A stretch of DNA of 63,844 bases, counting the filler, from Stramenopiles sp. TOSAG23-6 (taxonomy: Eukaryota), in the NCBI GenBank assembly GCA_900128565.1. It is 9 parts of 9 records of this genome, joined end to end, with 100 filler letters (N's around TTAATTAATTAA, not from the genome) between each part and the next. Parts side by side here need not be neighbours in the genome. Positions count along the whole stretch, not along the records: positions 31,451 to 39,188 come from LT636524.1; 8 more parts are not named here. One strand, written 5' to 3'. This document shows, one piece after another, positions 1 to 63,844 of this stretch. Below the pieces are notes generated by a model. The model was not told the DNA's origin and made no database searches. It saw nothing but the letters and a program-made list of their open reading frames with translations. Every line of letters begins with the position of its first letter. Positions within the stretch are counted from its first letter, which is position 1. Both the position numbers and the translations under genes were made by a program.

Positions 1-52
1 ACGAAATTTCGTACCTAACGATTTTTTTTTGAAATATTTTTTCACAATACGT

Positions 53-412
53 GTTGCGTGTCTTGTATTTGAACTAGCTACAGGTGATTTGCTCTTTGAC
101 CCTCAAGGAGGTGCAGGTTTTTCGAGAGATGATGATCACCTCGCGCAGGCTCTAGAACTTCTTGGGAAATGTCCAAAAAATGTAGCTCTTCACGGAAAAT
201 TTGCGAAGAAATTTTTTAACAGAAAAGGAGAATTGCGCAATATACGCAAATTGCGATTTTGGCCTTTAGAGCAAGTCTTGCATGAAAAATACGATCTATT
301 AATTGAGGAAGCGAAGCCAATGGCTGATTTTCTCACAAAATGTTTGACATACTCGTCTAAAAAACGCGCAACTGCTGAAGAGTGTTTAAAACATCCTTGG
401 CTTAACTCCTAA
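53..412 (+). CDS. SRPK: SRPK-family Ser/Arg protein kinase, last exon (partial)
   Basis: VACLVFELATGDLLFDP, RDDDHLAQ..ELLG, LRNIRKLRFWPL, RATAEECLKHPWL are typical of the SRPK C-lobe; preceded by the 3' end of an intron element (...cacaatacGT|GTT). Confidence 0.9.
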   Translation, partial: VACLVFELATGDLLFDPQGGAGFSRDDDHLAQALELLGKCPKNVALHGKFAKKFFNRKGELRNIRKLRFWPLEQVLHEKYDLLIEEAKPMADFLTKCLTYSSKKRATAEECLKHPWLNS

Positions 413-494
413 ATATCTTGTATGTTGTAGTGGAGATTTGATGTTTTTACAAATAAAGCACAGTTTTTCCTTATAAAAATGTTTATTTTATATT

Positions 495-1523
495 TTATAA
501 TTCCCAGTCAAATTCATCACCTGTGCTCCCAATGGTATCTTCAACGACACTAGGAGGAGAAGTTGTCGCATCAATATTTGAGGAATATTCTCCAAATATA
601 TAACCTACTACTAACATATATATAAATACACATAGCTTAAATAAAAGATATATCAAACAAAGTAGTATAATTGGAATACAATACCTAAAATAGCCAAAAC
701 ATAAACCGTCCAAATATCGATATACTCGCAAAAGATTGAAACCAGTTGACATGAATTTATATAGTGTATTTGGATCCATTGCAGCAAACATTTCTGCATA
801 CTTTTTCATTGCTTCTACCTGCATCTTATCAGCCCCAGAAGACGTTGCTGGTAAAGAAGATGCTACAGTTTTAAAATATTCCTTTAATTGCTGACCATTC
901 ATACCGGCAAGGAAATCAAATTGGGAACCTATTGTACTAGAGGATGGAACCGAAGTCGTTGAGTTTGACGAAGTTCCCGAAGACATTCCAGAAGACATAC
1001 CTGCTTGCATTGCTTGTATTTGAGCAGGTGTCATTTTTGACACTTTCTCCTGCTGTGCTTTAAACTCTGATGCAGTCATGTTTTTCATCCTATCAGCCAT
1101 CATTTTAACCATGTTAGGATTATCTGCCAGCATTTCCATTTGCTTCGCTTGGGCACAAAGTTGTTCGTTCGTCAAGTGAGCTAGTTGAGGGTTTTGACGC
1201 CGAACGGCATCTGGCTGAGTTTTAAGCATGTGAGCTTGCATACGTAACTGTCCTGGATTCGCATTTTTTAACTGATCTGCCTGAGATTGCAATTGCTCAG
1301 TTGTAAGCGATGGCATTTCGTTATTGTTACATTTGGTACTTGTATTTTGACTAGAAGCTGTGCCTTTTTTATATTGACGAAGTAACTTTACAAATTCGTG
1401 TGGTTCGACGTTTTCTTTCAGTAATTCACGAAGATGCTGCTTTTCGACGCACTTCGAATAATCAACACCTTTTGCAGAAAGAGCCTGTTTCATCTGCTTT
1501 ACTGATGCCGTATCATAGGACAT
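495..1523 (-). CDS. Gln/Met-rich STI1-like protein with C-terminal transmembrane segment
   Basis: NPNMVKMMADRMKNM-type STI1-like repeats, N-terminal KGVDYSKCVEKQHL motif, hydrophobic C-terminal helix; start placed at MSYDT. Confidence 0.5.
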   Translation of the reverse strand: MSYDTASVKQMKQALSAKGVDYSKCVEKQHLRELLKENVEPHEFVKLLRQYKKGTASSQNTSTKCNNNEMPSLTTEQLQSQADQLKNANPGQLRMQAHMLKTQPDAVRRQNPQLAHLTNEQLCAQAKQMEMLADNPNMVKMMADRMKNMTASEFKAQQEKVSKMTPAQIQAMQAGMSSGMSSGTSSNSTTSVPSSSTIGSQFDFLAGMNGQQLKEYFKTVASSLPATSSGADKMQVEAMKKYAEMFAAMDPNTLYKFMSTGFNLLRVYRYLDGLCFGYFRYCIPIILLCLIYLLFKLCVFIYMLVVGYIFGEYSSNIDATTSPPSVVEDTIGSTGDEFDWEL

Positions 1524-1807
1524 GACTATAGAAAGCACAATAAAATCAACTCGAGGAGTACTTTTTTTCAAGACTCTCGAGAAGTCGAAGTAATAATAAT
1601 AATAATGCTTGTTTTATTGTGTCGAAGTCGTCGAAGTCACTCGATGATTCTGAAATTTTTTGATTGGCCGGCCCTAACCCTAACCCTAGTGACTATAGCC
1701 TAAAGACAAGAGACAACACAATAATTTATGTGTGTGTATAAGACACGTCATACACTGAATGATACAGAGCAAGATTTGATTCCAATCAGATTTATTTTTA
1801 TCTTGTA

Positions 1808-3700
1808 TCAGTTTTGATTTAATTTGTCAACTTCTTTAATAACCATTTTTGCAACCTCTTCAATATTCATATCAGTGCATGCAGGATCAACTACAACGTC
1901 TACCATGACACTACCGCCACTAGTTCTAGTTTCTCTGAATATTTGTTTATCGTAAAGTCTATCATAATAATGTAAAGCCTTGTCTGCAAAATCTCTAAAA
2001 TTACTTCCAGCGAGTAATTCAAGCATTTCATTGCAACGCTCACGTCCAAGTCTACGTTCTAATGTTCGAGTTGCATTAGCCATTTTCTCGAACCAATCAG
2101 CAGATGGTTTACTGATTTTAATGTTATTTGCATACTCTATTGATGTCATTTCATCACGATTTATATCTGCAGCTCCTACATGTATTTTGGAAAAATATTT
2201 GAAAGAAAAATCGTTAGGTACAAAATTTACTATAAAAAATATTCGAATTTGAATTTGAAAAAACATAAAACATACATAATCTTGAATTAAAATTGAGAGA
2301 CGAGAAGCACGCGGTACAACAAGCTTGATAATGATAGGCGCGGTTTGCATTAAACGATATAAACCAAGCGGTAAGTTAATCTGGCCAATATTAGGCCCTT
2401 CATCTTCGATAAATACAACCTCATTTTCATTTAAACGCGACCATTCAATGGCAATATTATTCATAAATTGCTGTTTTGTTGGCTGATTCCCATGGCCTAT
2501 TGACCCAAATGCTGAGCCATTGTGCATAGCTATTCCTTCTAAATCTAAGACTTGTTTTCCAAGTTTGTCTCTTAGAGCATGAATAATCCTTGTTTTCCCA
2601 CTACCAGTTCTGCCTGTAATAATGATAACTTTTGGTTGTTTTGAAGGATAGTTTATCGGCCATTGGGCTTCAGCTAGTGCTTCTTCTTGTTTCTCTTTTT
2701 TTTTCTTAGCTAAATTTTTCTTTACTTCAGTAATCAAATCCCCTTCGAATTGTTTTAACCTTTTCTCATTAGTTGCAGCGCGACGAGCTGCACCATCTTG
2801 CAGCAGCATAGTGTTGTCTTCTCCTTTCAAGTTCTTTCTTCTAACGTTTTGCTCTCTCTTTTTGTTCATTCTTTCCATGTATTTCGGATTCTTTACCGCT
2901 TCGCGTAATTGAATTAACTTTTTCAGCTTTTTACCTTTCACAAATTGAAGTAGTGCACGATCACTTTCAATGTCACTATCCATGTGAGTTGTGGTCATGT
3001 CAGCTTCTTTCAACACATGTGTGTTTTCTCGAGCCCAGGAGTATCCGGCACTATTTGGCACGTAGCAGTACATCTCACGCGCCCATCTTTTAAAGCTTTT
3101 GTATCCACCAGTTAATACAAATGTTTTTGCACTTGGCAAACGGCGTTGAAGTAGAAACGCAAAAGAGTGAGATCGCATGCCACCCCTCGAACAGTAGATA
3201 ACAACTTTGCGCTGACCGCCCAGAAGCTCCGCCACCTTCTCTTTCAATTTTGACAATTTCGGCCTAACAATATCCATACCTTCAGTCAGAGCACTCTCAC
3301 GACTTCGTGTCTTAAAAGTTGTACCCACGCATTCACGTTCTTTATCTGAAAATAAAGGAACATTGAATGCGTTACATATATGACCTGATAAAAACTCAGA
3401 AGGTGATCGAACATCTATAATTACACTCTCGTCTGAATTCAATAGATTCACGGCGCATAGCGCATCAATATTCGGTATTGTTTCCTTCACGCGTACTGCA
3501 AAGGCTGAAAGAACTTCGGGAGATGTTTCCTGCGAATTGGATAGTAGGAGAAGAAAATTTTCATCATCAATATCATTATTATTATTCTTAGTCCTACATG
3601 TTTGGCCATGTATACCTTGCCTAATATGAAGCCATTTCTTGTCGCCCTTTAGAAATGATGGCACACTTTTTACTAGAAACCGAATCATGTTGGTATACAT
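1808..3700 (-). CDS. mnmH: tRNA 2-selenouridine synthase-like (rhodanese + P-loop); in-frame intron 2180-2275
   Basis: IDVRSPSEF..GHI, YCSRGGMRS, GGYK, GRTGSGKT, LDLEGIA.H.GS.FG, EDEG motifs; removing the 96-nt GT-AT element gives IQDY|VGA. Confidence 0.85.
   Translation of the reverse strand: MYTNMIRFLVKSVPSFLKGDKKWLHIRQGIHGQTCRTKNNNNDIDDENFLLLLSNSQETSPEVLSAFAVRVKETIPNIDALCAVNLLNSDESVIIDVRSPSEFLSGHICNAFNVPLFSDKERECVGTTFKTRSRESALTEGMDIVRPKLSKLKEKVAELLGGQRKVVIYCSRGGMRSHSFAFLLQRRLPSAKTFVLTGGYKSFKRWAREMYCYVPNSAGYSWARENTHVLKEADMTTTHMDSDIESDRALLQFVKGKKLKKLIQLREAVKNPKYMERMNKKREQNVRRKNLKGEDNTMLLQDGAARRAATNEKRLKQFEGDLITEVKKNLAKKKKEKQEEALAEAQWPINYPSKQPKVIIITGRTGSGKTRIIHALRDKLGKQVLDLEGIAMHNGSAFGSIGHGNQPTKQQFMNNIAIEWSRLNENEVVFIEDEGPNIGQINLPLGLYRLMQTAPIIIKLVVPRASRLSILIQDYVCFMFFQIQIRIFFIVNFVPNDFSFKYFSKIHVGAADINRDEMTSIEYANNIKISKPSADWFEKMANATRTLERRLGRERCNEMLELLAGSNFRDFADKALHYYDRLYDKQIFRETRTSGGSVMVDVVVDPACTDMNIEEVAKMVIKEVDKLNQN
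2180..2275 (-). mobile_element. Introner-like GT-AT intron
   Basis: TAT|gtatgtttt...gtaaattttgtacctaac...ccaaaatacat|GTA; the nearest downstream AG would shift the frame. Confidence 0.8.
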
Positions 3701-3941
3701 ACAATGTCTTAGAACACAAAAACTGTCGGAGGAGGAAGGTCGGAGGTCCGTAAAGCGAAAGGTAGCATTTTCAACGTACGTACCGGCGTAAAACCCCCGA
3801 ACAAACAGTTACTTTTATCATTATCTTCGGTCTTACTACTACTATTGATATCATTAGGAATAATTATCATATGAGCCATTTATAATTTGAAAATAGGTCG
3901 GCTAATAGGAATCAAATGTTCAAATTACTGTACAATTCTTA

Positions 3942-6071
3942 ATGTCGAATTATTTTGCAAAAGATATCCCAACATTAGCTGTTAAGGAAGACACAGTGAA
4001 GACAAACCGAACATACGCAGCACTTGAGATTTACAATACAGAAATAAAATATGTTCAAGACTTGCGTCTGATTAAGCGTTTCTATATTGATGCACTTAAA
4101 GAAAAACATAATAGTATTCTTGTTACAAAGCAGGAGGTGAATAATATCTTCTCAGGTGTTGAGGTTATTCTAAAACTAGGTAGTCAATTTTGTATAGCCT
4201 TGGGTGAAAAATGCATTAATTGGACTGATGATCTTACTATAGGAGATATCTTTATTAAGTTTGCCCCGTTTTTTAAAATGTATACTCATTACACTTGTAG
4301 ATATCAAGACGCATCTCGTACACTGCTAGATCTGCAAAAGGTCAACCTCATGTTTCGAAATTTCATTGAAAAACAAGATAGAAAAGCGACTCATTTGGTT
4401 TCAAAACGAAATGGTAGCCAGAAAATAATCAAATTAGTCTCACTAATGATTGCGCCAGTACAGCGTGTACCTCGATATAAACTTTTATTAATAGCTCTCC
4501 TTAATAACACTCCAATGGATCATCCCGATTACGGATTGTTAGTCACTGCAATTAAGAAAATGAATGACGCCACGTTGCACATAGAAAAGTTTATTGCTCA
4601 GATTGAAGATCAACACAAGCTCATACTTCTCCAGGATATTGCACTTGATGCTTCTGGAGCTTACCCAATCAACCTATTAAGACCTGGAGTATCTTATGTA
4701 TATGATGGCTGGCTTAGAGTTCAATTTTTTGGAGGCAATATGTCTTCACCGAGTTATCGTAGATCAAAAAATAGTAAGTATATCGGTGTGTTACTGAAAG
4801 CAACTTTGACATTTAGCCTAATTTTAGCAAGGAAGAGTTCTCTCGGAGTTGAGCAAAAGGATATAACAATTTCCCAGTGGGAAGACAGAGAAAACGAAAT
4901 AGAAATCAGCACTAATTCTAGAGATCGATTGACAGTGAAAGAAAATGAACATCAGATATTGATCCACGGATATCCGTGGACTGTATTACTAAGATTTGAT
5001 ACCATTCAGGAAAAAACAAAATGGGTTAAAGTATTAGAAAGCTCTATGCCTGGTTTCAGAAAGAGTGTTATTGACAGGGTTGAGTCGAAACAATCAATTC
5101 TTTCTACTTATGTTGCAATTTGGAAAGATGACAAAACAGCATGCATGCACTGTGGTAAAAAATATGGATTTTTTATACGATGTCATCACTGTAGGAAGTG
5201 CGGATATAGCGTGTGTCATGGTTGTTCAAAGCATACGGCCATGATACCAGTAATTGATACAATTAATCCTGTGCGTGTTTGTAACAAATGCTACGCAAGT
5301 CTGCGCCAGACAGAAGAATTTGAGAAGGAACTACCGTTGGATAGACTACGACGCATATCTCTACGATTATCGGAAAACAGACTGGTTACATCTAAAAATG
5401 AAGTAAATGATTCAAAAGGTAAGGATTCTAAGGAATTACAATCTTCAAGACCATTTGTAAATAATGTACTTAACTGTGAATATTCTCCAATGGGTTGTAC
5501 TATTGGCGCTCACTGTTATACAGATTCTTCAGTAATAATTACAAAACTTAGTAGTGCTTTAAACGGATTACCTATAATCCGAACAGCAAATAAAGCGCGA
5601 GGCTCTACGTCAGCGCATTTACTGACTTTGGATTTCTGTTCATCGTGGCCAGGAGGGTATTATTTAATCGCCATACCAGAAAGCAAGAGGAATCCATTTT
5701 GGATACAAGCACTTTGTGAGGAAACAAACTATTTCATTGAAATATGTCAAAAGTCAAAAGCGTTGTCTATTCCTTTTGGTATTACAAAAATGAGTGTTTG
5801 GAGATCGAAAGAAACTTTTGTTGCATCTGGCCCAAAAGCCTTTTTACCTGGAGCAAGCATTGATGAAAGTGTCCATTTCATTTGTAATTACTTTTTGATC
5901 CTTCAACCAGATCGCCAAGCAGTGAATGTATCTAGAGGATCAAAGCTATTAAAATCATTGCTAAATGATAATATTGATAATGATAATAATGACAATAGTA
6001 AACACATGATATCAAAAACTCTAGCGAGACAGTTTGTACATGGTCAAGTGAGACGTTTGAGGCGAAGTTGA
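3942..6071 (+). CDS. RhoGEF (DH) - PH-like - FYVE domain protein (FGD-like)
   Basis: EIYNTE..YV, IGDIF, APVQRVPRYKLLL..LL.NTP.DHPDY (DH); W.DD...CMHC..RCHHCRKCG..VC..CS...RVC..C (FYVE). Confidence 0.9.
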   Translation: MSNYFAKDIPTLAVKEDTVKTNRTYAALEIYNTEIKYVQDLRLIKRFYIDALKEKHNSILVTKQEVNNIFSGVEVILKLGSQFCIALGEKCINWTDDLTIGDIFIKFAPFFKMYTHYTCRYQDASRTLLDLQKVNLMFRNFIEKQDRKATHLVSKRNGSQKIIKLVSLMIAPVQRVPRYKLLLIALLNNTPMDHPDYGLLVTAIKKMNDATLHIEKFIAQIEDQHKLILLQDIALDASGAYPINLLRPGVSYVYDGWLRVQFFGGNMSSPSYRRSKNSKYIGVLLKATLTFSLILARKSSLGVEQKDITISQWEDRENEIEISTNSRDRLTVKENEHQILIHGYPWTVLLRFDTIQEKTKWVKVLESSMPGFRKSVIDRVESKQSILSTYVAIWKDDKTACMHCGKKYGFFIRCHHCRKCGYSVCHGCSKHTAMIPVIDTINPVRVCNKCYASLRQTEEFEKELPLDRLRRISLRLSENRLVTSKNEVNDSKGKDSKELQSSRPFVNNVLNCEYSPMGCTIGAHCYTDSSVIITKLSSALNGLPIIRTANKARGSTSAHLLTLDFCSSWPGGYYLIAIPESKRNPFWIQALCEETNYFIEICQKSKALSIPFGITKMSVWRSKETFVASGPKAFLPGASIDESVHFICNYFLILQPDRQAVNVSRGSKLLKSLLNDNIDNDNNDNSKHMISKTLARQFVHGQVRRLRRS

Positions 6072-6214
6072 TATAATATACGTATACATAGTTGTCGTGT
6101 AGATAAATACTTTTAGATTCATATGACAGGTGAAATCATCGTTATTCCAGAATTCCATTCAAAAAGTCAATTCATAAATAAACAACAAAAATAGTAAAAC
6201 TTAATTACATACAT

Positions 6215-7726
6215 TTATTTTGTTTTAGATTTCTGTGAAGCTTTTGCTATGTTATTAAACATTGCATCTGCACAAATAGCTGCCTCTTTCAAAGAAGCAC
6301 GTCTTCTCAACTTCAGTTTCGGTCTTTGATCACTAATTGTATAAGACATTTCTATACTTTCCGTAGAATCTGCTGATAAATACTGTTTGAAAGAGTGATT
6401 TTTTGTTTTAGTATTGTCGCGATATTTCATTGTGGCATTTGTTACTACGTTTGATCCAGTATTCCGAATATCATTTTCTATTTTTTTACTGTTTTCCTCT
6501 TTTGAATGTTTTGTGAAAAATATTGTTTTTTTTGGTTGTACAAATTGTATTCGTTAGGTACAAAATCTTTTTTACAAAATCTTTTTTACAAAACAAAAAA
6601 AAAATAAATGAATGATAAAAAATTACATCTATTTTTGCTTCTTCATTCTCAACCATGTCTACCCATCCATGTTCACACCAAGTACTCTTAGCAGTACTAA
6701 ATGATTTTGACAGATCATCTTCTGAGGTTTCATTAATCAATATTTCTCGAAGATACCGTCGTTCAATATAGCGACACATGTTTAGTACTAGATCGCATAA
6801 ATTTTGGGAAAATATTTTCAATTGTTTTTTGTTAGGTACAAAATTTCGTACGAAAAAAAATGAATTTAAATTTGATCCTGAAAACATACATTCACACGGA
6901 AGTAATGGCCAGTCAAATGGAACTGTATTATTTGTAAGACTTTCTCCTTGTGCAATTATTGTGAAAAATATTCTTTTTGAAATATTTTTTTTATTAGGTA
7001 CAAAATTGTCTATGAAAAAAACAAATAGAGAAAAAAAATGTGTTTTGGGGAAAAAACGTACTATTATTGCATGTGCAAGAATTTCAAACGCAAGCATTCT
7101 ATTTGTATTCACCCATCTCAATTGCACTTTATACGTTTTTGCAAGATATTTGACACCAAAATATATTTTGGAAAAATATTTCAAAAAAAAACTCATTAGG
7201 TACAAAATTTCGTACGAAAAAAAATTTCGAATTTGAAAAAAAATAAAACATACATGTCTCCGATTTTCCGCTAAATAATGTAAAATCCCATGTTTTATCG
7301 AGGTGACAATAAAAGGAAGCAAACGACTTCGATGTTTGGAATGCATCCCCGCACCATATTCTATCATTACTGCAAATAAAATACGACAGCCTTGAACTGC
7401 AATAAAAGGATCATCAGAATAAGCTAGGTTCATGTATTTTGGAAAAATATTTCAAAAAAAAAAAATCATTTTTGTTAGGTACAAAATTTCGTACGAAAAA
7501 TAAATTGAAAAAAAAATAAAACATACATTACACGTAAAAGTCTGCCTCTCAGTTTTCCTTCTTTCCATAAATATTTAAGATCTTCATTGTGTTTCATGGC
7601 ATTACCACAAAAATCTTCTGCTGACTTGATTGTAAAATAATCATTATCAATATCTGAACGTCTTATGTGATCAGTGGGTTGAATATTTAAAAAATCAACA
7701 TTATTATTTATATCTAAGCCAACTGC
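6215..7726 (-). CDS. Hypothetical multi-exon protein (5'-partial) interrupted by about 5 intron elements
   Basis: Coding-like segments alternate with copies of the gtacctaac element; e.g. CAT|gtatg...aaaatatat|TTT restores the frame. Confidence 0.55.
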
Positions 7727-7780
7727 ATGTATTTTGGAAAAATATTTCAAAAAAAATCTAAAAAAATTTGTTAGGTACAA

Positions 7781-7880
7781 NNNNNNNNNNNNNNNNNNNN
7801 NNNNNNNNNNNNNNNNNNNNNNNNTTAATTAATTAANNNNNNNNNNNNNNNNNNNNNNNNNNNNNNNNNNNNNNNNNNNN
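7781..7880. other. Artificial contig spacer N-TTAATTAATTAA-N (also 15653-15752, 23502-23601, 31351-31450, 39189-39288, 47021-47120, 54844-54943, 62663-62762)
   Basis: Identical 100-nt spacers with stops in all six frames; intervening contig lengths fall in order from 7772 to 7719. Confidence 0.97.
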
Positions 7881-7960
7881 TAAATTCGAAATTTGTTAGG
7901 TACAAAATTTCNGTACGAAANCTAAAAAAAAAAAATTTGAAATTCATAATGAAAAAGTAC

Positions 7961-8364
7961 ATAAATCGTCGGATCCGATTCGCACCTTCTCCACCTTCTG
8001 GAATGGCTCCTGCTGGTAGACCGGGTATCATTGACATAAATTGATTAAGAGGACCAAGATTCAATACACCTTCAAATTGATCTCTCATATGTGTTGTGAA
8101 AAAATATTTTTTTTAATAAAAAAAAATTCGTCAGGTACGAAATTTTCATAGTAAAAAATAAATAAATTCGAAATTGAAAAAAATAAAACATACATCCCGA
8201 AGGCTGAATTTTCCTTTAGATAAGCGATCCATCATTTCCGGAGCATTCTCCATAATTTTTGAATCTTTCATTGTTTCCATGAGGCCTTTTATATCACCCA
8301 TGCCAAGTAAACGACTTACAAAACCTCTCGCTTCGAATGGTTGAAAATCTTCAAAATGTTCGCC
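7961..8364 (-). CDS. SRP54: SRP54 fragment (mirror copy)
   Basis: Reverse complement of 15169-15572. Confidence 0.85.
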
Positions 8365-8508
8365 ATACAATGTCAAAATATATTTCAAATTTCATTGTTT
8401 TGTTAGACATCTTTTTCTTGTTTATTCTTGTTTATTCTTGTTTATTCTTGTTTAGGTACAACAATTCGTATTAAAAAAAATGTAGGGGAAACAATCATAA
8501 AGAAAATG

Positions 8509-8552
<44 letters not shown>

Positions 8553-8560
8553 GTTTTAAA

Positions 8561-8598
<38 letters not shown>

Positions 8599-8662
8599 AG
8601 GTATGAAATTTCATACGAAAATCTTTTTTTTTTTTTTGAAAATAATAATAAAAAAGACATAC

Positions 8663-10578
8663 AAATAACCAGCAACAACATCAGAAAAGTTATGACGATA
8701 ATCACGAGTTCGACTGACAATGCAAAGCACTATAGTATATCATATTTTGAATTTGTTAGGTATATCATACTAATAAAAGATAGCAACTAAATATCAACCA
8801 GAAAAAAAAATCGTTTTTTCTTAGGTACAAAATTTCGTATGAAAATTTAAAAAAAAAAATGAAATTATGAAAATGTACGCAGTTCCCCAAGCAGCAAATT
8901 GTGGAATAAGAAACAAAAACACTTTCCAAGCCTGTCCACCTCCACTCTGGAACATACCTGTTTTACCAGCACAATATAACGAAAATAAAGTACCACCCAA
9001 AGCGGACAATGCAGAATGTCCCGATGGAAAACTTAACTGTGTGTTTGGACAATATGGTACAAAAGAGTATAAGTGTTAGGTACACAATTTTATATGAAAA
9101 AAATATATATATTTAGGTATACAATTTCGTACCAAAAAAAAAAATTTCAAAATTTCAAAATTTCAAAATTTTTTTTTTTTTAAATAAAAAATTGAAAAAA
9201 TAAAAAAATACATGTGCTTCCAAAACATCTTTGATATCAAGATCATCCACTCCATTACCATATTGTTGAATACGTGCTAAATAATCTGGACGCAATCGAC
9301 CTGCGCTTAATTTAATACCTTCAAGAATACAAAATGCCATAGCAAATGATGTAGCAAGTGCTAATGCAAAATGGTGCATATCGTGTAAAGACCGTAAAAA
9401 AAATGTATTGTAGGACAATATTTGAAATTTTTTGATTTTTTTTCGTTAGGTACGAAATTTTTATAGTAATTTTTTTTTAGATTTTTTAGAAAAAAAAAAA
9501 TGAAATAATAAAAAAATATATTGTTGAAGAATAATGACGCAAATAGGTGGAACAACTAAGGTACCACCCATCAATAATGGTACAGTCACAGTATATAGTA
9601 TAGAAAATATTTCATTTTTTTAATGTGTTAGGTACAAAATTAACTACGAAAAAAAAAAAAAAAAAGTACTTCTTAGGGTTAGGGTTTTAAGATACATCTT
9701 TTCGATGTGGTTTATCAATAGCAAATGAATTCATTGTTCCACTTGTTGTTGTTGGATCACTTTCCAATGAAGCATTACCAAGAGGACCAACACGTACGTA
9801 TGGTTTTACAGTAAAATGCATAATTGCACCAATAATTTAATTTTGAAAAATATTTCAACAAAAAAAATTGAAATTCGTTAAGTACAAAAAGTCGTATATA
9901 TAGATTGTTTTTTTTTAAATTTGTTAATTTTTTTTTTTTAAATGAATGAATGAATGATGAAACCATACATGAGATACATTGCACACCATGCCCAGTCAGC
10001 ATAGTACGATTTGACCCACCAATGATATGTATTGTACACAAATATTTGTCGTTTGAGTTTTTGTTAGGTACAAAATCTTCATACAAAAAATAAAAAATTG
10101 AAATTCACGATGAAAATGTACAAGTATCCATTCGAGTCCACTTGAGACCAAAACATGATGACTTTGACCAGACATCAATATCCTCTTCCACAATAGCTTG
10201 CATACGATAAAAATCCTTTGCAAGATTAGGTGCACTAGCCACAACTACTCGAGCAAGCATCGAGTTATTTGTGTCTTTCGCATCATACGCCGTTAAAGCT
10301 CGACAGAATTCATCAAAGGTAATATGCCCATCTGTATCAACATCAATTTGTTTAATGAATTTAGTGGCTTTACGAAGTTCATCTCCTTGATATATATGAA
10401 GTGCTTTTAGAACTTCTGACACTTCTTCGACGGATAAGTCACCACTTTTATCTACATCGATTTTATCAAACGCAGCACGAAGTACACAGAGTTGTTCAGG
10501 TGTTATCTTTCCCTGTTTAAGACACGCATCTACAAGTGGTGTATTCTTTGGTGACATCTCTTGCATTTCAAGTGTCAT
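8663..10578 (-). CDS. EF-hand + PAP2 phosphatase (mirror copy)
   Basis: Reverse complement of 12955-14870. Confidence 0.8.
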
Positions 10579-10943
10579 TGTTAGGTATTTTGAATGAGTG
10601 AGGAAGGGACCAAACACGTAAAATTAATACTAGCTAGGAAATAAATGAAGGAGCAAGAGAAGAAGAAGAGAGCGGAAAGAGAGCGTAAAGAGAAAGAAAG
10701 AGAGAATTCGAATTTTCGAACATCAAAAAGCCATCAAAAACAAATTTTTGACATCAATGATTGACATCGAACCCACGAAATCCGGGTGTTTTTTATCACC
10801 CACGAAATCTGGGTCTCGATTATTTATTGTGTTTCGTAACATTGGTCTCTTCGCACATGTCAGAAAAAAAAAAGTAAAACACAAACCTTTGAATCTGAAT
10901 ATATTTTCTATTTCAATTCACTTGAAACTTTACTTAAACCAAA

Positions 10944-11631
10944 ATGCGTGTATTAGTTGGCGTCAAGAGGGTGATTGATTATGCTGTCAAAGTCCGTATT
11001 AAACCTGACAAGTCATGTGTGGAGACAAACAACGTAAAAATGTCAATGAATCCATTTTGTGAAATTGCTGTGGAAGAAGCAGTCCGTTTAAAGGAAAAGA
11101 AAATCGCATCAGAAGTTGTCGCGCTTTCCATTGGTCCTAAACAGTGCCAAGAAACATTACGTACAGCCCTTGCGATGGGTGCTGATCGTGCTGTTCATGT
11201 TTTGACTGACATGCGAACTGACACAGAATTACAACCACTCGCTGTTGCAAAATTATTCGCAGAAATTGCAAAAGAAGAAGAGGTTGGTCTTGTTATTATG
11301 GGGAAACAAGCAATCGATGATGATAGTAATCAAACAGGGCAAATGACAGCTGGTCTTCTTGACTGGCCACAAGGAACATTTGCTTCTGATTTAAGTGTCA
11401 ATGTACGTACAATTTGAATTCATTCTTTTTTCATACGAAATGTTGTACCTAACCAATATTTTTTTTTGTAAAGATCAAATTTTTTTTTTTTCGTACTTTT
11501 GTAATCAGTGTAAATAACACAACTTGTACATTTTATACATATATTTCATACTATTGGATGATAAAACAAAAGCTACAGTGAAGAGAGAAATTGATGGAGG
11601 TGAACAAACCGTTGAGATGAAATTACCTGCA
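10944..11631 (+). CDS. ETFB: Electron transfer flavoprotein beta subunit (3'-truncated by the fold-back)
   Basis: [18 protein letters not shown]...[13 protein letters not shown]...[15 protein letters not shown]; exon 2 (~11557-11631) encodes [22 protein letters not shown]. Confidence 0.95.
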
Positions 11632-11901
11632 GTATGTTTTTCAATTATTATTATTATTTTTGTATGAAAATTCTGTACTTACCAAAAAATTAAAAAAAAA
11701 AAAAAAAAAAAAAAAATTAAATCTCACAAAATCAAAAAAAAAAATTAAAAAAAAAAAAAAAAAAAATTTTTTTTTTTTTTTTTTTTAATTTTTTTTTTTG
11801 ATTTTGTGAGATTTAATTTTTTTTTTTTTTTTTTTTTTTTTAATTTTTTGGTAAGTACAGAATTTTCATACAAAAATAATAATAATAATTGAAAAACATA
11901 C

Positions 11902-12589
11902 TGCAGGTAATTTCATCTCAACGGTTTGTTCACCTCCATCAATTTCTCTCTTCACTGTAGCTTTTGTTTTATCATCCAATAGTATGAAATATATGTATAA
12001 AATGTACAAGTTGTGTTATTTACACTGATTACAAAAGTACGAAAAAAAAAAAATTTGATCTTTACAAAAAAAAATATTGGTTAGGTACAACATTTCGTAT
12101 GAAAAAAGAATGAATTCAAATTGTACGTACATTGACACTTAAATCAGAAGCAAATGTTCCTTGTGGCCAGTCAAGAAGACCAGCTGTCATTTGCCCTGTT
12201 TGATTACTATCATCATCGATTGCTTGTTTCCCCATAATAACAAGACCAACCTCTTCTTCTTTTGCAATTTCTGCGAATAATTTTGCAACAGCGAGTGGTT
12301 GTAATTCTGTGTCAGTTCGCATGTCAGTCAAAACATGAACAGCACGATCAGCACCCATCGCAAGGGCTGTACGTAATGTTTCTTGGCACTGTTTAGGACC
12401 AATGGAAAGCGCGACAACTTCTGATGCGATTTTCTTTTCCTTTAAACGGACTGCTTCTTCCACAGCAATTTCACAAAATGGATTCATTGACATTTTTACG
12501 TTGTTTGTCTCCACACATGACTTGTCAGGTTTAATACGGACTTTGACAGCATAATCAATCACCCTCTTGACGCCAACTAATACACGCAT
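11902..12589 (-). CDS. ETFB: ETF beta (mirror copy)
   Basis: Reverse complement of 10944-11631. Confidence 0.9.
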
Positions 12590-12954
12590 TTTGGTTTAAG
12601 TAAAGTTTCAAGTGAATTGAAATAGAAAATATATTCAGATTCAAAGGTTTGTGTTTTACTTTTTTTTTTCTGACATGTGCGAAGAGACCAATGTTACGAA
12701 ACACAATAAATAATCGAGACCCAGATTTCGTGGGTGATAAAAAACACCCGGATTTCGTGGGTTCGATGTCAATCATTGATGTCAAAAATTTGTTTTTGAT
12801 GGCTTTTTGATGTTCGAAAATTCGAATTCTCTCTTTCTTTCTCTTTACGCTCTCTTTCCGCTCTCTTCTTCTTCTCTTGCTCCTTCATTTATTTCCTAGC
12901 TAGTATTAATTTTACGTGTTTGGTCCCTTCCTCACTCATTCAAAATACCTAACA

Positions 12955-14870
12955 ATGACACTTGAAATGCAAGAGATGTCACCAAAGAATACACCACTTG
13001 TAGATGCGTGTCTTAAACAGGGAAAGATAACACCTGAACAACTCTGTGTACTTCGTGCTGCGTTTGATAAAATCGATGTAGATAAAAGTGGTGACTTATC
13101 CGTCGAAGAAGTGTCAGAAGTTCTAAAAGCACTTCATATATATCAAGGAGATGAACTTCGTAAAGCCACTAAATTCATTAAACAAATTGATGTTGATACA
13201 GATGGGCATATTACCTTTGATGAATTCTGTCGAGCTTTAACGGCGTATGATGCGAAAGACACAAATAACTCGATGCTTGCTCGAGTAGTTGTGGCTAGTG
13301 CACCTAATCTTGCAAAGGATTTTTATCGTATGCAAGCTATTGTGGAAGAGGATATTGATGTCTGGTCAAAGTCATCATGTTTTGGTCTCAAGTGGACTCG
13401 AATGGATACTTGTACATTTTCATCGTGAATTTCAATTTTTTATTTTTTGTATGAAGATTTTGTACCTAACAAAAACTCAAACGACAAATATTTGTGTACA
13501 ATACATATCATTGGTGGGTCAAATCGTACTATGCTGACTGGGCATGGTGTGCAATGTATCTCATGTATGGTTTCATCATTCATTCATTCATTTAAAAAAA
13601 AAAAATTAACAAATTTAAAAAAAAACAATCTATATATACGACTTTTTGTACTTAACGAATTTCAATTTTTTTTGTTGAAATATTTTTCAAAATTAAATTA
13701 TTGGTGCAATTATGCATTTTACTGTAAAACCATACGTACGTGTTGGTCCTCTTGGTAATGCTTCATTGGAAAGTGATCCAACAACAACAAGTGGAACAAT
13801 GAATTCATTTGCTATTGATAAACCACATCGAAAAGATGTATCTTAAAACCCTAACCCTAAGAAGTACTTTTTTTTTTTTTTTTTCGTAGTTAATTTTGTA
13901 CCTAACACATTAAAAAAATGAAATATTTTCTATACTATATACTGTGACTGTACCATTATTGATGGGTGGTACCTTAGTTGTTCCACCTATTTGCGTCATT
14001 ATTCTTCAACAATATATTTTTTTATTATTTCATTTTTTTTTTTCTAAAAAATCTAAAAAAAAATTACTATAAAAATTTCGTACCTAACGAAAAAAAATCA
14101 AAAAATTTCAAATATTGTCCTACAATACATTTTTTTTACGGTCTTTACACGATATGCACCATTTTGCATTAGCACTTGCTACATCATTTGCTATGGCATT
14201 TTGTATTCTTGAAGGTATTAAATTAAGCGCAGGTCGATTGCGTCCAGATTATTTAGCACGTATTCAACAATATGGTAATGGAGTGGATGATCTTGATATC
14301 AAAGATGTTTTGGAAGCACATGTATTTTTTTATTTTTTCAATTTTTTATTTAAAAAAAAAAAAATTTTGAAATTTTGAAATTTTGAAATTTTTTTTTTTG
14401 GTACGAAATTGTATACCTAAATATATATATTTTTTTCATATAAAATTGTGTACCTAACACTTATACTCTTTTGTACCATATTGTCCAAACACACAGTTAA
14501 GTTTTCCATCGGGACATTCTGCATTGTCCGCTTTGGGTGGTACTTTATTTTCGTTATATTGTGCTGGTAAAACAGGTATGTTCCAGAGTGGAGGTGGACA
14601 GGCTTGGAAAGTGTTTTTGTTTCTTATTCCACAATTTGCTGCTTGGGGAACTGCGTACATTTTCATAATTTCATTTTTTTTTTTAAATTTTCATACGAAA
14701 TTTTGTACCTAAGAAAAAACGATTTTTTTTTCTGGTTGATATTTAGTTGCTATCTTTTATTAGTATGATATACCTAACAAATTCAAAATATGATATACTA
14801 TAGTGCTTTGCATTGTCAGTCGAACTCGTGATTATCGTCATAACTTTTCTGATGTTGTTGCTGGTTATTT
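12955..14870 (+). CDS. EF-hand pair fused to PAP2/lipid phosphate phosphatase (3'-partial); introns 13412-13506, 13565-13698, 13838-13940, 14014-14130, 14322-14496, 14655-14813
   Basis: DVDKSGDLSVEE and DVDTDGHITFDEF EF-hands; the spliced product gives SYYADW, KLSAGRLRPDY, LSFPSGHS, SRTRDYRHNFSDVVAG (PAP2 C1-C3). Confidence 0.85.
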
Positions 14871-14934
14871 GTATGTCTTTTTTATTATTATTTTCAAAAA
14901 AAAAAAAAAGATTTTCGTATGAAATTTCATACCT

Positions 14935-14972
<38 letters not shown>

Positions 14973-14980
14973 TTTAAAAC

Positions 14981-15024
<44 letters not shown>

Positions 15025-15079
15025 CATTTTCTTTATGATTGTTTCCCCTACATTTTTTTTAATACGAATTGTTGTACCT

Positions 15080-15118
15080 AAACAAGAATAAACAAGAATA
15101 AACAAGAATAAACAAGAA
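15080..15118 (+). repeat. 10-bp tandem repeat (AAACAAGAAT) x~4 inside an intron
   Basis: Directly visible; mirrored at ~8415-8453. Confidence 0.85.
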
Positions 15119-15168
15119 AAAGATGTCTAACAAAACAATGAAATTTGAAATATATTTTGACATTGTAT

Positions 15169-15572
15169 GGCGAACATTTTGAAGATTTTCAACCATTCGA
15201 AGCGAGAGGTTTTGTAAGTCGTTTACTTGGCATGGGTGATATAAAAGGCCTCATGGAAACAATGAAAGATTCAAAAATTATGGAGAATGCTCCGGAAATG
15301 ATGGATCGCTTATCTAAAGGAAAATTCAGCCTTCGGGATGTATGTTTTATTTTTTTCAATTTCGAATTTATTTATTTTTTACTATGAAAATTTCGTACCT
15401 GACGAATTTTTTTTTATTAAAAAAAATATTTTTTCACAACACATATGAGAGATCAATTTGAAGGTGTATTGAATCTTGGTCCTCTTAATCAATTTATGTC
15501 AATGATACCCGGTCTACCAGCAGGAGCCATTCCAGAAGGTGGAGAAGGTGCGAATCGGATCCGACGATTTAT
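15169..15572 (+). CDS. SRP54: Signal recognition particle 54 kDa subunit, internal exons; intron 15340-15444
   Basis: GEHFEDF.PF...FVSRLLGMGDIKGL...GKFSLRD|MRDQF..VLNLGPLNQFMSMIPG. Confidence 0.92.
15340..15444 (+). mobile_element. Introner-like GT-AT intron in SRP54
   Basis: CGG GAT|gtatgtttt...cacaacacat|ATG AGA restores conserved FSLRDM; there is no AG in the intron 3' region. Confidence 0.85.
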
Positions 15573-15814
15573 GTACTTTTTCATTATGAATTTCAAATTT
15601 TTTTTTTTTAGNTTTCGTACNGAAATTTTGTACCTAACAAATTTCGAATTTANNNNNNNNNNNNNNNNNNNNNNNNNNNNNNNNNNNNNNNNNNNNTTAA
15701 TTAATTAANNNNNNNNNNNNNNNNNNNNNNNNNNNNNNNNNNNNNNNNNNNNTTGTTAGGTACAAAATTTCGTACGAAAAATAAATTCGAAATTGAAAAA
15801 AAAATAAAACGTAC

Positions 15815-16918
15815 GTGTCTTGATCTTGAGAAACTTGATCACTGTTTCTGCTTGTCCTGCCATCCACACCAATATGATAAAAAAGTGAATTACATCTTGT
15901 CGACTCTTCATTATCACATGTGTCTTTATCTTTTCTCAATTGAATTTCTCCAAGACAAAAATTTGCAATACCAACTCTGAACGCAAAATTTGCCTCTGTG
16001 TACTTTGCACTGAAAGGGAAACCATCTTTATTATTTAATTCACCATGCATGTTTTTTGGAAAAATATTTCAAAAAAAAAAACCTAAATTTGTTAGGTACA
16101 AAATTACGTACGAAAAAACAATTCGATTTTTTTGTAAAAAAAAAAATAAAACATACATTCTTCCAACACTGCTAAGTCTTTCACGATCATACAATGAAGC
16201 ACCATTAGTATATGAACCCCAAACTACACCTTTTTGAATATTTATACACCTATGTCTCACTTTCATATTTAACTTTTCATATTTTTTCCAAGGTTTTCGT
16301 ATAATTTTTTCTGACCATTCTTTGTAATCTTCTCTTAAAATTATCCCAACTAATTGAGTATCTATTTTTAGTATATTAATTGCACTTTGAATTGGATTTT
16401 TTGCAGCAATTGTAGCTCTTTTATCATCAAAGAAATTAGGTTGCATAACCCAATCATTTTCTAATGTTAAAATGTATGGGGCAGAGCAAAGTATTTTGGA
16501 AAAATATTTCAAACAAAAAATCGTTAGGTACAAAATTTCGTATGAAAAATAAATTCGAAATTGAAAAAAAAATAAAACGTACAAGATCAAAGAATAGAGT
16601 ATTCATTCCATAAGCTAAACCATAATTTGAAGAGAGAAGAATACGCTTTTCAATTTGAAATTCTTGTACAATGGATAGTAACTCATCTACATCTTCACTT
16701 CCATTGTCAACCCAAACGATTTCATAGGGAACGTCATCACCATGATTCTCAAAAAGTTCAATAGCTGAAGTTAAAGTTTTTCGTAAAAGATCTAACCTAT
16801 TCCATGAGAGCAAAGTCACACATACTGTTGGTTGTAGCTGTGGAAAGTCTTTCCGTATTATATGTTTGTATGAGCTCACAACTTGTAATGCTACAAACAA
16901 AAAAAACAATCTCATCAT
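15815..16918 (-). CDS. Secreted/Golgi GT2-like glycosyltransferase (3'-partial)
   Basis: Signal peptide; LLSWNRLDLLRKTL, EIVWVDNGS, N.GLAYGMN, PYILTLENDW. Confidence 0.75.
16489..16582 (-). mobile_element. Introner-like GT-TT intron
   Basis: GAT CTT|gtacg...ccaaaatacTT|TGC TCT; the acceptor TT copies the last exon dinucleotide. Confidence 0.75.
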
Positions 16919-17201
16919 TTTGAATATAGGATATTCAAGAATCATAATCCTATCCTATAATTAGAATTTCGTATTTCGTTCTTCCGTTGCCCAGTGGGTT
17001 TGACAATGTCGTATTTTTCTGTCAATTAAAATTCTTCTTAGATTTAGTTACCGGGTAATCATTGGAGTTCGAGTTCTCGGTCAAAGTTTGTCACACAATA
17101 ATTGCTAAATACTCCGCGTAAGGATAATTATATATTATATGCACATGTGTTCTATACAACATGTTGAGGTTTGTACGTTCATCTAGTATATAATACACCG
17201 A

Positions 17202-18656
17202 ATGAGCGCTTCATGGTTTTCATCTTTACCAATTCTTTCGCGAAAGCATCAGTCTCTATCAAAGTATTCCAAGCAAAATGACACATTTCAACTCCCGTGT
17301 AAATGTTTATCTACAGCTTTGAAACCTTTGGTTTATGTATCCAAATGTCACGATGATAATATATCTTTATTGCGAGATGCTGTTCGCGTTGACTTTACAG
17401 ACAAGTACATTGGTTGTATTTTGGCTCGTGCATCTCTTAGAAGAACTGAAACTATTAATAAGAACTCAACTATTGTTGCGCAGGTTGGTACTAATTGTCA
17501 AAAGAACTTAGTAACCTGCCTTCATAGTACCAGGCGACCATTCTTTATCAAGAAAATACTGGATAACGGGGCGATCCATCGTTTGGGTAATATACATGTT
17601 GGTGATGTGCTCATATCAATCGCTGGAAAGCACTGTGCAACAATGTCAACTAGCTGTGTCCGGCGCCTCATCAAAGAAGCTCCACGGCCCTTAACTATTT
17701 GGTTCCAAAGGGGGGGTTGCAAATTTCAGACAATAAAAGACAATGATATAGATAATGAAACTAGTCCTCTATTGATGGATCACTCATCCATACAAGTGCA
17801 TACACCATCGATAAATGAAAAAAAAACAGAAATTGAAAAATCCACAAAAAGTCAAAAAAAAACAAAAATCTCTTTATCATTGAAAAAAGCGAAGGCCCAC
17901 ATTGAAGCTCTATGTCAATCAAATTTATTACCCAATGATCTTATTATTTCTTTACAAAATGTGTCTAAAAATTTGAACATTGAGTCTGAAAACTGTACTA
18001 TAGAAATGAAAACAATTCCAAAAATAAAGACAAAAAAAAATGTGCAGGTGAGTCTTACAACAGAGGCTACTCAGCAAATTCGAAATTCGTTAGGTACGAA
18101 ATTAGGTACGAAAAAAATTAGTTTAATTTCAAATTTGCCAAGTACTACTACTCCGATTGTAACAACACAAAATAAATTGTGTGATATAAAAAAATATACC
18201 CAACAAAATGTAAAGAGCAATATAGATATGGATGAAAATAAGGAAAATAATTTTTGTCCATTTGAAGTAATGCGTAACTATCTTCAAAATAACCCTAACC
18301 CTAATGGACCTACCCCTAACCCTAGTAATACAACTCAAAACTCATTTATATTGAGTGACGCATTGTTACCTTTTACCTCGGAAATATATACATATCTGCA
18401 CAATGCTGGTGCTAAGTTAAACATGGACAAATTGAATAAAAATGGTAAAAGGAAAATGAATCAAAATAATAGAAATAATAAAAATAAAAGAAGAAAAAAA
18501 AAGACAAGTAAAAACACGAAATGTAACAAAAAAAAGTCAACAGAAAAAAAATCATTAATAAAAGAAAAACGCATGCGAGAAGCTGCTAATGTGGCCGAAG
18601 AGCAAAGAAAATTGCGCGTAGTTTCCAATGGAAAAAAATATATTCGGAATCAATAA
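17202..18656 (+). CDS. PDZ-domain protein with basic low-complexity C-terminus
   Basis: FIKKILDNGAIHRLGNIHVGDVLISIAG...VRRLIKEAPRPLTIWFQR (PDZ). Confidence 0.7.
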   Translation: MSASWFSSLPILSRKHQSLSKYSKQNDTFQLPCKCLSTALKPLVYVSKCHDDNISLLRDAVRVDFTDKYIGCILARASLRRTETINKNSTIVAQVGTNCQKNLVTCLHSTRRPFFIKKILDNGAIHRLGNIHVGDVLISIAGKHCATMSTSCVRRLIKEAPRPLTIWFQRGGCKFQTIKDNDIDNETSPLLMDHSSIQVHTPSINEKKTEIEKSTKSQKKTKISLSLKKAKAHIEALCQSNLLPNDLIISLQNVSKNLNIESENCTIEMKTIPKIKTKKNVQVSLTTEATQQIRNSLGTKLGTKKISLISNLPSTTTPIVTTQNKLCDIKKYTQQNVKSNIDMDENKENNFCPFEVMRNYLQNNPNPNGPTPNPSNTTQNSFILSDALLPFTSEIYTYLHNAGAKLNMDKLNKNGKRKMNQNNRNNKNKRRKKKTSKNTKCNKKKSTEKKSLIKEKRMREAANVAEEQRKLRVVSNGKKYIRNQ

Positions 18657-18904
18657 AATAAAATGTTGAATCGTATACAAACTCAAAACACGAAATCTTT
18701 CTACGACTTTGTCACAGATTAAAGTCCACGAAATCCTCTCATTTTTACTTTTGTAACGGTTTCGTGTTGTTGTTGACTTACCTTCCTTGTCAAAGATCTA
18801 AATTAGATTGGAAGATATACCTTTTGTCTTAAATCTTGATGTATAATAATAACTGTATTTTCCTTTAAAGTCATTAATAGGCGGCTGTGGTACTAATAGA
18901 AACA

Positions 18905-21900
18905 ATGAGTCGCCCAATATCAAATCTCACTCGGCCAGATACTCACTTAAGCCGTCAACGTTCACACCATCATAAAACCGAACTCACATTGGCTTTGGAG
19001 AAAGGCGATGATGTCAAGGTCGCAAGTCTACTGAAAGCGAACCCAGAACTAATAAACGAACAAGATGATCACTCTTCTACCCCCCTATTTCATTGTGTAT
19101 GGGGTAAAACAAAGGGGATGCATTTGAATAGTGGTTACTTCAAGTGTATACACTTGCTGTTACAAAATGGCGCGGACTTAGCCCACACAAATGTGAGAAA
19201 GAATACTGCACTACACACGATATTTGAAAGGGATCATCATGATGTCATGGAATGGATGATTGAAGAGCTACCAAAGCTTCCATATGGTCCAAACGACATG
19301 GAAGCTTTACTCAGTATGAAAAATCTTGAGGGTAAGACGCCACGAAATCTCACTTCATTGCACAAATACAAGCATCATGTCCGACATAGACACAAACCAA
19401 AAAAAGGTGAACTTTCACAAGCTTGTAAATCTGGCGATTATCAGAGAGTAGAAAATTTAATTTCAAAAGGATCGAATGTGAATGAAGAAGATGCAAATGG
19501 TTCAACTCCTTTGTTTCACTGTGCATGTACGCTTTCATTATGAATTTCTAATTTTTTTTTTGTACGAAATTGTGTACCTAATGATTTTTTTGTGTTTACT
19601 AAAAAAAAAATATTTTTCCAAAACACATGGGGGGCTAAGCAAGGTTTAGATTGTTCCAGCGATCATTTTAAATGTATGGCTATACTGCTAGAGAATGATG
19701 CTGATCCACGTCATCAAAATAAGAGGAATCATACGTGTGTGCATACAATATTTGAGAGAAATCACTCGGAAATAATTAATTATTTTCTTGGTATTGAAGG
19801 CGTTTTTGAGACACTTCGTTGGTGTAATAAAGATGGGAAAACTCCACCTCAATTAACATCAATCGAAAAATATAAAGTAATTCGTAAGATGACGAAATTC
19901 CAAATTGCAACTGTCCATTTAGAAGAGACAATGCATCATTCTAAACACACTGACTCGATTGATAAATTAGAATTTGCCCTCTCTGAATGTGTGAAAGCTG
20001 GTGTTCCCAATACACACGTTGCGGTGGTATTGGCATCCAAAAGAATGATTCAATTACAAGAAACAAATCTTATTCATCATATAGATCATACACATAGCGA
20101 AAGTGCATTACCAGGATTAATAAAACACTTAGCAAATGCATTGAAACATGGAGTGCAAGATTGCACAAAACATCAACTAGATCATGTAGGTTTTTTCATT
20201 TCAATTTCAATTTTTATTTTTATTTTTCTTTCTTTATTTTTTCGTACGAAATTTTGTACCTAACGATTTTTTTTTGAAAATATTTTTCACAATACATATG
20301 AAACATAAAGAACACTTAAGACATGAAAGAGCTGTACGACACCAAGGAATAGCCAAAGAAGATTGGAGTACAGAGGAAGAAGAATCGGAATCTGAGTCTG
20401 ATGAAGAAGATACTGAGGAGGATAGGATATATCGACTCAAGCATGTACGTTTTTTTTACTACAAAATGTTTTACCTAAATTTTTTTACTATGAAAATTTC
20501 GTACCTACCGAATGTTTTGACTAAAAATATATTTTTCACAAAACATAATCTTATGAAACCAGGATGGGCTGTAGCTACGGCTAAGGCTCGAATAGCTAAA
20601 TATGATCAGCACAAGTCAGAGAGATTGGCATGTCTAGAAAGGGTACGAAAATTAACAAATGATGCAAAAGGCCATGGTGACATTGCTGAATTAGAAAAGT
20701 GCTTACATGAAGCAGTTGGTCATGGGGTAATTGGAACAGATTCTATTATCATTAAAACAAAGGAGAAAATTAAATATTTACATGAAATATGGCTTGTGAA
20801 AGTGACAAAACAATCCAAAACAGAAGCTGATATTGATGGTTTAGAGCATGCTACAGATGAAGCAAGACATGCAGGATTAACTGAAAAAGATAAAGTTATC
20901 AAAAATGCGCGTAAAAAAATGATTGAAATTGCCGGGATTGAAATGGTAAAGAAAAAGATTGAAGAGAACTTAGTAGAGGTTTGTCGCAATGCGAAAGGCG
21001 ATGCGGATATAAATCATCTCCGTCATCTTATTCGGGATGCAAAGAAAGTTCATAAAATAAAGAAAACTTCGTCAGCAATGACTGAAGCGAAAGCGACACT
21101 TCGCGAACTTGAAGCCGATTGGCTACATCGTGCTAAAGTAGCAACGATACAACTACAAGCTAATTATAGAGGTAAGCGAGTTCGAGAAGAATATTTGAAA
21201 CGGTTGGAAGAATTACATCAAATCAAAACTAGAAAACACCAACAAAGTTCTTCATGGTGGCAAAGTGTGATGATTGCAAAAGCACGAACATTTGCGAAAC
21301 GAAAGTCTGGGGCTGAAGCTATTCAAAGAAAACTTCGTTCAACACGCAATTATATAAATGCAAAAAAGCAAACTGAAGCTGCACTAATAACTCAGTCTCA
21401 TTTTCGAGGACATCAACAACGTTCAAAGTTTTTAACAAAACGGGAAAAAGCTATTATAATCCAAAAAACTGAACGAGGGCGAGTTGGTCGCAAAACCTTT
21501 GAATATCGTAAGGCACAAAAAACACAAAATGGAGTAATGAAATTGGAAAGGCAGCGAAAAGAGAGGGATCGAGACGATCGAATGCGAAAATTGCAAGATG
21601 AAAGAGATGTAATTGAGTCAGAGAAAGCAAAGAAAGCATTACAGTTAGTTGTTTCTAAAGCCACAAGCATTGCTCATGAAGCTTTTGAGTTTACAAAAAC
21701 AGTTATTCTTAAATTAGAAAGCCTAGATGCTGCTGCATTACAAGCGATAGCAGAAAGAAGGAAGCAAAACATTATCGAACAAAAACGTCGGGATCGGCGA
21801 CAAAAAGCAGCACTAGCCGCAGCTAATGCTGCATCAGCGGCAATAGCCTGTACACCATCTATATACTCTTGTGTGCGTGATGCAGTGAACACCGTCGATC

Positions 21901-23024
21901 GATTGGTTGTTCTTCGAACTAATCTAGCAAGAGCTATAAAAAATGCAGCATTTGTGGCAAATAGAGCTGCTTCTGCAGCTGAATATTATGAAGCGATGTG
22001 TGAGAAGACTATGGATTCTTTGGCTGAATCAGCTGAAGATATAGATAAAACAAAGTTGCCTATTATCACAGGTAAAAAACGAAGATGTCCAAACTGTCAA
22101 AAGATGAACTCTGCAAAAAGTGATGCTTGCTGGCATTGTAATTATGTTTTAAATTCCAAAATAGCTTCACTGTCAATGAAGAAATTTTCAAGAAGGCCAG
22201 TGGAAGCCAAACACTACATCCATTTACCTAAAGCTCATAAATTGCCGAAGTTATACGATCCTGATGGATCTTATTCTGGCAGTATTAGACCGAAGATCGT
22301 GCAAGCTGATCATCACCATGAATTTATACCTTATTTAATACCATCTGAAAAAAAACCTTCTGGAGGTCGTGAGTTTCATAAACTATCCAAAAAACATGAT
22401 GGACATATCACTATAACAGAGACTGAGGAAGCAAGTGGACTTCATCATATAAAATTAGCCAAGCATTATTCTAAACTACAAAACGATGAAACCATCAAAT
22501 CTCCTTCATGGAAGCATCAACCTGGAGATAATGAAGAGCACATCACCATCGCATTTGGCAGTGTTCCAGTGAGCACCAGGCAACAATATGCACAGCGTAA
22601 ACAAAGTAAACTAAATAGTAGTATACAAGCGGATATGACTGACAAAATATCCGCTAATTCCGAAATAAATAATCAAGATAAAAACAAAAAAATATTTAGT
22701 GAAGTTCCGGAGTCGACAAATGGAAAGACAACTGTAGCCGCAGCGAAAATTAGGCACAAAAATGTTAGTGAACACAAAAATCGAGCAATGGCGAGGAATA
22801 AAAGTAAAATAAAGACTACAAATCATGAGAATATGAATATTAATGTAAATCACGAATCATTTACAAAAGCCCTTTTGGAGCACGTTTGTCTGATTTGTGT
22901 CGCTAAACGAAAAGATGTAAAACTTCAGCCTTGTGGACACATTTGTTTGTGCTCTGCATGCGCTGAAGCTTCAACAACGTGTCCAATTTGCAAAACGTTT
23001 ATTCAAGGAAGAGATAGTTTATGA
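18905..23024 (+). CDS. Ankyrin-repeat / IQ-motif / coiled-coil / RING-finger protein; introns 19527-19628, 20186-20297, 20445-20546
   Basis: Duplicated ankyrin blocks (STPLFHCVWG / STPLFHCA|WG), IQ motifs (LQANYRG, TQSHFRG), CPNC..CWHC zinc ribbon, C-terminal CLIC..PCGH.CLC..C..CPIC RING. Confidence 0.85.
19527..19628 (+). mobile_element. Introner-like GT-AT intron
   Basis: GCA T|gtacg...aaaacacat|GG GGG restores FHCAWG, matching the intronless paralogous repeat FHCVWG in the same protein. Confidence 0.85.
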
Positions 23025-23679
23025 ATGTAATAAAATTTTGAATATAATGAAATTTTTATTCAAGGAAGAGACAGTTTATGAATAATTCTTTTTCTGTAAC
23101 CATTTATTCACATATAAATTAGGATATAACAATTAATCTTGATATTCATTAAACGAATCACAAGACCATAGTTCACAGACAAAGTCCTGCATCTACATCT
23201 TATTTGTTCAGTATCATATAAAAATATAACCTAAAAAAATAATTAGTCATTCTTTTTAGCAGCAAATATCGATTTTTAGGACAGAAACTCAGCATCTATT
23301 ATGCCATATAAGTCTTTTACTACCACAACAACCCTTACTGTATTTTCTTTTCCTCTTCCTCCTCCAGCCCTAAAGGATTAAAATCCAGGTTGGAGTTCTT
23401 CAATTGTAATTCCAGGTTCAGGTTCAGGTTCAATTACAATTTCAGGTTCAGGTTCAGGTTCAGGTTCAGGTTGAATTTTAACATCTTTGAGACGATTTTC
23501 CNNNNNNNNNNNNNNNNNNNNNNNNNNNNNNNNNNNNNNNNNNNNTTAATTAATTAANNNNNNNNNNNNNNNNNNNNNNNNNNNNNNNNNNNNNNNNNNN
23601 NAAAAAAAAAAACGTTAGGTACGAAATTTCAAACCAAAAAAAAAAAAAAAAAATTAAATTAGAAATTCATATAAAACAA

Positions 23680-25321
23680 ACAAGCTCTTTGAGATCATCT
23701 GCAGCATTTGTATTTTCTGGAAACACAGTCAAAAGACATTCTTCCGCAGTTTTGTTCCATCCACTATTTGCGTGATCACCACTACTAGGGTTAGGGTTTC
23801 CATATGTTTTAAGAATTCCATTTCGAATAGTTGCCAACTGTTCCATCACAAACTTTGATGTAATTTGTGAAGCATCAGGTGCCTTCATTATAGTTAACTC
23901 ATCCAAAAATCTTTGGACTTCACAAAGAACAGGTATCTGATCCACAAGAACTTCATTAATGTATTTTCGAATGCGTCTGTTTTGTGAAAAAAAAAAAAAT
24001 TACAAAAAAAAAATCATTAGGTACAAAATTTCGTATGAAAAACCAAAAAAAAAAAAATTACAAAAAAAATATATTTTGTTTAGGTACAAAATTTCGTATG
24101 AAAAAACAAAAATAAATAAATCATGATACAAAAAAAGAAACGTACAAAATTGTGTCTTTTCTGTGGCCTGAAAATTGATATCGTTTCCGACACTCACCTT
24201 CACACATTTATTTTGGAAAAATATTTCAAAAAAAAATCTAAAAAAATTTGTTAGGTACAAAATTTACTATAAAAAAAAATTTCGATTTTTTTGTAAAAAA
24301 AAAATAATAAAACATACATAATATTATACATTATTAACCAACACTGCGCTTCATGTTTTGTTAGTTTCAATAAATTTCCTGGTTCAACTGTCGTCCATGT
24401 ATTACGTATGTATTTCTCCCAAGTGCCTTCAGGAGTTCTCCGAGTCCATGTATTGTGAAACAATATTTATTTTTTTTTTTACCAAAAAAAAAAAAAAAAA
24501 ATCGTTAGGTACGAAATTTCGTACGAAAAAAAAATAAATTCCAAATTCAAAAAAAATGTAAAAAAATAAAACATACATGGTGGATTTTCAATGAGTGGCA
24601 CGATACAAATCATGACATCGTGAGTGTCTAAAATCCTTGTCATTACAGCTAATGGTAATTTTGTAACATGCTCTGTCATGTATCTAAGTACTGTAATAGC
24701 AGACACAGCAGATCGGAAATTAATCTCACTCACTTGTCGCTCTAAGTCCTCGAGTGCTGTTCTGGCATTCATTTCTTTTACAATTTGACTTGCATCTTTT
24801 TTGGGTTCTTTTTCAGGAGGTTTTGTACACACCAAATGAAGCGTCTTCCGTACACAGTAATCCACTAGCTCAATAATGAGGTCTCCTGCAGCTTCGGCGA
24901 CGTAATCGTGATACATGATGACTTCAAGTAAATTAACCAAAGCTGCTTCGTGGTAACGAATGAAATATGTTCGAAGTGAGCCTCCATTTCTTTGTGAAGC
25001 ACGAAGTTTAATTATTGGATATAGATATTGACCCCATGCCTCGACAACAAGCAGTTCATGGATTAAGAGACCTATTTTATCGTGTGTTACAAGTGATTCA
25101 AGTACAAAGTTCTCTGAGTTTGAAACAACACAGTGATGAGCTTGCAGATTAAGTTGTTGAATTTGTTGGTGTTGTTTAATCCACGGAACTGTACCTACTT
25201 CAGGTAACGCAAACCTCTGCAAGTTTTCTATTATACGTTCTGCTTCTGCTGCAGACAAAACCGCACATCCTGCTTGAACATCATTATTATCCGTGTTGGA
25301 GATATTTAATAAATTATTCAT
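23680..25321 (-). CDS. ZMYND10: ZMYND10/BLU dynein-arm assembly factor (3'-partial); introns 24448-24576, 24206-24317, 23977-24145
   Basis: QLNLQAH, LIHELLVVEAW, YHEAALVNLLEV..YH, LVDYC.RK, ENPP|WTRR, EAQCWL, LRIRKYINEVLVDQIPVL. Confidence 0.9.
24448..24576 (-). mobile_element. Introner-like GT-AT intron in ZMYND10
   Basis: CCA T|gtatg...cacaatacat|GG ACT CGG restores conserved ENPPWTRR. Confidence 0.88.
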
Positions 25322-25598
25322 CGCGAAATTTCAAAATAAGATATGTATATTGTGTACCACAAGGTAAAAAACAACTTTGTATTTAGTATAGGTTTCACGG
25401 ATACGTCGTGTGGATTTTTCATTTAAATTGGAAATTCATTTTCATTTTTAGTACAGAAAAATGGTACAAAATTACCACCACCCATTGAAAAAATAGCCAG
25501 TGAATTTTCATGAGTTCCTTGTTGAACTGTCGCTCGTGTTTGTCTTGTCTTTTGTCCTCCACCATAAATATTCCATTTCACACACAAAACTAAAAACA

Positions 25599-26375
25599 AT
25601 GTCTCTTTCTTTTGCACCTCTTTCCACTTCTGAAGGTTTGAAGCAGCTCAACGAGTACTTCACCGGATGTACCTACGTATTTGGTGTTGGCCCATCTGAG
25701 GCTGACGCTGCACTTTTCAAACTTGTTGGAAAATGCCCAGAAGCAGCTACTTATCCTCACGCTGCTCGTTGGTTCAACCACATTGGATCATTCAAGGCTG
25801 CACAGCAAGCTAAGTTTGCAAAGACTGCTCTCAAGGTATCTGAAGCAAGTTCCAAAAAGGGAGGAGATGACAGTGATGATGACGACCTCTTCGGTTCCGA
25901 CTCTGACAGTTCCGATGACGAAGACCTTGCTGCTATCGCTGCAGCTTCCGCTGCTGCTAACGTTGTCCAAAAGGTCAACTGGGGACGCTCTCAAATCTGT
26001 TTCGAAATCAAACCGGCTGATGCTGAAACCGATCTTGAAGCAGTATGCGATAAAGTTCTTGCTATGAACTTTGATAACAATGACCGCGTCATGGCTAACC
26101 TCAAAAAAGCTCAAGGTTCAGAAAAATCTGCTGATGTATTAAACAAGGACACCATTCTTGCTTGGGGTGAAGGTTATGAAATTGTCCCTGTTGCGTTTGG
26201 TATCTGCAAACTTGTCGTTTCATGCATTGTTGTTGATGACTGCCTCGGAACTGACGATATTGAAGAGGAAATCATGACCGTTATTGGAGAAGATTTGGTT
26301 CAGTCCGTTGACGTTATGTCTTTCAACAAAGCTTCTGAGCTTAAATTACCAAAGGATCACTGTCTCCGTAAGTAA
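25599..26375 (+). CDS. EEF1B: Translation elongation factor 1-beta
   Basis: GLKQLNEY, PSEAD, YPHAARWFNHI, DDDDLFGSD, EIKP.D.ETDL, LAWG...VPVAFGICKL, VQSVDV.SFNK. Confidence 0.92.
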   Translation: MSLSFAPLSTSEGLKQLNEYFTGCTYVFGVGPSEADAALFKLVGKCPEAATYPHAARWFNHIGSFKAAQQAKFAKTALKVSEASSKKGGDDSDDDDLFGSDSDSSDDEDLAAIAAASAAANVVQKVNWGRSQICFEIKPADAETDLEAVCDKVLAMNFDNNDRVMANLKKAQGSEKSADVLNKDTILAWGEGYEIVPVAFGICKLVVSCIVVDDCLGTDDIEEEIMTVIGEDLVQSVDVMSFNKASELKLPKDHCLRK

Positions 26376-26601
26376 TATGTTTCTCTGAAAATGTATCTTA
26401 TTTATAGAATTATAGTATAAATAAAGATTTTAGCCAAATTTAATTTTTAGTCATTTTCTTGTTTTTCTTTTTAATATTAATTTTTCTTTTATTTTATACT
26501 TTATCAATAAAATATCCAAATGTTTCTATGTAAAACAACATACATATATATATTGTATTTTTTGGTATTTTAAGAAATATAAACAACTATGTTTTTGTTT
26601 T

Positions 26602-27195
26602 TCAGTATTTGTTTTTCATTTCATCGTCACGAAGAAAGGTGAACATAGTACTATTGTACATATCATCAAAACCATCTTGAGGTAGTTCTTCAAGTGCAAG
26701 AGCTGAAGCAGTCGGGTGGCTGTTAGGGTTAGGGTTATGATCGTCGACATTACCTTGTTTGTTCCAACCCTCATCTTTAGATTTGTCTTCATTTCCCCAA
26801 AAAATGTCTTCAAAGAATAACATTGGTGGAAGAATATCGCCTGTTGTTTTTTGTAATACTATTTTCTTTGGGTCTAATCTAGGCTGTTCTTGTTCTTGTT
26901 CTGGTTCTAGCGGTTCTGGTTCTAGTGGATCTGGTTCTAGCAGTTCTGGATCTGGTACAGATTCTAGCGGTTCCGGTTCTGGTTGTGGTTTATCTTTTGG
27001 TGCAAGTTGTAGTAGTTCGGGTTCTAGTAGTTGTGGTTCTGGTTGCGGCATCAAGTGGAGGGGGAAAAACTCCGTTGCTACAGGAGAAAGACCACCAGAT
27101 GTTGGTGAAGATTCAGTTGCATGGACTCCAGTATCTGTAAAAGACGCACTAAATAGAAGTAATGTAAAACAGAATCTCATTGTATCTAAATACAT
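26602..27195 (-). CDS. Secreted Pro/Glu-rich protein
   Basis: Signal peptide followed by PEPE/LEPD repeats. Confidence 0.6.
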   Translation of the reverse strand: MYLDTMRFCFTLLLFSASFTDTGVHATESSPTSGGLSPVATEFFPLHLMPQPEPQLLEPELLQLAPKDKPQPEPEPLESVPDPELLEPDPLEPEPLEPEQEQEQPRLDPKKIVLQKTTGDILPPMLFFEDIFWGNEDKSKDEGWNKQGNVDDHNPNPNSHPTASALALEELPQDGFDDMYNSTMFTFLRDDEMKNKY

Positions 27196-27513
27196 ATATT
27201 GTGTATTTTGTTTTTACTAATAATGGGTGATAATATTCTAATGGTACCAGTAATAAGTTCGAACGAAGGCACGTGCGCTGCTGAACTAATTTTGACACGA
27301 AAAATGAAAAAAAACTTTAAAAAAGTTCTTTTCAGATGAATTTCAGGAATTCCAGGATTTCGGAAGTTTCGTGTGGAAGAGCGAGTAATTCTCAAGATTG
27401 CTTCTTGGAATCTTACCGGTTAATGAAAATTTAATCAATCACTTGAATTGATCTAAACTTTTTGAATAATTGTCGAACACAACTAGCTGTTGGAGAATCA
27501 AATTATACCCAAT

Positions 27514-27945
27514 ATGCAACCTCAGCAAGTACAAGTGCAGAATATGCAAGGTCATCCATCTCAACAACCAGTCACGGCTATATTACAATCCCCCGTTCAA
27601 AATAAGGAACAATTTCCAACTGTCCAAGCTACGCTTGTTTCCAATAGTCAAATGATACCACCACAACAAATGATGCCCATGCAAAATATGTTTCTTGGAG
27701 GAGATTATATGGGAAGGTTTCCTAGGTCAGGTGTATGCCCTCATTGTAGGTCTCAAGTTACCACTGGTACTAGACTTGCCGTTTCCGGAGGGACCTGGGG
27801 CGCAGCAGCTGGGATCTTCATCTTCAGTGGTGGCCTATGCTGTCCATGCATGTTTTTCCCTCTGTGTATGGATGATTGTAAGGAAGTTGTTCATGAATGT
27901 CCCGCTTGTGGCAAAGTAGTTGGTACTCAAAAATTTTTATTCTAA
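27514..27945 (+). CDS. LITAF-domain protein
   Basis: Gln/Pro-rich N-terminus; CPHC...hydrophobic/CC..P...CKEVVHECPAC. Confidence 0.88.
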   Translation: MQPQQVQVQNMQGHPSQQPVTAILQSPVQNKEQFPTVQATLVSNSQMIPPQQMMPMQNMFLGGDYMGRFPRSGVCPHCRSQVTTGTRLAVSGGTWGAAAGIFIFSGGLCCPCMFFPLCMDDCKEVVHECPACGKVVGTQKFLF

Positions 27946-28336
27946 TTTTGAATTTCTTTTGACTTTAATGATAAATAATATATAAAATATTGTAAAAAAA
28001 AAATGTAATTTTTACAGAATCTACTGTATATCTAGAGCTATAGTGTCTTACAATAAATCATAAACCGTTCGATATGATTTAAGTCATATTAATATTATGA
28101 TGAGATAACTTTAATCAAAACTCCCCCTGGTGGAGAAAATGGAAAAAACTTTCAATGAACGAAAAGTTTGTTTTGGACAAATTCGAAATTCAAACTTGAG
28201 AGAAATCATCTCAAATTTTTTGGCCAAATTTTGCTATTTATACCCTGGAGTTCCTTTGTTCTTGGAAGCTTCTTCTTTCACCTTGTCTTCTTCTTACGTA
28301 TGTTATAAACTATTTACCCCCAAATACGTCGATGAA

Positions 28337-29296
28337 ATGAACTGCAATTTTCAACTTGTACACTTTAATGATGTGTATAACATTGGCGGTGCAGCAAGAT
28401 TTGTAACGAAAATAAAATCAATTCAGAAAGATGCAAAAGAGAAAGGGAGAATCCCTTTGGTCTTTTTTTCTGGCGACGCCTTGAGTCCAAGCACGCTATC
28501 GACCGTTACTAATGGTGACCATATGATTCCTATTTTCAACGCAATTGATGTAGATGTTGCCTGCATGGGCAATCATGAGTTTGATTTTGGAGCGGATCAT
28601 CTGGAAAAGTTTGTTAATAAGTGTACATTTCCTTGGCTAATTTCGAACGCCATCTTCAAACCAACAATGCAACCTCTGGCAAATGGTAAGGTTTATGTTG
28701 TGCTAGAGCGAGAGGGCTATAAAATTGGAGTGATGGGCTTGGTCGAGAGAGCTTGGTTGACAAAATTGGCAACAGTTGATGAGGCAGATATTATTTTTGA
28801 AGATTTTGTCGACTGTGGGAGAAGACTTGCCGAAAAACTACGCGCGGAAGGTTGTGATTTGGTGGTTGCATTAACCCATATGAGAATGCCGAATGACGAG
28901 CGACTAGCACGTGAAACGGGTGATCTCATAGATATTATTCTGGGTGGACACGACCATCATTATGTCGTTAAAAATGTGCAAGTTAGTAGCAATCCTGAAA
29001 AAACAGTCACAGTAGTGAAATCTGGAACTGACTTTCGCGATTTTTCTACAATTAATATTTCACTCTCCGACACTGGACAGCCCGCACTTGGTGAAATAAT
29101 ACGCCAATCTATCACAATCGATGTTATAGAAGACCCTGATACCAAAGTGATAGTTGATAGATACAGCAAAATGCTTGATTCCAGCCTTGAAAAGTTGTTG
29201 AACCTTGCCACAATCCGCATCAAGAAATTGAAGACGGCTGCAAAAGAAAGGGCAAAAGAAGCTGCCCATAAAAAAATCAAAAATCAAAAAAAATAA
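28337..29296 (+). CDS. 5'-nucleotidase-family metallophosphoesterase (N-terminal domain only)
   Basis: HFNDVY, FSGD, GNHEFDFG, FPWLISN, ALTHMR, ILGGHDH, KSGTDF. Confidence 0.88.
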   Translation: MNCNFQLVHFNDVYNIGGAARFVTKIKSIQKDAKEKGRIPLVFFSGDALSPSTLSTVTNGDHMIPIFNAIDVDVACMGNHEFDFGADHLEKFVNKCTFPWLISNAIFKPTMQPLANGKVYVVLEREGYKIGVMGLVERAWLTKLATVDEADIIFEDFVDCGRRLAEKLRAEGCDLVVALTHMRMPNDERLARETGDLIDIILGGHDHHYVVKNVQVSSNPEKTVTVVKSGTDFRDFSTINISLSDTGQPALGEIIRQSITIDVIEDPDTKVIVDRYSKMLDSSLEKLLNLATIRIKKLKTAAKERAKEAAHKKIKNQKK

Positions 29297-29656
29297 ACAC
29301 CGAATAATCGGATTACCGATAATGTGGGGTAACAGTTCCAACATGCCCTTAAAAGGAATATATTGAAGTAGCAATACTTTTTGCATGATCAATAAATACA
29401 TTGTCATTTTCAGTGTCACTCAGATGCTACCCGTTACCCGGTAATTTGACTGCTGTGATGTATCCCGGCACCCCTGGTCAGATCTCGATTCTCTTCTCGA
29501 AGCGAGTTTATGACAGCTACTCAACAAGCAAGTTGCAACTACAAATTCTCAAATCCAATTTTGTGAAAGACAACTTTTGTGAAGTAGATACTATAATTAT
29601 ATACCAATATTAAATTGTTTCATCATTATTATTAAAATACTTCATAGTGTATACAA

Positions 29657-30316
29657 ATGATGATTCATAGTTTTCTATTAGTGTTGCTGTTCTCATCAAT
29701 GTTTGTGACATCGACCGAAGTCCCAAAGTTGCAACAATTTCGTCGTTCCGAACAAGTTTCTTTTGACTGTGGCTCTTGTGGTGGAAGTACCGGCTGTTGT
29801 GGTAAACATGGTACATGCTTTCAACGTGCATGTCAATGTCACAGTGGTATAAGTGGTCTTGCATGTGATGTTTTTTTGCCATATGCAAAACTCGGGGAAG
29901 CATGTAAAAAAAGGATGAGTTTTGAAGTAGGCAAAATCTGTAGTCCTAAAACTCAAAAGTGTGTGTCTGGTATATGCCAGTGTCGCAATGGAAAAGATCC
30001 ACCATGCTCTATACCTGATCAAGCGTATGGTAAAACAGCTACAAATAGATACATTTTTTCAAAGATGCATTTAAAGCAATCACAAAAAAAGTCAATGTCT
30101 TTTGTAGAAAACATTTTCAAAATTTTGGCTTTGTTTTTTGCAACATTTTGTTTATTTTGTTTTTGTAAATACTGTAGAAAATTTTGTACATACAAACCTA
30201 AAAAACAAGGATATCTGAAATTAAATAATGATAATCAAAATCTCTCCTCTAGAAAAGATGAAGAAGATCAAATAGATCAATCACTTTTTTGTATTGAAGT
30301 GACAGAACAAAATTAA
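29657..30316 (+). CDS. Type I membrane protein with EGF-like Cys-rich ectodomain
   Basis: Signal peptide, CGKHGTC...CQCHSG.SG..C, transmembrane helix ILALFFATFCLFCFC. Confidence 0.7.
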   Translation: MMIHSFLLVLLFSSMFVTSTEVPKLQQFRRSEQVSFDCGSCGGSTGCCGKHGTCFQRACQCHSGISGLACDVFLPYAKLGEACKKRMSFEVGKICSPKTQKCVSGICQCRNGKDPPCSIPDQAYGKTATNRYIFSKMHLKQSQKKSMSFVENIFKILALFFATFCLFCFCKYCRKFCTYKPKKQGYLKLNNDNQNLSSRKDEEDQIDQSLFCIEVTEQN

Positions 30317-30466
30317 CCCTAACCCTAACTTGTTGACATGAATCTAGTTATTTATTTATGTTTGTGTGTTTTGAAAAATAGAGTCACATTTTAGTTGAAT
30401 GAAAAACAACACAAGGTAAGCTAAATATATCAATCCTTGTTTTATTGCTAGGAATAAAAATAATCT

Positions 30467-31070
30467 TTATGAAAAATGTCTAGTCAGTTTTTCTTTTGAA
30501 GGAATACTACCTAAATTAGCAGATTTAGTCCACCAATTTTTTGCTTCATTTTTGTCTTTAGCAACACCACGACCTTGAAAATAGCAAAGACCAAGCCAAT
30601 TTTGTGCCACACTATTACCTAAATTAGCTGATTTAGTAAACCACTTGAAAGCTTCTTTTTTGTTGTCTTTAGCAATACCATGACCATAATAATAGCAATA
30701 ACCAAGCATATTTTGTCCCACACTATTACCTGAATTAGCTGGTTTAGTAAACCACTTGAAAGCTTCTTTTTTGTCTCTATCAACACCATTACCTTTTAAA
30801 TAACATCTACCAATATAATTTTGTGAATAACTATAATCACTATTATCCATAAACATCTTGAATGCTTTTTTCTTATCCTTTTTATAACCATTCCAACCAA
30901 GAAATGTACAATATGCAATAGCCATTGGAAAACCAGCAATAGCTGCGGATCCAATCATTAGTTTTCCATTCTCTTTATCGAGAGTCTGAAAATCTAAGCC
31001 ACAATATTTTGCATAACCAAGTTCAAATAAATTCTGTGCACCTTTATTTTCTATCTATTTTCGTTTTTTT

Positions 31071-31103
<33 letters not shown>

Positions 31104-31350
31104 TTAGATACTGCAGGTGGTACATTCTCATCAACTATATCATCAATTGGATCCAATCCAGAAGATATTTTAGCTTCCTCTTCTTTAAATGATTTTGTCA
31201 ACTTTTTAAAACCTTTCAAACGATCAATCTTCTTTTTCTGTGCTTCAACAGCTTCATCATATATATTCTTAGTATCAGAAATTGCACAATTTATTGTATC
31301 CAAATTCGTTTTTGCATCTTCAAGTTGTTTCTTTGCAACTTCAAATGCTT
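30467..31350 (-). CDS. Sel1-repeat protein (5'-partial; in-frame TAG at 31055-31057)
   Basis: Repeats G.CY..G.GV..DKKEAFKWFTKSAN.GNS.AQN; the upstream ORF is in the same frame across a single TAG. Confidence 0.75.
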
Positions 31351-31572
31351 NNNNNNNNNNNNNNNNNNNNNNNNNNNNNNNNNNNNNNNNNNNNTTAATT
31401 AATTAANNNNNNNNNNNNNNNNNNNNNNNNNNNNNNNNNNNNNNNNNNNNTTTCNTCNTGATTTTNAGATTTTTTTTTTATAGAAAATTTTGTACCTAAA
31501 CAAAAAAGTTTTTTTTTTACGATGAAAATTTTGTACCTGACAATTTTTTTTGAAATATTTTTCACAGTACAT

Positions 31573-33701
31573 GAACGTTATACTACTTTTGATATTTGTT
31601 GTTGCTTCAATTCATTTCCTCAATAATATTTTATTGTATGTTTTCACCAATATTCTAATTGGGGTCGCTGATAAGCGCTTACTTTCTCTAGTGTTCCTCA
31701 TAGCAACAGCAGTATTATCAGCATTTCTTGATGCGCTGACAGTTGTTGCTGTCGTGTCAAGTGTTTGTACTGGCTTCCTTGGTGTGTATTATCACGTTGT
31801 AAACAAAATCAGTCTTCCTCAATTACAGTGTAAAACTCATCTTACAAATAAAAGTTCGGAAGTATCTAATAGTATTTTTTCCCATCAAGTTCCAAATAGT
31901 GAAGACGTGAAGTTATTAATTTCTGAAAATAGTGATATACCAACACCATGTTGCTCTCCACATTACTGTACGTACGTTTTTTATTTACATTCCAAATGTA
32001 TTTTTTTTTTCATACAAAATTCCGTACCTAAAAAATTTCAAATGTTTGAAATATTTTTTCTTCAACATAAAATCTCCAAAAGTAAATCAGAATAAAATAT
32101 CAATTTCACCTAGCCGTTCTCTTAAAAGCAAGAATAAACAAACTCCAGGGCAGTCATCAAATGCAAATAATGAATGTTTGTTTGATGAAATAGAGCTTGG
32201 GCAATTGAACACTACAAAAGGTAAAACAAATAAAGACCAGAAAATAAATGAAAAAACCTTAAAAAATACAGTTCAAATGGAATCAAGTGGTATGAAACGG
32301 ATACCTTCCCTAAAACAAATTCTTAATGATGAAATTTGCCCTCCTGAAATACCTCGGGAAAATAAGTGTTTGAATAAAATACGCCGTCAGGAAATTCAAA
32401 ATAATATCGAAGATTTCAAATCATTTTTACGATCTCTCATGTACGTTTTCATTTCAATTTCGAATTGTTTTTTCATACGGAATTTTGTACCTAACGATTT
32501 TTTTTTGAAATATTTTTTCATAATCCATGTACGTTTTCAAACTCTAACCCTATTCAAAAGAAAATTAGCAAATTGTGCACCTAACAAAAAATTTGAATGT
32601 AAAATATTTGTATGATCTTTCATTATGCACAGTGCAGTAGGTACCGTTTGTGGGGGTATTACCACTACCGTTGCTGAGCCACAAAATTTAATCATTTCAG
32701 ATCGTTTAAATTGGGGTATGATTGACTTCTTTCTGAAGTTACTTCCTGTATTTTTTATTGTTTTTCCTACAACTTGTCTAATGTGCGTATTCTTGGAACA
32801 TAAAAAATGTCTTGGTTACGGAGTTAAAATGCCACCAAAAGTTCGTATTGTTCTTCAAGAGTTTGCAGATCAAGAGCTCAATAAGCTAGATGATGTGTTA
32901 AAAGCGGAGTTATTCATACAATGTATTGGTGTTGTTATTCTTTGTGTTGGACTTGTTTTGCATGTACGTTTTCCAAAATTATTATTTTTTTTCGTATGAA
33001 ATTTTGTACCTAACCAAAAAAAATGTTCTTATGAAAAAGAATATTTTTCCACAAAACATATTGCTGAAGTTGGTTTCATCGGATTACTTGTACTTGTATT
33101 TGTAACGTCATTAAATGGAATTACTGATGAACGCGATATAGCGCATGCTTTTATGGATTCAATGCCATTCGTTTCACTCATTGTTATTTTTTTCGGTGTG
33201 GTTGCGATAATTCATGTCCGTTTTATTTTTNAAATTTCAAATTTATTTGTTTTATACGAAATTTTGTACCNAANAAAAAANGTACAAAAAAANTATTTTT
33301 TNACACTATACGATCAAGAATTATTTAATCCAATTATTTCGTGTGTTCTTTCCATGAATGATAAATATCAACCTGCCGTTTTGTATACCATAAATGGAGT
33401 TCTTTCGACAGTTTCAGATAACGTTTTTGTAGCAACAGTATTTATTGATGAAATAGTTAAAACGTATAAAGATGGTACTATTAATGATGAACAATTTGAA
33501 CGTCTTGGAATTGCACTGACTGCAGGAACAAACTTACCTTCAATGGCAACTCCAAATGGTCAAGCTGCATTTTTGTTTGTCTTAACTTCAAGTATTGCTC
33601 CACTAGTCAATTTAACATATCGTAAGATGTGTATCATGGCTTTACCTTACACTGTGGTTGTCACATTTGCAGGATTATTTAGTGTTCTGTTTTTGATTTA
33701 G
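31573..33701 (+). CDS. nhaB: NhaB-type Na+/H+ antiporter (5'-partial, multi-exon)
   Basis: LSAFLDALTVVAVV, FLRSLI|MHSAVGT..GG..T.VAEPQNLII, LH|IAEVGFIGL, SDNVFVATVFI, GTNLPSMATPNGQAAFLF.LTS..APL..L.Y..M..MALPYT match proteobacterial NhaB motifs. Confidence 0.88.
32441..32623 (+). mobile_element. Two head-to-tail intron elements (32441-32528 and 32529-32623) with no exon between them
   Basis: CTC AT|gtacg...aatccat|gtacg...ctttcat|T ATG CAC; each unit has its own cctaac motif. Confidence 0.8.
32964..33059 (+). mobile_element. Introner-like GT-AT intron in nhaB
   Basis: TTG CAT|gtacg...cacaaaacat|ATT GCT GAA GTT GGT restores LHIAEVG. Confidence 0.85.
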
Positions 33702-33924
33702 TATGGTATATGTTGTACACTTTTGGATGTCCTTTTGGATAATGAAATAAAATTCTTCAATTTGAAAATTTAAGTATTTCGTGGTGATCATTTGATTTAG
33801 ATTTCGATTTATTTTGAGCGTTATACGAGCGTTACATTTCAAAAAAAAAGATACTGGTACTTTTCAAGTATTCCCCCATATAGGTACTACTATAAGAAAA
33901 CTTCTCCCCAATACAACATACACT

Positions 33925-34990
33925 ATGGGTGCAGGTGCTTCGACTGTTTTAAAAGCCGAGCTTGAAAAGCCTGCTGATGCGTCTGATGTAACGACTTTTG
34001 AGCAAGGAAAAGCAGAAGTATGTCGTATTCGACAGTTGCTTAGAAACCAGCATGCAATGACTGAAGCATCCACCTTTGCTAATCGAATATCGGTAGCTGT
34101 GGATGGTTCAGAGTTGTCACACAAAGCTTTCGACGTCGCTATGGCTATTCGACCAGGGTCTGACTTACATGTCACTGTTCTTACGGTGGAGGACAAATCA
34201 AAAGACTATCTACCAGGAGAAATGCATGCTTCCTCTTTGGTTGAAAAATATCAGGCGGAGTTAGCTTCGTCAATGGGACAGGATACGAAATTTGAAGTTT
34301 TAATTGAACAGAAAGAAGGTACCACACGGGATACAATTTGTAAATTCGTAAATTCCAAAGAAATGCAACCACTTACATTTCTCGCCGTTGGAATGGTTGG
34401 TCGAAAAGGAAGATCACGAAAAGAAGGGGAAAAAATTATGGGTTCTACGACAGACCTGTCAATGAGACAAGGAAATTGTGCAACGTTGATAGTAAAAGAG
34501 AGTTCTCGTCTTGTNCCCGCCAATGAACCTGCTAATTGGATTGTGTGTGTTGACGGAAGTGCAAGATCTAAGAAAGCAGCCGAATTAGCTTCTTTTTTGA
34601 AGAAAGAATCAGATAATCTTACTGTTTTACACGTGTACGTTTTCATCATGAATTTCATTTTTTTTTATTTGTATACGAAATTTTGTACCTAACAAANTTT
34701 TTNCTAAAAANTTTTTTTTTTTTNCACANTACAGAAACTCGGATGGAAAACGAACAAAGGAATTAGCTGCTCAATATCCAACATTTGTAGCTATCGAAAA
34801 AGTCGGGGGAACGACTATTGCAACACATATTCTTGATTACTTGGATAAAGAAGACGTTACTTGTGATTATCTTGTTATGGGTGCAGATGGTGAGGAAGCA
34901 TTTAAAATGGGCAAAAGATGCCTTGGCTCAGTTAGTGATAAGTTAGTCAGAAAAGCGGAAGCAACATGCTTAGTTCAATCCAACCTATGA
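33925..34990 (+). CDS. Tandem universal stress protein (USP) domains with N-terminal MGAGAS myristoylation-like motif; one intron
   Basis: ISVAVDGSELSHKAF, VGMVGRKG...MGSTTD; second domain IVCVDGSARS...DYLVMGADG...LGSVSD. Confidence 0.85.
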
Positions 34991-35162
34991 AAATATTGGC
35001 AACATGAAGTATGTTGTAGATATATGAAATCCAAAATGTAAAATATCATACAAATAATTATTAACAAAATGATACAAAATGATAAAAGAAAATTATTATG
35101 TGATTTTGAGATTTTTTAATTTTTTGTTTCAATTTAGTTTTTTTTCATACGAAATTTTGTAC

Positions 35163-36051
35163 CTAACGATTTTTTTTTGAAATATGTTCAGAATTTCTCA
35201 TCATTCGTCTTTCAATTAACGGATCTATTGAATAAGCAATTAATACTGCCGTAATGACATCCACAGAATAATGACCACGCAAAGCGATGAGTCGAATGGC
35301 TTGAAGAAGATTTAAAACGATCGTAACTAAAGCAAATTTTGTTTCACCTCCGTGAAGGAATTCCATTGTTAAAAGAGTCATGCCTAAAACATGTCCACTA
35401 GGATTAAAAATAAATCCTCGACATGTATCATTTGTAGGTGGCTAAAATGATAGATGTATATAAAGAGAAATTATTGGGTAAGTCAAAAAAATATATATCT
35501 ACAAAAAATTAAAAAAACAAAAAGTAAAAATGTAATATATAAAGGAGACGTACCCAATCGCCTTCAACAGGTACAAAACCTGGAGGTAAAGGAAGTCTTG
35601 TTGTCATGCCAATAAACATACGACAACAAATACAAGCTGTTCCTTTGACAAGTAAATTCCATCTATTTTGTTGAAAGCAACGAAACATAATGTATAACAT
35701 TCCACCAACAACTAAAAAAGAGTTACACAATGCGAGTAACTCATTTAAGAAAGGATACTGCTGAGATAACTCCAATATAAAATATAGATACTCATGACCT
35801 AAATCAAAGACGGTATCAATGAAGACAACTCTACACTCTATACCAATCCCAATGACTATACTACTCGCAAAAAAAACAAGTAACATTGGAATGGGAAGGT
35901 TCGGGCGTAAAAGTATCCATAAAACAAAGAGCTGTAAACACAATAGAGTAACCAACAAAGAATCACCCTCTATTCCGGTTGTATCAGACAATAGTTGAGT
36001 AAAAGTGGCCGGCAATTCTACCAAAAAATCAAGAAATTGTACAAAAACCAT
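35163..36051 (-). CDS. Phosphatidylcholine:diacylglycerol cholinephosphotransferase-like (PDCT/ROD1, SMS/PAP2_C superfamily); canonical GT-AG intron 35442-35553
   Basis: TTRLPLP.GF....GDW|PP, SGHV, LQAIRLIALRGHYSVD. Confidence 0.7.
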
Positions 36052-36615
36052 CTTCGTTTTGTTACAGTATTAGTAAAATGTCCACAGTTTATCCTTGTAA
36101 TCCAAATAGATGTATTAAATATTTCAATATAATACTATACTTGTATATAATCGCGCAAGAAGCTTAGTTTAGCAAGCGCAAAAATAATTCGTTTTTTTTT
36201 GACCATCAACCACGAACGAATTAATTTTTTTCACGTAAAAAATTCCGATAAACGTGCTTGCGGCTTGCTTGAATCTAAATTACTCTAGTAATTAAATTTT
36301 AATTTTAGAATACTATAGAAAAATCAATTTTGTGAGATTTGAGATTCGATGATTGAATAATTTCGAAATTTGATTAGAAAAAAAAATTGAAAAGAGTGTC
36401 ACCCGACTGTTCATGAGAAAATAATAATACTAATATATATGATTATCAGATTATTGTGAAACATCATATTTTATATGTATACAAATTAAATATTCTGTTT
36501 ACGTTCTCTTGATTTTTTTCACAGAATGTACAGCATTACGTAAATATTACGCTTTGAGTGGATTCTTCCTCAGAAATTGATGTCAATTGTCCTTTTCTTG
36601 GCGTCAAGAGAAAAG

Positions 36616-37440
36616 TTAAGCAAACATTGAAAATGCTACTGCCATTACAAATGGAGTAACGGCCATTGCAGCGAGACCACTGGCTGCACCTGGAGCACCT
36701 TCAGGAAACTGGGATTTAAATGCTTCGATGGTTGCCTCAACATCACCGTGACAAGTTTCGATGGATTTGTCAAACTTTTCTTTTGCTTCTTCGTCTTTCT
36801 CAAAAAACTCTTTGAAAAGTCTTTCGGTTTTAGCCGAAGGATCACATTTTTCTTCGAAATCACGAAGTTCGACTTGAGCACCCTTAAGGTTTTGTTTAGC
36901 AAGCTCCAAAGCTTCATCATCCTTTTTTTCTTCAGCTTCAGCAACTTTTTTTCTCGCATCTTCCACGTTTTTTTCAAGTTTTGCTTTTTCTTCTTTTTCT
37001 GCTTTTGCTTGTTCTTCATCTGCTTTTACTTCAGCTTCATTTTTTTCATCTTGTTTTTTAAAAGGCACTTCCTTGAAGTTGACAACATCGTCAAAAAATT
37101 TCTTTACAGTTGTTTTAGCAGACTCCATCTTGTCGACAGCAAACTCTTTCTTCATACTTTCATTTTTGACATTGTCGATTTTGCTCACAAATTTTTGAAG
37201 TTCATCTTTTAAATCCTCATCAATTTCTCCTGACTTCGCCCATGATTTCAAAGTTGTGTCCAATGAACATTCGCCCGCTTTTTCAGGATCAATAGGAGAA
37301 CCCGTCTCGTTCACATCACCAGCATTTGGCATACCCATAGACGGCATTTCTGGAGCACCCATATGCGCACGCATACCAATTGCACTTCCTGCGACAGAAG
37401 ATGCGGCGATTGTTGCAATTACAGTTTTAGAGAATTTCAT
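36616..37440 (-). CDS. Secreted, probably GPI-anchored, charged helical surface protein
   Basis: N-terminal signal peptide, Glu/Lys-rich core, C-terminal small-residue site plus hydrophobic tail. Confidence 0.65.
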   Translation of the reverse strand: MKFSKTVIATIAASSVAGSAIGMRAHMGAPEMPSMGMPNAGDVNETGSPIDPEKAGECSLDTTLKSWAKSGEIDEDLKDELQKFVSKIDNVKNESMKKEFAVDKMESAKTTVKKFFDDVVNFKEVPFKKQDEKNEAEVKADEEQAKAEKEEKAKLEKNVEDARKKVAEAEEKKDDEALELAKQNLKGAQVELRDFEEKCDPSAKTERLFKEFFEKDEEAKEKFDKSIETCHGDVEATIEAFKSQFPEGAPGAASGLAAMAVTPFVMAVAFSMFA

Positions 37441-37861
37441 TTTGACTTGAGGCTTTTAAAAACTTGGAAAGTTTGATTATGATTACAAAACCAGTACAGT
37501 ACAAAGTGAAAGAAATCGTTCTTTTAGTGTTCGTTTTTTGTTCTTTTGTCTTCTTTAGTGTTCTTTTGTCTTCTTTTGTTGTTCGCGAGGAACTGAGAAA
37601 TTATGACAGACCTGCTTTATGTGGAATAAAAATTAGTAAATTTGAAATTCGTTAGGTATGAAATTTTGGTATGATCTAGATCGATTTTTTTGGTCTCAAG
37701 TCAAGTCAAATCAAACTCTCAACACCAACGCTTCTCCTTAGGTAAGACTTCGCACTGTAGTAGTAGTGAACAATTCAGCGACAACTTATATATATTTCAT
37801 TACCTATTTGTATTATAGGTGCCAGGTTAGTCCATTATCCTAGCAAAGCAATGTCAAGGGT

Positions 37862-39188
37862 ATGGTAGGAGTGCAAAGTTTGGAATCTAAAGATACATTT
37901 ACGGTATCTTCTTTACTATCGTGTAAAGCTTCTATTGTACAACTTAATATTGTTGGACAAGTTGTACATAAAAGGAAAGTCAGTAAGAGACTTTGCTTCT
38001 TCGATATTATTGAACCCGGCAATAAGTCATGTAGATTAACTGTTATTATAAAGGATCCAACAAATATAGATAGGGTGCGTGAATTATCGAGACTTATTGG
38101 ACTTGGTCATATAGTTAAAATTTGTGGTATTTATCAACACGTGAGTTCTAGTATTTTATGTAAACAAATTACTCTGGTTGAAAAATGGGATATAAATAAT
38201 GGTCATTTTATACCGCAACCACCCATAGTCAAACGCAGTGTTACAATAACTAGCGAGACAACTTCAGTAAATAACTTTACTTCTATTTGTAAGTATTGGA
38301 TCAATTCAGGACGTTGTGCCAAGAATCAAAGTTGTCCATTGGCTGCAAGTCATATTTTAGGTTTACCATTAAAACGTCTACGAACCCAGTGGATAAATCA
38401 ACATTTGAGGAATAAGCGACAACGTTCTCATCTTGCTGGAGATTCACATGCAATTCATTCAAAGAAAAACAAATCATTTCGAGCTCGTGTTTTTGTTGAT
38501 TGGTTAATAACTATGTTTGGTGGTGATAAAGAAAATTTGTCAAATGGCAGTGGTGTTTTAGATATTGCTGGTGGCCGTGGGGATGTTTCATTTGAGTTAT
38601 ATACCGTGAATGGTATTAAGACGACACTAATAGAACCACGTCAACGCAAACTTAATAAATCTCAACGAAAATGGATACAAAAGAATAAGTGGATAAAGTC
38701 AGTGAAAAGTGAAACTACTGTAAGAAGAGAAAAACCAACTGATGATGACTTATCACAATTCTTGTGTCCTCATGTGCAACATTTATTTCCATTTAGTGAA
38801 GAAATCTTATCCAGTTCAAATGGAAAATATATACAAAATTTAATAGATAAAACAACATGTGTCNNNNNNNNNNNNNNNNNNNNNNNNNNNNNNNNNNNNN
38901 NNNNNNNNNNNNNNNNNNNNNNNNNNNNNNNNNNNNNNNNNNNNNNNNNNNNNNNNNNNNNNNNNNNNNNNNTTTCAAATTTATTTTTTTTTCATACGAA
39001 ATTTCGTACCTAACAAAAAAAATTATATTTTTTCACAATATATGCTGTGTATTTGCAAGTGGTACATTAAATGAAAAAAATGGTAAAAGGAAATATTCTC
39101 ATATAGATAATATGACAAATGATGTTGCATTATATACAGGTAAACATGTCTCGATGTCTTTTGAGAAGTGGTTATTGTATCTTCAGTC
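37862..39188 (+). CDS. OB-fold + CCCH zinc finger + class I SAM-methyltransferase-like protein (3'-partial)
   Basis: RKVSKRLCFFDI (OB), CKYWINSGRC...CPL..H, RARVFVDWL, VLDIAGGRGDVSFEL, LIEPR. Confidence 0.75.
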
Positions 39189-39343
39189 NNNNNNNNNNNN
39201 NNNNNNNNNNNNNNNNNNNNNNNNNNNNNNNNTTAATTAATTAANNNNNNNNNNNNNNNNNNNNNNNNNNNNNNNNNNNNNNNNNNNNTCGTACGAAATT
39301 TTGTACCTAACGATTTTTTTTGAAATATTTTTCCAAAATACAT

Positions 39344-40427
39344 GAATACTATTGACGAGCATTCAGCTTTGCAAACAGAACTACATCACATACAAAATGA
39401 AAAGAGAAGATTAAGAGAAATATATCAAGCTATGGACCAACAACAAAAAGCATGGATCTCTGATGTACACGAAATTCATATGCGAGAGAGCAAAGAGTTA
39501 ATTGGAAAGGCGCAACTCATTGAGGACCAGCATGTACGTTTTTCTATCATTTCAATATCGAATTTATTTTTTCGTACTACATGTTGTACCTAACAAAAAA
39601 AAAATTTAAAATATTTTCCCAAAATACAGAAAGAATCCTTAGACGCTCTATCATTCATAACTAAATGCTACAATACAAACTTTGATGCAGCGTTAGAAAA
39701 AGTTACGACAGCAAAAAAATCTTTAGCTTCTATTCTGCAATTTCAGGAAAATATGATACAGTCAAGTATTATTGAATCAAAAAATTTCAATAATAATACA
39801 AACTTAGCAAAGCAGGATTTGCTTCAATATAGAAAAAGAGAAAATATTTTGTATACACCAAAATGTTTTGACTCACATAGTGCTACCCTAGAGTATATAC
39901 AAAAGAAAACATCTGCCTTGGAAGAGTTTCTACTACGTAAAACAAAATTTACACAAAATGATAGAGAAAAATATAAATTCCAAATTGACGAAGTAAAACA
40001 ACAAAGAGGAGAATTTGCTGAAACCGTAATTTTACTACAGAAACAGTACGATGAAATTAAACAAAACGTGGAAAATATGACAGTAGAAGTGAATAAAGAA
40101 GAATCTTTTAATAAAGAATTAAGACAAGAAATAGTCAGTCCAGTCATTAGGACTCAAAACATAGAATTAGAAAAATCACTGATTTCTGAAACACACGAAA
40201 TCCAAGATAATATATCAGAAGGACAGTTGTTTAGGCTAAAGTTGGAGAAAGAACTATACCCAAAATCTCACACATTACATATGGAAAGACATAAAATTTG
40301 TGCTCTCCAAGTAGAACTTGGAGAAATTGCTGTAGAATTAGAGAATGTAAAACATCATACATATGTTGAACATGCTGTGGCAGAGCTGTTAAAACATGGG
40401 GGAAAATCTGAAAACATAGGAAAATAA
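39344..40427 (+). CDS. Coiled-coil hypothetical protein (5'-partial); GT-AG intron 39534-39629; mirror copy at 45882-46965
   Basis: Continuous frame after removing CAT|gtacg...aaatacag|AAA. Confidence 0.6.
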
Positions 40428-40649
40428 AGAAATTAATTAACACAATCTTCTCCATAACCCTAACCCTAGGTAATTTTTTCGTTTTCAAATTAATTTACGT
40501 CGTGCAGAAGAAGAAGTTGGAACTGTGTTCTTTTCATAATATAGCGTAGAGTTCCGTGGAGTATTCATTGAAATTAGATTGCTCATACGAATTCATCTTT
40601 CATAATAGGATAGACTTAATTTCAATAGTATCATAAAGTTTCTGGCTGC

Positions 40650-42077
40650 ATGGTACCGGGAAATATGACCAAGGAAGTAATAGGAGGAACAAAGCGCCCT
40701 GCTCCCATGAAGGGTACAGCAGCAGCTAAGAGGAGACGTGCTTCCCGTAATAGAGACGGAAACGAAAAAACTCCACATAGACGTCTTAAACGCGTGTTAC
40801 TCAAATATGGTATGAAGCGACGAACGGTGAATTTGCAAGAAGCATATAAAAAGGAACTTAGTTGGATGCGTCCAAAGTTAGCGAAGAATGCACGGAAAAA
40901 AGAGCTTTTGATTGAAAAGGCTGCTTTAAAACAAACAGGCGCTAATCCCCCCCTTGAAATAGACCTATATGACTCAAGCGCTTCGTCATCATCTTGTATG
41001 AGTGAAAATGATTATAGTGATGGAGAATTTCTTTGGAGCTCCAGTGATGACGACTGCATGAAAACTGACGAAGATGCCCAACCGGTAGTTGCTATTGTCG
41101 AGCCTAAAGTTAACAATTTTGCGGTAGATTTTTGTAAGAATGGCCCAATACCAAATGTAGGAAATGTATTAGAAATTTGGAGTGACGATGATTTGAGATA
41201 TGAAAATCCTCTTTGCATAGCGACAGTTCTTGCAGATGAGGAGTGTATCAAACGTAGGAGCAAGCGCATTGTGAATCTGATTCGCCAATACAAGCATAAT
41301 TTCCGAAGTTTACGACGACCGATAGCAGAGAAATGTCAAGAATTTAAACAGAACTTTAAAAAAGAGCTTGAAGCCAAGCGGAAACTCCGAAAAGAGATTG
41401 AAGCAGCAGATGCTGATAGTGAAGATAATGAAGATAATGAGAAAAAAGAAAATGAGTTCAATGCAGGAAATAATCTCTTACAAAAAAAAGAACCTAGTGA
41501 AGGTTCTGGTATTGGAACGACACGGCGTAAACGACGCCATTATAGTGAAATGAAAGGAATGTATGGCTCAAATGGTTTGAAGTCGAAAGCAAATAAGTAT
41601 AAATTTCGGCACTATCACTATACCCATGGTTTGAACCGTACAGGAAAGGAAAGTTTCAACTTTCTCAATATGAAAAGTATGTACGACACTCAAGCAACGC
41701 GAACAATATGTGCTTGTCAAAACTGTGATAATGGCGTTTTACCTTTAAGTTTGTATTGCCTCTCTCACATTGTACATGATGAGAATCAAACCTTGTATAA
41801 AGCGTGCAGTGTTGCCGGCTGCAATGGTCCAGTACTACGCTTGGAAGAATGTGATGATAGATATGCGCATATGTATTCACTATGTGAAATGCATCGCCTA
41901 GAAGAACAAAAGAATGTTGATGAAGAAATTTCTGGAGAATATACCCAACAGCAATTTACTTGCCCGAAATGTGAACAAGTATCGGTTTGTGATATGGGAG
42001 TCACACAAATATCATGTTCTGTGTGTGGTCAGGTACTTTTATTACAAATCACGGAACCATTACCAGATGCAGTTTGA
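40650..42077 (+). CDS. zf-C3Hc3H protein (KANSL2/INO80D-like)
   Basis: C...NC...VLPLSLYCLSHI.HDENQTLYKACS...C..PV...LC.MH. Confidence 0.75.
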   Translation: MVPGNMTKEVIGGTKRPAPMKGTAAAKRRRASRNRDGNEKTPHRRLKRVLLKYGMKRRTVNLQEAYKKELSWMRPKLAKNARKKELLIEKAALKQTGANPPLEIDLYDSSASSSSCMSENDYSDGEFLWSSSDDDCMKTDEDAQPVVAIVEPKVNNFAVDFCKNGPIPNVGNVLEIWSDDDLRYENPLCIATVLADEECIKRRSKRIVNLIRQYKHNFRSLRRPIAEKCQEFKQNFKKELEAKRKLRKEIEAADADSEDNEDNEKKENEFNAGNNLLQKKEPSEGSGIGTTRRKRRHYSEMKGMYGSNGLKSKANKYKFRHYHYTHGLNRTGKESFNFLNMKSMYDTQATRTICACQNCDNGVLPLSLYCLSHIVHDENQTLYKACSVAGCNGPVLRLEECDDRYAHMYSLCEMHRLEEQKNVDEEISGEYTQQQFTCPKCEQVSVCDMGVTQISCSVCGQVLLLQITEPLPDAV

Positions 42078-42289
42078 GAGGACTGTTGGAGAATATAATG
42101 AATTTATCTTTTTATATAAAAAGTATTATATAATTGCGTAATTTTATTTATAGTATGGCATAAAAGAGCAAAATACAAAATATTGAAAAATATAAAATAC
42201 GGAGAAAAAAATATACTCTTAAATATCCTTTAATTAGTAAAATTCCTACAATAGGAAAATAAATTTTGTAAGTTCCATTTGCGTACTAT

Positions 42290-42384
42290 ACGTATTGTGA
42301 AAAAATATTTCAAAAAAAAAAAATTGTTAGGTACAAAATTTCGTATGAAAAAAAAAATAAATTAGAAATTCATATAAAACATAC
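42290..42384 (-). mobile_element. Intron element with GT-GT ends in the presumed 3' UTR of PP4R3
   Basis: atgtGT|gtatgtttt...gtacctaac...cacaatacGT|atag. Confidence 0.7.
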
Positions 42385-42408
42385 ACACATTTAATATATC
42401 ACCATTTC

Positions 42409-44050
42409 TTATATGACACGTTGTCTTTTCAAAGATGGTGAACCTGTTGCAACTATAGTATTTGTTACAATCACTTCTTTATTTTTCGTATTAGGGTCAA
42501 TATCATTTTTAGTCACTCGCGCATCAACCATATTTTTATCTGAATCTATATTTTCCGAAAAAGTCGGCATTTGATTATGCATTTTGGAAAAATAATTCAA
42601 AAAAAAATTCGTTAGGTACAAAATTTCGTACGAAAAAAAAATCAAATTGAAAAAAAAAAAAAAAACGTACATCATCATTATCATCATCAAAATACATTTC
42701 TTCATCTTGTGCATCCNAAAAATCTCTGTTGTCGCCTAGCCGACTCAATGGCTCCAGCACCAGTCATTCTACTATGCAATAAATCTTGCCTATTGGTAAA
42801 CGGTCGCGAATCTTCATTATTTTGGTTGTACCTCTCGAGTAAACCAGAAAGTATCTGAGCACTTCCGCCATCCTTTTGTTCAAATATAGACCTCATTTTC
42901 TTAGATTCAATAATATATGTCACAAGACTTTTTACATTTTCAGCACGAATAAATTCTATTAACTCAAGTATGGCAGAATCTAAAAGATTATTCCGAAATT
43001 GATTCCGATCCCATGCTTCAAACACAGGATCTAGTAAATTATTTTTAATCAAATGTCGATTATAGAATTCGTCCTGTTGTCCGATACAAGCCCGTACAAA
43101 ACGTAATGCGCTACAAACGACATAACGTTCTCTATATAGCAACAATCGCAGTACTTTACTGATTACATTATTTCTTAGTATAAAAAATTTAATACGAAAT
43201 GTGTGATGTTGAACACAAAAACGAAGTAATTCACATATTGTAGTTTTACTTGATTTTCCAGATTCATTCTCCATTGATCCGTCATCACTCTCTTTGATTA
43301 TTTCAAAAGGTTGAATGAGCCAATCCATATAATGATCATAAAATATCTGAAGAAAAGCATCACGCTGAATGACATCCATAGCATCTATATCAAGTAAAGA
43401 GGTCAACATACCTGTTGCCTCTGCACGCATGCCTCCATCCCCTTCACTAGCAACAAATGAAACAAATAACCACAAAAGAGAGGGGAACTTTTCCATATTT
43501 TTATTCTGTAGGTCAGTTTTTTTCTTGATCAATTCTGCTGCCTTGTTATTCAGAGATAATGAGCTATTTCCCATTTTTCCAGAAAAGATTTCTCCACTTT
43601 GAACCTCTTGTATACTTCTTTTGCGTTTGTTAGAAACTTTCCTACTAGGTGGAGCTGGGTGTGCACTACTCTTACTATCTATGATGTATATTCTCAAGAG
43701 TTGTGGATCATGCATGACAACACATGAAAGAATTTCAATACAGCATCTTTTTGAATCAGCTGATAAGGGTAACACATCTACAGATGATGTGTTATGACCG
43801 TGTGTTGTACCGATAGCAAAAAGCCTCTCAAAAATTGAGAAAAAGCAACCTTTTGCATTTTCAACATTCTTAGAACCAGTCGATACTAGTGACTCATCAG
43901 ATGCATTACCTGTAGCTGATGCTGGTGTAGTACTCTCAGTAGATGTTGCATTGGATTCAGTGTCCTTTTTGTCACGGTTTTCTATACTACCGCCAGTATC
44001 GCCCTCATTACGACTACATAAATATAGAGAGCAATAAAAAACATCACGAT
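42409..44050 (-). CDS. PPP4R3: PP4 regulatory subunit 3 / SMEK (5'-truncated)
   Basis: FLQIFYDHYM, ICELLRFCVQHHTFRIKFFILRNN, ALRFVRACIG..DEFYNRH.IKNNL, NNLLDSAILELIEFIRAEN.K.L. Confidence 0.9.
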
Positions 44051-44231
44051 CATCCTGTTGTAAGTTTTTTGCTAATTAAAGGATATTTAAGAGTATATTT
44101 TTTTCTCCGTATTTTATATTTTTCAATATTTTGTATTTTGCTCTTTTATGCCATACTATAAATAAAATTACGCAATTATATAATACTTTTTATATAAAAA
44201 GATAAATTCATTATATTCTCCAACAGTCCTC

Positions 44232-45659
44232 TCAAACTGCATCTGGTAATGGTTCCGTGATTTGTAATAAAAGTACCTGACCACACACAGAACATGATAT
44301 TTGTGTGACTCCCATATCACAAACCGATACTTGTTCACATTTCGGGCAAGTAAATTGCTGTTGGGTATATTCTCCAGAAATTTCTTCATCAACATTCTTT
44401 TGTTCTTCTAGGCGATGCATTTCACATAGTGAATACATATGCGCATATCTATCATCACATTCTTCCAAGCGTAGTACTGGACCATTGCAGCCGGCAACAC
44501 TGCACGCTTTATACAAGGTTTGATTCTCATCATGTACAATGTGAGAGAGGCAATACAAACTTAAAGGTAAAACGCCATTATCACAGTTTTGACAAGCACA
44601 TATTGTTCGCGTTGCTTGAGTGTCGTACATACTTTTCATATTGAGAAAGTTGAAACTTTCCTTTCCTGTACGGTTCAAACCATGGGTATAGTGATAGTGC
44701 CGAAATTTATACTTATTTGCTTTCGACTTCAAACCATTTGAGCCATACATTCCTTTCATTTCACTATAATGGCGTCGTTTACGCCGTGTCGTTCCAATAC
44801 CAGAACCTTCACTAGGTTCTTTTTTTTGTAAGAGATTATTTCCTGCATTGAACTCATTTTCTTTTTTCTCATTATCTTCATTATCTTCACTATCAGCATC
44901 TGCTGCTTCAATCTCTTTTCGGAGTTTCCGCTTGGCTTCAAGCTCTTTTTTAAAGTTCTGTTTAAATTCTTGACATTTCTCTGCTATCGGTCGTCGTAAA
45001 CTTCGGAAATTATGCTTGTATTGGCGAATCAGATTCACAATGCGCTTGCTCCTACGTTTGATACACTCCTCATCTGCAAGAACTGTCGCTATGCAAAGAG
45101 GATTTTCATATCTCAAATCATCGTCACTCCAAATTTCTAATACATTTCCTACATTTGGTATTGGGCCATTCTTACAAAAATCTACCGCAAAATTGTTAAC
45201 TTTAGGCTCGACAATAGCAACTACCGGTTGGGCATCTTCGTCAGTTTTCATGCAGTCGTCATCACTGGAGCTCCAAAGAAATTCTCCATCACTATAATCA
45301 TTTTCACTCATACAAGATGATGACGAAGCGCTTGAGTCATATAGGTCTATTTCAAGGGGGGGATTAGCGCCTGTTTGTTTTAAAGCAGCCTTTTCAATCA
45401 AAAGCTCTTTTTTCCGTGCATTCTTCGCTAACTTTGGACGCATCCAACTAAGTTCCTTTTTATATGCTTCTTGCAAATTCACCGTTCGTCGCTTCATACC
45501 ATATTTGAGTAACACGCGTTTAAGACGTCTATGTGGAGTTTTTTCGTTTCCGTCTCTATTACGGGAAGCACGTCTCCTCTTAGCTGCTGCTGTACCCTTC
45601 ATGGGAGCAGGGCGCTTTGTTCCTCCTATTACTTCCTTGGTCATATTTCCCGGTACCAT
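44232..45659 (-). CDS. KANSL2/INO80D-like protein (mirror copy)
   Basis: Identical to 40650-42077. Confidence 0.7.
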   Translation of the reverse strand: MVPGNMTKEVIGGTKRPAPMKGTAAAKRRRASRNRDGNEKTPHRRLKRVLLKYGMKRRTVNLQEAYKKELSWMRPKLAKNARKKELLIEKAALKQTGANPPLEIDLYDSSASSSSCMSENDYSDGEFLWSSSDDDCMKTDEDAQPVVAIVEPKVNNFAVDFCKNGPIPNVGNVLEIWSDDDLRYENPLCIATVLADEECIKRRSKRIVNLIRQYKHNFRSLRRPIAEKCQEFKQNFKKELEAKRKLRKEIEAADADSEDNEDNEKKENEFNAGNNLLQKKEPSEGSGIGTTRRKRRHYSEMKGMYGSNGLKSKANKYKFRHYHYTHGLNRTGKESFNFLNMKSMYDTQATRTICACQNCDNGVLPLSLYCLSHIVHDENQTLYKACSVAGCNGPVLRLEECDDRYAHMYSLCEMHRLEEQKNVDEEISGEYTQQQFTCPKCEQVSVCDMGVTQISCSVCGQVLLLQITEPLPDAV

Positions 45660-47243
45660 GCAGCCAGAAACTTTATGATACTATTGAAATTAAGTCTATC
45701 CTATTATGAAAGATGAATTCGTATGAGCAATCTAATTTCAATGAATACTCCACGGAACTCTACGCTATATTATGAAAAGAACACAGTTCCAACTTCTTCT
45801 TCTGCACGACGTAAATTAATTTGAAAACGAAAAAATTACCTAGGGTTAGGGTTATGGAGAAGATTGTGTTAATTAATTTCTTTATTTTCCTATGTTTTCA
45901 GATTTTCCCCCATGTTTTAACAGCTCTGCCACAGCATGTTCAACATATGTATGATGTTTTACATTCTCTAATTCTACAGCAATTTCTCCAAGTTCTACTT
46001 GGAGAGCACAAATTTTATGTCTTTCCATATGTAATGTGTGAGATTTTGGGTATAGTTCTTTCTCCAACTTTAGCCTAAACAACTGTCCTTCTGATATATT
46101 ATCTTGGATTTCGTGTGTTTCAGAAATCAGTGATTTTTCTAATTCTATGTTTTGAGTCCTAATGACTGGACTGACTATTTCTTGTCTTAATTCTTTATTA
46201 AAAGATTCTTCTTTATTCACTTCTACTGTCATATTTTCCACGTTTTGTTTAATTTCATCGTACTGTTTCTGTAGTAAAATTACGGTTTCAGCAAATTCTC
46301 CTCTTTGTTGTTTTACTTCGTCAATTTGGAATTTATATTTTTCTCTATCATTTTGTGTAAATTTTGTTTTACGTAGTAGAAACTCTTCCAAGGCAGATGT
46401 TTTCTTTTGTATATACTCTAGGGTAGCACTATGTGAGTCAAAACATTTTGGTGTATACAAAATATTTTCTCTTTTTCTATATTGAAGCAAATCCTGCTTT
46501 GCTAAGTTTGTATTATTATTGAAATTTTTTGATTCAATAATACTTGACTGTATCATATTTTCCTGAAATTGCAGAATAGAAGCTAAAGATTTTTTTGCTG
46601 TCGTAACTTTTTCTAACGCTGCATCAAAGTTTGTATTGTAGCATTTAGTTATGAATGATAGAGCGTCTAAGGATTCTTTCTGTATTTTGGGAAAATATTT
46701 TAAATTTTTTTTTTGTTAGGTACAACATGTAGTACGAAAAAATAAATTCGATATTGAAATGATAGAAAAACGTACATGCTGGTCCTCAATGAGTTGCGCC
46801 TTTCCAATTAACTCTTTGCTCTCTCGCATATGAATTTCGTGTACATCAGAGATCCATGCTTTTTGTTGTTGGTCCATAGCTTGATATATTTCTCTTAATC
46901 TTCTCTTTTCATTTTGTATGTGATGTAGTTCTGTTTGCAAAGCTGAATGCTCGTCAATAGTATTCATGTATTTTGGAAAAATATTTCAAAAAAAATCGTT
47001 AGGTACAAAATTTCGTACGANNNNNNNNNNNNNNNNNNNNNNNNNNNNNNNNNNNNNNNNNNNNTTAATTAATTAANNNNNNNNNNNNNNNNNNNNNNNN
47101 NNNNNNNNNNNNNNNNNNNNTTTTTTTTTTTTTTTACAAAAAAATCGAAAAAAATAGAATTTTTTTTTTTTTTTTTTGTTTTTTATAAAAATTTTGTACC
47201 TAACAAATTTTACAAAAAATAAAATAAAATTTTCACAATACAT

Positions 47244-48160
47244 GGTTGTCAAATGTCTGTTTGTTGGAGTCATTCAAAAATTCAAAAAGAATTTTCAAAA
47301 AAAATGATACAAACAATCACACAACAAAGATTGAGATTTGAAAGAGTTGCAAATATTTTAGAATTACCTATTGAACCATTTCTTGAAAATATTTCAAAAG
47401 TAAAATCTAGAGTATGGGGTGATCATACAGAGAAATATATGTATGTTATATTCAAATTATGAATTTTTTTTTTTTGTTGAAATAATTTTTTTTTTTTTTG
47501 AAATTTAAAATTTTTTTTTTTTTTGAAATTTTTTTTTTTTTTGAAATTTAAAATTTTAAAAAAAAAAAAAAAATGAATAACAAATGAGTAACAAAACATT
47601 TAAAAAAATATTTCTTCACAATATAGGCATGTTCTTGTACCCATCATGGATATGTTTAATCATTCACACACTGCTCCACGATTAAGCCCTCAAAGAAATA
47701 ATAATAATCAATTTATAGAATACAGATGTATGTTTTATTTTTTTTTAATTTTTTGTCTAAATTTTTTTCGTACGAAATTTTGTACCTAACAAATTTTTTT
47801 TTAGGTAAAAAAATTTTGAAATATTTTTTTAATTTTTTGTCTAAATTTTTTTCGTAGTAAATTTTGTACCTAACAAATATTTTTAGATTTTTTTTGAAAT
47901 ATTTTTACAAAATACATTTCGTTCCAACACAAACATTAAACAAAATGATCAAGTTTTTGATAACTATGGAATGAAATCTAATGCTCAATTATATAAATTG
48001 TATCAATTTGTTCAAAAAAATAATCCAAGTGACACGTGTCAATCAATACAAGAATTTTCAAAAGATAAAATTAATGAATTATTTGACAACAATATTTTTC
48101 AGACGACAAGAACATTTTCAAAAGAAATATGTGCAGCATATACATGATTGTTTGTCCTAC
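47244..48160 (+). CDS. SET-domain (Rubisco LSMT/SETD3-like) methyltransferase, internal exons
   Basis: Spliced frame gives VKSRVW...M|HVLVPIMDMFNHS...QNDQVFDNYGMKSNAQL; right boundary approximate. Confidence 0.75.
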
Positions 48161-48624
48161 TCTGATTTTGTTTTTTGTTTTTTTTTAATATTGTTTTCAA
48201 TTGAAAATAAAATGAACGATGAAAATTTTAATTTTTTTTAATTTTTTTTATTTTTTTTAATTTTTTTTTAATTTTTTTTAATTTTTTTTTAATTTATTTT
48301 TATTTATTTTTCAAGAAAAAAAATGAACCACCAATTTTTTTTTTTTTAAACTATAACTCTTCCTCTGCTGACATATATGTAGTATGTGCATTACCATCTA
48401 AAAAGGTATTGAATTTCCTGGCTTTATCACAAGTGAACCACAAATATTNTAAGAAAATATTTTCAAAAAAAAAAAAAATTCAAATTTTGTTAGGTACAAA
48501 ATTTCGTATGAAAAAAAAAAAAAAAAAAAAAAAAATTAAAAAAAAAAAAATCAAAATTTTTTAGGTAAAAAATTTCCTATGAAAAAAAAAAAAAAAAAAA
48601 AAAAAATTGAAATAAAATAACGTA

Positions 48625-50397
48625 TATACTTAATACAATTCGACTTCCTTCTATGACTTTTTGTACTTGATGAAGATTTTCTTGTCCTGCTGAAAAAATA
48701 ATTAAACGTCTGGAATTTGGTGATACTAAATGTGTTGTTTTGTTAGGGTTAGGGTTATCTATCGTATCTATATTTGTCTTTTTCTCTTTTTTTCTCTGGA
48801 TTTCGTGTTTTGCTTTTTCAATGACGTCATCGAGTCTTTTTTGATGCCAATGATTCAATCTATTTGGTAACTTTTGATGATGATTGAGTAAATCTTTCTT
48901 TTTTAAACCATTTGATAGATTGTACAACAATATTTCAATTTTTTTTTTAATTTTTGTTAGGTACAAAAAATTCAATTAAAAAAAAAAAATTTACAAAAAA
49001 ATGTTAAAAAAAAATTGTTCAAAAAAAAATGAAAAATAAATAATGAAAAATAAATAATGAAAAATACAATATAAACGAATAAAATCGTCAACTGACAATG
49101 TGTCATTTTGTACATTAAGAAATTTCAAAAGACCTTTCCAGCTTTTCTTTGTTGCTAAATTTTTCATTTTGTAAAATAATGCATATTTTTGAAAATCTGT
49201 AAAAGTCATACAACAATTTTCTTCATTTTTTGAATTTTCTTCATTTTCTTCATTTTTTGAATTTTCTCCATTTTCTGAATTTTTTGAATTTTCTTCATGT
49301 TTTACATTTTCTTCATTTTCATCCATTGTACTTTTAAATTCATTGAATATATCAGCTACTATTTCTCTTGACCAAATCAAAGTATTGTGAAAAAATATTA
49401 AAAAAAAAAATACTAAAATTTGTTAGGTACGAAATTTCGTATGAAAACCAAAAAAAAACCAAAAAAAAAAAATTAGATAAAAAATTGAAAAAAAAAAAAA
49501 CATACAATATTCTTTTGTTTCTTCAGTCGTACATAACTCACAAGACTTAGGACATGAATTAGACACAATATCAGCTTGACAACCTCCGTTCTTTGCATAT
49601 GCCTCACATGACATTTTAGCACCCATAGCTAAAATATCTTCATCATAACACCCTCCACCATCTTTCATCATTGCTGAAATGTCGTGATCGCCATCTAACC
49701 AGGCAAAATGCCCTCCCGTGAAATCAAAGTCTTGGTCTGATAAATATAATAAACCTGAATAATCATAAAACTCAGTATTATTCTTATCAATATGAGGGTG
49801 CCAGTATTCATCATGGATTGATCGAGGCGACCAAGTCGAGTTACCAACCGTCCTTGTTACAAAAGTTGGGGCAGTAAAATGAAGTGTTGATAGATTGAAT
49901 TCTTCCATAATTTTTCGTCGAATCCGTTCAATTATGTTCTTATAGAGAGCATACTCAGTCGTAGAAAACTGTGCTGGTTGTGTCTGTGCATGTTGATCCA
50001 AGGTAGGATTTAACTTGTACATATTGGAGTGGCCAAAAGAGTCACGAATGAAACCAGTATTGATGTCCATTATTGTAGGACCGCCCGAATGCGACCGTGG
50101 TGTCGCATATTGAAGCCCTTTTTGTATAATACTTAATAAACCATCTTGTTCATCAGATGTGACAAAATTTTCAACGACGACACGTGCACAGTTATCCCTG
50201 GGATGACAACCATCTACAAAACCACCGGAGGAATTCTTTATCGCGTCATCATATTGTGAAGAACACTCAATAGGCCACTTTTGTATAAGAGGTACACCTT
50301 TGGACCATTTTGGTGTATACATTTCACGAGGATATTGTAAAGCCATAACCGGCAATACTAATACACAAAACAGGAAAGTAATGAAGGTAATATTCAT
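48625..50397 (-). CDS. 2OG-Fe(II) oxygenase (OGFOD3/P4H-like) with ShKT insert, multi-exon; 3' end uncertain
   Basis: Signal peptide, GGPTIMDIN, FTAPTF, DEYWHPHIDK, DYSGLLYLSD..F.GG.F, ShK-like C...CPKSCELC; later RLIIFSAGQENLHQVQKVIEGSR. Confidence 0.8.
49380..49505 (-). mobile_element. Introner-like GT-TT intron
   Basis: GAA TAT T|gtatg...cacaatacTT|TG ATT TGG; the acceptor copies the exon TT. Confidence 0.75.
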
Positions 50398-50693
50398 GGT
50401 TTCTTTTCTTTTGGATTATCGATGCGCAAAAATTTGTTAAGAGTCTTGTAGTTGTAGACAATCTTCTTTTTCGCGAAAGACGATTGAAATTGATTTGAGA
50501 GATTTGTGTGTACCTCCTTAACGCTAACCCTAGCGTAGAAGAGCTCTAGCAGGAATGTTCCAATTTTAAAAACGGTTGAATTTTGTGAACTGAATACTTT
50601 TTTACAAACTGTACCTAGTACTGCTATACAGTTCAGTACGCTACATTTTATACATTCAGGCAAAACGTATAGACTACGTATTGCATTGATCAA

Positions 50694-53496
50694 TTGATGA
50701 ATATGCGACTTATATTCTTTTACATTGTGCAATATATATTTGTTACGCGTATTTCAGTGATAGGTTCTATTTATCCAGAACCAGAACCAGAAAATGGACC
50801 TGTAAGATTTTATAAAGTGAATCCTCATACTGGTGAAATATTTATTCCACCACCAAAAGACTGGAAGGGACAAAGTGCTAGTCCTCCTCCACGATCACCT
50901 GAATTTCAACCATTCCAACCACTATTTCGTCCTACATCACCTGAGTTTCAATCAGGCCAATCTCGAAGTCGTAGTCGTAGTCCTCCACCACAACAAATAA
51001 CTGTTGTAAATGAGGTGACGTGTCCTCCTTTGGAGGAATTCCCGTCTATTGATGCTCAAGTCAGTGAGACGCTAAAAAGTATACTTACAAAAGTCAAATT
51101 AACTGAAAGTGAGACTAAGTTTCATATAGATAAACCCCGTATTATTATCGAAGAACAGATACGAAAAATGTGGGCAACTGCTGAGGTGAAGCCTTATGGA
51201 TCAAGTCAATATGGTGCTTATATACCAAGTGTTTCTGATGTTGACCTTATTGTAAAACTACCCGGTGAATCAACAGATGTTCTGCGACGTGCACAACTTA
51301 AAGATTTATCAATATTTTTAACCAAGACATCGAATTTAATTAATGTTAAATACATTGATGCAAAAAATTACCCTCTTGTATCATTAGAATGTCAAGGAGT
51401 TAAATTTGACATATTGATGTGGACTCTGAATTTCCAGGGGAACGAAGCGATTTTGGAATCCAAGGCATCACTTGAAGCTCATGATCAGAGTAGAGATTTA
51501 AATATCTTACTGAAGTTATACCTAAATAATCTTCAACTCAATACAGCTGGAGGGCTCACAAGTTTCGTTTTGGTTCTTATGACTCGATTTTTCCTTGAGA
51601 CTTCAGGAAAACATCTTGAGGGCTTAGACATTGGAGATGTGCTATTTTTATTTCTTAAAATGTTCGGAAAGGATAGTCCATTTATAGCTACCGGTATTAC
51701 TCCAAGTATGTGCATGTTGCTTGAGGGTCACGCGAAATGTGCAGAATGTCCTGGACTTTGGCCAGGGCAAATGTTTATACAAAATCCTCTACGAAAAGAT
51801 TCATATCAAAATGCTGCGGCTCAGGTACGTAGCGATAAATTACAAATGGTGCAACTTGAGTTTGAAAGATTATCAACCGTATTATTATCTGGAAAAGCCC
51901 CAGAGGAAGTGTTTTCACCACTAGCACTACATGCTGCCGAAGAAATTAAAGACGCCTACTTTAAAGAAGAAAGAAAGAGGAAAAAAAAGGAACGTCAAAA
52001 ACAGGAACAGGCTCGCAAAAGACAACAACAGGAAGATGATGCAAAAAGGCAATCGGAAAAAAATAAAGCAATTCGAGAAGCTGAAAGGGAAAAAACGATG
52101 CGTGAGGAAGAAACTCGTCAAGCTGAAATAGCTGCTCAGAAAAAAGCAGCTGAAGAGGAGGCGAAAGCAAAAAAGAAGGCCAAAAATTTGCGGAAGAAAC
52201 AAAACAAGCAGAAAAGAAAAGAAGAAGAAGCAGCAGTAGCAGCAGCCGCAGCCGCAGAAGTCGAAGAAGCAGCAAAATCTGGTGTAGAGGACAAAGACAT
52301 TATGTTTGCTGTATCTCAGCCTGAACCTGAAGTGCCAAGCGATACAAGTTATGATACGATAAAAGCAAGAAAGGACAATGCTGGTATGACATTTAAAACT
52401 AGATTTTTATATCTGATACATGAAAACTTGAGGAATCTAAAAGGTGCAACAAAAGAGGAATTGATAAGTAGCTTCGAAACCAAGGGAGTCAATGATGATG
52501 ACATCGTTGTAGAATCCATTGTTAAAGATAGTATTGCTAACCTCTTGAAGGTAAACTTGATTAGAAAGGCAAAAAAATCTGGTAAATACTTTATTAATAA
52601 TAAAGCTGGAAAAGAACGAACAACTTACGCCACGCATGCAAAGTTTCAGAAAGGGTTAAAAGTATTTTTACAGTTGAATGAAACATGGAATGAATGTATA
52701 GCAAATTTGAGAATGAGTCACAGAAGATTTGTTAGAGAAATCCTACCTCTCAGCCAACAGCAGAGGTTTACGACAGCATCGCTGAGAGAAGACTTAGAAA
52801 TATTGCACCTTTTTAATATTATTGAGGTAACAAAACTTCCAGCATTATTAAAGGGGCAGAATATGACATTCTACCAATATGTATGTTTTCTTCATCAACA
52901 TCAATTTCATTTTGTTTTCGTATCACATTTTGTACCTAATGAATTTCAAATTTGACATATTTTTCACAATCCATAGTCTTTCTCCATCGTTTTCAAGACG
53001 CCGGGAAACAATAAGGAGAATGCTATTTCCAAAGCTTCCAAGAGGTGTGCCAAAAAAGAAAATATCTATGAAAGATGTTATTAAATCGATAAAGTTTGAG
53101 AAGGAGCTATCTGTTTTCTTTGATCTCTTTGGCATTGAATATACGACAGATATACTATCAGCTAATCTTGCAACGAATCTTTTTCATATTCCTGGTGTTA
53201 AAGATCTCTTTCATGATACTGCAATGTTACAAAATGCATTTGATCAATCTACTGCACTACCTGGAGAGTCTGAAGTAGAAGCAGCAAAAGTAGTAGAAGC
53301 AGCAAAAGAAGCAGTACGTGACAAAAGAGACAACGGAGACGCACCAAAAGCAGAACAACAAAATGAAATAATAAAACAAGCAACATCATCACAACATGTA
53401 GCGGATATGTTAGTGGCCCATTTAAATTCAAAACCTGAGCCTGGAACAATGATGACTATTCAATATGACCCTGATAAAAACGCTGATAAAATGTAA
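50694..53496 (+). CDS. Trf4/Cid1-like non-canonical poly(A)/(U) polymerase; intron 52881-52974; start uncertain
   Basis: VKPYGSSQYG.YIP.VSDVDL, IDAKNYPLV, FDI, GGLTSFVLVLM, G.VL..FL..FG, IQNP. Confidence 0.8.
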
Positions 53497-54022
53497 TAAG
53501 AAAAATTTTAAAAATGAATATTTATAAATTGTATATATTTTTAAATGATTCTTCACAAAGCTTTTAGACTTCTGTACTATTTTGGTACTCCTTTGTATAA
53601 GAACAAGGTAATACATTTGTAATTTCAAAACAAGAAAAACATTGCATTTTTTTTTGGTATTTTTTTTGTTTTTTTTTGGTATTTTTTTGGTATTATAAAA
53701 AAAAATCAAACGAAAAATGCGTTTTCTGAGTATATAATAAAAGTTAATAAATTCATAAATTCAAACAGCAATAATTCTGTACCAAATTTTTAGTAATAAG
53801 TCAAAAAATATGATCGATCATCAAAAATCGACTCGGAGTCCAAATTGTCCAATTATTGTTGTATGAAATATATTTTAATATTATACGAAAAGGAAAAGAG
53901 AAAAAATATCGTACAAAACATCAAAGATAGCTGAAGCAATAGAGTTTTTTTCTGAGATATCATAATCATTAGTGTCATTTGTGAATTAGTTGAGTTACAA
54001 GTTGAAGAAGGACTCTTTTGCA

Positions 54023-54756
54023 ATGTCTTCACGTAATAATAATAATACGATGTCGCAACAACAGATGAAAACAATAATGATGCAACAGCAACAACACTAT
54101 CAACAAATGTTCATCTCTGTTAGTGGTGGTGCAGCAACTGTACATGGTAAGGCCGCGGTCCCATTTTTCATGCGATCTGGAGTAGATAAAAGTATCCTTC
54201 GTGAAATTTGGGATCTCGTTGATACATCTCACAACAGCCAACTTGACTTTGCTCCGTTTATGACAGCCATGAAATTGATAGCATTTGTGCAGCAACGTGG
54301 CAGACTTCCTTCAAATGTACGTCAAAATGTCAGTGCAATTAACCAAATGTTTCTCCCCCTTGCTCAATTTCAAAAATACCCAAATGCAGTACAACAAGAA
54401 AGGCTTCAAATGAAACATCCTGAGCTACCTATTGAGAAACGTCATTTACAACAAAATTCTTTCTTGCCATTGGCTGACAAGTCGACTCATAATAACTCTA
54501 CTGTGCAATTAAATTCAATACATAATGATAAAAATCAACACACGATAACATCATCAGGTACACATGACAATGCTGACCCATCCAATTTATTAGGATTAGA
54601 TTCGAAATCAAATGTGCATCTGGATCCTATAGTACGTGATTATTACACATCCATATTCCAATCTCTAGGCATTAGTTCTAGTGGTACAGTATCTGGTAAA
54701 AAAGTAGTACATTTTTTTTTACGATCTGGTGTTGATAGAAATACTTTACGTTTGAT
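54023..54756 (+). CDS. EH (Eps15 homology) domain protein (3'-partial)
   Basis: G..AVPFFMRSGVDKSILREIWDLVD......LDF..F.TAMKLI; second EH domain begins at YTSIFQ...VSG..V..FFLRSG. Confidence 0.88.
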
Positions 54757-55089
54757 GTATGTTTTATTTATTTTTCAAATTCGAAGTTTTTTTTCATACG
54801 AAATTTTGTACCTAACAAATTTAAGTTTTTTTTTTTTGAAATANNNNNNNNNNNNNNNNNNNNNNNNNNNNNNNNNNNNNNNNNNNNTTAATTAATTAAN
54901 NNNNNNNNNNNNNNNNNNNNNNNNNNNNNNNNNNNNNNNNNNNAAAAAAAAATAAAAAAAAATTTTCATAAAAAAAAAAAAAAAAAAAAAAATTTCATAA
55001 TTTTTTTTTTTTTTTTTTTTTTAATACGAAATTTTGTACCTAATTTTTTTTTTTTTTGTAAAATTTTTTATATTTTTTTAACAACACAT

Positions 55090-55844
55090 AAGCTTATCTT
55101 TGATATCTATGATGCGGATAATAATGGATTCATTGATAAAGAGGAATTAATACGAATATTGCGAATTATCTCTGATGGTGATGAAGAAGTAGAATTTGAG
55201 AGACATGTATGTTCCAATGAAAAATGAAAATTTCTAAAAAAAAAAAATCAAAAGTTTTTTTTTTCATATATTACTATGAAAAATTCCAAAAAAAAAAAAA
55301 TCAAAAATTTTTTTTTTCATACGAAACATTGTACCTAACCAAAAAAAAAAATCAAAAATATTTATCATCATACATTTATTGTTAGGTAATATATTTGAAA
55401 AGTTGGATGTCGATAAAGATGGAAAGATTTCGTTTGATGAATTTAAGGATGTATGTTTTTTTTTTTTTTTTTTTCGAATTCGAAATTGAATTTTTTTTTT
55501 TATAGTAAATTTTGTACCTAACAATTTTTTTTTTTTTTTCAAATTCGAAATTGAATTTTTTTTTTCATAGTAAATTTTGTACCTAACATTTTTTTTTTTT
55601 TTTTTNAAATATTTTTCCAAAATACATGNNNNNNNNNNNNNNNNNNNNNNNNNNNNNNNNNNNNNNNNNNNNNNNNNNNNNNNNNNNNNNNNNNNNNNNN
55701 NNNNNNNNNNNNNNNNNNNNNNNNNNNNNNNNNNNNNNNNNNNNNATTTTGTNCCTAACATTTTTTTTTTTTTTTTTGAAATATTTTTCCAAAATACATG
55801 GTGTATCGGCTGAACCAAGACTCGTGAATGCTTTTTTTTTCTAA
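55090..55844 (+). CDS. Calcineurin-B/NCS-like EF-hand protein, last exons
   Basis: KLIFDIYDADNNGFIDKEEL; IFEKLDVDKDGKISFDEFKD|GV..EPRLV; acceptors end in AT. Confidence 0.8.
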
Positions 55845-56247
55845 ATCAACGAAACGACGTAAATTATCAAAAACAAAATGATTTTAAATTGTTTAATTTT
55901 GAACATGAAAAAAATACAGAATAATTAATTTTCTGAATTTTTTAAAAGATGTAAAAATGTATCCGAAAATAGTACAATTGACTATCAAACAGTATACTAT
56001 TATAAGGTATTATAGAATTTATATATAATATATATATATATAGAATTATTAAAATATAATATATATCCATAAAAGGATCGAGAAGAAATAAAAAAATATT
56101 TTTTTGAAATTTTGAAGAAATAAAAAAATATTTTTTTGAAATTTTATAAAAAAAAAAAAAAAAAAAATATATATTTTTTTGAAATTTTATTAAAAAAAAA
56201 GAATGGGTTACCCTAACCCTAGTACACAGTAGAGGTATATGAAGATT

Positions 56248-58166
56248 TCAAAAATGAACCGTTTCTTTAATAACCTCATAATTTCGAAGTGCATCTGGAA
56301 CGTATACTTTTTCAAATGCCATGTTTTAAAAAAAATACATCAGAAAAAAAAATGTTAGTAAAAAAAAAAAAAAAAATTGTCAAAAAAAAAAAAAAAAATT
56401 TTCCATGATTTTTTTTTTTTTGAAATATTCTAAAACGTACAATGGAAAAGGAGTATCATAGCCACATACTCGTCTTAGAGGCGCCTCTAAATTAAGAAAA
56501 CAATTTTCTTGAATATATGCAGTAATTTCACCAGCAAATCCGCCTGTTATTGGAGCTTCCTACATTTTAAAATTAAAAAAAAAAATTGTTAGGTACAACA
56601 TTTACTACGAAAATATTTCTACATTTAAAAAAAAAATGTAAAAAAAAAAAAAAAAAAATTTGGTATTTATGTACGAAATTAACTACGATTTTTTTTTAGG
56701 GTTAGGGTTAGGGTTACGTACATGAGACACAATTAATCGACCAGTCTTCAAAACTGAGTTTCTTACCATATTTCGATCCCATGGCAATACTGATCGTAAA
56801 TCAATCAATTCACACGAAATACCGTCTTTTTCTGCCATAGTGCATGCTTCCTCTAAAACGTCAACTTGACTACCCCATCCAACAACAGTAACATCTGTTC
56901 CCTTTTTTTTCAAATATATATTTTAAAAAAAAAATCTTTTTTTGTTTAGGTACAAAATTTTGTATGAAAAAAAAAAAAAAAAAAAAAAAAAAACTTTTTT
57001 TTTTTTAATTTTTAGGTAAAAAATTTCCTATGAAAAAAAAAAAAAAAAAAAAAATTTAAAAAAAAAAATTTAAAAAAAAAAATTTAAAAAAAAAAAANNN
57101 NNNNNNNNNNNNNNNNNNNNNNNNNNNNNNNNNNNNNNNNNNNNNNNNNNNNNNNNNNNNNNNNNNNNNNNNNNNNNNNNNNNNNNNNNNNNNNNNNNNN
57201 NNNNNNNNNNNNNNNNNNNNNNNTTTTGAAAAAATATACATTTTTTTTTTTTTTTTTTTTTTTGGGGAGAAAATTTCGTTTAAAAAAAAATTTCAAAATT
57301 TAAAAATTTTTTTTTTTTTTTTTTTTTTGTTAGGTACGAAATTTCGTATGAAAAAAAATTTCAAAATTTCAAAATTTTTTTTTTTTTTTTTTTTTGTTAG
57401 GTACGAAATTTCGTATGAAAAAAAATCTCAAAAAAAAAAATGTTGTACGATTCATTAAGAAAACAAACATGACAATTTTAAGACCTGGAGTACCTGCAAA
57501 GTATGCTTCTGGGGATTGTGAATGATAGAGACCACCATGCCCAACAGCACTACACGGTGCTCGTATGGTTAAGCCACCACAATTAAACATATTTCCTGAA
57601 CGGTATCTATATTTTGCTGCTTCGTTTACAATTTGATCAAATGCAGGAAAAATATAATCTGCGAATTGAATCTCTGCAATACATTTGTACCCTTGAGTGG
57701 CATACCCAATACCAAATCCTGCAATGCCCTGTTCACATAATGGTGTGTTAAACACACGCGCTTCTCCGAATTGTTCACGTAGTCCCGTGGTACAACGAAA
57801 AACACCTCCAAACGCAACATCTTCGCCAAAAATGACGGAATTCTCTTCTGTTTCAAGAAAAATGCGCATTGCATCGTTTAGTGCTGTAAATAAGTTCATT
57901 TTTTCCATTTTTTCATCAATGTCTCGTTCCATTCGTATTATTGGTACAACAGAAGATAAATGACGACAGTTTTTTTTAATCAGTGATGGGTAGCTATCTA
58001 CAGAAGGAGGACTATAGAATTTGGAATCAAACCTTTGCGTGGTCACACTGGAGTACATGCTTCTACATGGAATGCTGAAACCCTTACTAGACTTTGAAAC
58101 TGGCCATTGTGTTCGTTTTAGACCTAAATCTATGATTCTATAAGATCTTGGAGTAGTAAATATCAT
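56248..58166 (-). CDS. BCKDHB: Branched-chain 2-oxoacid dehydrogenase E1 beta; introns include 56560-56721 (GT-AG) and 56321-56440 (GT-AT)
   Basis: [92 protein letters not shown]. Confidence 0.95.
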
Positions 58167-58534
58167 GTTTTTGTTGGTGTACTGTAATAAATTGTCATGT
58201 ACGTATATTTTATTTCAAGATACTGTCTGTGTTCTTGACTTGGGAGAGAAGTTGTTCAAACTTCAAACTTCGAATTGAATTGTGTTTTTTTTGCGAACGG
58301 AAAAAAAACATACCCGGTCCCCCAGATTTCGATTTCGTGTCCAAAAATTATTTTGATAAATTTTCGGTGAAAAATTAAAACATGAACCATTCATTCAATT
58401 TTTATAAATATATGACATTTTATTATTTTGGATTTGGAATCGATCCAATTGTCGCACCATCGCCATAACACTGTGCTAAATGCACACAGATTTATTTTTT
58501 GTCTATAAGTATATTATATAACAAATACAGTACA

Positions 58535-59674
58535 ATGCTCACAGTATTTGCGTACATTATTAGTGTAGTGTCTGCGTTTTGCAATGGCTCCTTTACAGCA
58601 CTGAGCAAAATGCCTATTGTGTTAAATGCGTGCGACACACGTTTTCCAAAGGAAACGGATGATTTATACAAAAGCGTTCTATATTCCGTGTACACGTGCA
58701 TTGGTGTCTTTCTATCATCGTTATTAGTAATACCGTTTATAAACATTGCATATGAGCATAATAAAGCTGGTGTCGTATTTTCTGGACTAGATTCATTTGC
58801 ATTTACACATTATGGCTTTCTTGCTGGCCTAATTTTTGTTCTGTCGGTTAGTTTTTCATTTGCAGCGATTCCACTCATCGGCATATCCGTCGGTACTGGC
58901 GTTTGGTGTGGTACTGCAATCATTACAAGTTTTTTATGGGGGATTTTTGCATTCCCAACTGAAAATGTTATTAAAGATTATACATTTGCCGTTTTATCAA
59001 TCGTGCTTTTAATTCTAGGTGTTCTTGGTATCACCTTTTGTAAACAAATTGCTGGTTATATTTGGAATAATCATTCAGATGTTGAAAATATTGAAGATAT
59101 TGAATATAGTGAAATAGATATTGAATATATTGAGTTAGACGCGGATAGCACATTAACTTTACTTGAAAAAGAAAAAAAAGAAAATAGTAAACGTAGTTAT
59201 GGTAGTAAAAGCAAAGGTAATTTTATTCTAGGTATTATATATGCGATCATAACAGGTCTCTTTGGTGGTAGTATTCTCGTACCTATGAAAACAAGTCCAA
59301 TAGAATATCAAGGATTAGTATTCGTACCCTCTATGGGAATCGGAACAGGACTGTCCGGGTTTCTACTGGGCGGACTTTTTTTTTTGGTTGTCCGGGTAAA
59401 ACCTTCATTTCATATACAAACAATTCTTTTGCCAGGTGTCACAAGTGGTGTTATTTGGAACGTGGGTAATATTTGTTCTATATTATCCACACAAGTTTTG
59501 GGACTCTCCGTTGCCTGTCCGTTTCTACAATGTGCTTTATTCTTTAGTGGCTTTTGGGGAATTTGCGTGTTTAAAGAATTACGCGGCCTAAGCATCATTA
59601 TATTTTTTTGTTCTGCAATAGTATTAGTTGTTGGTGCTGTTTTTCTAGCCACTTCTATTGGAACAAGCAATTAA
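58535..59674 (+). CDS. DMT-superfamily transporter (TMEM144-like)
   Basis: About ten hydrophobic segments; GSF, IG.SVG.GVW, GLFGGS.LVP, PG.TSG.IWN.GN, SG.WGI.VFKE. Confidence 0.8.
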   Translation: MLTVFAYIISVVSAFCNGSFTALSKMPIVLNACDTRFPKETDDLYKSVLYSVYTCIGVFLSSLLVIPFINIAYEHNKAGVVFSGLDSFAFTHYGFLAGLIFVLSVSFSFAAIPLIGISVGTGVWCGTAIITSFLWGIFAFPTENVIKDYTFAVLSIVLLILGVLGITFCKQIAGYIWNNHSDVENIEDIEYSEIDIEYIELDADSTLTLLEKEKKENSKRSYGSKSKGNFILGIIYAIITGLFGGSILVPMKTSPIEYQGLVFVPSMGIGTGLSGFLLGGLFFLVVRVKPSFHIQTILLPGVTSGVIWNVGNICSILSTQVLGLSVACPFLQCALFFSGFWGICVFKELRGLSIIIFFCSAIVLVVGAVFLATSIGTSN

Positions 59675-60143
59675 TGTTTGCGTTTTTGAGTTTTTGTTGT
59701 TGTATGTATAGGGTATACTTCCAGTACGAGTGAACGAATGTTGATGTTCAATCGAATGGACTAATTTAAACTATAAAAATAAAATAACGAAATGAATGGA
59801 TATTTATTGTTCAGTGATGTTCAATACTCTACGTCAACTCTGAATGTAAGTTCATTCGTATTGAGAACAAATCCGCGCTTCATACTATGATTTTATGGAT
59901 TTTACGATTTCAAGATTGGATTGGATTGATTTTTCGATATTTCTAAATATCTCCGATATATCGATATATCGGCGATATTATGTCCGATGTGTTCAAAATC
60001 TGAATTTGAAAAATTCGAATTTTTTCTCTCCCTCTCCTTCTTCGTTGTTGTTCGTCGTTTCTCTCTGCTCATCTGCTCGTATATTTTCAATATTCAATAC
60101 TGTAGTACACATCATTGTCATACTATAAGAAAAAGAATTCAAC

Positions 60144-62121
60144 ATGCAGTCATATAACCATAGTGCAAACAAAACAGTTCAACACTTTCAAAATAGAATA
60201 GCTGAAACGAAACAGACACTACTCGAGAAGCAGACGATGCTCGAGAGAGAGGCGGCGAACGTGTCAAAGCTTCAAAGTAGCTTGGCAAAAACCGTTCAAA
60301 AAATTGATAAACTATCAGAATTATCATCAACAAAACGCCAGACAACAACACTGAATATCCAAAAGAAACCAGAGGAAAAGGTGCCAGTTACTAACATGAC
60401 AATTTGTTCTAGTGGCACTGATGCTATGATGGGTGAAACAGAAGTGTTGGATGACAACTCAAGGTTTTCAAGTAGGTTTTGATTTTTTTTCAAAATTTGA
60501 TTTTTTTTTTTTTTCAAATATAATTTTGTTTCACGTTAAATTTGTGAATTTTTGTGAATTTTGTCTCTATATTTATATATGAAACGACATTCATTTCAAA
60601 TAATTGTAATTTGTTTTTTCTTTACCAAACATCGTTAATTCGAATGGCAGTCAAAAACGAAATTGAAGAGTTGCTGACGTTACAAAACAAACAAAATAAT
60701 TATACAAAAAAACAAAAAAATCATATCCACTCTAATACACAAAATATTTCATCAAACATACAAAACATACAAAACATACAAAACATACAAAATATAAAAA
60801 ATATACAAAACACAAACAACATACAAAACATACAAAATATAAAAAATATACAAAATATAAAAATTGGTGATGTTGTAACTCATCTAATTCATGGACGTAT
60901 TTCAAAATTATAATTTTTTTTTTGTATTTTTTTAAATTTTTTATTCTTCAAAAAACAAATAAAATGAAACCTAACCCTAACCCTAACCCTACTACAACAT
61001 ATCATACACAATCAAGCGGCAGTTGTGTCTTGGATAGGTCTTTTCCCTCAACTTGGTGATGGTCTCTTTCTTGGACTTACTCTACAACATTTAGACAATT
61101 ATTCAACAAAAAATAAAAAACATAAAAAAAATAAAAAAAATGAAAAAAATGAAAAAAATGAAAAAAATAAAAATATGAAATTCAAATCAAAGTCATTTCA
61201 TAATGGTTGTGATGGAGCATTAGTTATAAATGGTCACTTATATAGAAAATTTATGACAAAAAACGGATTTGGTATTTTTTGTACACTAAATGATTTACGA
61301 TATGTATGTTTTTTTTTTCAAATTCGATTTTTTTTTAGTACGAAATGTTGTACCTAACAAATTTTAGTTTTTTTTTTTTTGAAATATTTTCTTACATACA
61401 TCTTCAAAAGGATTCATTAATTCAAAATCCAAAACAAAAAAATGCTCAATATATTTCATTACGTATGAAAAATTTCATTATTCGTATTCAAATCTTCGAA
61501 TCAACAACATTTGGAGAATTGACGGAAACAGCTGCGGCGTTATTCCATATATGTTTTATTTTTTTTTTTGAAATTTTGAATTTTTTTTTCATACGAAATT
61601 TTGTACCTAACAAATTTTACTTTTTTTTTTTTTTTTTTTTTTTAAACAAAAAAATCTTTTTTTTTTTTATAAAAATTTTGTACCTAACATTTTTTTTTTG
61701 AAATATTTTTTCTTTTTTTTTTTTGAAAAAAAATTTTTTCCCAAAAAAAAAAAAAATTTTTTTTTTTTTTTTTTTTCCAAACAAAAAAAAAAAAAAAAAA
61801 AATTAAATATTTTTTTACAATACATTTTTCCAACATTAGTTTTTATTACCAAAAAAGCAAAATCGAAATGTCGTATATGGCTTGAAGAACCTCAAATACT
61901 TCAAAATGAGTTAAACAAGTATATCGATCGAGAATCAAAGTACGAGGCAGGGTTAAGTTTCCAAAATTTTCAAAAGTTTTTTCGGTCGATGAAACAACCA
62001 CTGTATTTTTTATTTCAGTTTTTCGTAGTAAATTTCGTACCTAACGAATTTAATTTTTTATTTTTAAATTTCAATTTTTTTTTTATAGATCATTTTCATA
62101 CATCTGAATATCTACTAATTC

Positions 62122-62155
<34 letters not shown>

Positions 62156-62640
62156 TTGATGAAAATTTTTTTTTTTTTTTTTCTTGGATAATTTTTGAAG
62201 AATAGAAAAATAATAAAATTGTAATGTACACATATTTGCATATACTATATGAAAGCTGAAAAAAACACTTCCGACTTTTTATACGAGTATCCATGCCCTA
62301 ACCCTAATGAAGAATTTGATCACCATCAAAACATTTTTAATGAAACTTACATGGAATATTTTTTATTTGAGCAGTTTTGTTCATATCCAAATGAAATACA
62401 AGAAAATATTCATCCAACCATTCAAGATAAATTAGAAATTGGAGTATCAAGTACTCATGATTTTTTTCAAATGTATAAAAAAATGCAATATCTTTGAACC
62501 TTTCTCTAATTACTCTCATACGAATTCTATAGAGCGTCATAAGACTAACAAAAATAGAAATTTTGATGTTTTAGATGAAATAGATGAAAAAAAATTCATT
62601 GATTTAATTTTAGAAGATACCAAAACATGTATTTTAAAGG
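60144..62640 (+). CDS. Multi-exon protein with a CAP-Gly-like domain (structure uncertain)
   Basis: IKIGDVV...VVSWIG...GLFLGLTL...GCDG...GHLYRKF...FGIF; N-terminal coiled coil; NIQ repeats. Confidence 0.5.
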
Positions 62641-62798
62641 TTTTTTTTTTTTTTTTTTTTTTNNNNNNNNNNNNNNNNNNNNNNNNNNNNNNNNNNNNNN
62701 NNNNNNTTAATTAATTAANNNNNNNNNNNNNNNNNNNNNNNNNNNNNNNNNNNNNNNNNNNNAGAATATAATAATTTGTGAGAGGAGCAAAACTGCGT

Positions 62799-63844
62799 TC
62801 AACGTCCCCTGGACCCTGCAAACGTTGCTAGCTGTTGTATTTGTGCTTTGGCCATTTTAATTTGCATATCGCTGTCTTGAAGTTTCTTCTTCAGGGACCT
62901 CGCCTCGTCTCTGTATTTGTCACTACGGCTCTCTTCTTGACGCAATCTTTCTAGGGCCTTCATAGTAATTTTCGTCTGTTCGTTGGCCTCTTGTTTTGCT
63001 TTAAAAACTTCTTTTTGCGCGTTTTGGTTTATTTCTGCGATTATAGCCTTGTCGGTTTTTTTCACGTCGACCAGTTTGTTTTCAATTTCTTCTACTTTAT
63101 TCTTCCATTCTTCGATCAATTCTCCATCGGCTTTGATGGCATTTGCTGTTTCCCTTTCATGATGCAATGCTTGCTTGATGGACTCAAAACGCTTTTGGAG
63201 GTTTTCCATCTCATCCTTGTGTTTCGCCTGGTGCTTTTTAGTGTCAGTGCGCATTGATCGGTTCTCGCTCGCTTTCTTTGTCATTTCTGTTAATGCCTCG
63301 TCCATTCGCTTCCGCATCTCTTCTAGCTGAACCCTTGTTCGTTTCTCAACTTCTTCAACCTTTTTCCTGTACTCGGCAGCTTCTTTCTGGTGCTCGATAA
63401 CAGCAAACGAAGATTTTTGTTTTAACAGAGAATACTGATCGGATAAGCCAGAGTGTTTTTCCTCAAGAATTTTTAGCGACTTTTCCATACCCCCCTTTTC
63501 ATTGCTTCGCATTTCATCTGCTTCCTCAAGTTTTCTCTGAAGCACTTCGTTTTCGGTTATGGTTTCATTTAGCCGCTCTTCTAGCGTTTCATTTTGCTTT
63601 TGAAGTTCCGACTTTAAATTCGCTATTTCATCGGAATGGGCGGCCTTTATCCCTTCGACCTTTACTCGATGCTCATCAATAGCAGCAGTTAACGTCAACA
63701 TATGTGATGTTTTGCACGATTCCGCTGTCTCACTCATTACAGAAGCTTTGTCTTTATCAAAAGCTTCTTTTAATTTCAAAACGGCTTCTTTATGTGCTTG
63801 GGCCTTTTTTGCAAGCGCTTCTTCCAAGATTTCGTAATTGGCTA
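62799..63844 (-). CDS. Long coiled-coil protein, C-terminal part
   Basis: Open frame over 340 aa with Glu/Lys/Ala heptad character. Confidence 0.65.
   Translation of the reverse strand, partial: ANYEILEEALAKKAQAHKEAVLKLKEAFDKDKASVMSETAESCKTSHMLTLTAAIDEHRVKVEGIKAAHSDEIANLKSELQKQNETLEERLNETITENEVLQRKLEEADEMRSNEKGGMEKSLKILEEKHSGLSDQYSLLKQKSSFAVIEHQKEAAEYRKKVEEVEKRTRVQLEEMRKRMDEALTEMTKKASENRSMRTDTKKHQAKHKDEMENLQKRFESIKQALHHERETANAIKADGELIEEWKNKVEEIENKLVDVKKTDKAIIAEINQNAQKEVFKAKQEANEQTKITMKALERLRQEESRSDKYRDEARSLKKKLQDSDMQIKMAKAQIQQLATFAGSRGR

What the first reader, a model, noticed from the sequence alone, without database searches (positions are those of the whole stretch)
1..62662. Widespread family of non-canonical introns, mostly GT-AT, in ordinary housekeeping genes
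Seen in sequence: about 40 related ~90-130 nt inserts with consensus GTAYGTTTT...TTCRTACGAAATTTTGTACCTAAC...TTGAAATATTTTTC(C/A)CAA(A)TACAT. Removing them as GT...AT restores conserved motifs exactly: ZMYND10 ENPP|WTRR (24448-24576), SRP54 FSLRD|MRDQ (15340-15444), NhaB LH|IAEVG (32964-33059), ankyrin FHCA|WG (19527-19628), BCKDHB PFP|LAFEK (56321-56440). No in-frame AG is available in these cases. A rough manual tally of acceptors is ~25 AT, ~6 AG, ~3 TT, ~2 GT, 1 AC. The register shifted by 2 nt (AT-AC) is disfavoured because it gives SQEAP and PFPM in BCKDHB instead of conserved SHEAP and PFPL. Established: U2-type introns almost always end in AG; mass non-canonical introns are known from a few lineages (Fritillaria, Amoebophrya, euglenozoans) with different termini. 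Inference: this organism's spliceosome, or another machinery, largely does not require the 3' AG.
Basis: partly seen in the sequence, partly recalled or inferred. Interest (0 to 1): 0.95.

Follow-up and report, generated by a model that had tools for sequence, protein, structure and literature searches.

The report
Transposon-born introns that lack AG ends
Ordinary genes of this AT-rich marine protist are interrupted about once per kilobase by copies of one ~95-base mobile-element-like insert that starts like a normal intron but mostly ends in AT instead of AG, so the cell must remove introns without the usual end signal, although the removal itself was not seen in RNA here.

Summary
One repeat family is present as 58 non-mirrored copies or fragments. 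It reads GTAYGTTTT, A/T linker, YGTACGAAATTTYGTACCTAAC, T-run, AAATATTTTTCMAAAAYAC plus 2 nt. I curated 33 inserts: all start GT; they end AT 22, AG 6, TT 3, GT 1, AC 1. Exact removal is backed by homologues or profiles at ten junctions in five genes.

This includes TT/TT twice and GT/GT once. That is the mark of a 2-bp target-site duplication, so the family looks like a MITE-type introner whose duplicated target becomes the intron's 3' end.

Copies lie sense to the flanking ORF in 48 cases against 7. They carry a 5' splice site, a CTAAC branch-like box and a pyrimidine tract, which favours spliceosomal removal.

Direct RNA proof is missing. No splice joint was displayed, and one polyA-RNA contig keeps an insert.

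Larvacean Fritillaria already shows mass introns ending in AT with duplicated flanks, so this is a new variant of a known kind. The nearest named homologues here are stramenopile protists.

The parts
2180..2275 (-). family intron, AT|GT..AT, 96 nt
   Evidence: Full-length nhmmer hit. Exact removal fuses 511 + 123 open codons. Length is 3n and stop-free in frame.
6506..6626 (-). family intron, AT|GT..AT, 121 nt
   Evidence: 3' half hit. Donor GTAATT gives 275 + 96 open codons.
6797..6889 (-). family intron, AT|GT..AT, 93 nt
   Evidence: 187 + 102 open codons. Length is 3n and stop-free.
6954..7061 (-). family intron, TA|GT..TT?, 108 nt; 3' end uncertain
   Evidence: Length is 3n and stop-free, so the frame test cannot fix the 3' end.
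7161..7253 (-). family intron, AT|GT..AT, 93 nt
   Evidence: 66 + 224 open codons. Nested foldback in the MFE structure.
7432..7526 (-). family intron, AT|GT..AT, 95 nt
   Evidence: 84 + 314 open codons. In-frame stop inside the insert.
13412..13506 (+). family intron, TT|GT..AT, 95 nt (mirror copy at 10027-10121)
   Evidence: 41 + 83 open codons.
14322..14496 (+). family intron, AT|GT..AG, 175 nt
   Evidence: 78 + 71 open codons.
15340..15444 (+). SRP54 intron, AT|GT..AT, 105 nt (mirror copy at 8089-8193)
   Evidence: Flanking exons align to consecutive residues 328|329 of PDB chain 6r6g_AB. In-frame stop inside the insert.
16049..16156 (-). intron in glycosyltransferase-2 family gene, AT|GT..AT, 108 nt
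   Evidence: 36-residue gap in homologues P0157 and P0159. A cut shifted by 6 nt, also GT..AT, would fit the conserved Y/F better.
16489..16582 (-). intron in the same gene, TT|GT..TT, 94 nt
   Evidence: In all six homologues tested the second alignment piece starts at 16491, continuing FFDL|CSAPY. 124 + 139 open codons. None of the four equivalent registers ends in AG.
19527..19628 (+). ankyrin-gene intron, AT|GT..AT, 102 nt
   Evidence: 215 + 210 open codons. Ank repeats on both sides. A DNA metagenome contig spans it unchanged (X3 record 4).
20186..20297 (+). family intron, AT|GT..AT, 112 nt
   Evidence: 214 + 908 open codons.
20445..20546 (+). family intron, AT|GT..AT, 102 nt
   Evidence: 85 + 825 open codons. 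Length is 3n and stop-free. Seen unspliced in polyA-RNA contig X9 record 29, 20352-20606.
23977..24145 (-). ZMYND10-like gene intron, TT|GT..AG, 169 nt, core duplicated
   Evidence: The P0146 alignment joins DTIL|RIRKYINE.
24206..24317 (-). ZMYND10-like gene intron, AT|GT..AT, 112 nt
   Evidence: The P0146 alignment joins NIM|CEGECRK. There are five equivalent registers and none ends in AG.
24448..24576 (-). ZMYND10-like gene intron, AT|GT..AT, 129 nt
   Evidence: 43-residue gap in P0146 between ENPP and WTRR.
31972..32068 (+). NhaB loop intron, AC|GT..AT, 97 nt
   Evidence: Frames read. The region is not conserved. By my reading, an in-frame AG 45 nt downstream cannot be excluded.
32441..32528 (+). 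NhaB intron, AT|GT..AT, 88 nt, directly followed by the next intron
   Evidence: Together with 32529-32632 it could be removed as one GT..AG unit.
32529..32632 (+). older family intron, AT|GT..AG, 104 nt
   Evidence: Core hit. The exon after it matches the NhaB profile from position 211.
32964..33059 (+). NhaB intron, AT|GT..AT, 96 nt
   Evidence: Pfam NhaB profile positions 319|320 are consecutive across it. An AG 18 nt upstream of the end is skipped.
33216..33311 (+). NhaB intron, AT|GT..AC (or AT..AT), 96 nt; exception to the family rule
   Evidence: Profile positions 370, 371 and 372 are colinear only with this removal. The region holds several Ns.
34635..34734 (+). family intron, GT|GT..AG, 100 nt
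   Evidence: 39 + 84 open codons.
39534..39629 (+). family intron, AT|GT..AG, 96 nt (mirror copy at 46680-46775)
   Evidence: 70 + 265 open codons.
42290..42384 (-). family intron, GT|GT..GT, 95 nt
   Evidence: Frame support is weak (31 + 13 open codons). It lies near a chimera junction of the contig.
42577..42670 (-). intron in PP4R3 gene tail, AT|GT..AT, 94 nt
   Evidence: 15 + 55 open codons.
47728..47917 (+). composite family intron, AT|GT..AT, 190 nt
   Evidence: 41 + 75 open codons. Core duplicated.
49380..49505 (-). family intron, TT|GT..TT, 126 nt
   Evidence: 303 + 128 open codons.
52881..52974 (+). family intron, AT|GT..AT, 94 nt
   Evidence: 736 + 173 open codons.
55451..55627 (+). 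composite family copy, AT|GT..AT, 177 nt
   Evidence: An N gap lies downstream, so the frame could not be tested.
56321..56440 (-). BCKDHB intron, TT|GT..AT, 120 nt
   Evidence: The GT..AT join gives DTPFP-L. L follows the motif in 92 of 92 homologues that carry it. It has a TACTAAC box. The family profile did not detect it.
56560..56721 (-). BCKDHB intron, AT|GT..AG, 162 nt
   Evidence: The join gives SH|EAP. H is found in 92 homologues. This fixes the 5' cut before GT.
61304..61401 (+). family intron, AT|GT..AT, 98 nt
   Evidence: 112 + 99 open codons.

Best explanation
The inserts are copies of one short, non-autonomous, foldback (MITE-like) element that acts as an introner. Each copy carries a strong 5' splice site (GTAYGTTTT), a hairpin-flanked CTAAC branch-like box and a pyrimidine tract followed by ..AAAAYAC.

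The element inserts into coding DNA with a 2-bp target-site duplication, usually of AT. The transcript is then repaired by splicing from the element's own GT to the end of the downstream duplicate. The intron therefore ends in whatever was duplicated: AT mostly, sometimes TT or GT. AG ends probably arose by later change.

This requires a spliceosome, most likely U2-type, that does not need AG at the 3' splice site.

Shown: the family, the termini, the flank/end repeat, the need for exact removal, and the sense-strand bias. Inferred: transposition, removal at the RNA level, and the spliceosome as the agent.
For: FAMILY AND COPY NUMBER.
- Family statistics.
- 25 aligned copies share three conserved blocks; median pairwise identity is 0.72, maximum 0.94.
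- Summed contig depth over element-rich bins in an independent DNA metagenome is about 9,000-18,000, against 4-10 on unique bins. This suggests on the order of 10^3 copies.

SPLICING SIGNALS.
- 5' end positions +1 to +9: G33 T33 A32 Y31 G30 T32 T32 T32 T31, each out of 33.
- A CTAAC-like box lies a median of 37 nt (range 19-57) from the 3' end.

EXACT REMOVAL IS NEEDED.
- 15 of 20 full-length copies carry a stop or a non-3n length.
- Exact removal gives the longest fused frame in 17 of 20, compared with 3' offsets of -2 to +2.
- Ten junctions in five genes are colinear with homologues, a PDB chain or a Pfam profile.

TARGET-SITE DUPLICATION.
- The two bases before GT equal the last two bases in 22 of 33 (permutation p 0.002).
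- All three non-AT matches are direct repeats, not inverted ones (p 0.007).

STRAND SPECIFICITY. 48 copies lie sense and 7 antisense to the longer flanking ORF, with 3 uncalled, out of 58.

THE 5' CUT IS BEFORE GT. BCKDHB gives L 92 of 92 and SH|EAP. The ZMYND10-like gene gives DTIL|R.

NOT REMOVED FROM DNA. A DNA metagenome contig spans 19176-19742, including insert 19527-19628. A polyA-RNA contig contains insert 20445-20546, so the insert is transcribed.

PRECEDENT. Introners whose duplication supplies the 3' splice site, and Fritillaria introns ending in a duplicated YAY, are described in PMC11282704 (section 6) and PMC13326754 (section 21).
Against: - No spliced junction was displayed. Of 101 joints only 15 are shown, and all 15 look like repeat cross-joins.
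- X9 record 29 (polyA RNA, depth 2.3) is colinear with the genome across insert 20445-20546.
- X7 record 9 runs 20 nt into insert 16049-16156.
- RNA runs X7 and X8 hold element sequence at summed depth 1,300-3,700.
- 5 of 20 copies are 3n and stop-free, so they could be translated through.
- 11 of 33 inserts lack the flank/end match. Intron 33216-33311 breaks the rule.
- The terminal inverted repeat is only about 4-6 nt. End-to-end pairing appears in the MFE fold of 8 of 20 copies.
- I found no empty site, no autonomous element and no transposase.
- No genome is held, so snRNAs and U2AF could not be examined.
- The 17-mer core found no true copy in the JGI metagenome collection: 64 loci, 0 convincing.
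Confidence: 0.68

Rival explanations
1. The inserts are the same, but the true cut sites for the majority lie 2 nt upstream. They would then be AT..AC introns, removed by a U2-type spliceosome that accepts A1/C-1, or by a U12-like system, rather than GT..AT introns.
For: For 18 AT/AT introns the AT..AC register gives an identical mRNA. The element proper ends in AC in 27 of 33 at positions -4 and -3. AT-AC termini are an established minor class (PMC13326754, introduction).
Against: - Where flank and end differ, the shifted register fails. BCKDHB 56321-56440 would give M where 92 of 92 homologues have L. BCKDHB 56560-56721 would give Q instead of the conserved H. ZMYND10-like 23977-24145 would give R where the homologue has M and the GT register gives L.
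- TT/TT, GT/GT, TT/AT and AC/AT cases would become TT..AC, GT..AC or AC..AC, which are no more canonical.
- The invariant GTAYGT would sit at +3 to +8.
- No TATCCTT-type 5' motif occurs (0 of 33).
- The branch-like box lies a median of 37 nt from the end.
Confidence: 0.08
2. The inserts are removed from RNA by a structure-guided, non-spliceosomal route like that proposed for the nonconventional introns of euglenids and some diplonemids. In that route paired intron ends, not terminal dinucleotides, set the cuts.
For: Direct repeats lie at both junctions and the 3' dinucleotides vary. The element has a nested foldback architecture, and the ends pair in the MFE fold of 8 of 20 copies. AGs between the CTAAC box and the inferred end are skipped in 8 of 32. 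Such introns are described in PMC11282704 (section 6) and PMC12621601 (abstract and passages).
Against: All 33 start with GT and 30 of 33 fit GTAYGT. A pyrimidine tract and a CTAAC box are conserved. These are features the euglenid type lacks (PMC11282704, section 6). Folds are weak, at -4.4 to -18.5 kcal/mol for about 100 nt, and the ends pair in a minority. Six family members end in AG at the same position.
Confidence: 0.1
3. The inserts are cut out of DNA, as with ciliate internal eliminated sequences or precise transposon excision. The expressed genome copy would then lack them.
For: Removing the element plus one copy of a 2-bp repeat is what precise DNA excision would do. The assembly looks like amplified single-cell DNA.
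Against: - Sense bias of 48 to 7. DNA excision should not depend on gene strand.
- The copies carry splice-type signals.
- An independent bulk DNA metagenome contig holds insert 19527-19628.
- A polyA-RNA contig holds insert 20445-20546, so the transcribed template contains it.
- The standard genetic code reads all tested exons.
Confidence: 0.04
4. The inserts are not removed at all. The genes would be decaying copies, or the inserts would be tolerated as in-frame peptide insertions, or they would be assembly artefacts.
For: 5 of 20 copies are 3n and stop-free. 16 of 33 have 3n lengths. One RNA contig retains an insert.
Against: 15 of 20 copies would truncate or shift the protein. Flanking exons stay open and conserved across many genes. 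Independent DNA contigs from another study match the inserts.
Confidence: 0.03

Closest known systems
Non-canonical introns of Fritillaria larvaceans (Henriet et al. 2019, known to me only through citing papers; Soo et al. 2026, PMC13326754, sections 4 and 21 read)
   Same: - Genome-wide introns without AG.
- 3'-AT is the commonest 3' end: 44% in F. pellucida and 34% in F. borealis.
- A short triplet (YAY) stands before the 5' splice site and again as the last bases of the intron.
- TIR and TSD point to a MITE origin.
- The pyrimidine tract is kept.
- Removal is ascribed to a U2-type spliceosome.
   Different: - Here every intron starts with a canonical, yeast-like GTAYGT (33 of 33 start GT). 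The main F. borealis classes start AG.
- One dominant family has a 28-nt conserved core and a CTAAC box.
- The repeat is 2 nt.
- The nearest named homologues are stramenopile protists and Telonema, not tunicates.
- There is no RNA proof here.
Introner elements of Micromonas, Aureococcus and dinoflagellates (review PMC11282704, sections 5-6 in passages and section 6 in full; listing of Gozashti et al. 2022)
   Same: These are short non-autonomous DNA elements in thousands of copies. They insert into genes. They carry one splice site and take the other from the target-site duplication.
   Different: In those cases the duplication supplies AG, so the introns are GT/GC-AG. Here the duplicated dinucleotide is mostly AT, so the introns are non-canonical.
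Amoebophrya introners (Farhat et al. 2021, PMC7789003, passages read)
   Same: Repeated non-canonical introns with direct repeats that overlap the junctions, inverted repeats and hairpins.
   Different: Amoebophrya has direct repeats of 3-5 nt, inverted repeats of 8-20 nt, very diverse termini and no U1 snRNA found. Here the 5' site is an invariant GTAYGT and the inverted repeats are weak.
Nonconventional introns of euglenids and hemistasiid or eupelagonemid diplonemids (PMC11282704 section 6; PMC12621601 abstract and passages)
   Same: Short direct repeats at the junctions, variable termini and a suspected MITE origin.
   Different: Those lack GT, lack a pyrimidine tract and depend on strong pairing of the ends. 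None of this holds here.
U12-type and other AT-AC introns
   Same: An AT..AC reading is formally possible for 18 of 33.
   Different: No U12-type 5' box occurs. The branch box is far from the 3' end. Informative cases reject the register. The U12 consensus motifs are recalled, not taken from a call.
Ciliate internal eliminated sequences
   Same: Precise loss of an element plus one copy of a 2-bp repeat.
   Different: The repeat is AT, TT or GT, not TA. Copies show strand bias. They are present in bulk DNA and in an RNA contig. The TA rule is recalled.

Membership tests
U2-type spliceosomal intron | 5' splice site GT with an extended consensus | tested here: met
   33 of 33 start GT; 30 of 33 fit GTAYGT.
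U2-type spliceosomal intron | Branch-point box and pyrimidine tract upstream of the 3' end | tested here: met
   A CTAAC-like box is found in 32 of 33, a median of 37 nt from the end. A T-rich tract precedes the end.
U2-type spliceosomal intron | 3' terminal AG | tested here: not met
   6 of 33 end in AG; 27 of 33 do not.
U2-type spliceosomal intron | Removed from pre-mRNA as a lariat | tested here: inconclusive
   displayed no splice joint (15 of 101 shown) and showed one unspliced polyA-RNA contig. Lariats are not testable with these tools.
Introner / MITE-derived intron | Many similar copies at unrelated gene positions | tested here: met
   58 non-mirrored hits in at least 8 contigs. Depth in an independent DNA metagenome suggests about 10^3 copies.
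Introner / MITE-derived intron | Target-site duplication flanking the element | tested here: met
   Flank equals end in 22 of 33, p 0.002. The non-AT matches TT/TT (twice) and GT/GT give p 0.007.
Introner / MITE-derived intron | Terminal inverted repeats | tested here: inconclusive
   GTAT..ATAC only (6 nt if the AT is counted), plus two inner inverted blocks. The ends pair in 8 of 20 MFE folds.
Introner / MITE-derived intron | Empty sites or presence/absence polymorphism; a cognate transposase | not tested
   No genome is held. The metagenome scan found no copies.
Fritillaria-type non-canonical intron | Non-AG 3' end made by a duplicated flank, with 3'-AT frequent | tested here: met
   against PMC13326754 section 21.
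Fritillaria-type non-canonical intron | Non-GT 5' ends predominate (AG/AC, AG/AT); host is a larvacean | tested here: not met
   33 of 33 start GT. The nearest named homologues are chrysophytes, Heterosigma, Lapot and Telonema.
U12-type intron | Conserved U12-type 5' box, and a branch box close to the 3' end | tested here: not met
   0 of 33 have such a 5' box. The distance from branch-like box to end has a median of 37 nt. The consensus is recalled.
Euglenid-type nonconventional intron | No conserved termini, no pyrimidine tract, stable pairing of the ends | tested here: not met
Ciliate-type internal eliminated sequence | Absent from the expressed DNA; orientation-independent | tested here: not met
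   An insert is present in a bulk DNA contig and in a polyA-RNA contig. Sense bias is 48 to 7.

The most novel reading that the evidence does not exclude
In this protist the 3' splice site is measured, not read. The spliceosome, or an added factor that binds the element's conserved ..TTTTTCMAAAAYAC block, cuts a fixed two bases after the element-borne AC, whatever those bases are (AT, TT, GT or AG).

Any 2-bp target duplication can then serve as an intron end, so the element can colonise coding sequence almost anywhere. This would be an AG-independent second step of splicing that evolved separately from the Fritillaria case, in a lineage with fully canonical 5' and branch signals.
Probability: 0.3. 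Interest if true: 0.85.

Novelty: new variant of a known kind. Interest (0 to 1): 0.62.

Why it matters
If RNA data confirm it, this would be a further lineage in which a mobile element has filled ordinary genes with introns that break the AG rule. By its nearest named homologues the lineage is probably a stramenopile-like marine protist.

It is also a cleaner natural experiment than the known cases. The 5' site, branch-like box and pyrimidine tract are canonical and nearly invariant, and only the last two bases float. That isolates one question: how is the 3' splice site chosen, and how much does the second catalytic step really need AG?

It has a practical side as well. Gene finders that insist on GT-AG will break most gene models of such genomes, because there is roughly one such insert per kilobase in this window.

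Tried and rejected
READS.
RNA contigs are short (150-470 nt, depth 2-17). Only 15 of 101 joints were displayed, all repeat cross-joins with sides of about 20 nt. The call therefore neither shows nor excludes splicing.
- Parts without RNA cover (for example 16789-17565 and 19638-20155) carry no weight.
- Weak hint only, because the tool warns that contig depth cannot rank parts. The ratio of summed depth on element-rich bins to unique bins is about 10^3 in DNA run X3 and about 1-30 in polyA run X9.

OTHER COLLECTIONS.
- An exact search for the 17-mer core in metagenome contigs gave 64 loci. nhmmer found only 4 weak partial hits in 3 of them, so there are no true copies there.
- Rfam at gathering thresholds gave 0 hits in the window.
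- No whole genome is held.

TAXONOMY.
- The protein atlas gave only the PP4R3 family.
- The best PP4R3 homologues are 36-57% identical and mostly unnamed.
- BCKDHB is too conserved to place the organism.
- Cluster look-ups gave chrysophytes, Lapot, Telonema and Heterosigma as the nearest named sources. I treat this as a weak placement.

HYPOTHESES CONSIDERED AND DROPPED.
- A larvacean source: no tunicate homologue ranks near the top.
- A diplonemid source: the introns do not have the euglenid type of ends.

LITERATURE.
- Searches found no paper describing a GT..AT introner family in a stramenopile or unplaced protist.
- Henriet 2019 and Gawryluk 2016 are not held, and supplements are closed. 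A prior description cannot be excluded.
- One SAG paper (PMC5269757, passages) reports only 'few but long introns' for one uncultured stramenopile group. I draw no link to this window.

FOLDING. Folding gave no strong end pairing.

Full report
WHAT THE WINDOW IS

It is not one locus. Eight linkers of 44 N, TTAATTAATTAA and 44 N, at 7781, 15653, 23502, 31351, 39189, 47021, 54844 and 62663, join contigs of 7780 down to 7719 bases in falling order of length, plus a shorter last one. Contig 2 (7881-15652) is a perfect palindrome about 11766/11767, and contig 6 has 3068-nt inverted arms. This is typical of amplified single-cell DNA. Copies in the mirrored arms are therefore counted once below. GC is 24-38%. 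No whole genome is held.

THE REPEAT FAMILY IS REAL

- A 14-mer from the core occurs 60 times with up to 2 mismatches, against 1.69 expected; 0 of 100 shuffles reach this.
- A 17-mer core with up to 3 substitutions gives 81 hits.
- A profile built from 12 clean copies finds 69 stretches, or 58 after removing mirrored arms.
- 25 aligned copies show three conserved blocks separated by A/T-rich linkers of variable length: GTAYGTTTT; TTTTTYGTACGAAATTTYGTACCTAAC; and AAATAT-TTTTYCAMAAYACAT. Median pairwise identity is 0.72 and the maximum is 0.94.
- In an independent seawater DNA metagenome, summed contig depth over the element-rich part of contig 3 is about 9,000-18,000, against 4-10 over unique sequence. 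This suggests roughly 10^3 or more copies per genome. The tool warns that such depths are crude.

THE INSERTS MUST BE REMOVED, AND PRECISELY

Of 20 non-redundant full-length copies, 15 carry an in-frame stop or a length that is not a multiple of three. Exact removal from GT to the profile's last base gives the longest open frame across the join in 17 of 20, compared with 3' ends moved by -2 to +2. One of the three failures (24206-24317) was later confirmed by homology.

Residue-level checks:
- SRP54. The exons on either side of 15340-15444 align to residues 272-328 and 329-370 of one PDB chain.
- ZMYND10-like gene. A 72%-identical protein from a 2154-nt metagenome contig (P0146) has a 43-residue gap that equals insert 24448-24576. 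It joins NIM|CEGECRK across 24206-24317 and DTIL|RIRKYINE across 23977-24145.
- Glycosyltransferase-2 family gene. In all six homologues tested the second alignment piece starts at 16491, continuing FFDL|CSAPY across 16489-16582. Two of them show a 36-residue gap at 16049-16156.
- NhaB. The exons match Pfam profile positions 211-319, 320-370 and 372-499.
- BCKDHB. The joins give SH|EAP and DTPFP|L.

TERMINI

I curated 33 inserts with both ends. All 33 begin GT, and 30 fit GTAYGT. They end AT 22, AG 6, TT 3, GT 1 and AC 1. One TT end (6954-7061) is uncertain, because that copy is 3n and stop-free.

Among the 27 non-AG introns, 18 have no in-frame AG within 40 nt of the inferred end. For the ZMYND10-like site the in-frame AG at +21 would delete conserved residues and is excluded. 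AG dinucleotides lying between the CTAAC box and the inferred end are passed over in 8 of 32 introns.

An independent DNA contig covers 19176-19742 with no listed difference inside insert 19527-19628. The unspliced polyA-RNA contig covering 20352-20606 has no differences from the window. The AT ends are therefore not an assembly error, and that one RNA molecule is not edited to AG.

The two bases before GT equal the last two bases of the insert in 22 of 33 cases (permutation p 0.002). The three non-AT matches are TT/TT (16489-16582 and 49380-49505) and GT/GT (42290-42384). They are direct repeats, not inverted ones (p 0.007). This is the signature of a 2-bp target-site duplication around an element that itself runs from GTAY to ..AYAC.

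Three consequences follow:
- The 3' dinucleotide is explained by the insertion event.
- For the 18 AT/AT introns, the GT..AT, TG..CA and AT..AC registers give the same mRNA and cannot be told apart from mature transcripts.
- None of the six AG-ending members has AG before GT (0 of 6; four have AT). This suggests a later AT-to-AG change rather than insertion at AG.

Where flank and end differ, homology places the 5' cut before GT. L follows DTPFP in 92 of 92 homologues that carry the motif, whereas the shifted register would give M. H is found in SH|EAP. L, not R, is found at DTIL|R. I therefore keep GT..AT as the most likely register and give the AT..AC reading 0.08.

RNA OR DNA, SPLICEOSOME OR NOT

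- By the longer flanking ORF, 48 copies lie sense, 7 antisense and 3 could not be called, out of 58. Of the full-length copies only one is ambiguous. A DNA excision system would not care about gene strand. A splicing signal does.
- The copies supply a near-invariant 5' site, a CTAAC box a median of 37 nt (19-57) from the end, and a pyrimidine tract.
- Predicted folds are weak (-4.4 to -18.5 kcal/mol) and pair the two ends in only 8 of 20. This argues against the euglenid type of structure-guided removal.
- Inserts are present in bulk environmental DNA and in a polyA-RNA contig. This argues against elimination from the expressed genome.

WHAT THE RNA DATA DID NOT GIVE

Only one read-laying run was allowed, and the linkers confined it to one contig.
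- No joint of about 100 nt at an insert is among the 15 of 101 joints displayed.
- One polyA-RNA contig (depth 2.3) is colinear with the genome across 20445-20546.
- One RNA contig runs 20 nt into 16049-16156.
- Two non-polyA RNA runs hold a great deal of element sequence.

That retained insert is one of 5 of 20 copies that are 3n and stop-free in the host frame, so retention there would be tolerated. Overall, removal at the RNA level is a well-supported inference, not an observation.

EXCEPTIONS

- Intron 33216-33311 in NhaB is colinear with the profile only if it ends right after ..ATAC (GT..AC), or equivalently as AT..AT. The region holds several Ns.
- 32441-32528 sits directly in front of an older family intron that ends CACAG. 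The pair could be removed as one GT..AG unit.
- At 16049-16156, a cut shifted by six bases on both sides, again GT..AT, would fit the conserved aromatic residue better.
- 31972-32068 lies in an unconserved loop, and an in-frame AG 45 nt downstream cannot be excluded.

WHO IS THE HOST

Long ORFs encode ordinary eukaryotic proteins: RhoGEF-FYVE, PDZ, PP4R3, EF-1 beta, ETF, SRP54, BCKDHB, NhaB and TMEM144. The nearest named homologues are:
- chrysophytes, Lapot gusevi and a brown alga for BCKDHB;
- Telonema for PP4R3;
- Heterosigma for the ZMYND10-like protein.

PP4R3 is at most 57% identical to anything in the searched collection. The DNA recurs in seawater metagenomes and metatranscriptomes. 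I conclude that the host is a marine protist, possibly a stramenopile, with weak support. It is not a larvacean.

COMPARISON WITH WHAT IS KNOWN

- Introners that carry one splice site and take the other from their target duplication are established in Micromonas and other algae. There they yield canonical introns (PMC11282704, passages and section 6).
- Mass non-AG introns with duplicated flanks are established in Fritillaria. There 3'-AT is the commonest end in two species, and divergent U2AF paralogues recognise the odd 3' ends (PMC13326754: abstract, sections 4 and 21).
- Amoebophrya and euglenozoans have more irregular versions (PMC7789003 passages; PMC12621601 abstract and passages).

The present case combines the two ideas in another lineage and in a very clean form: canonical 5' and branch signals, with a free 3' dinucleotide. 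My searches found no description of it. The two key subscription papers and all supplements were out of reach.

VERDICT

- Observation: confirmed.
- Interpretation: partly supported, and sharpened to a MITE-like introner with a 2-bp duplication.
- Novelty: new variant of a known kind.
- Interest: 0.62, limited by the missing RNA proof and by the Fritillaria precedent.

Noticed in passing
7781-7880, 15653-15752, 23502-23601, 31351-31450, 39189-39288, 47021-47120, 54844-54943, 62663-62762: The window is a pseudomolecule. Contigs sorted by falling length are joined by N44-TTAATTAATTAA-N44 linkers, which carry stops in all six frames. Features must not be read across them.
   Followed up: yes
7763-15770 and 39189-42256 / 44053-47120: Contig 2 is a perfect palindrome with 4004-nt arms and no spacer. 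Contig 6 has 3068-nt inverted arms. These look like chimeras from whole-genome amplification. The genes and inserts in them appear twice.
   Followed up: partly
1672-1689, 13849-13860, 18293-18325, 23785-23796, 26723-26734, 30317-30328, 40452-40469, 48743-48754, 56211-56222, 56696-56713, 60969-60992, 62296-62307: Short telomere-like (CCCTAA)2-3 blocks occur 21 times against 0.04 expected. Several lie just beyond ORF ends, for example right after 29648-30316 and 25 nt after 39594-40427. Some lie inside introns. Their meaning is unknown.
   Followed up: no
2180-2275, 6797-6889, 6954-7061, 7161-7253, 20445-20546: Five of 20 full-length copies are multiples of three and stop-free in the host frame. 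16 of 33 curated introns have 3n lengths, where a third is expected. One of the stop-free copies is the insert seen unspliced in polyA RNA.
   Followed up: partly
32441-32632: A young copy sits exactly at the 5' junction of an older, AG-ending family intron. The result is two tandem GTACGTTTTC starts.
   Followed up: partly
23977-24145, 47728-47917, 55451-55627, 57327-57435: Composite introns in which the core block is present twice, from tandem or nested copies.
   Followed up: no
18080-18123: A partial copy of the core block only lies antisense to the 489-codon open frame of the PDZ-domain gene. It is one of 7 copies scored antisense.
   Followed up: no
31573-33698: A bacterial-type NhaB Na+/H+ antiporter gene with at least five family introns and a long unconserved loop inserted between profile positions 175 and 211.
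   Followed up: partly
62763-63844: The last contig is 42% GC against roughly 24-38% elsewhere. It carries a 347-codon open frame with no Pfam match. It may come from another organism.
   Followed up: no
55629-55745, 57098-57223, 38864-38972: Assembly gaps (N runs of 109-126) fall inside or next to T/A-rich family introns. About 65 residues of BCKDHB are missing at the 57098-57223 gap, judged against a recalled human sequence.
   Followed up: no

Follow-up and report, generated by a model that had tools for sequence, protein, structure and literature searches.

A palindromic motif in a repeated family of introns that mostly seem to lack a 3′ AG, read as a probable piece of an intron-generating element

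Introners, as described in PMC9860276 and PMC11282704, may carry their own donor and take the acceptor from a duplication of the target. The intron family described here resembles the Chrysochromulina-type and Micromonas IE introners of these papers in comprising many similar short introns with an apparently element-borne donor, a duplicated-target acceptor and weak or no terminal inverted repeats. It differs from them in a duplication of 2 nt rather than 3-9, in an acceptor that is AT, TT or GT where the Micromonas example has AG, and in a strong element-borne branch motif. A second comparison is offered by the non-canonical U2 introns of the larvaceans Fritillaria borealis and F. pellucida, for which a transposon origin has been proposed (PMC13326754). 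AT is their commonest 3′ end (34% and 44%), as it is here, and the same YAY triplet tends to precede the donor and to close the intron, a likeness to our family; however, their main donors are AG and the introns are diverse, whereas here the donor is GT in 38/41 modelled introns, one family dominates and the host is a protist.

Three further systems share some traits with the family. Minor (U12) introns, including the expanded Physarum set, have an RT start, an extended branch motif with CCT.AC and tolerance of non-AG ends (10.1101/2020.10.12.336362); a U12-type reading was nevertheless rejected, as the donor is RTAYGT and not RTATCCTT and the branch motif is TACCTAAC and not TTCCTTRAC. The internally symmetrical (stw)introns of Hypoxylaceae also proliferate, and in PMC8469720 their symmetry is proposed to be tied to spreading and not to splicing; unlike the introns here, they have 45-55-nt terminal inverted repeats, no target duplication and canonical ends. 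Nonconventional introns of euglenids likewise show non-canonical ends and junction repeats, but, as reviewed in PMC11282704, they rely on pairing of both RNA ends and do without spliceosomal signals, whereas the present family has a spliceosome-like donor and branch and yielded no conserved fold. The term 'GT-AT' is absent from the available portion of PMC12130899, and in what our literature search covered, no GT-AT introner family was described from a protist; the supplements of introner surveys (marine metagenome families), which lay outside its scope, could include one. Judged by its sequence, the host family would be an introner variant with AG-less ends, new in that respect. With introns that mostly seem to lack AG, this protist would represent a second wholesale change of acceptor, after that of larvacean tunicates; here the donor is normal and a single element is involved, so that the replacing signal can be pinned down. 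Gene finders that require AG would mis-model such a genome.

The window, by which we mean the whole stretch of 63,844 nt that was analysed (assembly GCA_900128565.1, Stramenopiles sp. TOSAG23-6), is eukaryotic DNA in nine contigs, each of ~7.7 kb, with N spacers between them. Positions 7881-15652 form a 100% inverted duplication and 39289-42256 recurs at 44053-47020; these inverted, perfect or near-perfect duplications (7881-15652 and 39289-47020) follow a pattern typical of amplification chimeras. The best named relative of the SRP54 gene is Aplanochytrium (66%) and BCKDHB matches are taxonomically mixed, and a stramenopile host is weakly suggested. For the contig at 23602-31350, 62% of sampled words were present in one seawater metagenome run. 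Among 22 sequencing runs, the 12 labelled as RNA contained small shares of at most 0.18, which we do not count as evidence of expression or splicing. An Rfam scan of the window yielded 0 matches at gathering score and no snRNA, and a scan of 81 frames in the window yielded no transposase and no gene for the U2AF subunits, which in the Fritillaria system are duplicated and divergent. The gene labels ZMYND10-like and SET-like, assigned to genes in the window, are our presumption. Short runs of two or three telomere-type repeats (TTAGGG/CCCTAA) occur at 1672, 13849, 18293, 26723, 30317, 48743, 56696, 60975 and 62296, within introns, frames and spacers.

The palindrome copy and its intron family

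An initial annotation, made from the sequence alone, drew attention to a perfect palindrome running into CTAAC, and the core does read in this way (Table 1). The palindrome ends in the TAC of TACCTAAC, whose presumed branch A was placed by the yeast-type branch consensus. Folded alone, this copy forms a 6-bp stem of -5.1 kcal/mol (z -7.2). Homologs of the PAP2-family gene that holds the copy were sought and none were obtained; the gene's last upstream junction (14655-14813) therefore rests on the reading frame and on the spacing of PAP2 motifs. Past the motif follow, in order, a T28 run, an A39 run, a second branch motif and an SRP54 exon, which starts at ~15169 and whose N-terminal part is absent. 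An AT end at 15168 fails to join the PAP2 and SRP54 exons in frame. The locus is probably a mis-join of a PAP2 intron with an SRP54 intron, and as such leaves the palindrome copy without a checkable 3′ end. The second occurrence of the copy, on the minus strand, is there because 7881-15652 is duplicated, and for no other cause.

Table 1. Positions in the window of the palindrome copy, its locus and selected introns of the family
Feature	Position	Strand	Remarks
Family core (T-run end, 16-nt palindrome, branch-like motif)	14914..14937	+	reads TTCGTATGAAATTTCATACCTAAC
Perfect 16-nt palindrome	14917..14932	+	6-bp stem and 4-nt loop; one of 2 perfect among 62 copies
Branch-site-like TACCTAAC	14930..14937	+	branch A presumably at 14936
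Donor GTATGT of the intron holding the palindrome copy	14871..14876	+	after the last assembled exon of the PAP2-family phosphatase gene
PAP2-family gene with four upstream introns	13720..14870	+	frame open after intron removal; weak Pfam PF01569 matches; C-terminal exon missing, last junction uncertain
Upstream introns of the PAP2 gene	13838-13940, 14014-14130, 14322-14496, 14655-14813	+	
T28 and A39 runs	14938..15020	+	probable mis-join, PAP2 intron to SRP54 intron
Mirror of the palindrome copy	8596..8619	-	not independent; within the 100% inverted duplication 7881-15652
GT-AT intron, complete, with the other perfect palindrome copy	24448..24576	-	
SRP54 GT-AT intron	15340..15444	+	best canonical alternative 9.4 bits lower
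BCKDHB GT-AT intron	56321..56440	-	has TATT box and TACTAAC but no palindrome; 45.6 bits above its best canonical alternative
BCKDHB GT-AG family intron	56560..56721	-	box lost; conserved His fixes GT register
NhaB back-to-back GT-AT introns, zero-length exon	32441..32623 (32441-32528, 32529-32623)	+	
NhaB intron, best GT-AC or tied AT-AT register	33216..33311	+	box 19 nt from end; contains N
Copy without termini	18088..18112	-	both 12-nt units read TTCGTACCTAA; antisense within PDZ open frame

The palindrome belongs to a repeated intron family of ~95 nt, of which 62 motif copies were aligned after setting aside the mirror copies in both duplications and about nine others with a truncation, an N or a variant core. 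As TACCT served to locate the copies, alignment columns 17-21 could not vary; 10 of the 62 are intra-intron repeats, and 52 are left without them. The family motif lies far above chance (12 matches to the strict pattern versus 0.00 in 100 shuffles), and many similar introns sit in unrelated genes, as is characteristic of introners. From 5′ to 3′, the element consists of RTAYGT, a T-rich spacer, TTTC-RTACGAAA, TTTYGTACCTAAC, a further T-rich spacer and AAATATTTT..CMAATAC. Its middle contains two tandem 12-nt units (columns 1-11 and 13-23, commonest TTCRTACGAAA and TTYGTACCTAA), and the first unit with one extra T is self-complementary (TTTCGTACGAAA); thus the junction of both units reads as a 16-nt palindrome. 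The most fitting reading of the palindrome would be a pair of tandem 12-nt self-complementary units, of which the second holds the branch-like motif, an arrangement that would suit a DNA-binding dimer, in line with the transposase-site alternative of the initial annotation. Outside the window, viral contigs gave 0 family matches, and a metagenome scan whose pattern put no constraint on the palindrome gave 16 loci, of which 0/16 were family members.

At the four CG positions of the alignment, the 62 copies showed mostly CG, TG or CA, with counts of 19/1/23, 31/3/3, 12/45/2 and 15/4/28, and both changes in the 14914-14937 copy are also of this kind. We considered methylation-driven CpG decay as the source of the variants; the pattern fits, but CpG o/e across the window is 0.93, i.e. 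there is no depletion, and the proposal is unsupported.

Several copies deserve separate mention. The branch core occurs two or three times in tandem in the introns 14322-14496, 24145-23977, 47728-47917, 48627-48442, 61549-61825 and 57224-57468, which reflects either true internal duplication or assembly error at homopolymers. The copy without termini (18050-18140) adds no stop to the PDZ open frame (17187-18656) in which it lies antisense. Another copy, at 35146-35200 (+), is possibly a 3′ UTR intron of a Usp gene, and the same plus-strand copy read backwards (35163-35240, minus strand) gives a convergent PDCT-like gene its last codons and stop. The copy at 61304-61401 has 8-nt inverted ends if the duplicated AT is counted, and has the appearance of a GT..AT intron on both strands.

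Modelled introns and their 3′ ends

We modelled 41 complete introns from the motif, an end matrix and the reading frame; introns interrupted by a contig end or a gap were left out, as were the palindrome copy's own intron and one ambiguous ETF intron. Their ends were GT-AT in 26, GT-AG in 7, GT-TT in 3 and AT-AT in 2, with a single case each of GT-AC, GT-GT and AT-TT. Consistent with U2-type introns, the donor was GT in 38/41 and G occupied +5 in 33/41, but the acceptor was AG in only 7/41. The initial annotation had proposed 3′ ends without AG, and this was supported: AG is absent in 34/41 modelled introns, 28 of which end in AT, and homolog profiles preferred the AG-less ends in 5/5 tests. 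Among the AG-less ends, position -2 is A in 29/34 and position -1 is T in 33/34. Once the introns, up to five per gene, are removed, most genes read through in an open frame; the last junctions of PP4R3, a prolyl-hydroxylase-like gene and the genes at 47.2-48.3 kb and 61 kb are less sure, as stops follow within the stretch inspected.

Scoring against homolog profiles covered six junctions, with 1312-2697 in-frame candidates; the model ranked first in four and lay at most 0.4 bit from the first in two. The GT register scored 162.1 versus 157.5 at the BCKDHB AG intron and 92.1 versus 91.5 (0.6 bit, hence weakly fixed) at the GT-AT intron ending at 56440, i.e. the choice between GT..AT and a register shifted by 2 nt is well fixed for one AG intron only. 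Removal as GT..AC, sparing the two duplicated bases, was tried and rejected, as it causes a frameshift in BCKDHB. As had been claimed, the BCKDHB intron at 56321-56440 carries TACTAAC; its start also resembles the family's 3′ tail in reverse complement, and it may be an inverted copy that acquired its own branch site. Two GT-AG introns, at 35442-35553 (-) and 47441-47626 (+), lack the family branch core; they are possibly older and usable as controls.

By its position and its yeast-like form, TACCTAAC is likely to be the branch site, as initially proposed, and the distance from the putative branch A to the intron end is 29-57 nt in 39/40 introns and 138 nt in one. A second palindrome had also been reported near the 3′ end. 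The reported 9-mer GAAATATTT is not itself palindromic, whereas AAATATTT, the 8 nt at its core, is; close to where the 41 complete introns end at 3′, the exact 9-mer was found in 11, AAATATTT in 23 and AATATT in 30. ATATT lies 18-20 nt from the intron end in 32/33 introns with an exact box, the 33rd having two boxes with the first at 19. This downstream box may have a role, and a fixed position for it is at the least supported. Furthermore, a TATT box 18-20 nt before the end was present in 33/34 AG-less introns and in 3/7 AG introns (p=0.0016), the AG class being small, with 2 of its 7 introns lacking the family branch. The spacing is partly circular, since the 3′ ends were chosen by frame and by a matrix that had been trained on copies with the box, and an inherited tail would give a fixed spacing even without any ruler.

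At the other end of these introns, the 2 nt before the donor are identical to the last 2 nt in 26/34 AG-less introns (23 AT, 2 TT and 1 GT; permutation p 0.002), as would be the case for a target duplication serving as acceptor, but only 3 of the 26 matching pairs are non-AT. Terminal inverted repeats were short: they reached at least 4 nt in 9/41 introns and 6 nt, a length that marks some introner families only, in 1/41.

Pairing, origin and placement of the 3′ cut

Contrary to the initial annotation, the palindrome does not appear to be structurally conserved. It is perfect in 2/62 copies, and the number of possible pairs is six in 11/62, five in 27/62 and four or fewer in 24/62. The closing pair is G-C in 23/62, A.C in 32/62 and T.C in 7/62, and is thus broken in 39/62; the commonest 16-mer begins with A rather than G (11 versus 7 rows, alignment A1), which accounts for the 32 A.C cases. 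The predicted probability of the 16-nt stem exceeds 0.5 in 24/62 copies, with a median of 0.12, and identity in the 5′ arm ranges from 0.52 to 0.92. The double compensatory change (T7/A16) on which the structural claim had leaned occurs in 1/62 copies (Fisher p 0.20-0.33), and A16 is also seen twice alongside C7. In the covariation check that had been suggested, pairing was 69.4% versus 70.0% after shuffling and the score 0.084 versus 0.091, a value reached by 359/500 shuffles. RNAalifold predicted no consensus pair on the aligned copies, and folding of 7 complete introns as wholes gave z from +0.5 to -2.2 and no common fold.

In the account that we favour, and hold to be probable, the palindrome was inherited as part of a mobile, intron-generating element and is not a working RNA hairpin. 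The element would have inserted at the DNA level, supplying its own U2-type donor and branch site and duplicating 2 nt at the target, mostly AT, the downstream copy of which would become the acceptor. The second 12-nt unit would carry the branch signal and be kept by sequence, and the first would drift, mainly through C/T and G/A substitutions within CG positions. The introns would presumably be removed by the major spliceosome with relaxed acceptor choice, the cut being placed by the element's end, for which the TATT box 18-20 nt upstream is the best candidate signal. This account draws on the anatomy of the element, the absent covariation, the open frames and the fit to homologs after removal; splicing itself is inferred from the last two.

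The initial annotation had instead let the 16-nt palindrome fold as an RNA hairpin, or bind a protein, and so position the 3′ cut in place of AG. The 14914-14937 copy does fold well alone, five or six pairs can still form in 38/62 copies, and C-to-T in the 3′ arm preserves a G-U pair. However, the lack of covariation largely refutes this reading; four or fewer of the six pairs are possible in 10/34 AG-less introns and one has no palindrome at all, the distance from stem to end ranges over 29-57 nt, and within such a stem the branch motif would have its first three bases hidden. Nor is a stem of at least five pairs linked to the type of acceptor (24/34 AG-less and 3/7 AG introns, p=0.20). We consider the reading improbable, and the hairpin story should be dropped, since covariation takes more than one double change within a family of repeats; the palindrome is real, but only as a loosely kept middle piece of the intron, with no sign of RNA hairpin function. 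Barely better are the prospects of a smaller stem around the branch motif (YGT in front, ACR behind, ACCTA loop) that presents or masks the branch site, which we also think unlikely. Its covariation score was 0.241 versus 0.177 ± 0.020 (reached in 1/500 shuffles), changes on both sides numbered 9 versus 4.4 (3/500 shuffles), several whole introns contain it in their predicted folds, and the direction of the CG changes agrees with it (G16 and C24 kept). Yet the test was devised after seeing the data and concerns three pairs in related copies, the C15-G25 link has a Fisher p of 0.047 with 62 copies and 0.086 with 52 and ranks 9-11 among 231 column pairs, a C.A mismatch occurs in 5/62, the stem's probability exceeds 0.5 in 18/62, there is no consensus fold, and the presumed branch A would itself be paired. 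We treat it as a lead only.

The box is tied to the AG-less class while the stem is not, and thus the TATT box rather than the palindrome would be the candidate substitute for AG; this contrast also makes the box, in preference to the palindrome, the target for mutation. How the box would act is less certain. It is conceivable, if doubtful, that the spacing and all motifs, box included, are merely inherited from a young repeat, with the spliceosome taking the first tolerable YAT- or YAG-like site in the tail and leaving the box unread. The tail is indeed family sequence, the palindrome segment is about equally constant in length, and the A at -2 and T at -1 of AG-less ends amount to a sequence preference; but three AG introns have lost the box and kept the family branch core, diverged AG-less introns keep TATT with substitutions and no length changes behind it, and one intron fits GT-AC at 19 nt despite an AT 2 nt upstream. 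Speculative to a similar degree is a ruler in place of AG recognition, in which a factor would bind the AAATATTTT box and the major spliceosome would cut 18-19 nt from the start of the box whatever the dinucleotide (AT, TT, GT or AC). One mobile element could then yield a clean intron after nearly any T, copies that gain AG would be free to lose the box, and the small stem at the branch motif may help to present the branch site. We think it very unlikely that canonical GT-AG pairs close to the modelled ends are used for the cuts, often with the second GT at +4, or that nothing is removed. Some stop-free GT/GC-AG alternative within 30 nt is available in 25/34 AG-less introns (10 with the same donor, 13 with GT at +4), but 9/34 have none; at all five AG-less junctions tested against homologs the best such pair was lower, by 9.4, 11.6, 12.4, 18.9 and 45.6 bits, and altered conserved lengths, and under the model the frame is fully open in six genes that have three to five introns each.

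A bacterial-type NhaB Na+/H+ antiporter gene at 31570-33701 (+) has ~130 extra residues and six family introns. In its back-to-back pair (Table 1), the AT that ends the first intron directly abuts the second donor, an arrangement that suggests recursive splicing.

What the first reader, a model, noticed from the sequence alone, without database searches (positions are those of the whole stretch)
32441..32623. Two intron elements stacked head-to-tail with a zero-nucleotide exon in nhaB
Seen in sequence: CTC AT|gtacg...(88 nt)...aatccAT|gtacg...(95 nt)...ctttcAT|T ATG CAC. Both units have their own 5' site and cctaac motif and are diverged from each other, so this is not a collapsed duplicate. 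Removing both restores RSLIMH (E. coli NhaB has RSLMMH); removing only one does not. Inference: a second element inserted into the AT at the end of the first (AT-elem-AT-elem-AT), creating a recursive-splicing or twintron-like site.
Basis: partly seen in the sequence, partly recalled or inferred. Interest (0 to 1): 0.8.

Follow-up and report, generated by a model that had tools for sequence, protein, structure and literature searches.

The report
Two back-to-back introner introns in nhaB
Two copies of a small, transposon-like intron sit directly end to end inside a sodium/proton antiporter gene of a marine protist and are cut out together exactly, using unusual GT...AT ends that the public gene model missed.

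Summary
Bases 32441-32528 (88 nt) and 32529-32623 (95 nt) are two complete intron units, each with GTACGT and a CCTAAC branch motif. They abut with no exon base between them, inside a eukaryotic NhaB gene. Removing both (183 nt) restores FLRSL-I-MH-S-AVGT. All 15 aligned homologs keep MH there. Removing one unit gives stops. A poly(A) metatranscriptome contig skips exactly these 183 nt. Two further contigs skip the next intron (32964-33059), which is also GT...AT.

Both units belong to a dense ~90-110-nt introner family, with 36 non-redundant copies in ~55 kb. The last two intron bases copy the two bases before GT: mostly AT, but also TT/TT and GT/GT. This is a 2-bp target duplication that serves as a non-AG 3' splice site. 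Unit 1 is a young copy (up to 84% identical to other loci). Unit 2 is old (57%). AT-unit1-AT-unit2-AT therefore fits a second insertion into the flanking AT.

Not shown: the order of removal. No RNA intermediate or lariat was seen. Two successive splicings and a single 183-nt excision both fit. It is not a strict twintron, because no splice motif is interrupted. The public protein model forces GT-AG introns and loses conserved residues.

Verdict: a real feature and a new variant of known kinds. Interest 0.6.

The parts
31482..31572 (+). Family intron copy at the contig start. Its 5' part is lost to the contig end and Ns. It ends ...GTACAT.
   Evidence: nhmmer profile positions 31-92, 21 bits. 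The 'ATG' start of the public model P0001 is the intron's last AT plus the exon's G.
31573..31971 (+). nhaB exon (NhaB Pfam profile about 93-175, then the start of a hydrophilic loop).
   Evidence: Pfam PF06450, E 4.3e-24 for window:31541-31960.
31972..32068 (+). Family intron, 97 nt, GT...AT, with 5' flank AC.
   Evidence: nhmmer 28.7 bits. Only exact excision leaves 39 and 40 open codons on the two sides. There was no RNA cover.
32069..32440 (+). nhaB exon: hydrophilic loop, ending ...FKSFLRSL + AT.
   Evidence: Open frame. The RNA contig covers 32385-32436. Aligned to homologs.
32441..32528 (+). Unit 1: a young, full-length introner copy of 88 nt. GTACGT at the 5' end, branch motif TGTACCTAAC at 32486-32495, ends ...AATCC AT.
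   Evidence: nhmmer positions 1-93 of 94, 56.4 bits, E 1.3e-16. Mean identity to family 0.72, best 0.84.
32529..32623 (+). Unit 2: an old, diverged copy of 95 nt. GTACGT at the 5' end, branch motif TGCACCTAAC at 32576-32585, ends ...CTTTC AT.
   Evidence: nhmmer gives only 10.1 bits, E 0.038. Mean identity to family is 0.565, against 0.50 +/- 0.014 for shuffled copies. It has the same GT...AT ends and AT flank as the family.
32528..32529 (+). The junction ...CCAT|GTACGT: the 3' end of unit 1 touches the 5' site of unit 2 (a zero-nucleotide exon).
   Evidence: Read directly. It is the only such junction in the window.
32624..32963 (+). nhaB exon (T + MHSAVGT...LVLH), NhaB profile 207-319.
   Evidence: Pfam E 7.4e-26. 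100% identical to P0001. RNA contigs cover it.
32964..33059 (+). Family intron, 96 nt, GT...AT.
   Evidence: RNA contigs in runs X2 and X5 skip 96 nt (joint 32960 to 33057, 3 letters fit either side). The Pfam profile runs 319|320 across the join. Homologs keep H-x-A-E/A-VG.
33060..33215 (+). nhaB exon, NhaB profile 320-370.
   Evidence: Pfam E 2.8e-13.
33216..33311 (+). Family intron, 96 nt, with several Ns. It starts GTCCGT. Its end is most likely ...TATAC (GT...AC), judged from the homologs' IH|DQ.
   Evidence: nhmmer 20.6 bits. Alignment. The frame stays open. The boundary is uncertain because the length is a multiple of 3 and the read quality is poor.
33312..33701 (+). Last nhaB exon, running to the stop codon.
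   Evidence: ORF 33000..33701. The end of P0001 matches.

Best explanation
Two copies of this genome's abundant ~90-110-nt introner lie head to tail in the nhaB coding sequence. The introner is a short mobile element that brings its own GTAYGT 5' splice site and TACCTAAC branch motif. Its last two intron bases are a copy of the 2-bp target, usually AT. Unit 2 is the older insertion (or the older intron), at CTC-AT|T-ATG. Unit 1 later inserted into the AT on its 5' side, giving AT-unit1-AT-unit2-AT. Shown: both units are removed exactly (183 nt) from polyadenylated RNA, with GT...AT ends. Inferred: removal is by the major spliceosome. It most likely runs as two ordinary short introns in succession. 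Under that route the junction CCAT|GTACGT first serves as the 3' site of unit 1, and after ligation to ...CTCAT it becomes the regenerated 5' site of unit 2. The reverse order is chemically possible too. A one-step excision of the whole 183 nt is a real alternative and gives the same mRNA. The 3' site is not defined by AG in this family.
For: Structure. Exact joint removal: RNA contig in run X5 (joint 32436 to 32620, skips 183, 4 letters fit either side, no differing letters). Conserved MH in 15 of 15 aligned homologs. Frame test and stop codons. Family membership: nhmmer finds 36 non-redundant copies with at least one defined end. Unit 1 scores 56 bits over the full length. Non-AG ends are the rule: of 30 copies that reach the profile's 3' end, 23 end AT, 3 TT, 2 GT and 2 AG. 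GT...AT at 32964-33059 is seen in RNA of two runs from two studies and by Pfam continuity 319|320. GT...TT at 16489-16582 and GT...AT at 16049-16156 are supported by a gapless alignment to homolog P0121 across both joins. Exact excision leaves at least 39 open codons on both sides in 20 of 24 introns tested. Target duplication: TT/TT and GT/GT flank pairs, and the single AT kept in the mRNA codon ATT. Insertion order: unit 1 is 0.84 identical to a copy at another locus but 0.60 to unit 2. Unit 2 averages 0.565 to the family. For stepwise removal: each unit has a full set of signals and a family-typical length (88 and 95 nt, against seed copies of 88-108 nt).
Against: No intermediate with one unit removed, and no lariat, was seen. 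Only contigs were available, and they cannot show rare forms. Family copies of 169-190 nt with two branch motifs but one 5' site exist. At least one (47728-47917) leaves an open frame on exact excision. Introns as long as 183 nt can therefore probably be removed in one step here. Unit 2 is so diverged (10 bits, E 0.038) that it could be an old unrelated intron sharing only splice signals. Terminal inverted repeats are not significant (145 of 1000 shuffles reach the score), and no transposase partner is known, so the DNA-transposon nature rests on the 2-bp flank repeat alone. Six manually read copies break the flank rule: AT/AG, AC/AT, AT/AC, TT/AT, TT/AG, GT/AG. There is no independent DNA evidence for the two-unit structure. 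The assembly contains palindromic chimeric contigs.
Confidence: 0.7

Rival explanations
1. The 183 nt act as one composite intron. The 5' site of unit 1 is paired with the branch point and 3' end of unit 2 in a single splicing reaction. The internal CCAT|GTACGT and the unit 1 branch motif stay silent.
For: Only the fully spliced form is seen. Other family members of 169-190 nt carry two branch motifs and one 5' site (47728-47917, 23977-24145). 47728-47917 keeps an open frame on exact excision (39 and 40 codons). Lipomyces starkeyi shows that a complex intron can be removed either in one or in two reactions (PMC7138796, abstract read).
Against: Unit 1 has a complete, near-consensus set of signals at family-typical spacing. 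It is transcribed first, so commitment across unit 1 is expected. The internal GTACGTTTTC is identical to the unit 1 5' site over 10 bases.
Confidence: 0.3
2. Assembly artefact: the real genome has one unit here, and the second was added by a repeat-induced misjoin or an amplification chimera.
For: The window is a string of short contigs. It holds isolated Ns and two palindromic contigs: 7881-15652 is 99.9% identical to its own reverse complement, and 39289-47020 is 82%. The mRNA would look the same with one unit or two. No independent DNA was found.
Against: The two units share only about 13 identical bases at their starts, which is too short for a k-mer misjoin. The extra piece would have to be exactly one element plus 2 bases, placed exactly at the boundary. 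Amplification chimeras give inversions, as in the palindromic contigs, not precise 88-nt insertions. There are no Ns in 31467-33230.
Confidence: 0.05
3. Local tandem duplication of one intron followed by divergence, rather than two insertions.
For: Internal tandem duplications are common in this family (47728-47917, about 55451-55627, 23977-24145).
Against: Those duplications lack the element ends at the internal joint and their halves are nearly identical. Here both units have complete ends. Unit 1 is much closer to copies elsewhere (0.77-0.84) than to its neighbour (0.60).
Confidence: 0.08
4. The public gene model is right: one canonical GT-AG intron, 32441-32632 (192 nt), giving ...RSLI|AVGT...
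For: P0001 reads ...FLRSLIAVGTV.... The intron has canonical ends.
Against: The RNA contig skips 183 nt, not 192. The model deletes MH-S, and MH is invariant in 15 of 15 homologs. The same model also loses I-A-E at the next intron, against RNA from two runs.
Confidence: 0.02

Closest known systems
Introners: transposon-derived multi-copy spliceosomal introns (Micromonas, Aureococcus, dinoflagellates, many others). PMC9860276 and PMC12130899, passages read. The Huff et al. 2016 mechanism is recalled from memory.
   Same: Many near-identical short introns at unrelated gene positions. The element carries splice signals. A short target duplication supplies part of a splice site. Copies sit in sense orientation in coding sequence.
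   Different: Here the duplication is only 2 bp (published range in the passage read: 3-9 bp). It yields a non-AG 3' end (AT, TT, GT). No significant terminal inverted repeat was found. 'Tandem' and 'nested' occur 0 times in the main text of these surveys, so abutting copies are not described there. The 2025 survey states that families with mainly non-canonical sites were kept only if transcripts confirmed them.
Non-canonical introner elements of Amoebophrya (PMC7789003, passages read).
   Same: Repeated introns with direct repeats that overlap the exon/intron borders. The ends are non-GT-AG and the exact cut is ambiguous within the repeat.
   Different: Amoebophrya elements have 8-20-nt inverted repeats, 3-5-nt direct repeats and no conserved end dinucleotides. 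Here the 5' GTAYGT and a yeast-like branch motif are strongly conserved, and only the last 2 bases vary.
Zero-nucleotide-exon recursive splicing (ratchet points) in Drosophila (bioRxiv 10.1101/006163; start of abstract seen in a search listing).
   Same: A 3' splice site directly abuts a 5' splice site, so splicing to it regenerates a 5' site with no exon base left.
   Different: Drosophila ratchet points subdivide very long introns and read AG|GTAAGT. Here the whole complex is 183 nt and reads AT|GTACGT. It arose by element insertion, and stepwise use is not shown.
Stwintrons and abutting-donor complex introns of fungi (PMC7138796, abstract; PMC8469720, passages).
   Same: Two U2-type intron units occupy one intron position. 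In L. starkeyi removal can take one or two reactions. Hypoxylaceae stwintrons also multiply like introners.
   Different: In a stwintron the inner intron splits a donor, branch or acceptor motif of the outer one. Here no motif is split. The units are serial, not nested. The Hypoxylaceae elements have no target duplication.
Lineages with mostly non-GT-AG introns (Fritillaria and other tunicates; PMC13326754, start of abstract seen in a search listing only) and rare GT-AT introns of animals (PMC1557818, passages read).
   Same: Productive splicing without a terminal AG. GT-AT is a documented but rare combination, both U2-type (DGCR2) and U12-type.
   Different: Here GT-AT is the majority form of a whole family. 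Its 5' site is not U12-like, and the branch-to-3' distance is long (33-45 nt or more in the copies read).

Membership tests
Introner (mobile, multi-copy spliceosomal intron family) | Many similar copies at unrelated gene positions | tested here: met
   36 non-redundant nhmmer copies with at least one defined end in about 55 kb. Mean family pairwise identity is 0.70. They lie in genes as different as NhaB, SRP54-like, glycosyltransferase-like and ankyrin-repeat genes.
Introner (mobile, multi-copy spliceosomal intron family) | Copies are removed precisely from mRNA | tested here: met
   RNA contigs skip 32441-32623 and 32964-33059. Homology spans the joins of 16489-16582 and 16049-16156. The frame test passes in 20 of 24 introns.
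Introner (mobile, multi-copy spliceosomal intron family) | Transposon hallmarks: target-site duplication | tested here: met
   Of 15 copies with both ends defined: AT/AT 12, TT/TT 1, GT/GT 1, AT/AG 1. One AT stays in the mRNA as part of a conserved codon position. Only two informative non-AT pairs exist, so support is modest.
Introner (mobile, multi-copy spliceosomal intron family) | Transposon hallmarks: terminal inverted repeats, autonomous partner | tested here: inconclusive
   The terminal inverted match is not better than shuffles (145 of 1000 reach it). No genome is held, so a transposase could not be sought.
Zero-nucleotide-exon recursive splice site | 3' splice site directly followed by a 5' splice site | tested here: met
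   ...AATCCAT|GTACGTTTTC at 32528/32529.
Zero-nucleotide-exon recursive splice site | Stepwise removal: an intermediate with the upstream segment gone, and a separate lariat per segment | not testable with these tools
   Only assembled RNA contigs were available. No joint skipping 88 or 95 nt was listed, which is uninformative.
Stwintron (spliceosomal twin intron) | The inner intron interrupts the donor, branch or acceptor motif of the outer intron, forcing an order of excision | tested here: not met
   Both units carry intact GTACGT, CCTAAC and ...CAT ends. The joint lies exactly between the units.
U12-type (minor spliceosome) intron | 5' site [AG]TATCCTT, and a branch site TCCTTAAC within about 10-20 nt of the 3' end (motifs recalled from memory) | tested here: not met
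   The family consensus 5' site is GTATGTTTT (or GTACGTTTT). The branch motif TACCTAAC lies 33 nt (unit 1), 38 nt (unit 2) and 45 nt (32964 intron) from the 3' end. snRNA genes could not be sought. Rfam finds none in the window.
NhaB Na+/H+ antiporter (host gene) | Match to Pfam PF06450 over most of its length | tested here: met
   P0001 scores E 3.8e-123 over profile positions 94-499 of 515. The exons map to 93-175, 207-319 and 320-370.

The most novel reading that the evidence does not exclude
In this marine protist the spliceosome does not read an AG at the 3' end of introner-derived introns. The last two intron bases are simply whatever 2-bp target the element duplicated (AT, TT, GT). Every sense-strand insertion would then be spliceable at once. 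Insertions that stack onto each other's flanking AT would be resolved by true recursive splicing through a zero-nucleotide exon, in an intron complex of only 183 nt.
Probability: 0.35. Interest if true: 0.8.

Novelty: new variant of a known kind. Interest (0 to 1): 0.6.

Why it matters
**Intron gain.** This is a clean natural example of how dense introner activity builds complex introns. A second insertion into the 2-bp duplication left by the first creates a zero-length exon.

**Splice-site recognition.** The family shows productive splicing at GT...AT and GT...TT ends, with a canonical-looking 5' site and branch point. That isolates the question of how a 3' splice site can be chosen without AG. 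It offers a simpler system than Amoebophrya or the tunicates.

**Annotation.** Gene predictors that force GT-AG mis-model these genes. The public NhaB model loses conserved residues at two introns and starts at a false ATG. Proteomes of such uncultured protists in reference sets are likely to carry systematic small errors. Surveys that rely on annotated introns would also miss this family.

Tried and rejected
**Resources that were unavailable**
- No whole genome is held for the window. I could not look for more stacked pairs, the autonomous element, snRNAs or U2AF.

**Public DNA scans**
- A pattern for abutting pairs found nothing in metagenome contigs.
- A 23-base family core found nothing in metagenome contigs, viral contigs or genome contigs.
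- There is therefore no independent DNA and there are no relatives.

**RNA**
- No contig with only one unit removed was listed.
- Most of the gene had no cover in the four runs laid.
- The very high summed depth on 32470-32528 and 32942-33059 is cross-mapping of other family copies at 90-95% likeness.
- None of this bears on the order of removal.

**Structure of the element**
- Terminal inverted repeat: my first impression (GTATGTTTT against AAAATAC) did not beat shuffles.
- RNA structure: unit 1 z = -1.0 and unit 2 z = +0.3. Only 32964-33059 (z = -3.0) and 16489-16582 (z = -2.2) fold better than shuffles. End-pairing as the 3'-site selector is not supported.

**Alternative readings of the ends**
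- AT...AC reading (cut shifted 2 bases left): it fits the consensus ...TAC|AT. It would make units 1 and 2 AT...CC and AT...TC, and it would make the 5' end variable (AT, TT, GT, AC). GTAYGT is invariant, so I rejected this reading in favour of GT...AT.
- U12-type: rejected on the 5' site and the branch distance.

**Other searches**
- Pfam continuity across other introns was uninformative.
- Rfam found no family in the window.
- My first fuzzy-regex delimitation of copies was noisy. I replaced it with an nhmmer profile.

**Literature**
- No listed paper holds both 'introner' and 'MAST'.
[quoted passage not shown] PDF supplements could not be seen.
- A 2026 preprint on protist single-cell genomes mentions introns only as a genome fraction.
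- Searches for GT-AT with introner and for twintron or tandem introns with introner gave nothing matching.
Full report
**What the window is.** The 63,844 bases are a string of contigs of about 7.7-7.8 kb, sorted by length. They are joined by 100-base linkers (44 N, TTAATTAATTAA, 44 N). The sequence is AT-rich, 24-38% GC in 2-kb windows. No whole genome is held. The finding lies in contig 31451-39188. The exon after it is 100% identical to a public eukaryotic protein model, P0001 (label as printed: eukprot:GSMAST32.ASY1.ANO1.429.1; 401 aa; NhaB, PF06450). The label hints at a marine stramenopile assembly, which I did not pursue. Two other contigs are palindromes: 7881-15652 is 99.9% identical to its own reverse complement, and 39289-47020 is 82%. 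This is typical of amplification chimeras, so assembly quality must be kept in mind.

**The observation.**
- Unit 1 (32441-32528, 88 nt) starts GTACGTTTTC, carries TGTACCTAAC at 32486-32495 and ends AATCCAT.
- Unit 2 (32529-32623, 95 nt) starts with the same GTACGTTTTC, carries TGCACCTAAC at 32576-32585 and ends CTTTCAT.
- No base lies between them, and there is no N in 31467-33230.

Removing both units gives ...FKSFLRSLIMHSAVGTV... Removing either one alone, or neither, runs into stops. In the frame test the combined excision leaves 39 and 40 open codons on the two sides. Unit 1 alone and unit 2 alone leave 18 and 17 on the shorter side. I aligned 15 homologs out of the 120 listed: three long eukaryote-like proteins and twelve bacterial NhaB. 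All 15 have [LIM]-M-H-x at this place.

**RNA evidence.** I laid four runs on 31467-33230.
- One contig of run X5 (154 nt, no differing letters, 52 nt on its shorter side) joins 32436 to 32620. It skips 183 nt, and four letters fit either side. The cut can therefore be placed at 32441-32623, which is GT...AT.
- One contig each in X2 and X5 skips 96 nt at 32960/33057, with three ambiguous letters. That equals 32964-33059, again GT...AT.

The Pfam coordinates of the flanking exons are contiguous there (319|320). The mature message therefore lacks both units exactly. No contig lacking only one unit was listed. Assembled contigs cannot show rare intermediates, so the order of removal stays open.

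**The public model is wrong here.** P0001 reads ...RSLI|AVGT... and ...LVLHV|LGFIG.... It forces a GT-AG intron of 192 nt (32441-32632) and another around the next intron. This deletes M-H-S and I-A-E, which the homologs conserve and which the RNA contigs retain. Its initial M is the last AT of an upstream intron plus the first G of the exon.

**Both units belong to a very abundant intron family.** TGTACCTAAC with at most 2 mismatches occurs 135 times against 42.8 +/- 6.7 expected. GTACGTTTT with at most 1 mismatch occurs 67 times against 24.3 +/- 4.8. I built an nhmmer profile from ten clean copies. It finds 36 non-redundant copies with at least one defined end in about 55 kb of non-redundant sequence. 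The consensus is GTATGTTTTATTTTTTTTTCAAATTCGAATTTTTTTTTCGTACGAAATTTTGTACCTAACAATTTTTTTTTTGAAATATTTTTCCAAAATAC + AT.

Unit 1 is a full-length, high-scoring copy (56 bits). Its mean identity to 19 other copies is 0.72, and the best is 0.84. Unit 2 is barely recognised (10 bits, E 0.038). Its mean identity is 0.565, against 0.50 +/- 0.014 for shuffled versions. The two units are 0.60 identical to each other. Unit 2 is therefore an old, decayed copy. Less likely, it is an old unrelated intron that shares the splice signals.

**The ends of the family are the real surprise.** Of 30 copies that reach the 3' end of the profile, 23 end in AT, 3 in TT, 2 in GT and only 2 in AG. Of 21 copies with a defined 5' end, the two bases before GT are AT in 17, AC in 2, TT in 1 and GT in 1. 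Among the 15 copies with both ends defined, the pairs are AT/AT 12, TT/TT 1, GT/GT 1 and AT/AG 1. The last two intron bases thus repeat the two exon bases before GT. This is a 2-bp target duplication with a preference for AT. In nhaB the mRNA keeps a single AT as part of the codon ATT, at a position where homologs have one residue.

Six manually read copies break this rule: AT/AG, AC/AT, AT/AC, TT/AT, TT/AG and GT/AG. These may be later mutations.

Exact excision of GT...NN leaves at least 39 open codons on both sides in 20 of 24 introns tested. The four that fail are 24206, 42290, 42577 and 23977. For the GT...TT copy (16489-16582, minus strand), a 335-aa homolog (P0121, 46% identity) aligns without a gap across the join (FFDL|CSAPYILTLE against FFGLCSAPYVLTLE). 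It does the same across the next GT...AT join (VGR|MHGE against VGRMYGE).

The cut could formally be shifted two bases left. That would give AT...AC for the consensus. It would also make units 1 and 2 AT...CC and AT...TC, and it would make the 5' end variable, whereas GTAYGT is invariant. I therefore read the family as GT...AT.

I found no significant terminal inverted repeat. I also found no RNA fold that would bring the ends together in units 1 and 2. How the 3' site is chosen is unexplained. A C at position -3 is common to the joins supported by RNA or homology, except the low-quality 33216-33311 intron.

**How the stacked pair arose and works.**
- *Shown:* two complete units abut, they share one AT, and they are removed together exactly.
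- *Inferred, origin:* the young unit 1 inserted into the AT on the 5' side of the older unit 2, giving AT-unit1-AT-unit2-AT. A local tandem duplication is unlikely. Unit 1's nearest relatives are at other loci. The family's real internal duplications (for example 47728-47917) lack element ends at the joint and have near-identical halves.
- *Inferred, mechanism:* each unit has a full signal set and a family-typical length. Unit 1 is transcribed first, so I expect it to be spliced as an ordinary intron. After ligation, CTCAT|GTACGT is a regenerated 5' site for unit 2. The reverse order would also work, because no motif is split. Copies of 169-190 nt with two branch motifs and one 5' site seem to be removed in one piece. 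A one-step 183-nt excision is therefore a serious rival. I put stepwise removal at roughly 0.6 and one-step removal at 0.3.

**Chance.** A relaxed scan for two successive 5'-site/branch-motif units found only this pair in the window. With 36 copies and about 5,400 AT sites (corrected for the palindromes), uniform insertion into AT would give about 0.25 abutting pairs per window. This is my own rough arithmetic. The pair is a natural by-product of the family's density. It is not evidence of a special targeting mechanism.

**Comparison with what is known.** Introners with target duplications that contribute splice sites are established (PMC9860276, PMC12130899, passages read). The difference here is a 2-bp duplication that yields non-AG 3' ends.
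- Amoebophrya has repeated non-canonical introns with direct repeats over the borders. They have long inverted repeats and no conserved ends (PMC7789003, passages).
- GT-AT introns are known as rare exceptions in animals (PMC1557818, passages).
- Zero-nucleotide-exon recursive splicing is known in very long Drosophila introns (10.1101/006163, start of abstract seen in a listing).
- Fungal stwintrons, and the abutting donors of Lipomyces starkeyi, are the nearest complex-intron analogues (PMC7138796, abstract; PMC8469720, passages). A stwintron needs an interrupted splice motif, and that test is not met here.

In my searches, no listed paper combined 'introner' with 'MAST'. Searches for GT-AT with introner and for twintron or tandem introns with introner gave no matching report. 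A paper on single-cell genomes of uncultured stramenopiles does not mention splice sites in its main text or in the three supplementary files held as text. Its PDF supplements could not be seen and may bear on this.

**Verdict.** The insertion-into-AT origin is well supported. Recursive splicing is plausible but untested, and 'twintron' is not the right label. The wider context raises the interest above that of a lone curiosity: an introner family spliced at GT...AT/TT ends and mis-annotated in a public proteome. Novelty: a new variant of known kinds. Interest 0.6.

Noticed in passing
7781-7880, 15653-15752, 23502-23601, 31351-31450, 39189-39288, 47021-47120, 54844-54943, 62663-62762: The window is not one molecule. 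It is a chain of contigs sorted by decreasing length (7780, 7772, 7749, 7749, 7738, 7732, 7723, 7719 nt ...), joined by N44-TTAATTAATTAA-N44 linkers. Neighbouring genes on different contigs are not linked.
   Followed up: yes
7881-15652 and 39289-47020: Contig 7881-15652 is a 99.9% perfect palindrome (identical to its own reverse complement), and 39289-47020 is 82% so. These are probably amplification chimeras of a single-cell assembly. All elements in them are counted twice unless de-duplicated.
   Followed up: partly
31571-33701 (P0001): The public protein model of this gene forces GT-AG introns. It starts at a false ATG (intron AT + exon G) and deletes MHS and IAE. It also cuts most of a hydrophilic loop out as 'introns'. 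An RNA contig (run X4, record 16) runs unbroken over 31678-31828, where the model places a small intron.
   Followed up: partly
16489-16582 (-) and 16049-16156 (-): A glycosyltransferase-family-2-like gene carries a GT...TT intron and a GT...AT intron of the same family. Homolog P0121 aligns gaplessly over both joins. This is the best evidence that the 3' end need be neither AG nor AT.
   Followed up: yes
47728-47917 (+), about 55451-55627 (+), 23977-24145 (-), about 57262-57436 (-), about 61566-61710 (+): These are composite family copies of 169-190 nt. They have an internal tandem duplication that repeats the branch-motif half but not the element ends. That makes two branch motifs with one 5' site. 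47728-47917 keeps an open frame on exact excision.
   Followed up: partly
15142-15609 (+), with its mirror copy in the palindrome: An SRP54-like gene fragment is interrupted by a 105-nt GT...AT family intron (15340-15444). The join ...KFSLRD|MRDQFE... looks like the conserved SRP54 M-domain start (this resemblance is recalled). Pfam SRP_SPB matches only the downstream exon, below its cut-off.
   Followed up: partly
13864-13906 (+) / mirror about 9627-9669 (-); also 32545-32553: Two telomere-like CCCTAA units (AAACCCTAACCCTAAG) lie in the 5' half of one family copy. A related CTAACCCTA lies in the 5' half of unit 2. This may mark an older subfamily.
   Followed up: no
31780-32390 (+): This NhaB has a hydrophilic loop of roughly 100 or more residues, inserted between Pfam profile positions about 175 and 190. 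The three closest non-bacterial-length relatives (P0002-P0004, 672-690 aa) are likewise much longer than bacterial NhaB (about 500 aa). A eukaryotic NhaB clade with a large loop seems to exist.
   Followed up: no
33231-33303, 34515-34729 and elsewhere: Isolated single Ns cluster inside family introns (for example 33216-33311 and 34635-34740). This suggests that consensus calling is unreliable in these repeats. The end of intron 33216-33311 (apparently GT...AC) is therefore uncertain.
   Followed up: no
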